A stretch of 64,000 nucleotides of DNA, from NCBI RefSeq assembly GCF_964194025.1, contig NC_134473.1, forward strand, positions 74,648,001 through 74,712,000. The letters run 5' to 3'. This document shows, piece after piece, positions 1-64,000 of the stretch (positions are counted from its first letter, which is position 1; every line of letters starts with the position of its first letter). Both the position numbers and the translations under genes were made by a program. The notes beneath the pieces are model-generated. The model had not been told where the DNA came from, ran no database searches, and was given only the letters and a program-made list of their open reading frames with translations. Origin of the DNA: Convolutriloba macropyga. Taxonomy: Eukaryota.

Positions 1-119
1 TCAGTTTTGTCATAATGAACAATTTTGTGTACTCTTTCTTCCTTCACCAAATGCTGAATCTCCTTTGGCAGCGAAGGATCGTTCTTGTCTATTTCTTCAC
101 CAACCGGGTGTTTCGACAT
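1..119 (-). CDS. Partial ORF of unknown function (MSKHPVGEEIDKNDPSLPKEIQHLVKEERVHKIVHYDKT...), open to window edge; part of virus-like ORF cluster
   Basis: ATG at 119-117 overlaps the end of ORF 97..396; no stop before position 1. Confidence 0.4.
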   Translation of the reverse strand, partial: MSKHPVGEEIDKNDPSLPKEIQHLVKEERVHKIVHYDKT

Positions 120-396
120 CAGTAAGAGTCTCGGAGGACAGACTTTGGGTTGAGTTTTTGACATTTTGCTTTCTCCACTGAAGAAAAGGTTCAATATAGT
201 ATACTAAATGAGTAAATGAGCGAATTTCGTCCTCAGTCAGCAACAATTTAACTTTTCTCTGTAAAAACTGGTTTCCGGTTTTTATGGTTTCGTCTTTGGA
301 AATTGAAAGACTCAGTTTCCCGTCCCCCGTAATCAAAGCGCAAATTGTTGAACTCGGTGACAAGGGTGCTTCCACTTTCGTCAATTCCTCTCTCAT
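97..396 (-). CDS. Uncharacterised 99-aa ORF overlapping both neighbours; probable Maverick/Polinton-type accessory gene
   Basis: ORF track; intronless, overlapping arrangement with 248..877 and 1..119. Confidence 0.45.
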   Translation of the reverse strand: MREELTKVEAPLSPSSTICALITGDGKLSLSISKDETIKTGNQFLQRKVKLLLTEDEIRSFTHLVYYIEPFLQWRKQNVKNSTQSLSSETLTDVETPGW

Positions 397-877
397 TTGT
401 TAACCAGTTGAAATAGAAAATGAATTTTTCTTTTGCACAATGTTTGTTGAAATTGTTTTTGCCCTTTGAATGATTTTGACAGTTTTGTGTAAAATAGTTC
501 ACAGTTATCGAAGGACAGGCGAGTGAATTCAGATCAATGATAGGGCACTCAAGCAAATCTGACAAAAATTTTACTTTTTCCTCTCCCTTAGCGTAAAATA
601 TTGCACCCGGATTCCTCAAACGAACGCTTTGAATTATTTGTGTAAGATAAATATAGGGATAGTTTCCTGTGTCCCACTCAATGCCGTGTAAATTTCTAGT
701 CAACCAACTGAAAGATTGCTTTTGTTGAGTTGTTAACTCACTATAACTTGTTGGAGGTAAAAATCACACGCAGTCAAGATAGTCCTCGGTGCAAACATCA
801 AGTTCTTTAACAATAAATTTTTCTTTTCTGTGACGGAACCCTTCAACGTCTAACACAACTGTTTTGCTGCTCAGCAT
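248..877 (-). pseudogene. DEDD-type 3'-5' exonuclease-like gene of the kind carried by Maverick/Polinton-like elements, with one in-frame stop
   Basis: Manual translation from ATG 877: MLSSKTVVLDVEGFRHRKEKFIVKEL...DCV*FLPP...SWLTRNLHGIEWDTGNYPY...FYAKGEEKVKFL...IIDLNSLACP...HCA. ExoI-like DxE motif (LDVEGF); TGA at 764-766. Confidence 0.65.
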
Positions 878-886
878 TCCAATAAA

Positions 887-1086
887 NNNNNNNNNNNNNN
901 NNNNNNNNNNNNNNNNNNNNNNNNNNNNNNNNNNNNNNNNNNNNNNNNNNNNNNNNNNNNNNNNNNNNNNNNNNNNNNNNNNNNNNNNNNNNNNNNNNNN
1001 NNNNNNNNNNNNNNNNNNNNNNNNNNNNNNNNNNNNNNNNNNNNNNNNNNNNNNNNNNNNNNNNNNNNNNNNNNNNNNNNNNNNNN
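887..1086. other. Assembly gap (200 N)
   Basis: Run of n. Confidence 0.99.
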
Positions 1087-2249
1087 TATTTAAAAATCAT
1101 ATATGACACTTAGTAATTGTTGAAATATGGATCCATATTTTTTTTGCATGATTAGGAAGAATGTTCATACCCGGTAAAGTGTTGATTGATAATTTTTTAT
1201 TCATTTACTATCAGTCTGTATCAACTATAACATTAGACGTTTCGGAGCAATAATGACTCCTAGATTAGAGATTAGTGCGCATATAAATTTTACGTCACCC
1301 ATACGCAACTGCAATTTTATGTGTAGTAACATGCTATATCACAACCTCCTCTTCAAAAAAGAAAAAGATCAAAAAAACTGATATCCATCAATTATTCTGT
1401 TCGGACCTGATTCAGTCCCGACTAATAAACTGACCGGATATATCATTCGTGCGGCCTAATGACAACGTATATAAGACCCAAGATTGTTAAAATAATTATG
1501 GTTCTCAGGGCCTTAAGCACACCAAAAGTTTGTGATATATAACACTTGGCAAAGCAAGATTACTTAGAAGTCAAACATTGGGGCGTTTTTTTCCATGACC
1601 TGAACGATCTAGACTCTGTATTTCAAGGATCCTGGCATTTGTAAAACAAATATTCTTTTAAAAACATACACGACTGATCGATCACTCATTATTTGGAAAA
1701 AAGCCATTTCTGCAAATAGATCTTTTCTAACGGCTTTCGGCAGAAATTTTCTAAATTTAACCTAAGCCTTATCCGGCAAATTTCAATATTCGATGCTATT
1801 TTATGTACCAAATTTCTGAGGCGACGTAATATACACTATTTCTGATCTGCAAATTGTTGTTTTATACCTCAATTAGTAAACCAATTTACTTCTATGAAAC
1901 CAGTTTCCAATTTATTTTTCCGATGGTTTCTGATCATATGGCAGCGCGGAAAAAGTGACATGCTTCAGTTTTCAGGAAAAACTAGAAGAAACATTGTAGT
2001 CGTACCGAAAAAAGGAGCATCGCGTAATTGTCTTCTATCCGAAAAAAACTAACAGAACAGAGGAGTAAAATGGGAGATTGAATGAGTGCTCGAAAATGAG
2101 AGCTTGAAATTAGAGCTGTTCGTTGTATATATCGATACAACAGAGAACTGATTTTAAAAATGCATTCAAGATAATCTGAACTGCACAATTTTAACATAAA
2201 AAGAGTTATGTATCAGATCTGCTACATTTTCAGCAGTTACTACATCAAG

Positions 2250-2612
2250 CAAACTTAATGACATATAATAGTTTGGAGGAGAGAGTAAGTCGAGGGCTGC
2301 GTAAAGAATATATTATCTACCACATTCAATTGTGCGCGTTGACTTTTTGCATGAACAATTTGAGTCTAACTTCTAGATGAGAAGAAAGTAGAACTATGAG
2401 TTAAGCCAGTAAAAAAGTAAGAAAAAATATCAAACTTAAAGACATAAAATTGTTTGGAGTAGAGAGTAAGTCGAGGGTTGCGTACACAATATTTTTTCTA
2501 CCACTCTCAATTCTGCGCGCTGACTTTTTGCATCAACAGTGTGAGTCTAATTTCTAGATGAGAAGAAGGTAGAACTATGAGTTAAGAGTCAGTATGAAGT
2601 AAAAGAAAATAT
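2250..2612 (+). repeat. Two-copy tandem duplication, unit ~181 bp
   Basis: caaacttaa.gacata.aat.gtttggag.agagagtaagtcgaggg.tgcgta...gtagaactatgagttaag occurs at ~2250 and ~2431. Confidence 0.9.
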
Positions 2613-2831
2613 CATTGCACGTACAAGGGAAAAAGAATTCCGTTTTCATAGGTACCTATTATTAACCAGAGTTTAGGGCTAGGATCTGAAGAGTGTGGTG
2701 TTAGCGAGAGAATGAGATTCGATAGGTAAGTTGGCCGAGTAAAAGTACCGTAAAAGTAAAGTTTTCAGCATCGAGCACAAGTTGTTTCAATATTAGAAGA
2801 ACCGTGTGGTACATGTGACCAAATCAGTCAC

Positions 2832-3140
2832 GTTTAGTACTTGACTATCTCTTTACCGAATACTTTCTCTATTGTGACCGCCTGTCGGGTTCAGTCATAC
2901 AATTTCATGTAAACAGGTTGACCTCAGTTTACCTAATGTGACCTCCAGTGTTGTATAACGTTGCGCTATGTTCAACCTTTTGTCTGCCAATGTTCAAAGG
3001 TGTCTGAATTGCTTCATTCTCTTTCTTTCGATCTGAAGAAAACAGTTTCAATTTAATCAATTGCTACTTTAACACTTTTCTCCCTATTTGTACTAAAATA
3101 CAATTAGGTAAGCCGCCTATCGCGTATCAATTTAGAATTA
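2832..3140 (+). repeat. Probable 5' LTR remnant of the Gypsy element
   Basis: Diverged direct repeat of 8581-8800 (tagtacttgactat..ttaccgaata..ccgcctgtcgggtt..aggttgacctc..cttttctcccta..ccgcctatcgcgtat), with ~100 bp extra at ~2945-3040. Confidence 0.65.
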
Positions 3141-5170
3141 ACGAAAGAAGACACAAGAACGCCATTAGGAATAGGCCCATTCTGGGAACTTCCATCACAA
3201 GAGCCTCCAACACCAAGAGAATTTGTCCATCAGACGCGAAACTTTTATTTTTGCAAGATAAAATATCGATCTTGCAGTACTGTTAGAACCAGTACCTACA
3301 GATGTTGTTTTTCCAAATGAAGCATTACACCAGGTACCAAATCTTAATCCAACTCCAAGCTCCGAAAGAGAAAAGCCAACTAAAAATAAACAACTCAGAA
3401 GAAACTGAGAGAATAGATGTCAAAGAACAAAAGAAATAGGTATAATGTGCGGCAAGAAACCCCGGACTGCCGCATGCAGACCCGAAAGCATGTTCATTAG
3501 TAATCCTAAGTGTTGGAAAAGAAGATCGCACACAATTACATAGATGGTACCCACTCGTGAGCGTCGAAAACGTATAAGTATCAGCCTTCTAGGTGTAGAT
3601 GGAAAGTTTTTTTAAATAAAGAAACATTGCATTTGATTGATTCACAATGCGGAGCAGAAAACAAGGTAAAGACAAAACAAAACCCAATTTTTTGGTGCTA
3701 TTACAGATATGGCAGCAAACTATAGTTTTGATCATCTTGAGGGAGAAAGAATCAGAGATACATTCATCTTTAACAAGAAAAATTGTGGTATTCATAGAGA
3801 GTTTTTGAAAGAGACAGTCGAACCACAACGCGCATTACAAGTGGCAAAAAAATTGAAAAAAGTTTTTTTAACCAAAAAGTTATATAAAGTAGCCCAAGCG
3901 ACCTGATTCTATCACATTTATTCAATCTTCATCAAAATTCAAAGATCAATACGCGATCACCGGGAACCAATTGAACATTTAGTCTTGGCAAAAACAGTAA
4001 TTATCAACCAAGATATTACCAACCAAGAACAAATCAGAACAAGTGTCGTAATTGCGAAGTTCTCTGCGATAAAGATCATAAGTCACGCTGCCCGACGAAT
4101 AACCAAGTTTGCAGAAATGAATTGGAAAATGTGACACTTCGCTCGAGTTTGCAGAAAAAGTCTCAAACACCAATCAAATTCATTCACTAACAAAAGGACA
4201 ACGAATTACTAGATGCGACTCCAGAATCTCCAGCAGTATATTTGTTCAACGAATCGAAATTAAAAACAATGTTGTTCCGACATATCCGATTCAGATGAGT
4301 ACCACGTACTATACATACACGACAACCAAGAAACCAGACGAAGAAATTTAAAAATTAAAATCGGAAATGTAGTGGAGGTAGAAGTTTTGGCTGATTCGGG
4401 AAGCCCGTCAACGGTAGTGAACAAAAATTTGGAAAAAGAAATACTACACTCAATTCACAAAATAATTTGGAACAGGAATGATTAAATAGCACTTAAAAGT
4501 TTCTCAAAGGACACTAGTGACATCATAAGATCACTAAATGTAGAGTTGAATCAAATGGGTGGCAAGTAGACTCTTGGAAGACACAAGTGGTACCTGATTG
4601 GCATAATCCACTATTTGGAAGTAGATTGTTTCCAAAAGTTGTAATATATCTAATCCAGAAGCAAAGTAAGTCTTGAGAAATTATGCCAAACAAAATTAGA
4701 AGTTAGCAAAACATTTCCTAACTTAAATAAACGCCTCAGAAAGTCTAAAATTTACACTGTTAAGTCAGTTTTTAGGCATTTTAGACAAAAAATCACAGTG
4801 TGAAATCAAAAAGTTTGACGGATTCAAATTCGACAATTGCCCAGATCATTACTTTATTTTGCTAGTTGTATTAACACTATAAAAAAGTTCAACCTGTAGA
4901 AATCGCGCTAGTCTCAAAAGTCCATAGTAAAGCCATCCTAAAGAACAAATATCAGTTGCTGAACATCGATGTCCTAACGGTCATTTTTGGAAGCGCGATC
5001 AGCAAATCCAAAGAAAGTTAAGTATTGTTCTGTGCCCTTGATTTGAAATAAGCATACAGTCAACTTAATTTAGATACTAAAACTTCTAAACATTGTAACT
5101 TTAACATAATTGGAGCTGATTGTTCAGGGACCTACAAAATTTAAAATGGATTTTATTATTTTATAGACAT

Positions 5171-5270
5171 GCCTGCTAAGTTTCAAAAAGCATTGGATTT
5201 CACTTTATACCCCAAGACATGTCTGCTAAGTTTCAAAAAGCATTGGATTTCACTTTATACCCCAAGACAT
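5171..5270 (+). repeat. 50-bp tandem duplication inside the RT region
   Basis: 5171-5220 and 5221-5270 differ at one base; agacat microhomology at 5165-5170 and at the unit ends. Confidence 0.95.
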
Positions 5271-8200
5271 ACGTATAGCTTCTTACACGACATTATCATA
5301 GTCACACGAGGATCAAAATTGAAACATATTAAAGACGTGTACGCGTGCCTCACGGTACTAGATGATGCAAATCTCAGATTAAAGCTCCCAAAACGCCTTT
5401 GCGAAACATGAAATAAACTGGCTCTGATTTTACATATCAAAAATGGTTGTAAACCGTTAACTTCTAGAACAAAAGCTGTTTTTGGACCTGAAATCTCCAA
5501 CGACATTTATACAAATACAGTAATTTATGGGTTGCATTGTTCATGTTACAAGTTGCTTCCTCAACCGAGCAGAATTGAGTTATCCATTAAAATGTTTGAA
5601 GAAGGGAAACAAAATCGTTTGATCAGATACTCATCAAGATCACTTCGAAAAGATGAAGAAACAAAAATAACAAATGCTGCCAAAAACGTCCACTTCAATC
5701 AAAAGTTGCACACACGAGTCTGATGCGATGCATTCAGAGAAGGGTTAGGATGTGCTCTGGAACAACAGACACAAATCGGAAGGAAACCTATTTCATACGC
5801 ATCCCGTTTCTTGAATCAGTGTGAACAAAAGTACAGCATATTCGAATTAGATTTAAAAGGTGTTTAACGGGCGATAGAACATTTAAAACATTGCCTTTAC
5901 GTAAAATCATTCGCAGTGATAACTGATCATCGAGCATTACTTTCATTACTTAAGACAAACAATGCAAACAGAAAATATCCAAGCTGTCTAACACGCTGGA
6001 TAGAAAGGCTCAGACTGTTTAGTTTCAATTTTCAACATATGACCGGTTCTAGTTTGGGTTTTGTTGCTTTTATGTCACGTTATTTTTTCGGAAATGCACA
6101 TATAAATTAATAACATGACGAAGAATTGGTAGAAGCAAAAATCAAGCTGATATAAATTTCGGTACTAAACAGCATTTGGCAAAACTGACATTCAATCAAT
6201 TGCCCTGAAAATCTAGCAAAGTCGCGCTTAAATGTTAGAGAAAATCAACGCGACCAGTATTTCACTGTAATTTTTGAGAATTGTCCCAAGCTAAATGGCC
6301 TAGGAAGATATAAAAGAGAATTGAAAACCACTTTTTGCTATTAGCAACGATACCGTTCAATCACAGTCAATAGATTCCTTTACGTTCAATACTTCCATTC
6401 GAAAATTCATTAAAACTTTAAGTCAACATTCACTTCAAAATACTTCTAATTTTTGTTCTCATCTTACTTATAATTTTAATAATCACAGTCTTACTTTTAA
6501 TCATTACTTGAAGTCAATTATTTCAATCCATAAAAATAATTACCCTACATGCACATCGCGTCACTCCAATCTTAATCCCTCGCAGACGACAAAGTCAAAA
6601 GACCTCCACCCAAGAAAAATGGACCCAGAAGGTACGGAGCGCAAAAACTCAACACCACGGAAACCCATAGTTATCTTCGACCGTAACGTATCTTTCTAGA
6701 GTACCCATTCAACACAGTCAAGTGACTTAGCAAATACATCGGTAAATACTTCTACTGAAATTGATTTTCGACTTTCTGACAACCTTAGACAAAGTATTTA
6801 ACAAAAAATTCATCGCAGCAATGACCTCAAAGGATGCCGTACTCAAAGAAAAAACGTGACTGTGTGGTAGCTGATGACGAGGAGAGATTTAAGCGACTAT
6901 CGAAGTACATACATTCGTGATTCGAAAATTTTCATGTCAGACATGGATGCTTGTGTATTGCTGACAAGATTGTTATACCACATGCGATGAAAAACACAAT
7001 GATCGAGTCATTCCACATATCTCATTCAGGTAGTTTGGGTTGTCGGATCTATCGAGGAACGCATATTGGCCATATACCATTCGCGACCTCTATGCAAAAG
7101 CGGCCGAGTGTACTCTTTGTACTGTGATAAGTTAAAACTTAGAATAATTAATTGCTAAATGCCTAAACTGAAGGCCGATCCAATAAATTTTCCTTAGGAA
7201 AAGTCCATCCAGGTACATCGAATGGTTATATAAGACACTTCATTGAAGACTAAATATACAATCATGGCTTGCCAAAATAGATTAGAGTCCGTCAAACACG
7301 TAGTTTTTTTGGCACAAACTTATGAATTTCTGTGAGAAGCACAACATAAATTTAGTAGAAGCCTCAGCAAATGACCATCTGGTGATTGTTTTGGTTGACA
7401 GACCAATTCAGACAATCAAATGTAGACTCGTTTGCATCAAACACCGAAACATGATAAGTAATTACAATACTAACTTTCCGGTGGCAACTGTTTACAATAT
7501 TTAAACTGACTACCAATTACGCATATGTACAAAAAAAGCATTAAACTCTCACAGTTAAACAATCAAAATTGGCGACCTCCAAAAACACGAAATATTTGCA
7601 TATCTGAAACTTCAAATCACAAAACTATAAACGGCTATATTGTTAAAAAATGTTGTTTAGATGCTGAAACGTTGAATTGCAAAGAAATTTTACCAAACGA
7701 TAAAAAGAGTAACAACGACTACAGTTGCGATGAAGAAAATAAGTGCAGGAAAGCTACGCCTCTCGAAATGTAAGCAGTTAAACGGCTGAATCACAACCAA
7801 ATAAAATTGGAGTTGCAAAAACGATAACAACGGCTTTGATAATCTCAAGAGCAGAAAACAAGGAAAAAACGAGGGGTAAAAAAAACCCAACTGTCGAGTG
7901 TGCAAAGCGTCCTAAACTACGCGTTCCAAAATAGAGAAGGCCAAAAAGGAATCAGGACGAAATACGCATTTCAATCAAAAAGACCACATTAGGAAAACAA
8001 GCGGAAGAGAATGGTCTGGTTAAAGAAATCCACCAACACTCCCCTGTACAAAGCTCTAGCAATAACGGCATAACAAGTACACAACAAGCGGATGCATTTG
8101 TCTACAAGATACATGGAAGACAGGTACAAACCTCTGCCACCAACAAAGAACTCAATATTCGAGTCATTGAGAAATGCGGTTGAGGACTTAAACGCGACCA

Positions 8201-8580
8201 TCGTATCACCAGTACTGTTACAGCAAAATAATCATTCAAGCCCCAGCTGAATGTCGTCCAGATCATCTCAAGAAAAAACAACTCTGTACGCTCAAGAAAT
8301 AATTTTGGATTATTCCAAATATGAGTCTCTTGAAAAACTTGTTTTGGAAACTGAGAAAGATTTCACCCTAGAAGCCATTAATCTGACGTGTCAAATGCTA
8401 TATATTTGTACTTACTAAATGTCTAACCATCATCATCTCATCCACTCATATCATCGAACACATTAAAATTCAGCAGACATTATATTAGATTTCAAGTTTT
8501 GTGACAGTTACTTAGTTATTTGCTAACTTATTCATAAATTTCACATAATTGCACAAAATTTCACTCCATCAATGGGTTTT

Positions 8581-8800
8581 GTTAAGTACTAGATTATCGC
8601 GTTACCGAATAGATTTTCTATTGTTCCCGCCTATCGGGTTTACTCATACATGTTCAATTTTATAGGTTGACCTCGGTTTAAATAATGTTCCTTGAGTAGA
8701 ACAGTTGCATTTCTACTGTTTTAACTCTTACTCTTTTCTCCCTAATTATATTAAAAAATAATTTGATCAATCCGCCTATCGCGTATAACTTTGGATTTAC
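8581..8800 (+). repeat. Probable 3' LTR remnant of the Gypsy element
   Basis: Diverged direct repeat of 2832-3140. Confidence 0.65.
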
Positions 8801-10395
8801 TTTATGACAAACTGGAAGCATAAAGCAAAAAGCTGTCAGATACCAACTAAATGGACGGTCTCGTTCGTTCATTGAGGTGGTGAGAGTGTTGACACAATAC
8901 CATCGACAATTGTTCTCTTGACTGATTCTGTGATGTTCGTACTTGGGAAGAGGTGGTCCAGGGTTGTACAGGTCCTCCAGACATTGTATACGGAAGATAT
9001 TGCCCCTACTCTTCCTTCGAGTCTTTTAAGAGTAACAACCAGCAATTCTGTGTAGCAAAACTGGGTCATTGTCAAAATCCGTTGGAAGCTGGTTCTCTTG
9101 TATAAATTGCAACATACTTGGCAACCGCTATTCACACTAATAGTCGGCAATTTTCCACGTGGTGGAGGTAGAGAATTATCACTAGTAGTATATGATTAGA
9201 TTAGATTTTTTTGTTCTGAATCTGACTTAAAGAATTCCTGGCGTCTCGTTAGAGAAGATAAATTTCTCGCTCTGTCTCATGTGTCTTTTTTAGATGACGT
9301 AATTTAGTTAGTCCCGCACGGAATGCCCTCTGGATATTTGACTTATCAGTCTTGAAAAGGATCTTGATAGTGTGTTGACATAATGTGAGAAGATCGCTGT
9401 TTTTCGAAAAAATATTCTTCATCTTTGACTATTGACTATTTCAATCTTCGTAAGTCAGTGTACACATTGATTGTTAAACAATCTTGGCTTTCTATGGCCT
9501 CTGTACTGACGTCACTTATTCTTCCAAGGCGCTAAACACCTCTTAGCGTAAACTCATCTAGAAGCCAAAGTAGAGCGCTTGCCTTGATGGATTTCAGATC
9601 GTTCTCTCCGTTATCATCTGCCTGTAAGGTGTGATATGTAATATCCCTAAAATCCGCTCCAAAAAGGGTTGAAACACTTTTGGGTTTTGAGTATACTTGA
9701 AGTCTTGTGTTCTCGATATTTTGATTTTTGCTGTGAGAGGCGCTAAAGCCAAGTGACTTCATCTGAGAATGAAATGGTTACGTGTTGAGGGTTGTTCACA
9801 ACTGCAATCAGAGGAAACGTAAAATGATGTTTGAGTTATTGGATCCCAAACACATCCAAAACGTGGAGCTAGTTTAGGGTCTTCTTTCCAGAATTTGTTT
9901 TCATTTGATCACTGTTGAGCAATATACTTGCTGTCAATGTTGACATTTCCTCAAAATGATGTTTTCTTAGAAGCTGTAAAATTTACTATTTTGTCAGACT
10001 TTATGAGCTCTGGGTATCCCTCCCTTGATAAAAAATAGTGTAATTTCACGTTAAAAATTGTCGATATCCAGACTATGGCAAATCTGTAAATGCGATTCAC
10101 AAGTTACTAATAACTTAAAAACGCAAAAATATAGTTTTTCAAGCTTCCTAGATTTGTATCCAATAAAGAAGTGTTCGAAGCAACCTTCATCTACATTGAT
10201 TATTTTTATATTCTGAGCTTTCCATCTGCGGCATTCCAACTTAGTTTTCTCTGGATTCATCGAATACTGATGATGATTGGGATACATTTTTATAGTTATG
10301 CTCAGACACACTTTGTTCACATTTGTTGACAGCGTTTACTGTTGGCGTGAAAAATTAACTGAGTGACATGGTCTCTGGCGACAAGTGTGATTTTG

Positions 10396-10480
10396 AATAG
10401 CTTTGAGTTTTGGTTACCTTATGGTGGCTATTCGTTGAATAGCTTTGAGTTTTGGTAGACCTTATGGTGGCTCTTCGTTA
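10396..10480 (+). repeat. Two-copy ~42-bp tandem repeat
   Basis: gaatagctttgagttttggt(t/ag)accttatggtggct.ttcgtt twice. Confidence 0.9.
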
Positions 10481-13400
10481 GGTTCTAACTATTTCCTTTA
10501 GCAACTATTTTTGAATGTCTTTATTTGATAAAAATGATTCTATAATAAGTACACTTTTTAGCAGATCCAGGTTACTTTTTTCCGCAATTTATGTTATGCC
10601 TCCAAAAATTTGTTTCACGCTTTTGTTGGCTATTAAATTCCGAATTGCTCATGATACCTTTGTCAAACAAAAATTTGAAAAAATTGTCAAGTTCCTTTGA
10701 AAAAGATTTCATAGATTTTTTTGCTATGGTTTTGTTGCTTACGTGGGATCCCGGTGGTACATTTGTTTACACCCCGCAATACACCATTACCATAATGAAT
10801 TATTATGAGTGCATATAAACTTTGATCCACCTGTTTCAATGTTTGTCTCCACTTATGTTCGCTAGATCGATTGTGGCGGGACTTCTATTCTGATCAGCGT
10901 GCTGACCGACTGTCTTACCTAAGTGAATGGAAAAGCAAAGTTTCGCGCACTTTATTTTCTTTGGTAAAAACATCCGGAAACAAATGTGAAAACCTCGAAA
11001 ATGAAATGAGCAAAATTAGAAAACCAAACAAGGAATTCAAAAATTAAAAACAAAGCTTGAGCTTCAACACACTGCGACAAACAGTGATATGAAATTATGG
11101 ATAAAACTTGATTTTCTTGTGGTGAGTTTTAAGCTGAATGCTGGGTATGCAGTCAAATTTTAAACCGAAAAAATAGAGATTGATTGATGTGTGGCGACCG
11201 GTTCTCTGGAGATTAGTAATTGAACATTTCGGCTAGGATCCCATTAATCGGTTGAATTAATTTGTTGCTGTCTTCTTAGTGTTGTTTAGATTTTCTTCAT
11301 CTAAGAGTTTTGACAACAATTATTGGTAGGCAGTTTCCAAGTTTTTTTTTAATAACATATTAAAGCCAAAATTAAGAAGCTTTTCAAGCAGTATTTGATT
11401 AAATTGTGGTTTACTTTTTTATTTGAAATCTGATTGTTTTGATACTGGCGTTGCGCTAGAGAAGTTTGATTAACTTCATGTGGCCTTATCAGAACGGCGT
11501 ACGTTATGCACTACCATATGGAAAACGCAGGAAACATTACAAAGTATCTTTATATTGGCTTTAATAAGTTTAAGCACGTCGCTGTTGTTTCACTGTTGCT
11601 GAGAATTTTTTCATCTCTGAATTTTTACAATTTCATTGCAGCGCGAGTCAGTGTCCCTGTTGATACACGAATGTCAAATGACAGTGGTTTTACGTTTCCT
11701 CCGTTATAACCATTATAACTTTTTTATCCTTCCGAGGGGTCAAGTTTCTCAAATAGGTTTAAACTCAAATAAGACCCAAAATAAATTTTCTGATACCAGG
11801 TTTAAAATTTTTCTCGCGTTTTGGTTTGCTTATTAGCTCCGCGAAGTGTGGTTCAAAAGTTTAAAGTTCTTCATCGTTCTTGTGTAGAGAAACGAAAGTT
11901 TGTAGTGGTGAGATGATGGAAGCGAGTCATTAGCTGACTTCTTTGTTTTTGCTGTTCAAAGCATTTGATCCATGTTCATTCAAAATTTGGAACAGTTGGA
12001 GGATTCATTTTTCGGACAACGATTTGCTGTAATGTCAATGTTGTTATTTTCTAATAAGAGGAACTTTTTTAGCTCTCCGGTAGCCTTTCCCTTTACAGAT
12101 ATGGTTGCATGTTGTCAACAATCAACGTCAAGACTTTATCCAACTTCTAAGAAGTCTGTACAATTTTCAAAGAGTTTCTAAACACATAAAAATGAAGATA
12201 TACTGTTGTTCAATTTTGCATAAACTATCCTCAAAAAAGAAGGTTTCGAAATATTTTTCGCCAATGTCGAGAAAATGGAACGCTCTTTTGGCGTCCTCAA
12301 ATTGAAAATAACGAAGATCCGACATAATCGTTTTTATATTCTGAGTAATGCATCTGCAATATAAAAAAATGGATGAGCATTTTTGGAATGGTCGAAAACC
12401 GATGATTGAAAAAATTTTTGTAAAAAGAGCTCTGAGAATTTTCATTCGCATATTGTCGATTGTTGCCTTGGGCGTCTGGAACAAATAAATAACTTAATTG
12501 GCCTTGATTTCAAGTATGGTACTTTGGCTTTGATTCCAAGCGGTTTAGGCAAGTTTCAGTCTTCCCGTGCCCGCAAAACTTTTTTTTCATCATGGAATAG
12601 ATTGAATTGTAGATTTGCCTCATTTTGTTCAAGTTATTGTCCGCTTTGCGTTCTTGTCAATAACTATCTGAAGCTTTGTAAAATCTTCATCAGATAAGAT
12701 TGGATGACGCTCATGTTGTGTAGTGCTTTCTTTTTTTGTAAACCATTTTCTGCTCTATAAACGATTGTTGTTCTTCTGAGCTTTTGTTTCAGAGCAAAAA
12801 TTTCACTGCCTTAACAACGTTTATAACATTTTAAGTTTTAAAAGGTTGTTCATTGCTACGAATTTTGTTTCGAAATTGCATCGAAATTAAATGTTCGGAA
12901 ATGCTTTGAAGTTAAACTTTGATACTTGTAGCCATTTTTCTACGCGTTCCTCTGTTTTCTAACCCCTGCTTCTGTGGTTAGCAGGGTTAATATTTCCAAT
13001 TATATGCTTCGGAGCATCTGCATATAAAGGTAGTTGAAGTACATTTTTCTCAACAATACTGCATTTTGCCGTGAGAGATGATGTAGCCAGATGACTTCAT
13101 CTGAGAGTGAAGTGGTTGGGTGTTAAGGTTTCTTCATCGCTGCTATTCGAGAAATTTATGTTTAGGATCAGGAGAATACGATAACTTCGATTTCTGTGAC
13201 AGTTTTTCTTGTATTTCTGCTTTCATTTGCTGACTTCCTAAGACGATCAAATGTGTTCTTTCTGGTGTTTGAATTGTTTGCTCTCATTTACATCCAAAGT
13301 TTGGAGCAAGTCGTTGGCCCATTTTCCAGATATTATTTGCGTTGATAACTGTTGAGCAGTATAATTCCTGTCCGTGCTGATTTTTTTTAATATGAGGAGT

Positions 13401-16217
13401 TTCTTAGAAGCGGTAGAATTTTTATTGTGCCATAGTTTATTACCTTTGGGTATCCCTACCTTGATACAAAAAGTCTGGTCTCAGGTAAATCTCCCGAATG
13501 TGGAGCTACTGGTGGATTCAATTTTCAGACAGCATATTGTTTTGATGAACGTTGAGCAATGTAATTGCTGTCAATATTAACATTTTCTAAAAAAAGAGGA
13601 ACTTCGTAGAGGTTCTGGGCATTCTCTCTCTGGGATACAAATCTAATTGCAAAAAATCAACTGTCGATGTCTAGTCTATAGCAAACTTCTAATAGTTCTG
13701 CACAAGTTTTTAGAGACGTAAAAGTGAAGATGTATTATCCATCAGGCTGGCAAGAATTAGATGCAAAAAAGTCTCGTTCGAAATAATTTAGTCCTAAAAT
13801 GGGAAACTGGAACTGCTTTGATGCCTGCAACTTAAAAGTATGGAAGATCAAACTTTGATGTTGTTACATTCTGAAAATTGCATCTGCAGCTCAAATAGTT
13901 TGGTCCGAGTCTTCTTTGGAATAATCAAAAACCGATAACCAAAATACGTTGCGTAGTAATACTCTGGGAAAATCGTCCTTGTTTCAGTTTTCCCGTGTTC
14001 ACTGACATCAATGGGATTTAGTGTTTTAAATTGTAATAGATTGTTCAATGGTACGAATTATGTTTGTTCGCAGTTCAAGTGTTCGGGGAAACCGCAAACT
14101 AAAAATTAGTCTGAGAGTTTCTGCTGGTTTCAAAATTTATGGTATCTTGGTCTGCAGGGCTAATATTTTTATGTATACGCCTCCATGCATTTGCAATTGA
14201 CTGTCTATATTTTTGTTGACACTGTTTGCTATAAAACGTTTTTTTCAGCTTTCTGACTTTATCCGACCTGATTTTGCAGTACTATCCGTCCAGAATTGAA
14301 ATGGGCTCCAATCCTTGCTGCCTCCGAGTACATCTTTAGTGTTTTGTTGCTCTCTCGGTCCTAATAGGAATCTTATATTGAAGCAGTTCTCGGTAATATT
14401 TCTTTCAATAGCTATGGATCTCACGGGTTGTAGAGCGATCGCAATTGTTGTTATATTTGATTCAAATGTAAAAATCTGAAACCGCTGACTGACATTCGAC
14501 CAACCGCCTAAAAGGCATGATAATTTCTGATGTTATAATTTCTGACACTATGTTTAACTCTTGAATCCACTGCTGGCAGTCGCTGCCGAGCTAGGCTGTT
14601 ATTTTTTGTAGTCAATTTCCGCCCTTTTTAAAAACTGCGTGAAGAATGCGTCAAACTATTATGGCAAAAATCGTTATGATGGTGCGTTAAAAACGAAGCC
14701 TTTTAGGAAATAGCTGTATTTGCGTTCATATTTGATAGCTAAATTGGTCTTCTAGAAAGAGGTTACCAGTTAGGATGTCCCACGTTTGTCAAAGAATTGG
14801 TGATGTCTCTGTTTTATAAGATTCAGTTGCTCAACAGGAAGATCAAACATAATTGTTGTTACATCCCGAGCTTTCTATCTGCTACCTGTGAAACAGTTTG
14901 GGCTGCGTCTGCTTTAGAAATGCATTTCGAAATTCATAGGTAGCACGAGAAGGCGAGTAAGTTGAATACAAAAAGCATTGCTTTTGTACCAAAGAGACTC
15001 TAATGCGTTTTGCTCTCCCTCTTGTGCTGCTTTCCGCATAAACATGGCTTCAAAACTTCCTGTATCTGTCATGGAAAAATGTCAAGTCCAAACTAACGGC
15101 AGAGAGCATCTAATACAGTCATAGGCGCTTAATTAAAGATATGTCCTTCGTAGGCAGATGCTGCAGGCAGATGGTGCTTCGTAGGTAGATATTGGCTACA
15201 CGACGTTTTGCTGACCTGGTAGGGACACAAGTTGGTTGCTCTGTATCTGCTATAAGGTTATAGTAATTCAATTCGTTTCTCTTCAAGTCATTCAAGTTAT
15301 TGCACTCTATTTTTCCATGATCAGAAAGACAATCAGGGGAAGATACAGTTGTCTCTTTTCTGCAGTAAACAATCCTACTCAAAAACCAATGACGTTTTCC
15401 CAAAATGGGGGTACTCGAACAAAGTGGCAATTCTTTCTACCGTTGGTTCCTGGTTGAGATTTACAAGTCTTTGTTATCTCATGATGGAAAAGAATTGAAA
15501 TGATTGTACTGAAAATCTTTATATTCTGTGGCATATTTGTCTATCGAATCTTTAAAACGAACCAGGTTGTCGGATAAACAAGTTCCTTTTTGACGACATG
15601 AGGGTTCCAATTTTTTGCCATTGCAAAAAGCTTTGCTTTGGCTTTTCTCAGACGTGCTTAAGATCGGTCTTAGAGTTGTGCAGAACAATAGTTTGCACTT
15701 ACTGCCTATGAAAAACTACAAATGAAATGAAGTTGTCTGGTTTATTCGTTGAAGGTTTGTGCTAGCGTCCCAATTTCTCGCGATATACTGCTATGAAAGC
15801 TTGCAGTACTACAAATATTCCCCTGAACTAAGTATGTCCATTGTTAAACACTATGATCATCAAAAATGCTTTATTTTGCGCGGTCTGTGGGGTTGTTTTG
15901 GAGATAATTTTTTTGATTTGTCTAAAAGTAGAAAAAGCTGGAAGATTTAGTTGTTGAAAAGATGTTTGATTTTCAGGTGAATCGAAGTGAACTTCTGTTT
16001 CTCGGAAAATGGAGCCGCTTTTGTTTTTCTCAATTCTGTTGTCGGTGGTTCCTATTTTATACAATGAGACTAAATGTGGCAGTTTTTACTTTGTTTGTCA
16101 GGGCCAGCTGAGGCCACTGGTCAAATGGCGGCCAAAGAATGTCTGCGACCATGATATGCTCATTGTAGCTTGGATGGTGAGATGAGAAAACGTTTCTATT
16201 GTTTATTTTCGACTGAA

Positions 16218-19200
16218 GGCTTGGAAATGAATCTTGTAACGCTGTTTGGAGATTTTTGTATGATGATGATTGTTGTTCTTTTGTACTGTCCCCAGAGAAT
16301 TTTTATTTTGTTGCTTTCTTCTTTGAAGAAATTTAGGCTGAAGAAATGTTTTTTTTATCACCGTCATTGTTGCTTCAGCTGTCTTGTGACAAACTACCTG
16401 GATGGTTTGTGGTATGAACGCCCATGCATGTGTCAGTTGTTCTTCTGGGCGCTAAGGAGTTTTAGCGTTTTCGGAGTGCTGAAATATAGATATAATTGAT
16501 TGTTTTGATGGACTTTACCAATTGATAAGGTTGAATAGAAAAGGTTCTCTAACTTGCATTCCATGCTCTCTTGTTGTTGAGAGATTTTTGTTCTGTCAAA
16601 TAGGTCAAGCTGTCAATTGGTTTTTTCTGTATGATTTCTTTCATCGTTCTTCTTGATGGTTATGTTGCTCACTGCAGTTCTGCTAAGCCCCTGACCGAGA
16701 TTTTTAATTATGTAATATGAATTAGTTCCACTCTGTGCGCTGATGTCTGCTGGGTTTTCTCCAGATTGTCTATGCCTGACTCGCAAAAAATACCTGAAAA
16801 TACTGATACTTTTTCCTGCTGCTGCCGTCTGTGTATCTATATATATGGTATGTATACTTTGTATCTGTGCTTTGTGTCTATAATTTGTGTCAAAATTTGG
16901 GATCCCTGTTGATTTGATATTTAGATTTTTTTTTGTGGACTATTACCTAACGGTGAGGATTGTTTTGAACTGTCAGAAGACAAAGGTCTGTTACGCAAAT
17001 TGTACTCTTTTGTGATCCTGGTCATTATCTTTCGTTGCCTTGTGTATTTGGTTTATATATTTTTGTTGAACTTGCGTATAAAGAAAAACTTTAAATCTGA
17101 TTTTTTTTGCAACTTGAATAGTGCTTTGTTCGATCTCTTCTGCTCTTTTAGAGTCTTCTTTCATTCAAGCAATGGTGTTGCGCGTTTACATGAATCAGTT
17201 TCAGCGAAGAACTGAGAAAAGCGAAAAAAACTGCAGATAGTCGTGAATTGAGATTGATTCTGATTTTAGCTTTTAAAATCATACTTGTGAAATTTTTACA
17301 GGCTAGTGGCCATACGATCAATTTTATTTGTACCTCATCACATTCCACTGTAATAACGGTTATTATTGTCCGAATCCTTAGTGCTGTCACATTTAACGTC
17401 TTTAAACCGAGAGTTAAAATGTGAAATCTAGGCATGCTGCAAAACAAAAATATTTGAAAGTTCTAGAGATCTTTAAATAAAATCAGATTTTTTATCAGCA
17501 GATTTAATAGTCACTCAAATGAGTGTTTCGAAGTTCCGATGCGATATTAATTGAATAAATATATTTTGGACAGATAACTCTCCTGTGGTTTAAAATTTCG
17601 GTGAGAAAAAATTGCAGAACAGAACAACTGAAAATAATAAAAGCAAGCAACTGAGGGCTTGATTTTTTTCGTCTGATGGCTTGAAAATCTATCTTGTAAC
17701 GCTGTTTTTGGTGATTTTTGTGTTATGATGATTGTTGTTTTTTTGTACTTTTCCCAGAGATTTTTCACTTTGTTGATTTCTTCTTTGAAGAAATATAAGC
17801 TGAAGAAATATTTTTTTCATCACCGTCATTGTAGCTTCAGCTGTCTCGTGACAAACTATCTGGATCACTTTTTGTGGTATGAACGCCCATGCATGTGTCA
17901 GTTGTTCTTCTGGGCGCTAGGAGTTTTAGGGTTTTCGGAGTGCTGAAATATAGATGTAATTGATTGTTTTGATGGACTTTACCATTTGATAAGGTTGAAT
18001 AGAAAAGTTCTCTAACTTGAATTCCATGCTCTCCTGTTGTTGAGAGATTTTTGTTCTGTCAAATAGGTCAAGCTGTCAATTGGTTTTTTCTGTATGATTT
18101 CTTTCACCGTTCTTCTTGATGGTTCTGTTGCTCACTGCAGTTCTGATAAGCCCCTGACCGAGATTTTTTCTTATGTAATATGATTTAGTTCCACTCTGTG
18201 AGCTGATGTCTGCTGGGTTTTCTCCAGATTGTCTCTGCCTGACTCGCAAAAAATACTTGAAAATACTGATACTTTTTCCTGCTGCTGCTGACTGTGGATG
18301 GAGAATGATTGGAGCTTTGTATCTATATATATGGTATGTAAGCTTTGCATCTGTGCTTTGTGTCTATACTTTGTGTCAAAATTTGGTATCTATCAAGCTC
18401 CTTGAATGCTGATTCCAGTTTCGTCTGGGTAAAAAAATTTGATACAATTTCTACTCGTCAATGTTGATTAGGATCCCTGTTGATTTGATATTTAGATTTT
18501 TTTTGGGGACTATTACCTAACGGTGAGGATTGTTTTGAACTGTCAGAAGACAAAGGTCTGTTACGCAAATTGTATTCTTTTTTGATGCTGGTCATTATCT
18601 TTCGTTGCCTTGTGTTTTTGGTTGATATATTTTTGTTGAACTTGCGTATAAAGAAATACTTTAAATCTGATTTTTTTGCAACTTGAATAGTGCTTTGTTC
18701 GATCTCTTCTGCTCCCTTAGAGTCTTCTTTCATTCAAGCAATGGTGTTGCGCGTTTACATGAATCAGTTTCAGCGAAGAACTGAGAAAAGCGAAAAAAAC
18801 TAGAGATAGTCGTGAATTGAGATTGATTCTGATTTGAGCTTTTAAAATCATCCTTGTTGAATTTTCTCAGGCTAGTGGCCATACGATCAATTTTATTTGT
18901 ACCTCATCACATTCCACTGTAATAACGGTTATTATTGTCCGAATCCTTAGTGCTGTCACATTTAAATTCTTTAAACCGAGAGTTAAAATGTGAAATCGAG
19001 GCATGCTGCATAACAAAAAATATTTGAAAGGTCCAGAGATCTTTAAATGAAATCTGACTTGTTATCAGCAGATTTGCTAAAAACTCAAATGAGTGTTTCG
19101 AAGTTCAGAAGTGATATTGACTAGATAAATACTTTTTGGACAGATAACTTTCTCCTGTGGTTTAAAGTTTCGGTGAGAAAAAATTGCAGAACAGAACAAC

Positions 19201-19224
19201 TGATAATAATAAAAGCAAGCAACT
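16218..19224. repeat. Tandem duplication of a ~1.5-kb unit (copy 1 ~16218-17653, copy 2 ~17678-19224)
   Basis: Near-colinear high identity by eye; copy 1 lacks two segments (~25 bp and ~80 bp) present in copy 2 at ~18298-18322 and ~18387-18470. Confidence 0.93.
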
Positions 19225-19479
19225 GTTCTGTAAAACAAAAAACATTCTGAAAAGGAAAAAATTTCTTCCTGAAACACGGAAGTTAAAATCTGAAAACAAA
19301 TTTTAAATCATGTTAAAACACCAGCTGCTCCAATATAAGTTGAACTTGTAACATTTGAAAGAAAGATTATCTACTTCATAACTTAAACGTATGTTTAGCA
19401 GAATACGGACCCTTTAATTTACATTTGAAATAATTTGGTGCAGAAATATAATTTATATATCATGTCTGACTTATAAGCT

Positions 19480-20845
19480 TTAAAAGACTGGTTTTGAAAG
19501 TAATTTATTTGTCAATTTGGAAACAAAACTTGAATACGCAGGCTCTGGTCCCATTTTAAAATGTCTTCTCATCAGACCATTCCAGACGATGTTGACTTCT
19601 GATCGGACTCTGTCAAAACAGAATAGCCCATCTTGCGGTGATGCCATATCTTTCGATATGTTATGAGAGTCTGACATCCAATGGACAGTGGAAAAATAAA
19701 CGTTGATCAACTAACAGAACGATTTCAAATGGAAAACTTAATTTTTATTGTTTCTATGATTGGATGCGATCCATATCTAAAAGAGGTTTTTCCTTGTTGA
19801 TTTGGAAAGTTTAAGTCAATGTGTAAATGTTTATAATTATGTCTATATTTAAAATTATGTCTAAATTTAAGCCTAATTTTAGACAAAATTGGTCGATTCT
19901 GGCCAATGTTGCCCAGTAGTGCAATTTTAAAGTGATATTCAAGTTACGGTAATCAAAAGTGAGGTGTTTTTGCGTTATTAAACTTTCTAATGAATTTTTT
20001 GCGCTATTTGTGCGTTCAAAATCAGTGAAGCAGTGATCGTTTTGTGGAAACTTGACAGTTTGGGGTGTATAAAAAACCACCAACATTACAATTGTTACAT
20101 TGGCATAATATAACGATATAATGTTTTTTTTCCTTTTTTAAAGGACGTCTGGTTACATAAGTTTAACTCTAAACGTTAGATAATGTCTTTATAATTTGGA
20201 GATTGACAACCACTAAACTGCAGTTCAGTGTTCAGTTGCTATTTTCTAAGTTTTAGTTTCAGTGATTTTGTAGTTTGCAATCATTGAAAATAGCCCAATG
20301 CTAATTCCCTATGAGTGATTGACGAACTCAGAATCTTGAAAACATCCTGGATTCAAGCTTGCAAGTGACTGTATAAAGGTGCCAAGATGTTTGCAAGGTT
20401 CTTGCATGTTTTTCGTGCAGAAATCTTGAAAAATTTTCAATTCCAATATTTGCGAAAGGAAGCCACGAGGGAGGAAGTCGGGTTTTCACAGCAGAAACTT
20501 TTTCTTAGCTTTTCCCTGGGCGCTTTTAACTTCCTTGACAACTAGAGCCTTTTCATTGATGAGTTAAGAACAGCGCACCTAACAATAAATGGGACTTTAC
20601 CTTTTTCGGCTCCCGTCCTACGATTAGACTATCGTCCAGACTGTAGCCTCTGGCGAGACTTTTGTAAAACTTATCATTGGTTTGCTTTACAGATTTTTAT
20701 GTTGGTCCAGACTTGAGTGCGATCGAACGTTTTGAGAAATAATCCAGCCCTCACACTCCGCCCTCATGTGCAACCCAAATGTTGGTCGTCTTGGTATGGA
20801 ACCTCAAACTGAAGTTTGACCATTAGCGGTCGTCAAAAAAGTATC
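19480..20845 (-). pseudogene. Possible two-exon pseudogene fragment of unknown family
   Basis: Exon-like block 20845-20601 (tttgtag acceptor, aag|gtaaag donor, three in-frame stops) splices in phase to 19710-19480 (ctgttag acceptor; LINVYFSTVHWMSD...). Confidence 0.3.
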
Positions 20846-20988
20846 CTACAAAACGATATAGCTCTGGTATCTGATATTGTTTAGATAACTTCTATTCGAA
20901 AAAAACTTTTCAAAAATCTTAAATTTGATAGAAATCAAAAATCATTTAGTTTGTTTAATCTTGAGAATCATAGTTTCGTTCTAAATGT

Positions 20989-23900
20989 CTATCGCTGAGC
21001 GACGTTGATGCTGCGCTTCAGCGGGTTTTGTGGAGCTATAGGCTGAGTTGACAGAATGACCGCTAAGTTGGAGTGCCCGTGAACACCTGTCTGTTCAGGC
21101 TGGAACTGTGAGTCATACTCTTCGGCTGACAAAACTCTCGCTCTCACAGGAAGTGTGAAGATTTCTACCTGGAATGAACAGATTCTAAATCATGAATAGC
21201 GAAAGAAATATTAAACTGCCCGGGTTGAGGTTTGAAGGCTAAAATTTGCAGAAGAAAAAAATGAAGAATTGTGGTGAATACAGTCACCATTTCAAGGATT
21301 TAGCTTGCAATTTTCATCAAAACTCAGGGATTTGAAAAAATTTCTGAACATTTATGCAAGAATTGCGGCGAATGCGGTGAATAAAAGATTGAAAGAAAAA
21401 CATGCTTCCAGGCGTCACTTGATTAGATTTTTCAGAGCATATTGACGACCTGTCAAATTTAAGCGATGTGTTCTTTTTCTGTATATAAAACCTTGATTAC
21501 TGGGGAAAAAATGATAATGTTCCGTTTTTCAATTTATTTTGAAAAGTTAAGTTTATCTGATAATGACTTGCGTGAAATGTCCGATATTACCGGTCATTTT
21601 GCATTTGTTTTTGAAATTCATAAAGAAAAACAATCACTGCACTAACACTATTTAGTAAAAGGTTTATAAAAGGACATCTTTTTATTGACAAGAATCGGGT
21701 TCATTATTATCAGATTATAAGAATTGTGCTTTACCTCCGTAGTTATAATCAGCTCATGTATTAAATCGTCTTCCTGAGCTGTCGGCTTATTGCCCACGTC
21801 AGAAGTTTGCCCAGCCGCGACTTCATTCTCGTCTTTTGGGTTCGCCAGGGCAAACAAAACGAGCTCAAGTTGCTGCGACATTCCGGCTGCAACCGCCCCG
21901 GGGGGTTTGTAGTTAACACTTAACCCCGTTGAGAGTGGGGGAGATTTCACTCTAAATCGGCAGTTTTCAAGCCCTATGTTTTTCACCATAATGTCAATTC
22001 CGTATGTATATCCCTCTCTTAAAGTTCCGAAGTTGAGTTTTGTTGGACGAACTAAGAAGCCACGAAGAGCGCCCATGTGACTTGGGTTAACAGCACCCGC
22101 GATTGACGTGGTGTTGGATCGCCTCTTCACAGGGTTCTCAACTCGGAGAAACTAAACGGAGACCAATATTTAATGCTTTGAACATGTTTACAACTTCGGT
22201 GAAATAGCCATCTATAATCATCTATAATTTGTTTCTTTTTACAATTCAAAGAGTTTGAATTGTATTGGGGCGCTGTCGTTTTTTTAAGATCTGTTCACAC
22301 ATTTTCATGATTTTTGAAGTCAAATTGGAGTTGTGATTTTGGTCACGCCGAAACAGGAAATGGAGCGAAAAAGCGAGTGGTTTTGCGGCGTGAATTTTTT
22401 TCGCTCTTATTTTAAAGTAGAGTGAGAAAACGGTGTTTGAACAAAAATTCGGTTTCTCGGTAGTGGTTTTTTGTTCACATGCGGCAATTTCACTCTGATT
22501 TTTACTGTTTTTTCGATTTTTTGGATCGGATTTTTTCTAAATGGTTTTCCCAATCCATTCACAGCTCATTCTAGGCCTAGTTTTTTGTTTGAATTAAATT
22601 TTCATTTCTCGCTAGTGGTTTTTTTGTTCACATGCGACGTTTTGACGTTGATTTTTTGTTTTTTTTTTCCTATTTTTTGATCTGATTTTTTTAAAATGGT
22701 TTTCTCAATTCACTCATAGTCCATTCTAGGTCTAGTTTTTCTGTTTAGTCGATGAAAATTCTTTGAATTGTACGTCAGGAGTTGTCTGCTATGATTTTTG
22801 TTACGACCATATGACGTCACAGCCACTTTTTGTTCATTCGTTCAGGCAATTTCAACAAAATTGCATGTGTGACGTCATTTTTCGCTCATTTTTAGTGGAG
22901 CGAGTTTTTTGTTCATGCGCGTGATTAAATTTTTGGTCACACTTGACTTACCTCACTCTCAAAAATGACTTCCTCACTTTGAAATTGACTTTTATTTACT
23001 TTAATTCAAAGAGGTAAGGTCAAGTGGGTTTGTGTCACTCTAAATGAAGGTTATTTGAGATCAGCTAGTAGAGGCAGCAATAACTTATTAGGATTTTTAA
23101 TCAAAATATAACAGATCAGCCTTCAATGAAAAGACGAATTTTTTTTGGTCTGTCTTTTTTACTGTTTTTCTTAGACTGCCGATCTACGACTCCATTGCGG
23201 CTATTTTCCGGCAGTCTGCCAGCTATGTTATTAACTTAATTGGCTAACAATTAACCAAGCATTTACAGAGGATAGGATGTATATAGTCCAAATGATTAAA
23301 AAAAAACCCTTTTTTAATTTTATTTTAGCCATTTTTATTTCAATTCTTCTGCACTGTTGAGTTTATAAATGGTGCTTAAAGTAATAATAATAGTCAAAAA
23401 AGATTTTGCTTGAACAGTTTTTTTGGTTCTATTGCGCTTTAGTTTTTAATTAAAGCGCAAATTTTAAATAATCTTTTGTACGACTTTCTATTGTAATGAC
23501 AGTCTTTTTGCTATTGTCTAGGCTGTTTCTGTCTTGCCATGCTACGTATTTATGGAAAGGTATTTATGGAAGTGAAGTGAAATGTAAAATCAAAATTTTC
23601 TTATACAGCAGCAGCATAAATTATCATCGTACAGTTCCTAAGAATTTATTACCGTTGAATCTAAATTGGATTGATCACATAGCTTAAGTGAAAATGTTCC
23701 CCCTTGCAAATTTCTAGTGGTCTGTTTCAGGGAAAAATTTCCTCTCCTTTTCATCGGGAATGAGTGGACAAGTCAATTCTTGTGCTATTAAAGGCAGCAG
23801 CATGTTCTTAGCCAGTGACCACGTGTACAACAGGTTCGTGGACTTGAAAAAGAGAGAGACTATTACTTGTTAACAGACAAAATCAACTCGCTTTGTGTGT

Positions 23901-26900
23901 TGAACACGTCGGACTCAGACATGCGGGCAGTGCTAGCTTCACACATTTTCATGATTTTTGAAGTCAAATTGGAGTGGTGATTTTGGTCACGCCGAAACAG
24001 GAAATGGAGCGAAAAAGCGAGTGGTTTTGCGGCGTGAATTTTCTTCGCTAAAATTTTAAAGTAGAGTGAGAAAAAGGTGTTTGAACAAAAATTCGGTTTC
24101 TCGGTAGTGGTTTTTTGTTCACATGCGGCAATTTCACTCTGATTTTTACTGTTTTTTCGATTTTTTGGATCGGATTTTTTTTAAAATAGTTTTCCCAATC
24201 CATTCACTGCTCAATCTGGACCTAGTTTTTTGGTAGAATCAAAATTACATATCTCACTAGTGGTTTTTTGTTCTCCCTAGCAGCATTTTGACATTGATTT
24301 TCTGTTTTTTTTTGTTTTTTTCATCTGATTTTTTTTTAGAAATGGTTTTCCCAATTCACTCATTGTCCGTTCTAGGTCTAGTTGTTTGTTAAGTCAATGA
24401 AAATTCTTTGAGTTGTACGTCAGGTCTTGTCCTGCTACGTTTTTTCATTTCTTCTTACACCAAAGTTTTCACACGGACCAAACTTTTCACATCAAACTTT
24501 TCGTGGAATAAATCGAGTTGCAATCGGAAATTGTTTCCTTTTTTCCCTTTTTTTGTTCCTCCCGGTAATATAAAGTAATCAACAATAAATATGGTTATAA
24601 AGGTATATATTAATGCTAATGGTTAGCCTCACTGCTTATACGTCTATATAGATCAATATCAAAAAAAATAATTAGTTTGGTCATTCAAGCTTATGAATAG
24701 AAAAAATATACACGGCTGAAAAAGGAACAGTGCAATTTAGTCTTAGTTGATTATCATAAGGGCATTCGGATCTATTCTGTCCCCCCCCCCCCAGCTTAGT
24801 GAGCACAATTTTTTATGACCCCCAGGCGCACGCTGGGGGTCATAAAAACACTGGGGGGGGGGGGGGGCGAAACCGAATAGATAGATGCGAGCATTCAAAC
24901 AGCCGGCTGAAAATTGCAGCTTTAACAAAGTCGACAATTTCGGTATGCAAGTTTTCACTTTATGGCAATGAAAAAGATTTTTCAAAGAGTTAACCTTTTG
25001 ATTAGGTCTTCTTGTTGGTCCTTTATCAGTTTCATTTTCAATCTCCGTGACGTCATTTCCTCCAAGTCGCTTATCTATTCCAGTCTCGTTAACATCCTGC
25101 AATTTTTCAGGCCTTTCGTCCTCGTGTTTCTCCTTCCCAGCTGAAGATTCATATAGAAGTTGTTGGTTGTTCACGTTTCCAGTCTGTTGCTCATTTTCTG
25201 CAAAAGCTGCTCGATCCGTGTCATCTTGTGGCTCATCAATGATTTGAGAAGTTTCGATCTCTGTCTCCTTCAGCTTATGTTGCCTCTGAAAAGAAGCAAA
25301 ATTGGGTCTTTCCCGTTATAGCCCCCCTTCCCCATGAAATTATAGCACTCCCCATTAAGGTACATTTACCATGATGGGGGGTATAGGTTATCTGATCACT
25401 AAGCTGGGGGGGGGGGGGGGGGTGGGGGGGTTGGGAGGGCTATAATGGGAAAGACCCGTAAAAATTTGGTAACATGTTTGTTCAGGGGTATATCTAAGTT
25501 ACAAAGCCTTTGGTCAAGTCACTCAGAACTTAAACCAAAAGCCGTGTAGATGTTCGAGATTGCTAAGATGTACAAAGTGAACTTTGTGGAGCAACGTTAT
25601 CGATTTAAAAAATGAGTTTCGCTTTTTCAATAAATTTGATTTTCAGTCAACGTATCTAAAAAATTTTTTAAAAGACACTGTAGAGAATCGGCATATTTTA
25701 AAAGCACGTGCGTGATTTCAATTTAATTGAAGCTATCGTATACTGTTGTTGCATCTTTTTTTGTTGGAGCCTGCTAATCTTTAAAAACTCCAATGTCCTC
25801 GAAACATAATTTATAGGGACTGTTCAAGAACCAAATATTCAAATTCGAGTTTTTTTGTGCGAACATTTTAAATAGATAAAAATTGAACTCGACGAACAAA
25901 TCATCTACCTTGCCCCTTTCAACTCTAAGCAAGTTGCACTTTTCAATTAAACAGAGTACGCTGACAACTATCCTTTTAAACTTGCGTCCTGTAGAAATAA
26001 GTAAGCAAAAGCCGTAAAACAAAGCCAGGCTGTTACACATATAGAACAAGCCCAGACCTAATGCAAGTCAATATCAGTGCCGGGAACGTCTAATTTCAAG
26101 TCTTACATCAGTACTGATTCAATGATATGATCATGTCACTTCTCACATTTAGCTGTCTAAATACCAATATAAGTCATGACGTGAACGTTTAAATACAAGT
26201 CTTGGCCAAGATGTGCAGCTCTTAAAATTCCCATCAAAAAGTCCCAAAAACGCCAAAATAGGCCGGGAAAATGTCCAAAATTTGCCGAAAACGCCAGCAA
26301 TAGAAAAGAAATTGTCAAAAACTTGGAAAATTTTTGTCTGAAATAGTTCCGGAAAGCGTCAAAACACGTCGCAAAAACAGCACATAAATGAACTAAAAAG
26401 GCAAAATAGCCAGGGAATTATTAAAAGTATGCTGTGCAATCGTCAAAAACAGCATAGAAATTTTCAATAACCGGGAAGCAGTCTATAAATGAGACAGGCC
26501 CCTTTGACACCATGGAGCTAGTTTGTCATTCGTAACATCTATGGCTTCATTTACAAGTACCCTGAGAGAAGGGCTAAAAACGAAGCATTGTTTTTAGTTC
26601 ATTAAAAAACTGTTTAATTTTTTTCAAGTTCTTTTACTTTGGACATTTGCGGTAAACTTTGAATCCATTAGAATGAAACTATTTTTTTCCATTGTATTAA
26701 ATGTTAAAAGCTAGTAATAAAATGAGGAAAGAACAATTAGAAGCATACAAACTTTCAGCGGGTCATTGAAGTCCCAATTAAAAACAAAAAGAACTAGAAC
26801 AAAAAAGAAATCGTACCTCAAAAACTCTTGTGACCAAATGCAACATCATAATTTAGAAAACAAAACACACATTAATGAAAGTGCCATTTTTCAGCTTTTC

Positions 26901-29303
26901 GGCATCAAGGAAAGACGGAGAAAACATTTTTGAGAAAGAAATTATCACGCAAACGGACAAAGAATTGAAAAAAAAATTCTGATAGACTCAGTCAGAATTC
27001 ACATATGAAACATTTTTAAGCTCGAGTGCAAAATAATTGGCAGTTGATGGAAATATTCAAACACAAAGAATGTCCAAACACCTTTAAGGTCCAAACACAA
27101 AGAAATATTCAAACACAAAGAAGGTCCAAACGCCTTTAAGGTCCAAACACAAAGAAAAGCGACAAAATAGTCCAAAAAAATTCAGAAAAAAAAATTTCAC
27201 TGGAATTTTGCTGAATTTTTTCAAATAAATGTCTTCAGAACCTCTCCTGCTAAAAACTAAAAAACAATTAGGTTATGCCCTACAGAAATCTTAGGTGCAT
27301 GTAAGACGCAATCAGAGACAAAAGATCAAAAAAACAGTCAAAGGGTTTAAATATATTATAATATGTTAAATTTGCTAAAATTTCTATAGGCTTTGAATAT
27401 TTAAACCGCTATTTTGTTGCAGAACTTTACATAATAATCATCTGCAAAATTTAAAGAAGTTCATTTTGTCGATGAAGCTTGGAAAACACAAAAAAAAGCC
27501 CAAAAATTTTAAAAGTTTAGAAAAAATGCAAAACTCACTAAGAATTTTTGTTGTTAAAGTTAGCTCTTACCAACACATATATCTCGAAAATTCTGTGCCT
27601 CAATACGTTTGCAAGCAAACAGTATTTCGTGATCTACGAGGGACCTTATTTGAAGAGTGAATTTAATTATTTTCAAAGTTTTTTTACATACATCCAATGA
27701 GCTTTCAAATGGTGCCGCTCTTATCGTTCTAGAATATATCACAAACTTGGGTGCAAAAATTGAAAGACAACCGATAATATAGTTCTCCCGGCGAACGCAA
27801 AGGAAGCCGAAGTAAAAGTAAGCCGACAGAAAAGCAAGCCGAAAGTTATGTAACAGTTATGTAATCTATCAGAAATAATACATTGTTAGCCGTTGCAATC
27901 AATAATGCGCGTAGTATTATAGTGCATAATGTATTCGGATGCATCAAAGAAACAAAAATACGTCAATTTTTAGACATCTAGTGGGTACGGGCCTTAGCAC
28001 ACGGGCTGTCCATTGCCATGCCTCTCATCCGCTGTGGGATGTAATCCAGAAACCGTGGGCCGGTTATCACGCCGAAGCCGCAACGCGCGCCCACCGGCCC
28101 GCCAGAGGCAACTTAAAATACGGGTATCCCAAAATTTTTCGGCTTATTTGACCTCATTTTCAAAATTCGGCTTGCTTGCCTATCGGCTTGCTTGACCATC
28201 ATCAGTTCTCCCATTCCCCATAATGTAGAAACAAAATGGAAGGTTTTACTGTTTCTCCCATTTCAGGAAAATGGTGAGGTCTTAAGGAGCAAACTCTGCA
28301 ATGATTTGGTAAATTACATTGGTTGGTAACATTAAAGAAAAAAGACATGTCAGGTTTTTAAGCATTTTTTCTTGGCAGTTTCGTGTTACAGATTTCAATC
28401 TCAATTTATTGCAGCCTACTTGTCTTTTTCAAAATTTGAAAATTGTTCCTGGCATTTTATCGGGATTCAGATATGCGCTGATCTAGCGAAATACACGGGT
28501 ACTCAGCGCCCTGTTAAAAACGGGAAATTGATAATAGCTTTTCCGTTTCTTGATTAGATTATCTGTTTTTAAAATACCTGCTTCTCGGCGTAGTAAGGCA
28601 AATCTCTTGTGGCGTCCCTCAGCTCCTGGTTGATTCCCTGGAACCACAAAAATCTTTCATCTCGTATCTTGTTCAAATCTTGTTTCATGTATCTATTTCC
28701 AGCGTTTGCTTGAAATTCTTTTTTGAGACAGCGAGTCTCCATTGATTCTGGAATGTCTATCGTGCATTATATCAGAATGATGAAAGATATTTCATGATCT
28801 TGCGCAATTAAAATTCCTGATCTCTGAGCTTCCTCGATCAAAAATTACTGAGTTACGGAGTTATAATACATATTATTATAACGTTTATTTTTTAAGCTAG
28901 CCCTGTTAGTTCGAGAATTGTATGATAAAATTGCTCAGATTTACCTCAAAAGCAACCCAATTCAATGTTCACTTAGAAAATCAAACCAAAAATTTTGCAA
29001 TAATGACATTGTCACAAAAAACTCAGTAAAATTCATAAAAATTACAAACCTTTGAATCGCAAAGAGAAGCAATGGTCTATTTGCAGATTTAATTACCAGC
29101 ACTTTCAGAAAGAAAAAGTGTTGTCAAGATATGTGCGTTCAAATATTACTCGCTCACAAAAAAATTTGAAAAGCGAAAAATATTAGTTTACCATATTCCT
29201 CTGTTGCTTGACGAATTCTTCTGCCAAGTATGACTGGAAGTAGGGCGGGATTTCTTTGTTCCTCAACTTCCTCTTGTTATCTATCTCCTTCATTATCTCT
29301 TCC
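20989..29303 (-). CDS. SPAG17: Sperm-associated antigen 17 (SPAG17/PF6)-like protein, C-terminal part; exons 29303-29192, 28637-28578, 25285-24995, 22151-21735, 21168-20989; 5' end unresolved
   Basis: Phase-consistent GT-AG exons give EEIMKEIDNKRKLRNKEIPPYF...PNQK/FLRVENPVKRR...[83 protein letters not shown]...stop. This matches from memory the PapD-like C-terminal domain of SPAG17. Confidence 0.85.
22240..22799 (+). mobile_element. Non-autonomous Helentron-like (HINE/DINE-1-type) element, family 1
   Basis: 5' palindrome tacaattcaaa-gag-tttgaattgta (22240-22264); 3' subterminal inverted repeat ctttgaattgta (22761-22772) followed by a degenerate CAGGAC/GTCCTG stem-loop; T-rich flanks. Confidence 0.7.
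23938..24445 (+). mobile_element. 5'-truncated copy of HINE-like family 1
   Basis: High identity to 22294-22799; ends ctttgagttgtacgt-caggtcttgtcctg-ctacgtttttt. Confidence 0.75.
24761..24890. mobile_element. MITE-like element with C-run/G-run subterminal tracts and an internal 16-bp hairpin
   Basis: atctattc...gaatagat inverted ends; tttttatgacccccag (24810-24825) pairs with ctgggggtcataaaaa (24833-24848); cagcttagtg motif shared with the elements at 25304 and 42241. Confidence 0.65.
25304..25457. mobile_element. MITE, ~154 bp
   Basis: TIR gggtctttcccgttatagccc / gggctataatgggaaagaccc (20/21 match); cactaagctg plus G-run inside. Confidence 0.8.
27055..27157 (+). repeat. Short imperfect tandem repeat array
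   Basis: Reiterated caaacacaaagaa and cctttaaggtccaaacac units. Confidence 0.75.
27790..28204. mobile_element. Non-autonomous DNA transposon with aagccga subterminal repeats and a candidate 9-bp target duplication (Mutator-like)
   Basis: Three aagccga motifs at left, three tcggctt at right; agttctccc at 27781-27789 and 28205-28213. Confidence 0.55.
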
Positions 29304-30642
29304 CTAAAAAACAAAACAACAAATAATTGCTCATAAATTGTCATGGTTCTCAATTTTTTAAACTTTCTGAGACTGTCTTTCCTTTCAGATGTGTCTTTCC
29401 TCTTCTCTTATCTCCACTGTCACGGGGCTCTACGCGTATCATAGAGCCCCTTTATTTTTTTTAGATTTAAAAAACTGAACCTAAATAATTATTTTAAGCA
29501 TCATTTGATCAATTAATATATTCTTCTCATAGATCTTAAATTTTTCAGAGCAACTTCCCTTTACCCTTTTGAATTATATAGCCAGTGGTGATTTTATAAT
29601 TGTTTTTGTTGTAGTTTTTTTAGTGGTGCAAGTGATTTCTGTTCAATACAGAGAAACAATTGCTTTGACGAAAAATTGGATCAATAAGCCACAATAATTA
29701 TAAATCAGCTGCCAGTAAAACTAACATTTCTCAGCAAAATTTCTCCAGTTAGTAAAAAAATGATTTTTTAAAATCTTCCATCAAAATTCAACTTAGAAAA
29801 AGACTTTCCTGAGAGCAACCATATGACTAAAAACTAATCTGCATTTTGTCATGTTAAAAAAAGAGTAAAGTGAGGGACTATCCAGTGGTTTATAAAAGAA
29901 ACTATTTCTCATTTCTCTTTCATTGACTCATTCTTCGTTCTGAACATTAGTGATATACAGATAAAAATTCCATTTCAAAAACAATCAAAATCAGCGCCTC
30001 GTTGCAAAATCGTTCAAAAAGAAATTGAGAGTTAATTTTCCATCAAATTTTCTGCAGTTTTGTTAAGAGTTATTCGTAATTAAAAGAGATATCAACAGAA
30101 ACATTCCTGCGTCCCAGGTCTAGATCTATTCTAAGCATTTAAAAACTGTTTGCATAAGTTTAGATAGAAAGTAATAAATAAAAAATCTCCATTACTTAGA
30201 AAGAGACAAGCGGTCCTATAGCTTAATATTGAGAGTACAAAAAATAAATTTAAAAAAATGAAATAACTTCTCTGTCGAAATATTAATAAAAATTAAATTT
30301 TAAAAGATCTCCGCGTCAAAATTTTATATGAAAGTTTTCTCTGAGTGACGTTAGAGCAAGTACTGGAAGTAACGAATAATAGTTTTTCCTTAGATTTGCT
30401 TATTCGCGCTAATCTCATATTTGCGCAGCCAGTTTTTTTGTAAAATTGTATGAAAATCCCCCCCCTAAAGTATAAGCATGTTAAAAAATCCCATCAGATT
30501 TCTTATGCTTTAAGATGTATTCTAATAAAGTATTTGAAGTACAATTTTTGATCAACGCAAAATGGTAGACATAATATTATTCTTCTAAGAGATTTTTGAA
30601 TTGTCAAGTCAATAATTTTTTATAATTGCGGTGGTAGTTGTT

Positions 30643-30665
30643 NNNNNNNNNNNNNNNNNNNNNNN
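30643..30665. other. Assembly gap (23 N)
   Basis: Run of n. Confidence 0.99.
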
Positions 30666-33388
30666 TCTAATTTCTGACTTAAGTTTGTTTTAAAAACAGC
30701 GGATTCCAAATTCTCAGAGGAAGTGTTTTGATCCTGGCTACCTGGTTAAAGGTTCATCTGAAAAAATATTTTGATGAAAAAAAAGCAGAACACAACCGAC
30801 TAACATTGAGCGAATTGCTCACAAACAAGGTGCAAGCGGTGGGGGGGGGGGGGGGGTAAAGGGTGTAAGGAAGAGGGGTAGGGGTGCCGGCGAAAAAGGG
30901 TCCAGTATTAAAAAAATTGCCCTTCACACGATAAATTTATTTATTTTAAGCAGCTTCAATAAATCGCACAATTCGAGACTTGCAAAGCTCTAAGAGCGCT
31001 GCTTGGCGACTTAAAGCTTTGCATCTTCACCTGCCTTTACCATTTTTGAAAATCCCACGAAAAAATAGGCAAAAAATCCCACAAAAGAACTAACTAGACC
31101 CAAAGTACAACTAACTTCGTTAGAGAGCAAGTTTTCCTAGTCGGATTTGAGTTTCGGGTTGTTTTTCACCTTAAAAATTTTGAATTTTGAACTACTCAGA
31201 TTAACAATTGTCGGTAGTTTACTTAAAAAAAGATTTTCAACTCAAACAAAACCGGCAATTTTGGGGTGATTTGCTCTCAGCAAATTACTGCGAAGCAGAA
31301 AAAATGGCTTCGGTGGTAGCGAGCTTTGGCTTACTGACGTTACCGAGAAGGGAAATGAGAGTCAAAAAAGGATTTTTTTCGGAGATGAGTTTTTGAGTGG
31401 GTAAACCCAACAGCAGGAAATTGGCCTTTGAAACCTTATTTTATTCCCAACAAGAACGGTGAAATGTCTAGAAAGCTCTATTGGCGCTGCTCAGCGACTT
31501 AATGATGGTAGAGGCTCACCTGCTTATACCGTTTTTGAGGACAAAGTAAACAAGTTAAAAACGAATCCAGCCAAATAGCGCATTAAAAAACAGTACCAAT
31601 AATGTAATTTCTGAAACAATCGTTTGAGAAAAATTACCCCCATTGGAAAGTACGATAGAAAACCTTCATTTTAAGATAACGCTCCTTTCCACCTAAAACA
31701 GGCTCTGCTATCATATTAAAACTCAATTAATTTGTGTAACCATCTCTGAAAAAATCTAGCGATTTATCAAAGAACTTAACTTGATTTTTGAGAGACAAAG
31801 CGTGCATCCAAATCAACTCGAGATATTTTCTTCTAAATTAGCGCTACTCTCACAGCAAAATGACGATAGCAAAAAATTGCAAAACAGCAAACATAACCAA
31901 CGTCGGGCGAATTGCTCTCAAACGACCGGCGCGCGGTTTACTTCGTCAGTAGCTAGACACGGATTAGTGAGGCTAGCTTAGCTTCACTCCACTCTGCCAA
32001 ATTAAGTTTTCTAGCCTTGTTAGTAAATAAATCAAATAAAAAATTGATAATATTGACAATTAAAAAACTTCCAGATTTCACAGTGAAAATGTTCAAAACT
32101 TCTTTGTCTTTGACGTTATGTCAAGTAACCAATCTGCAAGACTTGAAAAGCTTCGTTGGCCAGTAATGATCGTTAATCTCAGAAAAGGACAAAAATATTC
32201 AAAAATTTTGAATACAATAGCAAATTTTAACAAAATCCTGCTAGAATTTAAGATACTAAAAGCTTCAAATCCATTTCATTGTCTCAAGAGATTATACAGT
32301 ATCCCCATTTTCCAGCTTTAAATAATTTCACTGGCTCAAAAATCCCTAAACTTGCATCATGATAATAATTTTTCAAAAATTTGAACAAAAAATTGAACTT
32401 TTTCAAAAAATTGCTAAAGCTGGAGTCATTAAAATTTTGATATCCATTTCATTACCTCTATGTAACAGAAGCTATTGATAAACAGAAACTAAGCAACAGT
32501 TTATTATCAAACATTGGAGGAGGTCCCTAGAACCCTGGTGCCGGAAAAAAAATTTAGATTTAAAGATTCAAAAAAACTTGAAAATTGCAAAAACTTTTTA
32601 AAAATTCTTGATATTATAAATTTGAAAAACATTCCAATCCATCCAGAAGCTATGCAGTAACCTATAATCAAAACCTAGAGGACGCTATGTGGCTCTTGAA
32701 GCTGGAGAAACCTAAAAAATGACTAAACTTCAAAAAACTTGAAAAAAAAATTGCAAGTTGCATACACAACTAAAAATTGTGATTAAAAAGTTGAAAACAT
32801 ATCAATGGCCAAAAAACATTTTCCAGTAACTTATTATCATATGCTAACGGAGATCTTCTATTAGGCTGAAAAACCTGAATAATGACAATAAATGTAAAAA
32901 AAAGCAGAAAAAAATGGCAAGTTCTATAAAAAAAATGCTAAAATTCGTAGTCCTGAAATCTTGAAAAACATTCCATTACATTTAGCAAACATACAGTAAC
33001 CTATTGTTAAACACTGCAGGAAATTCCTCTGCTCTTGAGGCTAGAGAAACCTAAAAACCTACAAACAACTCCAAAAAAATGTAAGTTTTATCCAAAAAAA
33101 GTGCAAAAATTTGTCATATTAAAAAATTGAAAGCTATTCCATGGCAAAAATTTTCAGTATCTTAATATCAAACTCTTAAGGACGTCTTCTGGCCCCTTCG
33201 CCTGGAAAGACGTGAATAAGGAGAAATGAATGTCAAATAAATTTAAAAAATTTGCACGTTTTGTCAAAATTGCTATAATTTGATGTTAAAATGCTAAATC
33301 CATTCCATTACCACTATAAACTATACAGAAACCCTATATAAAACCCTAGAGGAGGTTCCTTGACACCTAGGGCACAAGGAACTCGAAA

Positions 33389-34860
33389 TATGACGAACAA
33401 AAGCCACGGGGGGAGGGAGGGGGAGCACCGGGGGGCTGATCGCGAGGGAGATGTGGGACAACAGTGGGGTTCGAGGGCAACAGCGCGGTGGGGGATGGAG
33501 CAATAGTGCGGGAGAGGGTCAACAGTCGGGGTGTCTTCAACCTCTAAGAACCGTCCTTCACGCTATAAGTATAAGTATCCAAAACAGTTTGAGCTGAAAC
33601 AGAGCTGAAAGGCTCTAAGAGCACTTAATGCCCGCTGGGCGCTACCTGTTTATTCCGTTTTTCAGGAGGAAAAAAGGGTAAACCCAACCGCAAGAAATTG
33701 ACCTTTGAACCAATATTTTTTTCCCAGCAACAACGTCGAATTGTCTAGAGACCAGTAAAGCTCTATTGGCGCTGTTCAGCAACTTAATGATTGTAGAAGC
33801 TCACCCGCTTATACCATTTTTGAGGACAAAAGAGCGCATTCAAGCCAAAAAGCGCATTAAAAGGGCGGCACCAATAATGTAATTGTTACAACAATCGTTT
33901 CAAAAAACTGCCCCCATTGTAAAGTACGATGGAAAACCTCCAGTTTAAGATAAAACTCCCTCTAATGAAACTAATGCCTGCTGGGCTCTACCTGTTCATT
34001 CCGTTTTTAAGGACGAAAAGTCAAAAGCGTCAGACGGAAAATCGGTCAAGCGAAAAAACGCATGAGAGAAAAGACCGATGGGACTAACATAATTGCTACA
34101 AACTTCGTTCGAAAGCAATTAAAAAAATATGACGAACAAAAGCCACGGGGGGAGGGAGGGGGAGCACCGGGGGGCTGATCGCGAGGGAGATGTGGGACAA
34201 CAGTAGGGTTCGAGGGCAACAGCGCGGTGGGGGATGGAGCAATAGTGCGGGAGCGGGTCAACAGTCAGGGTGTCTTCAACCTCTAAGAACCGTCCTTCAC
34301 GCTATAAGTATAAGTATCCAAAACAGTTTGAGCTAAAACAGAGCTGAAAGGCTCTAAGAGCATTTAATTCCCGCTGGGCGCTACCTGTTCCGTTTTTCAA
34401 ACCGAAAAAAGGTAAACCCAACCGCAAGAAATTGACCTTTTAAACATTATTTTATTCCCAGCAACAACGGTGAATTGTCTAGAGACCAGTAAAGCCCTTT
34501 TGGCGCCGCTCAGCAACTTAATGATTGTAGAGGCTCACCTGCTTATACCATTTTTGAAGACAAAAAAGCGCATTAAAGCCAAAAAGCGCATTAAAAGGGC
34601 AGCACCAATAATGTAATTGTTGCAACAATCGTCTCAGAAAAATTGCTCCCATTGGAAAGTACGATGGTAAACCTCCATTTTAAGATAAAACTCCCTCTAG
34701 TGAAACTTAATGCCTGCTGGGAGCTACCTGTTTATTCCGTTTTTAAGGACGAAAAGTCAAAAGCGTCAGACGAAAAATTGGTCAAGCCAAAAAGCGCATG
34801 AGAGAAAAGACCGATGAGAACAATATAACTGCTACAAACTTCGTTCGAGAGCAATTAAAA
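33389..34860. repeat. Tandem duplication of a ~740-bp unit with a G-rich head; related sequence at ~31400-31700
   Basis: atatgacgaacaaaagccacgggggg at ~33389 and ~34128; both units end in caaacttcgttcga.agcaatt. Confidence 0.92.
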
Positions 34861-36164
34861 AGTTGCCTATTCTCACATGCACAATAACAACTAGACTACA
34901 AGCAACAACTCAAACCAATTTTCGAAAAACATCTGAAATTTATGATACCAACCTAAGAGATGACAAAACGTTCCAGATAACTCCAAATTTCTAGATAAAT
35001 TTCAATAGGCCCCATTAATAACCTCTAACTGAATTTTTATTTGTTCTTGAAGATTCAATTGAATTACAAGTGAATCTAGAACCTAGACCGGACAATTTTT
35101 AAATCGAATAAACACTGTCTGATGTTTTTAGAACATAAGCGAATAACGTCGGACGAATTGCTCACAATCAACTGGCGGCGGGCAGCTATTGGTTGTTTCA
35201 TCCACCTTTAATTCCGACCGGTTATTCTGGCCCGTTGGGGTGGGGGGGGGAGGAGGGGGCAGAAATATGACACCGGGCTCAAAAGGAGGGTGGGGGCCCA
35301 AACAACCTAAGATTTCCATTTACCGTCAATTTATGCCTATACAAGAATTCGGTCGGTGGGTGGAGAGGGGTGTCTAAAACTACAAGAATAACCCTTCATA
35401 CCGCGCATTTCAGTGTCCTCCGAAATTTAAGTGAATCGCATAATTAGAGACTAATGAAGATTTAGAAAATTGGCCAGCAACTTACAGCACCCAGGCTGCA
35501 TCAGTCTATCTCGTTTCTCAAGACAAAAAGTCACGAAACGTCCGCACGACGAAAAATCGTTAGTGCAAATAATCACGCACATGTCATTCGTTCCTTGGGT
35601 AAATTTTATGATTGAGGACTACTTGAACATGGGGCTTAATAATTATGAGAAATTGATGGATAGAAGCAATCTAAATTTTCCAATTTAACTATGCAATTTT
35701 TTACCGGCAGAATAACGAGCGAACACCTGTTGCGCGCGGAAGCAATTCACTCAATCCTAAAATTTATTTACCTTACGCATTATTCAGAATCAGATTGTTT
35801 TTGAGCTCCCTGGGATAGGCAACAATCAAGATCAAACAATTCGAGCATTCAACTAGATTAAGCTGTCAATTGATTCTGTAAATTATTATTGTGGCAACTT
35901 CAAGAACAGCAAGAAAATTTATTAATCGCATTTAGGAAAGGTCAAAATGACTCCTGACACCATTACTAAACCAAAAAATAGTAACAAGAACAGTTTCTGA
36001 AGAAACAGACAGAAAACCAAGAGTTTTAAACAACAGTTATGGCATTACTCTGGCAAAAATGACATCTTCTGTTCAAAGAATAAAAAAAACGATCGCCGCT
36101 GATCTAACATTAGGTAACCAAATAAAGATAAAATTCAATTTCATTTCAAGCAAATATGAAAAAA

Positions 36165-39100
36165 TTAAACAATTTTACCATCAAGTTTATGCTCAGTTTC
36201 AAACGCGTCAACTTTATTCGGTTGATGCAACTTTATGCTCAATGGTGAAACCGAGCTCTGCGCTAGAGAGTTTGAAGCCAGTCGCTGACTGGGTTCAAAT
36301 CTGTCTCGTAATCTTCCCAGGAGGACATTAAGCAAATTGTTCTCGTGAGGTTTGGTGATAGCGGGTTCCATCTGTGGAAAAGGGTGTCCCACAATTTCCA
36401 ACACACATCTGCAAACAAAAAAATCAATTTTGCTTTATCTTAATTGCTCATTGTTCTGTCTCCACAGAATGGAGGGGGATACTCAGGTCAGTTAGAATTA
36501 TACCAAATAAGGGAGAAAATTTCAAAAAGCAGAAGCAATTTTTTGCAAAAGAAATTTCTGAAATCAACTCCCCGCGGCGCGGAATATCATCAAAGAAGCT
36601 TTATAAGGATCGAAAAGGTTTGCACTCAAAAGAAGTTAGCAACAACTTCTTTTGAGTGCAGACTTCAATCTCTAGATCATCTACAATTTGATGAAACGGA
36701 TGAATTCAACAAATTGGAAACCAGAAAAATGAAAACCAACACAACTTTAAGTGTATCAATCCAGGTAATTCATTTTTAATGCAGAAACCGCCTCACTTTG
36801 GTGCTCGGATTCAAAGGAGACTGGCGATAAGATTATTAATGTCTGGAAATTCTGTGAGAAATAAAAATGATAATTTCAATTAACAGAAAGGGTAGTAGTA
36901 GCACACAGGGGGGTATGTGCGTGTGTATGTGGGGGGGGGGGGGGGGGGGGGGTACTTATGTTATAAAAATAAACTGATTAGTAAATGAGCCCCCCATTCT
37001 GTGTCATCTGTTGTCGCCCTCCAGTTATGTAAAAAAATGCAGGTGGGCCTGGGTCACGAACTGTCATAAGCCAACTAAGCGGGGGGGGGGGGGGGGGGGG
37101 AGGGGGGAAATAGATCGGATTTTGTCACATATGTACCAGACTTAGTTCAGAACCGTAAACCAAAAAAATCAGCATATGCTCGCATTACTATTAGTTTAAC
37201 ATAAGTAATGTATTTTAATGAAACTTTGAAGTAAAGGTCAGCAACTGGACTTCAACTGTTCTGCACTTGCTTTGATTTATTTACCTGGATTTCGAACAGT
37301 TCTAGGATTTCTTTTATATTCAAAATATATTACAATTTTTGTAAGGGCAGAGAAAGGGATCAAAAACCGACTGTCCAGGCTAAACTCATGAAAAAAATGT
37401 TGTCTGAGCTAATTCTGCAAAAAACCTTGGAATCCTATGAAACAGTACTTATATAAAATTTTACTATTGGAATATTGTGCGTCAATAATGGTTTACTATG
37501 AGACTAGGGTCCAAGTCTAAACAAAAGTTTCTAAGTTCACTTCTACATAAACCATAGCTGGCAGATTGCCAAAAAACAGCCGCAATCGGTTCGAAGATCT
37601 GCAGTCTCAAAATGATAGTAAAAGAAACAGGCCAAAAACGAAACTTATTGAATTCTGAGATTTTCTATTTTGATTAGGAATCTGTTTCACTTATTGCTGC
37701 TTCTATAAGCTGCTCTCAAATAACCTTCAATTAGGGTGATGAAAACTCACTTGACCTTATCTCTGAATTAAAGAAAATTTCAGATTGAGTAAGTAAATTT
37801 TGAGAGTTAGGTAAGTCACGTGTGACCAAGAACTTATTCACGCGCATGAACAAAAAACTCGCTTCACTAAGAGTAAAAAATGACATCACGCACGCCTTTC
37901 TGTTGCAAATTGCATGAAAGAATGAACCAAAAGCAGATTTGAAATCATATGGTCGTAACAAAAAGCTTGACGCCAAAAAAGAGAAGAACAATAATAGCCT
38001 CAGCTATCGCTTTGCGGCTATTAAAAACAACCCACAGATTGCCCGAAGACAGCCTTGATAGACTTTTTGACCTTGATTGGAAACGAAACCAGTAAAGAAA
38101 AAGGAGAGAAATTGAGATAAGTAATTAAGATAAGTTGTTGAGATAAGAAATTGAATCAAATAAGAGAAAAGAATGCTGCTAAAACTTCGATTGCCGTGAT
38201 TGATGTACAAAAAACTCAAATCCTGAAGCAGTATTACCAAGTTCAGTAAAACAAAAAGCAAACAATTCCCAACTCTCAAAATTACTATTTTTTTTATCGT
38301 ATCAACTAGATGGATTCTCATTTTTGTCAAAACATGATATACTTTTCAAAATCGTGCAAACGTACGATTTCTCCAAGAGGACATTTTATTGCAAAACTAG
38401 ACCTCATTTTTACCCTTCCTCGATTATATAGAACAAAATGGGTAACACCTGAGTGGTAATCGTTATTTTCCTCGAGTTTACTTCACCTATTGATACGGCC
38501 AATTTAGAGATTTAAATTTTTTTTTGGGTTTTGTTAGATTTAGGGCAATTTATTTCCAATATAAATGATCTTTTTCGCAACTCTCACGAACATTTAATTA
38601 CTTTCAGTGCCTTATTGAGCGTGAGTTGAGTCGAGAGTAGTCAAAAAAATTCAAAGATAATCCTGAAACAGCTGAACTGAAGTCAGTCTGACGTCACAGT
38701 TCGAAACAAAAAAAGTTGAGCAAAAAACGACCAACTAGCGACTGTAAAATTGCTCTCAAGCGACTGGCGAACGGGGGATGGCGGTCAAGTGACTGAGGGC
38801 GACCAACTTGTCAGGTGGAGGTGGAGTGTTGGAAAAATCGTTCGATCGAAAAATCGCATAAAAAAGACCACAGGACTAATAGTATTGCTTCAAACTTTGT
38901 TTGCGAGCAATTACACAAGAAAAGTCCAATGACAGCAGCGCTCAACTATAGCCGTTGAAACCATTATAAAAGATGCATGAATCCACAAGTCACCGGTGTT
39001 TTTATATCTTCGGGTCCAGTGAAAGAATCGAATAACGACGGACAAATTGCTCTCGAACGACAGGTGGGACAATTCAATTCAGGAAAGCCGGTCAAGAAAA

Positions 39101-42100
39101 GACAGACGTTTACAATAATTGCTTCAAATTTCAAGTAAGAATTTAAGTCTGTTTCTAAGTAAAAATTGTACCAACTAATGGTATGGTGATTCCTGTCAAA
39201 CTTCGGATCCATTTTCATAATGGGGAGAACAGGTTTCCAAAGAAAACTAGTTTTTTTATGCAAAAAAAGTTAAACCTCATTTTAAAAAAATATATTTGAC
39301 CTCTTGGAAGAATTTTGGCGATGTTTTCAGTAGATTTCTGCTCAAGTATGTGTGCATTCATACTTTTAAGGATAATATAGTGAGACCGAAAACGAGGCCT
39401 TTTCATGAGCTGATTTTATTGATATTCGCATAAATGACTCATCGTGCTATGATATCCTGGTTAGCCTACAAAAAGCATTTTTTTCCTCATAATCACAGAT
39501 TTGTCATAAATGATTTCCTGTTAGTAATATTAGTCTCATAAGTATTAGATTTCCATGATCTTCAATTATTCATGCAAGGATCATAAATGATCTCTCGGTA
39601 ATCGTACAAGATTTTCATGCCATCATATATGCTCCTTGTATGCTTACTCACAAGTGGCAACCCGAGATCAGTTGAAGATAAGCTCCCGATTCATCGATTT
39701 GACGGAATAGGACACACAATGCCACAAGTCAAGTCGAATGCGCCGACAACTCTATGTTGATGTGAAAATATTTGATCAATGAACCTCTTTGATTGTTGAA
39801 AAAGCACTCGCCAAAAAAACTTTCAAGACCAATTAGTCGGCCAATCTAGTCACGAGGGCATTGTAAACAACACTTACACCCATTTGTTATATATTGACAC
39901 ATTATATTTTGTAAAAGGGGCAAGAGGTAATGGGGAGGGGCAATCTCCGAGAAGATTCGTCAATTTCAACGATTGATTGGCCAGAATTGCTAAAAGAGTA
40001 CATAAATCTGACCTTTCTCTTCCGTGACCAGGGGTGAGCCCATCGCTGAGAGGACGCAACCTGTACATCCTGGTGTATGATCCAAATGTCAACTGAGAGG
40101 TCTCAAAACGAGGCACAACCACTTTGAACAGTTTATGAATCAATGCCTTCTCATTAATGTAGTAGTCTGCTAACTTCATGGCTTCAGGATCCTGGAAAAA
40201 GAGACGACACTTGCATAAAAGTTATGATAGGAATGCCTTTCTCGATACTAAACGTTGGCAAATTTGTTGAAAAAATCTGTTGCTGCAGACTGTGATATTA
40301 AGTAAATTTCTTGCCAAAAAGTTCAGAAGCTTCTCAAACCCTAGAAAAATAAACCCTGTCACAATTGGCTTAAAACCTGGAAATTTCGATAAATTTTAAT
40401 TACATTAATAGTCTATCTAAAAGCTCATTCATCTCTTATGGAGCATGTCGGTATATAAAAATTACAAGCATGAAAGAGTTAGGCACTTACCGTGCGGAAA
40501 CTGGTGGTATATTTCAATATATAAGCAAAATCATTAAATAGACAACTAAAATACAGTACACGACTATTTGAATTCACTCCAGCATTTTTACTTAATAATA
40601 AATTGTTTACGGATTACGAATGATACAAAAGGGCATTTACATAATTTATTTTTTTTCAAATGTCACATGCGCTCCGAAAGGACACCATTGACCTCTATGG
40701 ATCGTTTTCAGGTGCCTTTGTGAGGAAGATAAACAAAAAGAGTTTGTTGGGTTAATGCAGGGAAAATGACTTAGTATGTGTCTTAAAAAAAACTTCACAT
40801 AAAACCAAAGCCCAACTCTTGGAGTTAAACGGCAGTATACAGCTTACAAATATTGATGGCTCCAATCAGCCAAAAATATAGTTTTTTACACTAGTACCTT
40901 TGGACCATAAAGTGCAGCAGTGTGTATGATCCTCTCAAGGTACTGTCTGACCTCTTGACCTCTATTCAAATGCATTTCCACCCTCTCCCACTTGATAAGG
41001 TTAGTTACGTCATCCTGCAGCTTACTCATACGCGTGTAAGGTCCACCCAGTCCCTCTTTACGATCTGAAAGCAATGTCAATATTCAATCAAGCTCCACAT
41101 TTATTTCCACAGTAATTGAAACAATGCATTTTGAATCATTGATGTTATTTCGAATAAATTAAAAAAAAAATTAGTGATAAATCATCGCGGTTATCAAAGA
41201 TAATTCAATTTTTTCGAATGAACCAACAAATTGACGTTCGATCAGAAAACGTTTTATATTTTGCTGGTGCGTAGTGAGCAATAAGGAAAAAAACATATTT
41301 TTGATTCAATTCTACTCACTGGGGGGGGGGGACTATATCCGATCGATATTTCTCAAGCAGAACGATAAGAGATGGTGTCAGTAGGAATGCTCATCGAGAG
41401 TTTAATTAGTGAATTTTTACATTTGGTTTCTTAGGAGTTATCAAGGAGCAAATTTCTGATATCTATCGTTTGATTACCGGAAGTTCGATCATTCTAATGT
41501 CAATTTCAGTCAAATTTTGATTATTTTTTCAAAAATTTATTCTATTTTGCTGTTATCCATTTTATCAGTCATTTTATACTACTGGATACTCAAAAAAATA
41601 ATATTGGAGCTTAATATCAGGCGCCAGAATTCAGGATTTAGGAACGAATAATAACCAGTAACAGCCGAATCGTTACTGAAGACTAAAAATTTTTACAAAA
41701 TTTTGCTTCGAGGCCGCCCAGCTCTGCTTTTCTTTTCACAGAAAATCCTTGAGTGCAATGGTTTAAACAATGTCAGTTGAATTTTAAGATAACAAATTTC
41801 TTTTTTTTGAAATACGGTCACAAATAGTCTATATAAAAACTGCCATCAATATTCATTAAAAATTCTTAAAGTGTGTCAATGATTTTTTTACAAGCTCATT
41901 AATTTTTTGAGTTGATTTTATCTCATTTTCGCCCAGTGGTTGATAATGATTATTTGCAATTCATATCCAAGCACGCACAAAAACATACCGAGTTGAGAGC
42001 AAAACTGACTACGGTTGGCTAGGAGTATAACAAATATTGAGATAAGGGGGCAACGACTCAAAGGCAACGAATTACGTCCACAAGCAGCAGCACCCATAAG

Positions 42101-42587
42101 AAAAAGTAGCTCAATTTAAATCTAAGCTTAACCTAAATTACATACATGCTTCGGATTTTAAACCTAAACGAAGCTTATATTCCAACAGGATTCGCAAGTT
42201 CCGTTGTTTGGAAGGCGCAGACAGCGAAACCATCTTTTTTGGATCTTTTCCGTTTGACCCCCCCCCCCCCCCCCCACAGCTTAGTGGGCGCATATTATTT
42301 GCAACCCCCTAACGCACGTGCCATATTTTTACATAATGATTTACTATGTAATGACAAGTGCTCTGTAACTGGGGGGCACAAACGGAAAAGATCCTTTTTT
42401 TGTACTAGTGATTACACTAACTCTGTGTTCTCTCATCCATTATTCTGAACCCTCGGTGTGGATTTACAAACCCGTCTCTGCTCTCCTTGTGGAGTGGGGG
42501 AACATATCCAGGCCTCTTAGCCACATAGGGCGTGAACTTCCACCTGGGCATCGGATACCTGTGCTTCCTGTGAGAAATTGGAGCCAT
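36165..42587 (-). CDS. MRPL17: Mitochondrial large ribosomal subunit protein bL17m; exons 42587-42422, 41064-40898, 40191-40013, 36408-36165 (251 aa)
   Basis: Phase-consistent GT-AG splicing (756 nt): ...RKEGLGGPYTRMSKLQDDVTNLIKWERVEM..EVRQYLERII..YGPK/DPEAMKLADYYINEKALIHKLFKVVVPRF..SYTRM..GRER/CVLEIVGHPFPQM..NLLNVLLGRLR; L17 motifs recognised. Confidence 0.92.
42241..42394. mobile_element. MITE, 154 bp, in MRPL17 intron 1
   Basis: Perfect 16-bp TIR ggatcttttccgtttg / caaacggaaaagatcc, C-run plus cagcttagtg, T-run flanks. Confidence 0.85.
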
Positions 42588-43704
42588 AATTACAAAACAA
42601 CACAACTAAATCTGAAATAGCAAGTTATCAGTTTGCTTTCACACTACGCAACAATTCACCTCACAATCATTTTAAGTAATGCAGCTTTCAGTATAGATTA
42701 CGTGTCTCTGACGAAGTCACTCACAAAATCAGACCGAAACTGCGAAACGCACAGCAGGTAAACAAGAATTTGGAAGTAACGGGGTCGCAGTCACGTAACA
42801 TTGCTCGCAAATGAAACACGCATCAGCCAGTTTAAAAATCTGGCACTGTTTTAGAATTTGTCATTGTATATAGGAAAATCTGGCGTTGTAGAATCTAGCG
42901 CCGAAGAGCCCCCGAAATTTAAAACTTGATCATGCACATGGGTTACACAATTTCCACTGTTTCCGAAAACGCGGCCTCCTAGCAAGTTACTTTGCTTCCC
43001 TAAAACGTTCTAGTTATAGATAATGCAACAATGATTTTCATTGATGAACGAATTAACGAATATCTTAATGCCCTTTAAAGTTTTATTTGCCCATAAAGAT
43101 CGAATAGTTTAAAAAATGCCAGTTTTTGAAAAAAAGTATTCAAAAAACTGCAAATATTATTAAAAAGTTGTTAAACTCGTGATAATATCCTCGTAACCAA
43201 TTACTTGTCTCTGCCGACTATCGAGTTACCCATTTTACTGAAAAAATACAACAAAATTACGCAAAAACTTGAAACTATTCCGTAACCCAACATCAAGCCA
43301 TAAAAAGGTTTCATTAACCCCCAAAAATTTTTGCAAAATTAAAAAAAATGCATATATACCATCATTTTGGGTATTTAAGTTTGTACCACCAAAACATATT
43401 GCAGAAAAAAAACAGAAAAAGTCATGGCTTTTAAAAGAACTTTAATAACTTTGAAAAGCGTTATCTCTATATCGCATAATTGATCCATTTTTGGCGCAAA
43501 AACTACAAAACAAAAATCCTTTTAACCTTGAATTTAGGCCTTCACAGGAGTTTCAACACTCGAAGCACTTGAAAGACTAGTAAAACCATTCTAGGGCTTC
43601 TAACGAAACTTAATGCCCGCTGAGCGCTACCTGTTTATCCCGTTTTTGAAAGCTCAAAGTCATAAAAAAATGTGCGTGAAAACATCTTACAAAAGAAAAC
43701 TAGG

Positions 43705-46120
43705 AGGACAAGTCTTGATTTACAATCCAAAGAATTAAATTAATTACGAACCTAAAAATTTACATTTTAACAGCAAGATCAAAATCAGAAAGACAACGCC
43801 CCTCACCCTATATGCGCAGAAACGCACAAAATCAAAATAATTAAAGACTTAATGCTTTAACAATCCCAAAAAATAGCAAAACTTTGACTATGTATCTTAG
43901 AACGAGTACACAAAAAAAACGACAGTATGGAAAACACTGAAAGAAAAAGGCAAAGAAATTGGCAATAATCAATCTCTGCCGGTGGCGTCAAGATAACAGA
44001 ACCTCAAAACCATTGGCCAATATCCGTACACGCAACCTATTATAAAACTTTAGAAGTCCTAAAATATCTTCTAGTAGTTCTCAATAAGAATTTTTGGGTT
44101 AGACACAACAAGAAGACCACAATAGAAATAGAACAAACAAAATTAAACAAATTTTTTTTTTGAAAAGTAAGTACGCAGAAAAAACGACCTCTATGAACTC
44201 GAGCGACTGAATATCTCCAGCTATTCCTCAGCAGCAACCGACGAAACCTGTCTTTATTGATGCTAGCTGATAAAAAAGAATTCAGACCAAATTCCGCAAA
44301 AAAAATTTAGCCATTTTTTTAGAAAAAAAAACAAATATTAAGTCACGGAAAGCAACAGCTACGTACTGAAACATTTGATTCCATCAAATTTATCAACAGA
44401 AGCAGCCAATGAGATCTGTCATTAAAGGCATTAGGTGATAAGAAAGAAATAAGTACAACATACACTAGCAGAACTCAAAATTACTTATGTTTCTTGGAAA
44501 CTAGCAAAACGTATAAGAAAAAAAAACAACTATCAGCATTCTTGGAAACCAACAACGCATCAGGAAAAACTTTAACTGAAACACTTAACTCGATTAATTT
44601 AGGCATTCTTAGCAACAGATAAGACTTGTCATTAAGGCGCCTAAGAGATCAAACAAATGTGGACATACGGTAGCAAAACTTAAAAACCTGATAAGGGTTC
44701 CTGAAAAACAATTCGTGTCAAAGTTACAGAAAGCACTTCCTTTGAACTGAAACAACAATATCCCTTGAAATAAACCTTATTAGCATTTTTAAGAGATCCA
44801 CCCTTAATGATATTAAATGATAACACCCAAAAGCACAACAAATGCTCCCAAAAGTTTAAAAAACAACAAAAATTTATGAGAAACAATAGTGTCAAAGTCA
44901 GTGCAACCTCTAGTCATGAAATCGAACTATTAATTAGATTAGTTTAAACCTCATTAGTAACCAATGAGATCAGTTAAAAAGATACTAAGTGATAAGACGA
45001 AAAAAATATTAATGAAAAACGGGCAAAAATCAAATGTAGACTGATATTTTATGACAATAAATAGTTTCAAAGTCCTAAAAAGCTTTAACTACGCGCTGAT
45101 TAATGTAAGTATTTACAAGTACGCAGAATTAGAACACAAATGTATTGTTAAATAGTACTGAAAACCAGAAAACTGAAAATAGACGTTAAATTGCCCCTGG
45201 CGAAAAATATTTGATTTCAAAACCCAAAAATTTGTTCAATTACCGATTTCTCTATCAACTTTAAAGGTATTTTGGAAAAAACACGCCTCAAACGTACTCA
45301 CTTCTTCGCTCCCTTCATTAATCATGTGTGATTAAAATCACCACTCTCAATTTGAATTCTCACTGACGTGAAAAATCCGGACAAATCATAAAACATAGCC
45401 GCAAGAATTCGCATAAAGACTCGAAAATGTCTTGGGCGAAAAGCAACCTGTCGAATATCTAGTTATTGCAGTGAACATCAAAAGAGAGGAAAGACATCAT
45501 TAAAAAAGAAAAATTTAACTAAAAAGTATTTTTAAGTAATTACAAGTACAAATACAAAAGGAAAACAAAATTTCAAGTTATGGAGACGTCTTAATTGCTA
45601 ACAGTTGGAAATTAAGAAAAATTTCACAATTTATTGTCAAAATTGAATAAAAAAATTGCTTGGTACCAAAGAAACTTATTTAATTTGTAATAGAAACTTC
45701 CCACGAGCATTAAGCTTACATTCAGTTACAAGTTAAAGCAAAACAATACAATAATGGGCCCACAACTGCTAAAACATCCGTAAAACTGGAGAATTAGTTG
45801 AAAAACCTTTAAACTCTTGAAAGAGCCGCAAGTGAACAAAACAAATTGCTCGGTTAGCGAAAAATTTTTTACAACTACATTTCTCTCTACGTTTCAGAAG
45901 AAGGCCTGAACAAAATAACTATTATCTCTTCTCCGCTCTTCAAATTTGTTCGCTGAAACAGTTTGTTCAAACTTTAATCACTCCCTGAACTTCCGGATTT
46001 CTTCCTCGCTCACTTATTTAAAAAAAACATAAAATTTAAGAAAACAGCACATCATTACAATCAAAATCCTTTGGATTTTAAAAAGACAGAGCACCAATAC
46101 AATTAAATTCTTGGATTGTA
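43705..46120 (-). mobile_element. Long (~2.4 kb) HINE-like family 1 derivative
   Basis: aggacaagtctt stem-loop plus tacaatccaaag at 43705-43732; terminal palindrome ending ttggattgta at 46098-46120; both ends share the same variant base. Confidence 0.5.
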
Positions 46121-46994
46121 AAAAATTCAAATTGTCACACATGAATAAAACAAATCTCTCGAATAATAAGATATCATTCAAACAAACCACGTTTTCTCAC
46201 TACTTTGCGGGCAAATTTCTGCTTTAAATTACCAAAATCACACGGTTCACGTCTTGTTTTCATATGCATTTCACATTGATTGCTGTTTCCGTTTGACCAA
46301 AATAAGAACTCATAACAAAATTTCTGCTGAATTGCGTGCACAAAATGTCAGAGTAGTAATCCAAAAAGTAATCCTCAATCTTAACCGATTCTTTGAGCAA
46401 GAACTTTGGCAAAAATTGGCGAATACCAATTGAAAAATATCGAAGGCGGATCTCAATCTCCCTGAAAATATAATGAAATCAATTGTTAATCTCCTTAATT
46501 TTAAGCGTATCTTTGTAGCCAAATAGCTCTAGGGAAAACAACTAACAACGTTAAAAATTTAGATGAGAACTATTTTTCAATGAAAATGAATTTTCTTGTA
46601 TTAAAACGAATGGCTTCGAACTACGCGTTCATCGTCAGGTTAAGTTAAAATTCAATTACAGTTAAATAAAATGATTTAAAAAGTAATTACATAGTCCCCG
46701 ATAGTTTAGACAACTAAAAAGTTTACGCGTTCGCTGTTCCTCCCCTTCAGTTTTGTCTGGGTAGAACCCAGAACCGCTCCCGCTTTATAACCCAGCCCCG
46801 ACTTCAGCTTGTCGAGTTTTTTCAGTTGTAAATCGCGCAGTTTATCAAGTATATTATTAACTTAACAGGTAAAAGTTGTAGACCTTTTGAACACCTGGGA
46901 GGCCTATAATTGGTTGATCATAATATAATTAGTGTACACTTTTCACAGCCTTTTAGATTCTTGATCAGTGGCAACCTCAATCAAGATCCATTCA

Positions 46995-47064
46995 CTCATT
47001 TTTATCAGATTTCTCATTTTTATCAGATTTCTCATTTTTATCAGATTTCTCATTTTTATCAGAT
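46995..47064 (+). repeat. 18-bp tandem repeat, ~4 copies (ctcatttttatcagattt)
   Basis: Direct inspection; lies 150 bp downstream of the NIPSNAP stop. Confidence 0.97.
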
Positions 47065-47214
47065 AACTGTGAAACCAGTTACAGGCAATACGGGCAGAAT
47101 TAGTTTTGTACCTTCTAAATATAAAAATACTACGAAAAATAAATATATTTCTGCTCATGAAAACGATAACTCAATTCGTGTACTTCAGCCTTCAGTTGTT
47201 CATCCGTTTAAATG

Positions 47215-50200
47215 CTATTGCATGGGTGAAACAGGCAAGGGATAAATAAGGCTGGAACTAGACTTGGACTCATGCAACACTTTCTCATTGTCAGCCAGAA
47301 GTTGGTAGCCAGCATCCACGTCACTGCAGTTCAACACTGCATAGACAGCCCCTACTGGATCGCCTACCACTACCTAACCAAACATCTAATATTTGTAAAA
47401 AAAATTATGGGAATATCAATAAAATGGTTGTCACATTGAAAATCGCTCGTTTTTTTCGATTTAATTTCCTGGATAATAGTTTTAAAAAACCCTAAATCCT
47501 GTTTCGACATTCACGCAGAAGCATGTCAACTATTTCTACAAATACTGCTTCAAAAAAAATATACAAGCAGATGATTGTTACCAATTGCAGCCGATCTGAT
47601 TCGAAAAAAGTATCAGAAAAACTTTTTGTATCGACGGGTAGTACAATAAAGTTTTACCTTGAATTTAGCCAAAATAGCAACTGATTCAGCAGAGTTTTCT
47701 GGAATGCAGAAGTTGTCCAGAAAAACGTTGCCAGCATTTTGTGAATAAATGTAGTAGTAGAAACCAGGTTTGAAGACAGGCTCGTCAGGTACTCGTCCTA
47801 TATTCTACACAACTCACAGAGATAGAGATTTATAGTGTTTGTTCAGAATGTTTCCAACTCTCAGTTTAAAATCAAAAAGTCAAGAATCTATACTCAAGAG
47901 TTAGGGCATTTACGTTTGGCACTACTTGGATGCACACTATTGATCTTTAACTAGTAAATGTTCATAAAATTTCGTGAAATAGTAAAAGTTCATAAAATAG
48001 TAAGATCGTTACGTGATCTCAGAAGTCATTTTTAGCGGGGTAAGTCACGCACCTTACCTAAAAGCAGAAAAAATGACGTCATGTGCACATCTTTTAACAG
48101 CAAAGCAGTAGAGGTCACTAAAAGTCACTAAAATTCCAAGAAGTCACGTCGTAAGAATCATCGATGGAGACGACGAATTAAAAAACATAGCAGGACAAGT
48201 CCTGACGTACAATTCAAAGAATTTTCATTAACTAAACAAAAAAAACTAGACCTAGAATGGAATATCAGTGAATTGAGAAAACCATTTAAAAAATCAGATA
48301 AAAAAAAAACAAAAAAAAACAAAAAATCAATGTCAAAATGCCGCATGTGAACAAAAAAAACTACTGTCGAGAAATTAAAATTTAATTCAAACAAAAAACT
48401 AGGCCTAGAAAGAGCTGTGAATGGATTGGGAAAACCATTTAGAAAAAAATCCGATCCAAAAAATCGAAAACACCGTAAAAATCAGAGTGAAATTGCCGCA
48501 TGTGAACAAAAAATCACTACCGAGAAACCGAATTTTTGTTCAAACACCGTTTTCTCACTCTACTTTAAAATTAGAGCGAAAAAAATTCACGCCGCAAAAC
48601 CACTCGCTTTTTCGCTCCACTTCCTGTTTCGGCGTGGCCAAAATCACTACTCCAATTTGACTTCAAAAATCATGAAAATGTGTGAACAGATCTTAAAAAA
48701 AAAAAGACAGCGCCCCAATACAATTCAAATTCTTTGAATTGTAAAAAACAGGACAAGTCCTGAAACACAATCCTAAGAATTAAATGAAAAACTTAGAAGT
48801 ACTCTACCTGACCAGCAGATCAATTAAACAAAGCCAGCCAAAACACAAACAAACTCATCTCAAAAAGTTTAGAAACTAAAACAAACAAACCGAACAAAAA
48901 TATACTCATTGCTAAAACTCTTGAAGCTTATACCCCGAAGGCAAAATTTGATCCCTTTGATGCCTATTTCAAAAAAATGTACAACACCAACTCTTGTCTC
49001 TGAAATCGGTCCAGTGTTATATCTGCAAGACCTAAAAAATATCCATTGGCCCTTGAAGATCGATTAATTCACAAAATGACAGAATATAAAAAAAATTGAA
49101 ATCAAATAGAAAATTTTAATAATGTTGCCGAAAGTCGTGATATTCATATCTTCAGAAAAATTTCTGCGTCTCTAGAGGATATTCAGTAACCCAACTGCAA
49201 GCCTAAAAAATCCATTGGCTCAAAGATCGATAAACTAGGTAAAAAACAAAAATTTTCAGAAAAAAATTCAAATTTTATCAAAAATAGAACTCCATTCTAT
49301 TAAAATATTGAAAACCACTACATTACGCTTAGCAACTATTTAAAAACATACTATTAAACCCAGGAGGACGCTACCTGGCTAAACTAAACAAATGTTTACA
49401 AAAAATTTTGAAAATTGCGGATTTCATCAAAAAAAAAACTTCAAATTCAAAATGTTTAATTGCTGGATACAAATCCATTGATACTAAAAACCATGCAGTA
49501 ACTCTTTATGAGACCATGGATTAGGATTTCTGGTCCTTAAGACTAGACAAAAATTGACAATTTTATGAAAAAATGAAAAAATTACATATTTTATCAAAAA
49601 AGCTAAAATTCGAGACATTAAAATGCTGAAAACCATTCCATAATACTAAAAACTATGCAATGACCTATAATCAAACCCTAAAGGAGATTTCCTTGCCCAT
49701 GAAGCTGGAAAAACTCAGAATGACAAAAAATTTTCGAAGAACTTAAAAAAAATTAGTATCACTTTGCGTGTTTGTGTTTGTAGTACCAAAACAAAAATCT
49801 CATAAAATGGTCATAACAAATCATTTTGGCTCACTGCAGACCTGCATCAACTTGTAAAAAGTTCAACCTAAGACTAATCAAACAGAGAAGTCAAAAAATC
49901 ACAGAAAAAAACCAGTTTGAGCTCAAAAACTCCTATAAATGACCATTTAACCTTGAATTAAGGCCATCCCGGCAGTTGCACCACTCTAAGCACTTGAAGG
50001 GCTGCTAAAGCCCACTTTGGGCCTCTAATGAAACTTAATGCCCGCAGGGCTTTACCTGTTTATCTCGTTTTGAAAGATGAAACACATTTAAAAATATGTG
50101 AAAACATCTTAAAAAGACAGCGCTCCAATACAATTCAAATTCTTTGAATTGTAAAAAACCACGATTTACTCAACAATAGCCGCTATCGCTTCGCGGCTAT

Positions 50201-53200
50201 TTATAAATAAACAGAAAAGGTCATTTTTGAATTATGAACACCGAATAATTGAATAAATAGATAGATAGATTAATAGATAGAGAGGTAGGAAAAGCACACA
50301 TCATGAACTAAATTTAAATTCACGCCACGTTAATTGGTCGAATTGAATTTGGCCTGGGTCGTTCAAAAATTTGGCCTGGGTTCCTCAAAATTTGCCCTGG
50401 GTCATTCAAAAGCTTATTGTAACATACCTTTTATTGTTACATTCGCATAAACATCAACCACTTTTCAATGTAACATTCGCATAAGGATGATTGAGTATCT
50501 CATTTCTTTGACTGCTAGCAAGCATAATTTGAACAGATACAAGTTTATGGTAGGTAGCACATGGCGAAGAAAATCGGTAAAAAATTCTTACTTAAAAAGC
50601 TAAAAAAGTATAACCAACGCTGGCCGATTGCTTCGTAGAGCTGTAGTCTGAAAATACCAAAAAATGCGACCTAAAAACCATGACAAACACTAACTGATGT
50701 CTAACTTGATTTGGACTTCTGTATTGTTTTCAAAAGTTGCTCTCAAATAACCTTCAATTATATTGATATACCCCCATTTGACGATCACTGCTCATATTGA
50801 AGTAATTGAAGGCATTTTGAGAAGAGAGTGAGGAAAGTCTTGACTTAAAATGTATCCATGCAAATGAAACAAAACTCGCTTCAATAAGTTTCAATAATGA
50901 CACGCAAGCCTCAGTACAAAATTGTATCAAAAAGTGAACAAAAATGATTTGAAGTGGTCATTGGAAGTCCTGAACTCAAGTCACTAACTGAACACCAACA
51001 AAACCTAGCAAAGTCAGAACAGCCATTTAGATAAAATTCCGATTAAAAAGCTCCAGTTAAAACAAGCCAAAACAATCCGAACGTGAACAATAATCATTAT
51101 CACAAAAATAAATTTTTCAAGTACCGTTTTGTTAATCAGCTTGATTCGAGTGAAAAAAATTCACGTCACAAAAGTATTCGCTTTGTTTTGCTCCACTTCT
51201 TGTTTTAGCTTGATCAAAATCACCCATCCATTTTGACTTCAAATATCAAACATAACCGACAAAAACGTCGGAAGAACTTCTTTCGAACGACTAGTGCGAG
51301 CTCTAATCAATTGCAGCCTGCTTCAGTCGGGGGGGGGGGGGGCTAAATCGGACTAAAAAGCTCAATAGTAGGCTTCAAATAACCACATTAGTGGTTGACA
51401 TATACCACTATTAAAATTTAAAATGAAAAATGGCACCAGTTTCGGCGCACTTTTCAGTTGACTCTTAGTACTAAATTGCCGCCAGTTGAGTTCAGCTGTT
51501 TGAAATTGTGATTGAGAGAGAATTTTAGATCACGCGAAACGCAAAAAGTCAAGGGCGTAAAAGTCATTCGAAAAGTCAAAGCCCTCAAGCGAAAGTTTCG
51601 CATAAAAAGACACACACGTTTACAATAATTGCTATGAGCTTCGTTCAAGAGCAATTAATAAGAAGTGTAAACAGATCTTGAAAAAGAAAAAGTAGCTAAG
51701 ACCAAGAGACGGCCAAAAGTAGCTTGCTCTCCTCAGCAATCGCAGCTATTAATAAAATTTATATTGGTATCCAAACTGTTTGCAAACAATGCTTGTTCGG
51801 CTGCCGTAAATTGACTTCAGCGGCTGAAAATTGTGAATTGAGTAATTTAGATGACGCACAACTTAAAGAGATCAAGGGTGAAAAAATCAGAAGGAAGTCG
51901 ATGAAGGAAAAAAATCCCATTAATAAAGACACGCATGACATTAATACCTTCGCACTTTGTTCGAAAGCAGTTAAAAGACACACTACTGCAGTAACTGCAG
52001 CAAACTTAATTGGAGAGCAGTTAAACACTTAAATCGTTTAAACAGGTACTGTCAGTTTATGGAAAACATCTTCGGTCACGATGAAATCGGTCCAAACTGA
52101 TTATCGGGACAATTAAGAATTAGGAGATCGCTTAATGATCAAGTTGACCAAACTTCACACGTGACTCAATTACTGCTGCTCGTGGTAAATTACAGTTCAC
52201 CATTTGTATTGTCAATATACAAAAAAAATATCAAATAGAAACATACAAAGCTCTTCAAAAAATGACAGTTTTATCATTTAGAACTTCGGTTGTGTGCTGT
52301 TTTTTTGTCGCCGATGAGTTTTTACTGACAGGCTAAAATCGTCTTTCAAAAAACTATATACTATTGAAACTGATTAATTAATATTTCTCAATAACAAAAC
52401 AAATCGATTACGCAAAACCAATCTTTAGTTCGTAAGAACCGCAGTGATATCACTATTAGCCATTACCAAAAACCAAAACAGGGCATGAAAATCAATGGAA
52501 ATTACAATTGTAAGCTCGCAATTTTAATTAACATTGAATTGGACGGCGGTTCACTGGCAAATTTTAAAGAAGCCACCGTATTATACTAGCAAATTAGCAT
52601 CCTTTAAACGGTTTTATTTTTGCGCTATTTTTTATCTCGAACCCTGCAAAGATGGCTCGTCTGCCACTGCCAAGTGTCGGCTAGTTTGGGATAGAATGCA
52701 GTCCACCTCTCATTCCCAGCCAGAGACTGTCTAACTGCGGCCCTCTCAGCCACACTCGGGTAGGGCCAGATATGGAAAACTTGGCTTAGAGTTCCCACCT
52801 CTGTTCGCCAAGAGCCAAGCGGCTACAATCAGGTTCCAAGGAACTGCTGCTAAATTTGAATTCATTGCCAAAATCTTTTTTATTAATGTTGCACTGTGAA
52901 CATACTGCACAATTAAAAAAAATTCGAAGTAGAGACTACTAAAGTTATAAAATAGGTATAACCAACCAAAAAAAGCAGAAGCTTTCTGTGAGTTTTCTGT
53001 GTCTTACTTGCCGGAGCAACATGTTTTCTCAGCATAGGATTTTTCACTATAGGAAAAGTTTCACAAACAACACTCACAATTACCATCACTTGGGGAATTC
53101 AAAAATTAGAAAAAGAATGTCATTCAAAAAATAATCGAGTCAAAAAATAATGGGTTAAAATATTTTGCAGTACAGCTACAGTTCCTTGGACGCTTTCAGC

Positions 53201-53361
53201 CTCTCTTTGAAATCATCCGAGCTATTCAATTTGATAAATTCTGGGAATTTCTTCGGATGACACTGGTATACCCGTACTTCATATAACAGGTCACTGGAAG
53301 CAGAATTACTAACAAACCTTCGTGACAATTTTGAAACAAACTGAAGTCTATGATTCAACAT
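47215..53361 (-). CDS. NIPSNAP-family mitochondrial protein (NIPSNAP3-like); exons 53361-53185, 52822-52643, 47804-47658, 47373-47215 (220 aa); intron 1 apparently GA-AG
   Basis: Transit-peptide-like start, LYEVRVYQCHPKKFPEF..RLKASK/PLGSWRTEVGTLSQVFHIWPYPSVAERAAVRQSLAGNERW, C-terminal LIYPLPVSPMQ*; all exons are multiples of 3. Confidence 0.85.
48181..48743 (-). mobile_element. Complete HINE-like family 1 copy, inverted relative to 22240-22799
   Basis: caggacaagtcctg (48191-48204) plus tacaattcaaag; palindrome tacaattcaaa-ttc-tttgaattgta (48719-48743); interior is the reverse complement of the 22.2-kb copy. Confidence 0.8.
48749..50153 (-). mobile_element. HINE-like family 1 derivative with different internal sequence, abutting the previous copy
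   Basis: caggacaagtcctg at 48749-48762 and terminal palindrome at 50129-50153; interior resembles 32400-33370 and 43050-43690. Confidence 0.6.
51400..51657. repeat. Dispersed repeat (~260 bp), second copy at ~56770-57017
   Basis: Shared tataccac..tttcggcgca..gttgagtt.agctg..aaagtcaagg..cgaaaagtcaaa..cttcgttcaagagcaatt. Confidence 0.75.
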
Positions 53362-56300
53362 ATTACAGGAATGCCCGCAGAGTAATTACGAATGAGAAAA
53401 CTAAAATATTTAGTTCAGTTTAATGTTTGTCAGAGATAAAGTTGAATGTCTCCAGATGAAGGTGAATGCGTGACTAAATTAAATAACACAAAATCACTCT
53501 CGTAGCTTCTCGTAGACTTTCGTAGCTTAAGCATGATTAAAGATAAACACAATTGTACGTAATCGAACTGTCAGACAACCAGGGTGGACGCCGTATTGCC
53601 CAACAGGGCGATTAGCCGACAACGCAAAAAATGAGGAATTAATATTAAACAGTCGGCTAAATTTCTCATATTTTCCTTGTCGACTAAACGCCCTGCCGGC
53701 CAATTTTCCGAGCACCAAAAACCAGACTCAATCGCATGAAAAAGAACAGATATCAGCGTACCAAAAAAATGCTGGATAGAGCCGGGACTGGCCGCTGAAA
53801 TTGCCAATCAAAAGTATGAAGTTTAACAGAAATAACGTTTGTTAAATTCAAAGCATTTAACTTTTGTTATATTTGCTATTACAAACGGTTAGTCTTAATT
53901 CTATCTATCGTTGAATATGAATGCAAAATTTTGCAAAATGACTTGGACGCTCAGAAGATTTACAAAAGATACTAAGAACGAGAAAAATGGTTACCCGACG
54001 TGGGTGTTGATTTTTCACGAAAATAGGTCTTAAGCTTGGGTAAAAAGTGGCGATTTCTTCAATCGAGTCTCTATTCTCGCGTCCAAATACTGAACCCACT
54101 TTCGAGCCGGCGGCTTTAATTTTCATTTCACGTATAACCGGGAATTTTCGGTTTCCTTTTAGAGCATGAGACAACCCTTCATTAAAATTTAACGGGAGGC
54201 TCAGATCTATCCTCATTTGAGCTGAAATCCTGCAACGAAATACAGCTAAAGCCATTCTGAGAGCAGTTGTATGTGTAAAGATAAAAATTAATGTACCTAG
54301 CAAAGAAAACTCACTATAATGAGCGACTAATTTCCCCGCGGATACAATTCACCTATCGCAGCTGTAAATACGAACACGCTTTAATTGGGTTGTGTGAGAG
54401 CGCGAGAAAAAGTAGGTGTACACAAAGTTTCTCTAAGGGAGCGAAATTTCTTGATCGTGTGCAGACTTTTCCAAGCAGTTCTTTGAGTTTACACCTTACA
54501 TTGTTTTTTGGGTTAAGTCGTTTTTTAAACCATATTGACAAGCAACTGTACAATTGCGGTCATTTTTGACCTTATTCTCAATCATATATCAGAGTTTTAT
54601 ATGCAATCTTCAGCTTTTTCCTGATTTCCTTGTTAAGCCTTTAGCGGTTTTTGTTCTCCTTTTCATGTTGTTTGTGCATAAGGTAATTTCCTTGGTTGAA
54701 ATACGTTTTTATGTTGGTTTTCATGACCTTTTGATTTCGGTAATGACAGAATAAAATCGTTTTAGTTGACAAAATTACGCTAATTATAAAGTTTTTGCGT
54801 AGTTTCTCTGATTTTGAATTTTTTTCCTCATTCTCCTGTCTTTATGGCTCTCAGATTATTTTTAAGATCAATTGGATCAATTGTTTAATTAGCATTGTTG
54901 AAAACAATTGAGCTAGTTAGCTGTAAAACAAGTAAACAATTAAAGGTCTGTTAGCACATATTTTTATAAATTATATAACCAATTTCGCAGTTTTTGTAGT
55001 TTACATTTCTCGCTGGTCTTTTAAATGTTTCCAATGCTTTTGGTCGTCGCTAGGGTACTAAATGAATCAACAGGAACTGTTTCTTAAGGTGTTTTGAAAA
55101 CAATTTTTGAGACGTCGAAAATTTTAGAGAATATTATTGGAAAATTTAAGTTTTTTGTCCGTATTTCTTTTCTTTTTTCTCGGTTTTCTCCTTTTTCGTT
55201 GTTTATGCTGCATCGTTGTTTAAGTTTTCCCGGCATCTGACATTCTTTTGTTGAACACAATTTTATTTTCCCGGACAATCTAAGCAATGCCTTTCAAAGA
55301 TGCTTTTGCAGTTCAGTTTATGAAATGTTTCGAAGAACTTACCTTATTTTACTCTCGAGCCACAAACTTCAATTTCGAACAAGAGCAATTGAAATCAGTC
55401 AAAATGGAGAAGTGAATCGCACAATGTTATAGAGAATGAAATCACACAATGTTCTAGAGCAGAAGCAAAAATTTTGCATAAAAACTGACCACCACGGTTA
55501 CAATAATTTCGTTCGAGAGCAATTTATCTCTGATACTCAAATAAACTACAAAAAGTTGGCTCCTTTTAGTATAATACAAGTGCGCCTGAAAACAACAAAA
55601 ACCTTTCTTCTATTCATGAACAATAGGAAAATTTTCAATAAATTGGCCAAACTCGTTTAAGAAAATTTGGATTCTCAACCATTCTATCCTATTTATCAAT
55701 AAAACTGTAATCAGTTGGTAGCTAAAATTTATCTGTGCAAAAGGTGTATTTCGATTCCCAATGAATGGAATAAAACGAAACAGTAGCAAATAAAAGTAGC
55801 CGGCAGACTGCTGGAATAACTGTGAAACAGACTTGCATGTCGTATAATAGATAAAAAGATACAAGTTTAAAGAAAAGGCTATCGACGCCGCTAAAAAAAC
55901 CTATGTAAAACACATTTAGCCATAAATTAACCATGCTTGATCACTTCGCAGCAGACTTTATATTAGGGAACTATATTACACATATGAGTTCCTTTGACCT
56001 TCAACTAATTCAAATTAAAAGAAATTAGAGCAAAAAAATTTCACGCCGCAAAACCACTTGCTTTTTCGCTCCACTTCCTGTTTCAGTGGGACTATCATCA
56101 CTTGACGTTGACCTCAAAAATCATGAAAATGTCTGAGCAGATCTTAAAAATCAAGAAAGTGTAGCTGAATTCTAAAAACCCAGAGCACCGCAATATAGCT
56201 CCGCTCAGCTTACAGCTTTGCCGCTATAATATCTAAATTTGCTTTAAAACCATCAAAAAAGCAGAACAGCCTCCAAATTTGACAGAACCCCAATTAATAA

Positions 56301-58173
56301 CCAAAAACCTAGTATTAATTACTCATATTAATTGCCCATAAACTTCAGAACACTATCAAACCAAACCTAATAAATAACTAATTAAAGTCTCACACCTCAT
56401 TTTCTCCAGTTCTGTTAATCTAAAGAAAATTGTAAAAAGATTTTTTTTAAATAAAGCCCAAAGAATCTGGAATCGGCTCGAAGTTAAATTGATCATACAA
56501 CCTAGCCAACCAATAACTGATGAAGCTATTGACTTCATTATGCCACTCATTTTAAGAAATTATCTTAATGAAAATTTTGCTGGCAAAGCATTTTTTGGTA
56601 ACTTTGATGGAAAGCGTTGCATATAATAAATTGTCAGGTATCACTCATTTGTGTTCAACAAATGATGGAAAATATAGACAATAAATCTCGAAAAGGAAGA
56701 AAACCGAGGTAACCAAAATCTCTAAGAGGGGCATTAAATGACGTCATCAGAGGTTATTATATACCACTATATACCACAAATAAAAATTAAAGTAAAAAAT
56801 CCAATTTCGGCGCAATTTCATTTGACTTTTAGTAGTAAACTGCCCCCACTTGAGTTAAGCTGCTGACACTTGTAAATGAGAGCAAAATCTAAATCACGCA
56901 AAACAAAGTCAAGGCCGTATAAGTCACTCGAAAAGTCAAAATGATCAAGAAAAAATTTTGCAAAAAAACAGCAACACGTTTACAATGAGTGCTTCAAACT
57001 TCGTTCAAGAGCAATTAAAAGAACTGGAACATTAAGCCTTTATTTTAATATTAACTGAATTTGATATAAACAAAATCAAAAAGCCGCAAACATAAAAATT
57101 ACTTTCAACCAAAACAATTATCCCAGACACTAAAAAATGAAAGAGTACAAGAACCGCTGAAGAAGCTTCTAAAACGGCGAAATCAAATACTAGCTCAAAA
57201 TTTCTTATAAAACTCTAATATATGCTTAATGTGGTCAAAATTGATCCCAAATGTACAGTGACTTGTTAATGGGGTTTAGAAATTAAATTAAATTAACCCG
57301 AAAAAGTAAATTAAAAACTAAAAAACTGCTTCGAAAAAGTTGCACGTGATCAAAAAAATTTGCTCTTTTAGCGAAAACTTTTCACACCTACTTTTTTTGC
57401 TCTCTCTATCAAAAAACGGCCTGTACATAAAATCCCTCTCTCCTCTTCAATTCGTTCAGCCGTTTGATCGAAACACTTACTATTCACGTGCGGCATTCAC
57501 ATTTACATCCTGTTTTGAATACTCCAAAAAACTATCGATTCAAAAAAGACGCATCACCAATACTCCTCGTCAAGTCGTAATAAAAAACACCACCCCAATA
57601 CAATTCAAATTCTTTAAATTCTTAAAAATAGGAGCGATATCAAGGCATTTGGGCATGCGCCAATTTCAGTTTCCATCTTACCATTATTCAATACGCATTT
57701 TCGACAGATTTAAAACACCTAAATGCTTTATGCAGACGTGCAACTAAGAGGGACATCAGATAAGTCAAAGTTCACCCACAGTTTGAGAGACGTAATTTCA
57801 ATTTCTTTTATCTACCGTAACAATTTTTGTCTACTTGTTATTTATGATCGACTATCATAACTCTCTTTAACTGCAGATCCTTCTCAGCAAATAATGTCGT
57901 ATTTCTTTATTTAAGAAAACTCATCGTAGAAATGTCAACTCAAAAACAACATCAATATATTAAAACACGACAATTTTTGTTGATCAATTGATCGGAAACA
58001 GAATATTGCAAGTCGAGTTTTGCTACTCATCACATAGTAATAAAATAATATGACTTAAAATGTTGTTTGTATGATACTGTTAAATCATGCCTAAGCATCA
58101 AAGAGGAATTCGCCTCAAATAACAACGCCTAAGCAACACGAATTTGAACGAAACAAAGAAATTTCTCCAGAAG

Positions 58174-58593
58174 TTAATAGCCCCCTCTTCCGGGACCACC
58201 TCGCCCACCAGGAGGGCCACCTCGTCCACCGCCCATTCCGCGACCTCGACCTCTTCCTGCGGCAGCCTGAGCTCTTAAGATTCCTGATTTTCCTCGCCCA
58301 GTGCCCATTCCAACACCTTTCTGGCCGCCCCTCTGCATAGTTTTAAACATGGGGGCATTTTTCAACATATCAGGGAGAATGAAAAATCGCACTTTCGAGC
58401 CTCTGATGAATATGTGCTCTAATTGCGCTGTTCGTCCGTTTCTATAAGTTACATGTACTTGAGACATTTGGCAGTTCATATTGTCCTCGGCCTCTAGAAG
58501 TTTACCACGATAGACTTCTCCGGTTGCCGTTTCAATAGTAATCACATGACCTTCAGCCTCATGTAGAATTTTTATCGGAACACCAATAGACAT
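58174..58593 (-). CDS. SNRPD3: Small nuclear ribonucleoprotein Sm D3
   Basis: [43 protein letters not shown]...[23 protein letters not shown] plus RG-rich tail; single-exon CDS. Confidence 0.98.
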
Positions 58594-59654
58594 AGCTTCT
58601 GAAAATACAGCTTTGTGTTATAACTGTGAAGGGGTTCTCTCAGTGTTGTTATTGATTCTGTTGTCAAGATTAAAATAATGGCCACTTTTACAAAAAGATT
58701 GGCCAAGCAGCTCGATTTGCCAAGTAGCAATTATTTTCAGAATATCTTCCATTGACCACGACATTATAACTTCCCTGCATCAATAAATTACAAAAATTGA
58801 GGCAGCATTTAATTTGATGCTTGACGACTGTCAGAATTAATACTTGTATGTAGGAGTTGAGTCCCCCCCCCAATTTGTAGTAAAGGATTTAGGGCATTGC
58901 GCCCATTAGTTTGCACCCCTTGAGTCACTCTCCAGTTTATCTTTGGTCTATTCTGAGTTTTGAGATCGGATTACAGTTCCCACATCTGTAGTCTACTCTC
59001 CACGTGCATCTGTCTTCCTCGAAAAAATTCCAGTAGATTTTCGTTTAAGTGCATTTATTTAACTGATTTCCGTATTGTCTGCACACCTTGAGTAGGTTGT
59101 TGAGCAGTGTCTTTGTTCGTAAGAAAAAATTATCGAACGATATAACATCAGCCTGCAATTGAAGCAAAAATTGAAAAAAAAACGTGCGAAATGACTACTG
59201 TCACCGACATGACTTCTTTTTGTCGAAAACGAACGGAAGTTATTTACGACAAGACCCTCAGAACACAAAACACAATCCATACAGACCACTCGCAATCAAA
59301 AGAAACTAATATATTTAATCTAAATCAAAATAACAAAAAACATGTTTTTTGTTATTAGCATATTCCAACGATAACCCCCACCGAAATTAAGCTGTTTTTG
59401 ATAACATATTTTCACGCCCAACCATATCAGGCAGCGAATTCAACCCCTGAAAAAGCTAAGTATTGCTCTAAAAATTTGATTGAAATGGAAAATAATTGAT
59501 CTGCACCATGAATTTTTTTTTGAAGTTTCAGTATCCAAAGATCTAGAAATTTTACAAAAACAGTCCAAATGTAACAGCAAGAGAGTTCGCAAAGCATCAC
59601 AAGAGACTGAAAGCAGATTCAAAGATCAAAAGACACTCTTTAAAAATTTATCTT

Positions 59655-60087
59655 ATTATTTACCCGCACGCTCTGTTTTCGGTTTTGGGTTTTTACCCGC
59701 CCCAGATCCCCCGGTCGGTTGCCCTCCCAACCCTCTGCAATTTCTTTGATTTGGTTTTTGGGTTTTACCCGCCCCAAATTCCCCCCGGTTGGTTGCCTTC
59801 CCCCTCCCCTTCGCTTTCTTTGCTTTTGGTTTTTGGGGTTTTACCCCCTCCAAATTCCCCCCGGTTGGTTGCCTTCACAACCCCACGCGCTTTGTTTGCG
59901 TCTTCGTTTTGGGGTTTTACCCACCTCAAACCCTCCCAGGTTGGTTGCTTTCCCATCCACCCGCTCTTTCTTTGCTTTCCAGTTTTGGGTTTTTATCCGC
60001 CCCAAACTCCCTGTTCTTCCAAACCACTCACGCCATCTTTGCTTTTCGTCTCTTTTGGGTACCAAACAAACCTCAAATTCCCCCAGC
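59655..60087. repeat. ~60-65 bp minisatellite, about 6-7 diverged units, C-rich on the + strand
   Basis: Recurrent ttttgggttttacccgccccaaattccccccggttggttgcc. Confidence 0.9.
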
Positions 60088-60194
60088 TTTATTACTCTCT
60101 TAACCTTTCTGCATTTCATTAATAGGCGTGAACTTATTGGTAAAAGATACTACAGGTAGATTGCAAGTATCCAGCAACAGAGTTACCGGTCATT

Positions 60195-60560
60195 GGAACG
60201 TAAGTATAATTAGTTATATGTAGGTATAAGCAGGTATAGGTAAGTATAAGTAGGTATAATTAGGTATAAGCAGGTAGAGGTAGGTCAAAGTAGGTATAGG
60301 AAAGTAAGTAGACATAAGTTGCAGCAGGTAGGTAGAAGGTATTAGGTAGGTGAAATTTGGGAGCCTGGAGGTAAGTATAATTGGTATACGTTTGCAGGTA
60401 AGTTAGCAAGTGTTTGTTAGTTGGATTATTAACAATCCGTCATTAGATCTACTTTGTATAGGTTTCTAGCAGATATCTAGCAGGTAACATGTAGGCATTT
60501 AACAGGTAGGTAACTGGTATATTTAGAACACCTAGATAGCGACGGTAAGTAGCCCTTCAA
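60195..60560 (+). repeat. Low-complexity (T)AGGTA/AAGTA-rich tract upstream of the BEL gag
   Basis: Dense aggta/taagta/taggt motifs. Confidence 0.75.
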
Positions 60561-60687
60561 ATATATTTGTACAAGATAATTGCCCAGCAGTTAGTATTTT
60601 GGTGTTTCTTATCTGGTGGGAGGTACATAAGCCAAAAATAAAAAAAATTTCTCCAGCAAGGTAAAGAAAACAGTCTATGTTTTAGTC

Positions 60688-63600
60688 ATGGTAGATACTT
60701 GGTCAACTGTTAACTCCGAGAGCGACCAGAAGGAAACAATTATCTTGAGAAATCTTAACCAATTTTCCAGTGCTCCGACAGAGCGCCTCTTTGAAGAAAA
60801 GCCAGAAACACTTCAAGAACAGAAGATGCTTGAATTCTCCAGAATGATGATAACGGACAATATACATTTTCACCTAGACTACCTAAACTCCTCAATAGAT
60901 GAATCAGAAGATGTTAAAATACTACAGGAAACAGTTGAAGAGATAAAAGAGAAGCAGCGAAAATTTGAAACCGTTTTGTCCCAATTAATAATTCTGATCG
61001 ATCCATCAGAACAGAGCAATTGTTCTCGCGAACATAGTTGTCTTAAGGTAGAAGTTAAAAAGTGTATCAATAATTTCAAAAAATACGTCAAAAGGAAGTC
61101 ACAGATTAATATTGGAGAGGACTTCAGTCTCAGTGTTGGCGTCGCGTCACCAAAAGACCTAGTTGTTCACCGGACAGCTCCAATTTTCAATTTTCTAACC
61201 CAGTTCAACCTGGTCATGATATCAGCGATCAGGAACAATATGCCGTCAGTTCATCAGCACCCGCTGTGAACAGCAATGTCAGTTTTTCTGCTCCCAGCAA
61301 GCAGCTTAGTATTTGATTCTAACGCCGCTCCATCAGCATTGCTTAACATACAATCCTTCAATTGGCCCTCTCCTCAGAGTATTTTCCCTGAAACAAATCG
61401 TAACGCATCAAATAATAATTTTGAACATCGAGGACTTCTAAACGCGGAAAACTCAAACCATTTTTCAACCAGCTCAATGTCAGTATGCTGCCAACAATCT
61501 GTCCCGAAACTGCACGCAGAAACGTTCAACGGAGATCCAATGAAGTGGATAAATTGGTATAGCATTGTCAAAGCAACTATCGACCAATCTTCCATGTCGT
61601 CAGATGAAAAAATGATCCATTTGCAATCATTGCTCACAGGAGAAGCTAATGCACTAGTTGATGGCTATAGTTACATCGGTGATTTATACGCAGCAGCTCA
61701 ATCAAGACTGCAAGAACATTTTGGCAATTCAAAGAGGATTGTCAATGCTTTCCTTGACAAATTATCGAACTTTAGAAATCCATACTTGTCAAATCCGGAA
61801 AGTTATACACAGTACTCCTCGTTTCTTCTAACGCTCGTTGACACCTTTCAACAACTCGGTTTTATTCATGATCTTGACTCCACCATCGACATGAACATAG
61901 CTTTAACAAAATTACAAAATCCAGTCAGACTCGAATGGAACCGTTACTTCCTGGAAAAAACTATCACACAGCCATCCTTAAAGGCGCTTGCTGATTGGCT
62001 TCTAAACTCTGCAAAAGCATGCAGAGATTTACCAGCAAACTCCAACTTGCCAATTTTTCAAAAAAATTGGTGTTCTTAAAATGGTTTGGAAAACTTCACA
62101 CGCTACTAGAAATAGTGATAACCCGAATCCAAACCATCAATTCCTGAGTTACAGGGAACAAATGCAAATTCAGTCTAAGACGAAAGAAAGCGTTATTTTT
62201 CCGAACAATGAAAACTGTCAATACCTCTAAAAATGCCAGCATTTCCAAGCACTGAGTCCCTTGAAAAGGATAGATCATGTAATGAAGCGAAAGCTTTGTT
62301 TCAATTGTTTTGGACATCATCATGTAGATCAATGCAATTCAAAAAGTGTGTGTCGCTCAAAAGGCTGCGGCAAAAGACATAACACACTCCTGCACGATAA
62401 TTATATGAACAAAAAAAAACTCAAACGTTAAGCCAGTGCTATCTGTTGGAACAGGCCTGGTAGCTTTTGTGGCAGTTCAACTGGTAAATGAAAACCAGTC
62501 TGTGAAAACATACGCATATCTAGACAACGGTAGCTGTCAAAGTCAACTTCTGAAATCAACCTTAAGAACTTGGTCTTAACCTCGAAAAAACAGATAAAAT
62601 GCCTTTAAGTGGTTATCACACGACTGAGGAAATTGATTCCTCTAAAGATTGCTTTGACATAAAACCAATATATAGCTCAATCGAAACTGTCATACTTAAT
62701 GATGTTATGGCGGTACCAGATTTGAATATGTGTGCAGTGAATGTAGCTCAAATAAACGCTTTGTGCAAAAACTATGATCATCTCAGTCATATAAATTTTC
62801 TTGAACTTGAATGGAACAATGTCTCAATTGTTAAAGGCATTAACAACTTAGACTTGATTCACTATAAACAAATTATAAAAGGTCCAAAAAAAATGCCCCA
62901 TGGGGCGTTGAAACAACATTAGGCTGGGCGTGCGCCGGAAATACGAATTTAGTTTCCAATAAGTCTACACCTGTACAGTATACTCAGGTGCAAAACTGCC
63001 CTAATATGGACGACTCCTTTTTCAAATTGGTCCAAGATTGGATGAAAGTGGAAAATTTCGGCTTTGCATCGCCCCGAAAAATTTTGTCGGAAAACAATAA
63101 AAGAGCAATTGAAATTTTAGAGTCCACAACCAAGATCATTGACGGTCATTATCAGATAGGTCGCCTCTGGAAGCAAGGTGCATTTCTTCCCAACAACAGA
63201 TGGTTAGCATTAAAACAACTAGATCAAAAACTTTTTAAAAAATCCGCTACTAAAGGGAAAGTACCAAGCTACTCTGTACGCAGACTTGGAAAAAGAATAC
63301 GTTGTTAAAGTTCAGGATTTAGAATCTCTAACAGTTAATGTCTTCTTTTGCCTCATCACCCAGTGACCAATGAAAATAAACCTGGTAAGGTTCGTAGAGT
63401 TGCAAATGCCTCCAGAATTTTCCAGGGTCAGTCCCTCAACTCTAATTTACTGAAAGGGCCATATCTGCTCAGCAACTTAAATGGTGTCATTATGAGGTTT
63501 CGTGAGATTCGAATTGCGCTGTGCGCAGACATAGAACAAATGTTCATGCAAATGAAAGTTGACACTAAAGACCGACCCTACTTACGCTTCCTCTGGAAGA

Positions 63601-64000
63601 ACAATGGACACGTGGAAACTTATGAATACACCAGTCATATATTTGGTGCAACAGTTTCACCCTGCATAGCATCCTACGCGCTCACAAAATCTGCTCAGGA
63701 CAATACAAAAACTTATCCAATTGTTCAAAAGTTTACAGAGCAGAACAGTTACATGAATGATTTGTTTCTTGCCGTATCGAGTGCAAATGAAGCTACAAAC
63801 ATTGTCCACGAGACTCACAAGGTTTTTGCTACAAGTGGCTTCAATCTGACGAAGTGGAAACCAAATAGTCAACAAGTTCTTGACCTGCTGAATCCGGATA
63901 TCCGACCTAATCCAGATACATCCGCTCCACAAAGTCAGACGGTTCTTGGTCTGCCCTGGTTTCCAGAAGCAGATACATTTGTTATCGAGCGAAAACTGTT
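60688..64000 (+). mobile_element. Decayed BEL/Pao LTR retrotransposon (gag-protease-RT), truncated by window end
   Basis: Gag PKLHAETFNGDPMKWINW..EKMIHLQSLLTGEA (DUF1759-like; in frame with 60688 ORF across a TGA); zinc knuckles CFNCFGHHHVDQC..C...GCGKRHNTLLH (~62290-62395); protease YAYLDNGS (~62510-62535); RT LPHHPV..KPGKVRRV..SLNSNLLKGP..ADIEQMF..LRFLW..HIFGA..SP..YMND (63350-63765). Confidence 0.95.

What the first reader, a model, noticed from the sequence alone, without database searches (positions are those of the whole stretch)
21169..53190. Introns with self-complementary ends: the 5' splice site pairs with a segment 11-21 nt upstream of the 3' AG in three unrelated genes
Seen on the transcribed (minus) strand, allowing G-U pairs. 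NIPSNAP intron 1: UCCAAG|GAACUGUAGCUG pairs with 52835-52852 (17/18; 18 nt from the +1 partner to the intron end). NIPSNAP intron 2: GCAGG|GUUCGAGAU with 47816-47829 (12/14; 16 nt). NIPSNAP intron 3: GUAAAA with 47395-47400 (6 bp; 21 nt). MRPL17 intron 1: GUUAGUGU-AAUCA with 41076-41090 (8+5 bp; 11 nt). MRPL17 intron 2: G|GUACUAGUGUAAAA with 40206-40220 (14/15, four G-U; 15 nt). MRPL17 intron 3: GAAAG|GUCAGAUUU with ~36418-36431 (13/14; 14 nt). SPAG17 28577-25286: GAGAAGCAG|G (10 bp; 14 nt). SPAG17 24994-22152: UUAA..CUUUGAA with 22170-22182 (11/13; 17 nt). The other two SPAG17 introns pair only weakly. The stem sequence differs in every intron but the register is similar, and many deviations are those tolerated as G-U in RNA. 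Inference: an intron-encoded stem juxtaposes the splice sites across 0.3-4.8 kb of repeat-filled intron, near where a branch point is expected. It could be a splicing-definition mechanism or a relic of transposon-derived introns. End-paired introns are known from euglenid nonconventional introns and from Fritillaria and Amoebophrya transposon-derived introns; I do not know of this arrangement as a general feature of ordinary GT-AG animal introns.
Basis: partly seen in the sequence, partly recalled or inferred. Interest (0 to 1): 0.88.

Follow-up and report, generated by a model that had tools for sequence, protein, structure and literature searches.

The report
One stem-closed intron, nine ordinary ones
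In three neighbouring genes of the acoel worm Convolutriloba macropyga, one unusual intron (it starts GA instead of GT) really is clamped by a strong stem between its two ends, while the end-pairing claimed for the nine ordinary GT-AG introns is about what chance gives and disappears in a second copy of the same genes.

Summary
The intron junctions match RefSeq proteins of Convolutriloba macropyga and intron-less homologues in related acoels.

Only NIPSNAP intron 1 clearly exceeds chance. It is GA-AG, not GT-AG. It has a 12-bp perfect stem (17 of 18 bp in all) and is the only intron whose end stem survives whole-intron folding. Both arms are unchanged in a second copy whose intron interior differs by about 9%.

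The nine GT-AG introns pair better with their own acceptors than with others (p about 0.004), but this rests wholly on G-U pairs. With Watson-Crick pairs only, p is 0.40. In a second copy of five of these introns the excess is gone (p 0.46), and one claimed partner is deleted there. Five orthologous introns in related acoels show none (p 0.9). The "similar register" appears in 53% of mismatched donor-acceptor pairs, because exon ends pair with polypyrimidine tracts. Three MRPL17 introns keep a nominal, untestable signal.

No RNA reads were obtained: the runs laid were DNA. The scan had already noted stem-closed non-GT introns elsewhere in this genome, and intron 1 joins them. A general feature of ordinary introns is not supported.

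The parts
52823..53184 (-). NIPSNAP intron 1, 362 nt, GA-AG. The same mRNA would also result from GG..TA or AG..GT cuts shifted by 1-2 nt.
   Evidence: An in-frame TAG just upstream of 52822 fixes the acceptor, and no phase-0 GT donor exists. The junction KASK|PLGSW equals RefSeq XP_075248243.1 and matches the intron-less homologue P0001, KASSPLGFW.
53173..53190 (-). 5' arm of the intron 1 stem: the last 6 nt of exon 1 plus intron +1..+12.
   Evidence: 17 of 18 pairs with a 12-bp perfect core. The duplex energy of -27.0 is the best of 100 donor-acceptor combinations. The stem is in both the MFE and the centroid fold. There is no difference in the second copy.
52835..52852 (-). 3' arm of the intron 1 stem; it ends 12 nt before the acceptor AG.
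   Evidence: Same evidence as for the 5' arm. The last 36 nt of the intron are identical in the second copy, while the interior differs by about 9%.
47805..52642 (-). NIPSNAP intron 2, GT-AG, 4838 nt, filled with very high-copy repeats. The claimed 12 of 14 pairing uses 47816-47829.
   Evidence: Energy is -15.4 in the window copy. The partner is removed by a 10-nt deletion in the second copy, where the energy is -8.5 and -7.4 for the assembled contig.
47374..47657 (-). NIPSNAP intron 3, GT-AG, 284 nt. The claimed pairing is 6 bp.
   Evidence: Energy -4.9, weaker than the mismatched pairs (z +1.18).
41065..42421 (-). MRPL17 intron 1, GT-AG, 1357 nt. It is absent in the relative L004.
   Evidence: Exons 1 and 2 are continuous in L004. 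The pairing of -14.9 is sense-strand specific (antisense -6.1) and G-U-rich.
40192..40897 (-). MRPL17 intron 2, GT-AG, 706 nt. The claimed pairing is 14 of 15 with four G-U.
   Evidence: p about 0.01 against random 45-mers. With Watson-Crick pairs only the energy is -4.6. The stem is not in the whole-intron fold. The ortholog in L004 does not pair.
36409..40012 (-). MRPL17 intron 3, GT-AG, 3604 nt. The claimed pairing is 13 of 14 with four G-U against a U run.
   Evidence: p about 0.012. With Watson-Crick pairs only the energy is -3.7. The ortholog in L004 does not pair.
28638..29191 (-). SPAG17-like intron A, GT-AG, 554 nt.
   Evidence: The junction follows from XP_075248242.1. Pairing is at chance.
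25286..28577 (-). SPAG17-like intron B, GT-AG, 3292 nt. The claimed stem is 10 bp.
   Evidence: Two disruptive, uncompensated changes lie inside the stem in the second copy; the energy goes from -13.1 to -9.5.
22152..24994 (-). SPAG17-like intron C, GT-AG, 2843 nt (497 nt in the second copy).
   Evidence: A 6-nt indel at the donor shifts the claimed arm in the second copy; the energy goes from -9.7 to -7.5.
21169..21734 (-). SPAG17-like intron D, GT-AG, 566 nt. It is absent in the relative L003.
   Evidence: The exons on either side are continuous in L003. Pairing is at chance.
30643..30665 (.). Assembly gap, outside all ten introns.
   Evidence: It lies between the MRPL17 stop at 36165 and the SPAG17-like start at 29293. 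It was not filled or bridged.

Best explanation
The window holds one real stem-closed, non-canonical intron and nine ordinary U2-type GT-AG introns.

NIPSNAP intron 1 starts GA and ends AG. An 18-position stem closes the intron. It is formed by the last 6 nt of exon 1 plus the first 12 nt of the intron, paired with a segment that ends 12 nt before the acceptor.

Inferred mechanism: the stem holds the weak GA 5' splice site next to the 3' end, and so makes up for poor U1-type recognition. The normal spliceosome can then use the retained AG acceptor. Shown here: the stem, its rarity, its stability in whole-intron folds, its conservation between two diverged copies, and the GA-AG junction in the annotated protein. 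Not shown here: that the stem is needed for splicing, or the cutting chemistry.

For the nine GT-AG introns, the listed pairings are the kind any purine- or G/U-rich donor region forms with a U-rich region upstream of an acceptor in AT-rich DNA. They are not maintained.
For: NIPSNAP intron 1:
- Duplex energy is -27.0, against a mismatched-pair mean of -9.1 (SD 3.0).
- It has a 12-bp perfect Watson-Crick helix, against a maximum of 10 in 90 mismatched pairs.
- An inverted 12-mer at this spacing occurs in 0.065% of placements.
- 25 end-to-end pairs are in the MFE and 20 are expected in the ensemble. No other intron keeps its claimed stem.
- The first 20 and last 36 nt of the intron are identical in the second copy, while the interior differs by about 9%.
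- The junction equals RefSeq XP_075248243.1 and the intron-less homologue P0001/L001.

GT-AG introns:
- With Watson-Crick pairs only, the cognate mean is -6.29 and the mismatched mean -6.28 (p 0.40). On the antisense strand p is 0.17.
- The longest Watson-Crick helices are 5-7, against a null mean of 5.6.
- In the second copy of five of these introns, cognate is -9.0 and mismatched -9.1 (p 0.46).
- The intron 2 partner is deleted there. The SPAG17-like intron B stem carries two uncompensated disruptive changes.
- Five orthologous introns in relatives give cognate -8.2 against -10.5 (p about 0.9).
- A mismatched pair reaches -24.3.
- The register of 11-21 nt is seen in 53% of mismatched pairs.
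Against: - In the window copy, the nine GT-AG introns do pair better with their own acceptors. The permutation test gives p 0.0036. Shuffle z-scores average -1.2 for cognates and +0.13 for mismatched pairs. Windows from the same intron give Fisher p 0.01-0.025.
- The excess is stronger on the transcribed strand (p 0.015), as RNA-level pairing would predict.
- MRPL17 introns 2 and 3 have 14-pair helices longer than any of the 90 mismatched pairs, and I could not obtain their second copy.
- The five introns from relatives come from other species, which may lack the mechanism.
- No RNA reads were seen here: the runs laid were DNA. The GA-AG junction therefore rests on the RefSeq protein and on homology.
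- Conserved intron ends are common in ordinary introns, so conservation of the arms is weak evidence for a role of the stem.
Confidence: 0.75

Rival explanations
1. General RNA-level end pairing. In this acoel most introns, GT-AG ones included, carry a weak, G-U-rich stem between the 5' splice site and a segment upstream of the acceptor, and this stem helps to pair splice sites across long, repeat-filled introns.
For: - Cognate excess in the window copy: p 0.0036 without intron 1, and shuffle z -1.2 against +0.13.
- The cognate-specific bias to the sense strand has p 0.015.
- All three MRPL17 introns rank first or second for their partners.
Against: - There is no excess with Watson-Crick pairs only.
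- The excess is gone in the second copy of five of the introns, with deletions and uncompensated changes inside the claimed stems.
- It is absent in five orthologous introns of relatives.
- The stems are not in whole-intron folds.
- The register is non-specific.
- Without MRPL17 the remaining six introns give p 0.09.
- The hypothesis was formed on these same introns.
Confidence: 0.1
2. The intron 1 stem is only a scar of how the intron arose (a foldback or hairpin insertion, or an old transposon with inverted ends) and plays no part in splicing. The GA donor is used directly by a tolerant spliceosome.
For: - The intron is absent from the homologue in a relative.
- Intron presence differs among these acoels at 5 of the 10 positions.
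- Tunicates splice GN-AG introns without any reported stem (10.1101/2025.08.15.670264, abstract; my own knowledge of Oikopleura).
Against: - The intron is single copy by read depth and has no related sequence in the window or in four fetched loci of relatives or of the second copy, L001-L004.
- The arms are offset from the intron ends, and the 5' arm includes 6 exonic nt that encode ancestral residues. I found no target-site duplication.
- The arms are unchanged while the interior has diverged by about 9%.
- In this window the only non-GT intron is the only one that is strongly paired. Notes from other windows report the same link (unchecked here).
Confidence: 0.25
3. Spliceosome-independent excision triggered by the inverted repeat (SOS-splicing-like, ligated by RTCB) removes intron 1.
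For: SOS splicing recognises paired inverted repeats in mRNAs and gives non-GU-AG junctions in or near the repeats in C. elegans and human cells (PMC12779559). Intron 1 has such a repeat and a non-GU start.
Against: - The 3' end keeps a canonical AG 12 nt outside the stem.
- The annotated mRNA needs one precise in-frame junction, whereas SOS splicing is described as imprecise.
- No DNA transposon is recognisable in the intron.
Confidence: 0.07
4. Everything, the intron 1 stem included, is chance pairing in AT-rich DNA.
For: Heavy tails exist: one mismatched pair reaches -24.3, and 2 of 2500 random 45-mers reach 17 pairs when G-U and one mismatch are allowed.
Against: - The 12-bp perfect Watson-Crick core has a placement frequency of 0.065%, and it coincides with the only non-GT donor among the ten introns.
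- The arms are conserved.
- The same arrangement was noted repeatedly elsewhere in this genome.
Confidence: 0.03

Closest known systems
Euglenid nonconventional introns
   Same: They have non-GT 5' borders, and the two intron ends pair in the RNA and are brought together (review PMC11282704).
   Different: Euglenid introns lack the AG acceptor and the polypyrimidine tract. They pair at +4..+6 with -8..-6, often carry TSD-like repeats, and leave as circles. Here the AG acceptor is kept, the stem is 18 positions long and starts 6 nt inside the exon, its 3' arm ends 12 nt before the acceptor, and nothing is known about the excised form.
Transposon-derived non-canonical introns (Fritillaria borealis MITE-derived introns; Amoebophrya introners)
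   Same: They have non-canonical borders, sit at lineage-specific positions and have inverted repeats near the ends (PMC11282704; PMC7789003 listed).
   Different: Those belong to multi-copy families with terminal inverted repeats and target-site duplications. NIPSNAP intron 1 is single copy, has no relatives in the sequence available, has arms offset from its ends, and shows no target-site duplication.
SOS splicing of DNA transposons (C. elegans, human)
   Same: It is RNA-structure-directed removal of a segment bracketed by paired inverted repeats, with non-GU-AG junctions (PMC12779559).
   Different: SOS splicing is imprecise, appears independent of the spliceosome, and acts on recognisable transposons. 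Here the annotated product needs one precise in-frame junction with an AG acceptor, and no transposon is recognisable.
GN-AG non-canonical U2 introns of tunicates (Oikopleura and relatives)
   Same: They have a G at +1, a non-T at +2 and a normal AG acceptor, in an animal (10.1101/2025.08.15.670264, abstract; my own knowledge for Oikopleura).
   Different: I know of no report that end-to-end stems are part of that system, and the lineage is different (Acoela). My two searches found no paper on non-canonical introns in acoels.
Stem-closed non-GT introns noted elsewhere in this genome by the scan
   Same: They have GA, GG or GC donors whose 5' end pairs just upstream of the AG. Follow-up agents report RNA support for some (s1-217420, s1-214594, s1-250063, s1-258988).
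   Different: Those notes are unchecked by me. Some of them report shared terminal repeats or transposon-like inserts, which this intron does not show.

Membership tests
Ordinary U2-type GT-AG introns (nine of the ten) | GT at the start and AG at the end, at junctions that restore the reading frame | tested here: met
   Searches give the coordinates. The spliced products equal the RefSeq proteins or their length.
Ordinary U2-type GT-AG introns (NIPSNAP intron 1) | GT (or GC) at the start | tested here: not met
   No phase-0 GT or GC donor exists. The junction AAG|GAACTG...TGTAG|CCG is required by XP_075248243.1 and by the homologue P0001.
End-paired non-canonical introns (euglenid type) | Non-canonical borders at both ends and no polypyrimidine tract | tested here: not met
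   The 5' end is non-canonical (GA), but the 3' end is a normal AG.
End-paired non-canonical introns (euglenid type) | A stable structure that brings the intron ends together | tested here: met
   A 17 of 18 stem, present in both the MFE and the centroid fold. The register differs from the euglenid +4..+6 / -8..-6.
End-paired non-canonical introns (euglenid type) | Excision as a full-length circle, after the conventional introns | not testable with these tools
   No RNA reads were available; the runs laid were DNA.
Transposon- or MITE-derived introns (introners) | Many similar copies in the genome | tested here: not met
   Read depth over intron 1 equals that of the single-copy exons, about 30-36. 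There is no related sequence in the window or in four fetched loci, L001-L004. Old, strongly diverged copies elsewhere are not excluded.
Transposon- or MITE-derived introns (introners) | Terminal inverted repeats at the element ends, flanked by a target-site duplication | tested here: not met
   The arms are offset: the 5' arm starts 6 nt inside exon 1 and the 3' arm ends 12 nt before the intron end. The only repeat shared by the two borders is AG.
Transposon- or MITE-derived introns (introners) | Lineage-specific position | tested here: inconclusive
   The intron is absent from the homologue in assembly ERZ25071366, but that copy lacks all three introns and could be a retrocopy.
SOS-splicing substrates | Paired inverted repeats of a DNA transposon inside an mRNA | tested here: inconclusive
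   A paired inverted repeat is present, but no transposon is recognisable.
SOS-splicing substrates | Dependence on AKAP17A, CAAP1 and RTCB, and independence from the spliceosome | not testable with these tools
   This needs experiments. The features are taken from PMC12779559.

The most novel reading that the evidence does not exclude
A weak, G-U-rich pairing between the 5' splice site and a segment upstream of the acceptor is a genome-wide, RNA-level property of ordinary GT-AG introns in Convolutriloba macropyga. The strong stems of the GN-AG introns would be its extreme form. Splice-site pairing across long introns in this animal would then be partly structure-guided.
Probability: 0.1. Interest if true: 0.85.

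Novelty: new variant of a known kind. Interest (0 to 1): 0.4.

Why it matters
If ordinary animal introns used an encoded stem to pair their splice sites, that would change how intron definition is understood. This window does not support that. What remains still has value. It is a clean, annotated example of a GA-AG intron closed by a stem in an acoel, a lineage for which my searches found no report of non-canonical splicing. It adds to several similar cases the scan has noted in the same genome. Together they make one question testable: does an RNA stem substitute for a proper 5' splice site? The work also shows that five of ten intron positions differ among related acoels, and that two copies about 9% apart are available. 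Both are good material for dating such introns and for covariation tests.

Tried and rejected
- RNA confirmation. Both run searches returned only runs of one study. Laid on 47301-53300, they were DNA: flat depth over introns and exons, and no splice joints. That used the single read-laying run.
- Spliced protein from transcripts. The search with P0001 found only P0001 itself.
- An independent set of introns from the same genome. A retroelement ORF was on one contig only. Ten repeat ORFs were not in the collection. The RefSeq listing shows no further genes in the window.
- The second copy of MRPL17. The exon 1 ORF is not on record, and the second-copy contig has no called ORF to walk from.
- An alternative MRPL17 intron 1 (a GG-AG or GT-GA donor near 42560). 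It is rejected because the 45-residue N-terminal stretch is conserved and continuous with exon 2 in L004.
- A CT-AG alternative for NIPSNAP intron 1, one codon later. It is rejected by the RefSeq protein and four homologues.
- A base-composition explanation of the cognate excess. GC, purine and keto content are uncorrelated or negatively correlated between cognate ends, so composition alone does not explain it.
- Transposon ends for the 2.3-kb indel in SPAG17-like intron C: none seen.
- Literature on non-canonical introns in acoels or Convolutriloba: none found.

Full report
**What the window is.** The window is AT-rich (36% G+C) and has two N runs. Exact look-ups place it in Convolutriloba macropyga (Acoela), record OZ077304.1 of GCA_964194025.3, at about 74.648-74.712 Mb. 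Four protein genes lie on the minus strand:
- an intron-less SmD3;
- a NIPSNAP gene (Pfam PF07978);
- MRPL17 (PF01196);
- a 349-residue gene that matches only the C-terminal PapD-like part of SPAG17, residues 2143-2248 of PDB 9ijj chain x, E 1e-23.

**The assembly gap.** The gap at 30643-30665 lies between the MRPL17 stop (36165) and the start codon of the SPAG17-like gene (29293). None of the ten introns or their claimed partners touches it.

**Junctions.** I rebuilt the exon models from reading frames and splice sites.
- The NIPSNAP model equals RefSeq XP_075248243.1 residue for residue.
- The SPAG17-like model equals XP_075248242.1.
- The MRPL17 model has the annotated CDS limits and 251 residues.

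Intron-less relatives give independent support.
- A 219-residue homologue (P0001, 71% identical over exon 2) is a continuous ORF in assembly ERZ25071366. It aligns without gaps across all three NIPSNAP junctions.
- The exons flanking SPAG17-like intron D are continuous in the same assembly (L003).
- MRPL17 exons 1 and 2 are continuous in ERZ25074608 (L004).

NIPSNAP intron 1 has no GT. An in-frame TAG fixes the acceptor at 52823/52822, and the protein requires AAG|GAACTG...TGTAG|CCG. That is GA-AG, or the same mRNA from cuts shifted by one or two bases. I obtained no RNA reads. The only runs found were DNA, with flat depth over introns and exons and no splice joints.

**Are they more than chance? 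The window copy.**
- The cognate mean is -13.3 and the mismatched mean -9.1 (permutation p 0.0004).
- Without NIPSNAP intron 1 the cognate mean is -11.8 (p 0.0036).
- The result holds for most window definitions that straddle the junction. It is not significant for the exon part alone or for the wider intron-only windows (+1..+25 and +1..+40), but a short intron-only window (+1..+15 against -30..-6) still gives p 0.008.
- Dinucleotide shuffles give cognate z-scores averaging -1.2, against +0.13 for mismatched pairs.
- GC, purine and keto content of cognate ends are not positively correlated.

So the window copy does carry a cognate excess.

**What the excess is made of.**
- With Watson-Crick pairs only, it vanishes for the nine GT-AG introns: -6.29 against -6.28, p 0.40. 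On the opposite strand p is 0.17.
- The longest perfect Watson-Crick helices are 12 for intron 1 and 5-7 for the rest, against a null mean of 5.6 and a maximum of 10.
- With G-U and one mismatch allowed, MRPL17 introns 2 and 3 reach 14 pairs. That is p about 0.01 each against random 45-mers. The other GT-AG introns have p 0.09-0.96.
- The sense-over-antisense bias is cognate-specific (p 0.015) but is carried mainly by the three MRPL17 introns and SPAG17-like intron A. Without the MRPL17 introns the remaining six give p 0.09 for sense-strand pairing.
- Heavy tails exist: a mismatched pair reaches -24.3.

**The register.** In mismatched donor-acceptor pairs whose best helix covers +1, the partner of +1 lies 11-21 nt from the 3' end in 53% of cases (mean 17.5). 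In cognate pairs it is 5 of 8. The shared register is therefore the default result of exon ends and 5' splice sites pairing with the polypyrimidine tract. It is not evidence for a designed stem.

**Replication.** Contig assembly ERZ25071359 holds a second copy of this region, either the other haplotype or a homeologue. It is 83-92% identical to the window across most of the aligned introns and flanking DNA.
- For the five GT-AG introns available there, the cognate energy is -9.0 and the mismatched energy -9.1 (exact permutation p 0.46). The same five in the window copy give -12.2 against -10.2.
- The NIPSNAP intron 2 partner is removed by a 10-nt deletion. This is seen both in read contigs and in the assembled contig, and the energy goes from -15.4 to -8.5 when the acceptor is rebuilt from the read differences, or to -7.4 for the assembled contig.
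- The 10-bp stem of SPAG17-like intron B carries two disruptive, uncompensated changes.
- Intron C has a 6-nt indel at the donor.
- Five orthologous introns in the two more distant assemblies, whose sequences are independent, show no cognate excess: -8.2 against -10.5, p about 0.9.
- In whole-intron folds the claimed stems of the short GT-AG introns do not appear.

**NIPSNAP intron 1 behaves differently in every test.**
- Its energy of -27.0 is the best of 100 combinations.
- A perfect inverted 12-mer at this spacing occurs in 0.065% of placements in the window, at two loci, one of which is this intron.
- The stem closes the intron in the MFE and in the centroid. There are 25 end-to-end pairs in the MFE and about 20 expected in the ensemble.
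- In the second copy the first 20 and the last 36 nt of the intron are unchanged, while the interior differs by about 9%. If sites changed independently, that would be expected about 0.5% of the time, although intron ends are often conserved anyway.
- The intron is single copy by read depth and has no related sequence in the window or in the four loci searched, L001-L004.
- The 5' arm includes six exonic bases that encode residues aligned with the intron-less homologue. The 3' arm ends 12 nt before the AG. I found no target-site duplication.

A simple picture of a MITE with terminal repeats therefore does not fit this intron.

**Interpretation.**
- *Most likely (about 0.75).* There is one stem-closed GA-AG intron of the kind the scan has already noted at other places in this genome (unchecked by me). 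The other nine are ordinary GT-AG introns whose listed pairings are opportunistic.
- *Mechanism for intron 1.* I infer that the stem presents a poor 5' splice site next to the 3' end for an otherwise spliceosomal reaction, since the AG acceptor is kept. This is inference, not shown here. A passive scar of the intron's origin (about 0.25 for that sub-question) and an SOS-like, ligase-based excision (about 0.07) remain open.
- *Residual general reading (about 0.1).* A real, weak, general pairing of GT-AG introns remains possible, because the window-copy statistics are nominally significant and the MRPL17 second copy could not be obtained.

**Comparison with known systems.**
- Euglenid nonconventional introns share end pairing and a non-GT start, but lack the AG and pair in a different register.
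- Fritillaria and Amoebophrya introns are multi-copy, with terminal repeats and target-site duplications.
- SOS splicing recognises paired inverted repeats, but is imprecise and acts on transposons.
- Tunicate GN-AG introns share the borders, but no stem is reported for them.
- I found no paper on non-canonical introns in acoels.

**Verdict.** The interpretation as a general feature of ordinary introns is not supported. The one real case is a new variant of a known kind and had already been flagged separately in this window (s1-208253).

Noticed in passing
window 20989-53361, compared with L001, L003, L004: Intron presence differs among related acoel assemblies at 5 of the 10 positions. All three NIPSNAP introns and SPAG17-like intron D are absent in ERZ25071366. 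MRPL17 intron 1 is absent in ERZ25074608. The empty sites read AG|GT at two of them. Whether these are gains or losses is not resolved.
   Followed up: partly
L002, L007, L011 (assembly ERZ25071359), compared with window 12000-58900: The contig assembly of this animal holds a second, collinear copy of the region. It is 83-92% identical across most of the aligned introns and flanking DNA and carries kilobase-sized indels. It is either a very divergent haplotype or a homeologue.
   Followed up: partly
window 20989-29293: The C-terminal PapD-like part of SPAG17 is annotated as a stand-alone 349-residue gene (XP_075248242.1). MRPL17 and NIPSNAP lie directly upstream on the same strand. No upstream SPAG17 exons are annotated or seen in the window.
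   Followed up: partly
window 47900-50300 and 51100-51700: Repeats inside NIPSNAP intron 2 have summed word depths of 10^4 to over 10^6 in the DNA runs, against about 20-50 for single-copy sequence. They are among the most abundant repeats of this genome.
   Followed up: no
window 22375-24736: A 2.3-kb segment in SPAG17-like intron C is missing from the second copy (intron 2843 nt against 497 nt). It contains two copies of a repeat (about 24203-24051 and 22565-22410). No inverted ends were seen at its borders.
   Followed up: partly
L003:8226-10006: The ortholog of SPAG17-like intron C in the more distant relative has a consensus GC-AG donor (AAG|GCAAGT), where C. macropyga has GT.
   Followed up: no
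window 42422-42587: MRPL17 carries a 45-residue insertion after the conserved N-terminal ISHRKHR motif. It is conserved in the relative L004, so it is coding and not a missed intron.
   Followed up: yes
window 58177-58596; 61276-64000: There is an intron-less SmD3 gene (139 residues) whose protein sequence is identical in both copies of the region. Beside it lies a BEL/Pao retroelement that runs off the window end and is annotated as a gene in RefSeq.
   Followed up: no

Follow-up and report, generated by a model that had tools for sequence, protein, structure and literature searches.

A probable GA-AG intron with paired ends in a NIPSNAP-family gene of the acoel Convolutriloba macropyga

Few animal introns depart from the GT rule, and how such introns come to be accepted by a spliceosome is poorly understood. 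The window analysed here, a stretch of 64,000 nucleotides from Convolutriloba macropyga, contains a small NIPSNAP-family gene of mitochondrial type in which two conserved coding segments are separated by 362 nt that begin with GA and end with AG. This locus raises the question of whether the interruption is an intron that is removed at exactly this border, by which machinery this would be done, and whether a perfect inverted repeat that pairs the two ends has a part in it.

Gene structure and the border of intron 1

The published chromosomal assembly of the acoel C. macropyga comprises 1,175.98 Mb in 4,694 scaffolds (PMC13650328), and our genome searches covered 1,175,981,408 bases in 4,694 scaffolds. 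The gene had been treated as consisting of two exons in the preliminary description, a view that was revised when tblastn of the homologue P0001 on the window identified four exons on the minus strand, with a CDS of 663 nt and a protein of 220 aa (Table 1). Exon 2 alone matched the Pfam family PF07978 (NIPSNAP) with an E value of 1.1e-12 and 48.5 bits (cut-off 22.3), which places the protein in this family; the score in the search of its own genome was 49.1 bits. A profile search with exon 2 retrieved NIPSNAP-family proteins of about 200-220 aa, the best being P0001 (219 aa, 70% identity over exon 2). The 220-aa protein was 59% identical to P0001 and aligned with it free of gaps from residue 27 to the C-terminus. 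When P0001 was used as a query against the protein collection, it retrieved only itself, and no transcript-derived C. macropyga protein was found there. Introns 2 and 3 are canonical GT-AG introns. Another NIPSNAP gene, located on chromosome 3, has two placeable junctions, both of which are ordinary GT-AG.

Table 1 Features of the NIPSNAP-family gene, given in window coordinates.
Feature	Position	Strand	Description	Basis or remark
Exon 1, coding part	53185..53361	-	ATG at 53361, ends AAG = Lys59	ORF list, tblastn with P0001, in-frame spliced CDS
Intron 1 (putative)	52823..53184	-	362 nt, GA...AG	Starts GAACTG, ends TTGTAG; single copy in genome
Exon 2	52643..52822	-	PLGSW...HLCR, NIPSNAP domain	TAG before in frame; donor AGG/GTTCGA after
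Intron 2	47805..52642	-	4838 nt, GT-AG, AGG/GTTCGA...GTGTAG/	Rich in high-copy repeats
Exon 3	47658..47804	-	NIGRV...KFK	tblastn with P0001
Intron 3	47374..47657	-	284 nt, GT-AG, AAG/GTAAAA...GGTTAG/	Single copy
Exon 4, coding part	47215..47373	-	VVVGDP...SPMQ	Stop TAG at 47217-47215
5' arm of stem	53179..53190	-	TCCAAG/GAACTG: last 6 nt of exon 1 and first 6 nt of intron 1	
3' arm of stem	52835..52846	-	CAGTTCCTTGGA; extends to 52851	

Direct indexing of the window bore out the previously described end of exon 1 at AAG, the length of intron 1 and the hexamers at its two ends. The minus-strand reading frame that starts at 53361 runs to RLKASK and continues as EL-stop, the bases right after AAG being GAACTGTAG, so that the exon 1 frame meets a TAG (53178-53176) two codons past Lys59. 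Exon 2 opens with CCGCTTGGC (PLGSW), and the codon directly before it is again TAG in the same frame, which excludes an in-frame acceptor further upstream. Removal of intron 1 would join Lys59 (AAG, 53185) to Pro60 (CCG, 52822). This is the junction RLKASK/PLGSW that the preliminary description had expected from the family alignment, and we confirmed that no gap crosses K/PLGSW in eleven sequences (the C. macropyga protein and ten database homologues), which share the pattern ...S-x/P-x-G-x-W.

All in-frame combinations of a GT, GC, AT, GA or GG donor with an AG acceptor were then scored (74 pairs), and the pair GA(53184)-AG(52823) obtained the top score. The second-best pair used a GC donor at 53193 (exon 1 ending at 53194, AAA/GCGTCC) and loses three residues. 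The only in-frame GT-AG pairs (53192 or 53180 to 52784) lose 13-15 conserved residues, including PLGSWRTEVGTLS, in which 12 of 13 residues are identical to P0001. The GT dinucleotides close to the border had been dismissed as unusable and we agree, since those at 53191/53190 and 53179/53178 are in phase 2 and the one at 53173/53172 lies beyond the in-frame TAG at 53178-53176. Because in-frame GT-AG pairs delete conserved residues and the border required by homology starts with GA, intron 1 falls outside the canonical GT-AG class. The sequence features of the GA-AG class, namely AG before the donor, A after GA and an AG acceptor, are all present in AAG/GAACTG...TTGTAG, and the acceptor TTGTAG/ resembles those of introns 2 and 3 (GTGTAG/ and GGTTAG/). 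An AG is found at both borders of intron 1, which means that AG..GT, GG..TA and GA..AG cuts would yield an identical mRNA.

Haplotypes and coding selection

Reads of four DNA runs (X1-X4) were examined over 47600-53450, where their depth was flat and DNA-like. A consensus error at base 53183, which had been named as a point to be checked, was dismissed because no difference was listed at 53183/53184 in any of the four runs. A contig of 1847 nt from X1 matched 51633-53450 without difference, while X2, X3 and X4 each contained the reference allele and an alternative allele, whose differences listed in the vicinity of the donor fall at 53124, 53164, 53191 and 53215. The alternative allele in X3 and X4 retains the intron 1 donor, and the 3' arm of the stem sits in a contig without listed differences in X1-X4. 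One X2 contig with a depth of 2.6 carried a fifth difference, which is not among the listed ones.

Exons 1 and 3 together showed 13 listed haplotype differences, of which 11 are synonymous and two replace an amino acid, namely a D>E and a P>A, the codon of the latter containing a further change that was counted as synonymous. In exon 1 alone, four differences are synonymous and one is non-synonymous. In the absence of constraint, about three in four changes would be expected to replace an amino acid. The predominance of synonymous differences thus indicates that exon 1 is under coding selection, and an exon under coding selection must be joined in frame, which implies that the intron is taken out. 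All 14 sampled words of exon 3 were present in a further run, X5 (80 M letters of contigs, its own sample). The genome project (PRJEB75559) includes a single poly(A) RNA-seq library, prepared from a specimen of its own, txConMacr14 (PMC13650328). X5 is most likely this run, in which case the exon 3 words are a hint of expression.

Taken together, the gap-free homology, the stops on both sides and the purifying selection on exon 1 support the requirement for a non-GT intron at exactly K/P. On this reading of the sequence, intron 1 is very probably a real, unusual non-GT intron, whose excision and exact border we infer from these three lines of evidence.

End pairing and the splicing machinery

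The preliminary description had reported a perfect 12-bp inverted repeat clamping the intron, and both direct indexing and a repeat search reproduced it: the bases at 52846-52835 are the exact reverse complement of TCCAAGGAACTG at 53190-53179 (minus strand). Extended to 53190-53174 / 52851-52835, the repeat reaches 17 nt at 88% with a 2-nt internal mismatch, and 322 nt lie between the 17-nt arms. The bases from -6 to +6 (or +11) around the donor thereby pair with those at -24 to -13 relative to the 3' end. Folding of intron 1 with its flanks placed the stem in the MFE as well as the centroid structure, where it closes the intron; in this predicted fold the 5' cut would separate base pair 6 of the helix from base pair 7, and the 3' cut would fall 12 nt past its end. 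The whole intron 1 fold is not unusually structured (z-score of only -1.16). To assess the chance of such pairing, a 40-nt zone around the donor position was compared with the final 50-60 nt of a 362-nt segment at 19,583 randomly chosen places in the window, keeping the geometry of intron 1. Perfect inverted repeats of at least 12 bases turned up at 0.08% of these places, and a duplex energy of -28.7 kcal/mol or lower at 0.17%. Among the three introns of the gene, only intron 1 showed end pairing outside this null. The claim that the weakest donor has the strongest stem held within this gene, where intron 1 reached -28.7 kcal/mol compared to -16.7 and -8.8 kcal/mol for the others, a comparison of three introns only. 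Inward of the arms a weaker similarity continues, with 12 + 3 + 8 matching bases and a 10-nt indel by direct reading.

The U6 genes of the genome are fully canonical, including ACAGAGA, and canonical U1 genes (ATACTTACCTG) exist as well, which indicates that a normal catalytic core is present. Several U1 gene classes with differing 5' ends were also found. In canonical pairing, A7 of U1 pairs with the U at +2. An inspection of U1, U5 and U6 variants had been proposed as a check: U6 is canonical, and every U1 variant found keeps A7, so none explains the GA donor by simple pairing. Canonical U1 can form only about four pairs with the donor of intron 1, and CTGAT, the best candidate for a YTRAY branch site, is only 6-7 nt away from the 3' AG. 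U12-type introns start with /RTATCCTT and carry the branch site TCCTTRAC 10-26 nt before their 3' end. A U12-type reading was rejected because the 5' end of intron 1 is GAACTGTA and not /RTATCCTT; TTCCTTGGAAC, 10 nt before its end, has two extra G compared to the U12 branch site. No U12 or U6atac gene was found among the only about 45 candidates scored of tens of thousands in the genome. An embedded RNA gene was likewise rejected, as Rfam gave no match in 52500-53500.

Canonical U6 and U1, a 5' end unlike that of U12-type introns, the AG/GAA context and the ordinary acceptor favour a major spliceosome with a relaxed +2 position. Our preferred explanation, held with moderate confidence, is therefore a genuine intron in a functional four-exon NIPSNAP-family gene, with a GA donor, handled by the major spliceosome and with its ends held by a helix. 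Intron 1 would be excised so that Lys59 joins Pro60, using GA in AAG/GAACTG as the donor and the ordinary TTGTAG as the acceptor, and the cutting would be done by the major (U2-type) spliceosome, which in this lineage would tolerate G-N donors. The 12-bp perfect helix would pin the exon 1/intron border to a site near the 3' AG and loop out the 322 nt, drawing both splice sites together. Such juxtaposition by the helix is plausible from the predicted fold; involvement of the spliceosome and any contribution of the stem are inferences. Several points speak against this explanation: a donor inside a 12-bp helix should impede U1 binding rather than aid it, the U1 pairing positions are few and the branch candidate is close to the 3' AG, a GC donor is also available 9 nt upstream, and the intronless closest homologue may be a retrocopy.

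The nearest parallels are found in Oikopleura dioica and Eurytemora affinis, whose GA donors the preliminary description had mentioned. Their abundant GA-AG introns, with AG before and A after GA, are indeed described with the context AG/GAA (PMC7072748, which cites Robertson 2017). Like intron 1, they are animal nuclear introns with a GA donor, an AG acceptor and the same flanks; in contrast, intron 1 belongs to Xenacoelomorpha and has its donor in the middle of a 12-bp perfect stem, whereas no helix between the ends is reported for those introns. The same source cites a human FGFR 'dead-end' GA donor that is efficiently used and needs a canonical GT site located 6 nt further upstream (Brackenridge 2003, via PMC7072748). 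It thus shows a GA 5' splice site at work in an animal gene, as is predicted for intron 1, but the nearest GT upstream of the intron 1 donor is 7 nt off, differs in phase and offers a very poor context for U1. In the non-canonical introns of Fritillaria borealis (Henriet 2019, via PMC11282704; PMC13326754), which arose from multi-copy MITEs, the ends are mostly AG-AC or AG-AT. These introns share with intron 1 a lineage-specific position in a conserved gene and a non-GT start, and an adapted major spliceosome has been proposed for them; intron 1 differs in keeping G...AG, in being single copy and in having no target-site duplication.

Alternative readings, origin and significance

An alternative explanation is that the intron is real and uses the same acceptor with the GC donor 9 nt upstream (AAA/GCGTCC), giving a protein without Ala-Ser-Lys. 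GC-AG is the commonest non-canonical pair in animals, and this donor is in frame with the second-best score. It would, however, drop three residues, the conserved Ser included, at a place where all eleven aligned sequences share one length, and the codons GCG TCC AAG carry a synonymous haplotype difference (53191), as coding sequence would. GC donors also normally need the strong consensus AG/GCAAGU, which AAA/GCGUCC lacks. We consider this donor very improbable. Only slightly less improbable is that excision at K/P is independent of normal 5' splice-site recognition and that the helix itself sets the cuts, as in the nonconventional introns of euglenids. These are described (PMC3935182, PMC11282704, PMC12501133) as having a short pairing of +4..+6 with -8..-6, a circular excised intron and unknown machinery. 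Intron 1 resembles them in its non-canonical border (their borders being variable) and in a stable helix that joins its ends and covers the 5' cut, the two traits by which such introns are defined (PMC11282704, PMC3935182); the AG..GT and GG..TA borders moreover fit the mRNA equally well. Euglenids are, however, protists without an AG rule, whereas intron 1 keeps G at +1 and a terminal AG, has an acceptor like those of the GT-AG introns of its gene and pairs -6 to +6 with -24 to -13, so that the euglenid register is absent. The AG/GAA context suits spliceosomal GA-AG introns, and no euglenid-like excision machinery is known from animals. The least probable of the readings considered is that the insert is retained, exon 1 being a dead remnant or the gene a pseudogene, with exons 2-4 expressed otherwise or never. 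It is in line with the stop that the exon 1 frame reaches two codons into the insert. It is opposed by four intact exons, by the good GT-AG sites of introns 2 and 3, by the excess of synonymous haplotype differences (11 versus 2, and 4 versus 1 in exon 1 alone), by the presence of exon 3 words in the probable RNA run X5 and by the lack of a start codon in exon 2 ahead of the conserved PLGSW.

The origin of intron 1 bears on a further alternative, in which the stem is a mere relic of intron birth (left by a small transposon with terminal inverted repeats, or by templated insertion in inverted orientation when a break was repaired) and has no splicing role. We regard this as a real possibility, although a less probable one than the preferred explanation. 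On a 201-kb eukaryote-like contig of an ENA assembly, P0001 is encoded by a single 660-bp ORF without interruption, and the C. macropyga genome contains a paralogue, on two small scaffolds, that likewise runs uninterrupted across the positions of introns 1 and 2. Intron 1 is thus probably a lineage-specific gain, but the uninterrupted P0001 gene and paralogue could equally be retrocopies; no synteny with the P0001 contig was found. The decayed similarity inward of the arms (12 + 3 + 8 matches with a 10-nt indel) resembles an older, longer inverted repeat and suggests one, perhaps from a templated inverted insertion, in favour of a relic. In the search of the 1.18 Gb genome, however, intron 1 matched only itself, and the 16-nt arm occurred 6 times with at most one mismatch compared to 110 times for a control pattern. 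No target-site duplication was found, nor any direct repeat at the borders beyond the shared AG. An introner or MITE-derived intron was rejected on these three grounds. The inverted repeat reaches 6 nt into conserved coding sequence, where the codons TCC AAG make up half of the perfect arm, so that it is not simply the ends of an inserted element. Together with the missing duplication, this does not fit a simple insertion of a transposon with terminal repeats.

A bolder form of the preferred explanation, in which the helix in cis acts as a built-in substitute for U1 that marks the 5' cut and passes the border to the catalytic core, making any +2 base usable, appears unlikely to us. If it were true, the helix and the variant U1 classes would give an animal a 5' splice-site code that is based on structure and on variant snRNAs. 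Acoels are often placed near the base of Bilateria, and our literature search found no paper on non-canonical introns in acoels. With a closest homologue and a paralogue that lack the intron, the case bears on the origin of new introns. It is also a clean one, as the gene is short, the junction is fixed by stops and homology on both sides, there are no confusing transposon copies, and the transcript provides its own controls in its two ordinary introns. The locus would therefore make a convenient minigene for asking whether end pairing can replace GT.

Intronless relatives of the NIPSNAP gene

The closest homologue of the NIPSNAP gene (59% identical) was found on contig ctg20412l (201 kb; ENA ERZ25071366), where its coding sequence is free of any intron and is adjoined by a split PFKFB-like gene with 6PF2K and His_Phos_1 ORFs. 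An intronless NIPSNAP paralogue was also found in the C. macropyga assembly itself, as two near-identical copies on small unplaced scaffolds that are probably haplotigs.

Read depth across introns 1 and 2

In X4, one of the DNA runs carrying both a reference and an alternative allele, the contig covering 52829-53122 had a depth of 20.9, about that of one allele, while the adjoining contig (52236-52858) reached approximately 58. Because of this one-allele depth, the alternative haplotype may carry an indel or a diverged segment in the central part of intron 1 (window 52859-53093), although no such change appears among the differences listed. Intron 2 (window 47805-52642) is crowded with very high-copy repeats, above all at 47800-50340 and 51130-51715, where the contig depths of the DNA runs add up to hundreds of thousands to millions, so that read mapping across this intron is swamped.

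U1 snRNA classes and donor pairing

The C. macropyga assembly contains 27 U1 snRNA genes (loci L009-L034), which fall into classes with a near-identical body and differing 5' ends; a conserved upstream sequence (TTCTGAATTTAA...) is common to the variant classes.

Coordinates of NIPSNAP relatives, U1 snRNA genes and other window content, with the 5' ends of the U1 classes
Feature	Location	Strand	5' end or remark
Closest NIPSNAP homologue	L008 (ctg20412l):6001-6660
Intronless paralogue, copy 1	C4354:9377-9643		L001
Intronless paralogue, copy 2	C4151:66397-66663		L002
U1 snRNA gene, example	C15:12297861-12298022
U1 snRNA gene, example	C7:54712531-54712688
U1 snRNA gene, example	C10:13481482-13481642
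U1 snRNA gene, example	C1:4038339-4038501
U1 class, canonical			ATACTTACCTG
U1 class			GATTACCTG; 4 copies, two chromosomes, 30-nt upstream sequence identical
U1 class			T(C/T)AAAACCTG
U1 class			TTTATACCTG
U1 class			TCAGAACCTG
U1, single-change 5' ends			ACTAACCTG and ACTTACTTG
LSM-domain ORF, 139 aa	window 58174-58593	-
CFAP74/HYDIN-like ciliary gene, one exon (PapD-like Ig domain)	window 21648-22130	-
Retroelement DUF1759 gag-like ORF	window 61276-62079	+

Several of the U1 variant classes would fit donors beginning GTT..., and such donors were common among the few introns examined here. A7 is retained in every U1 class, so pairing with U at +2, the second intron base of a GT donor, would remain.
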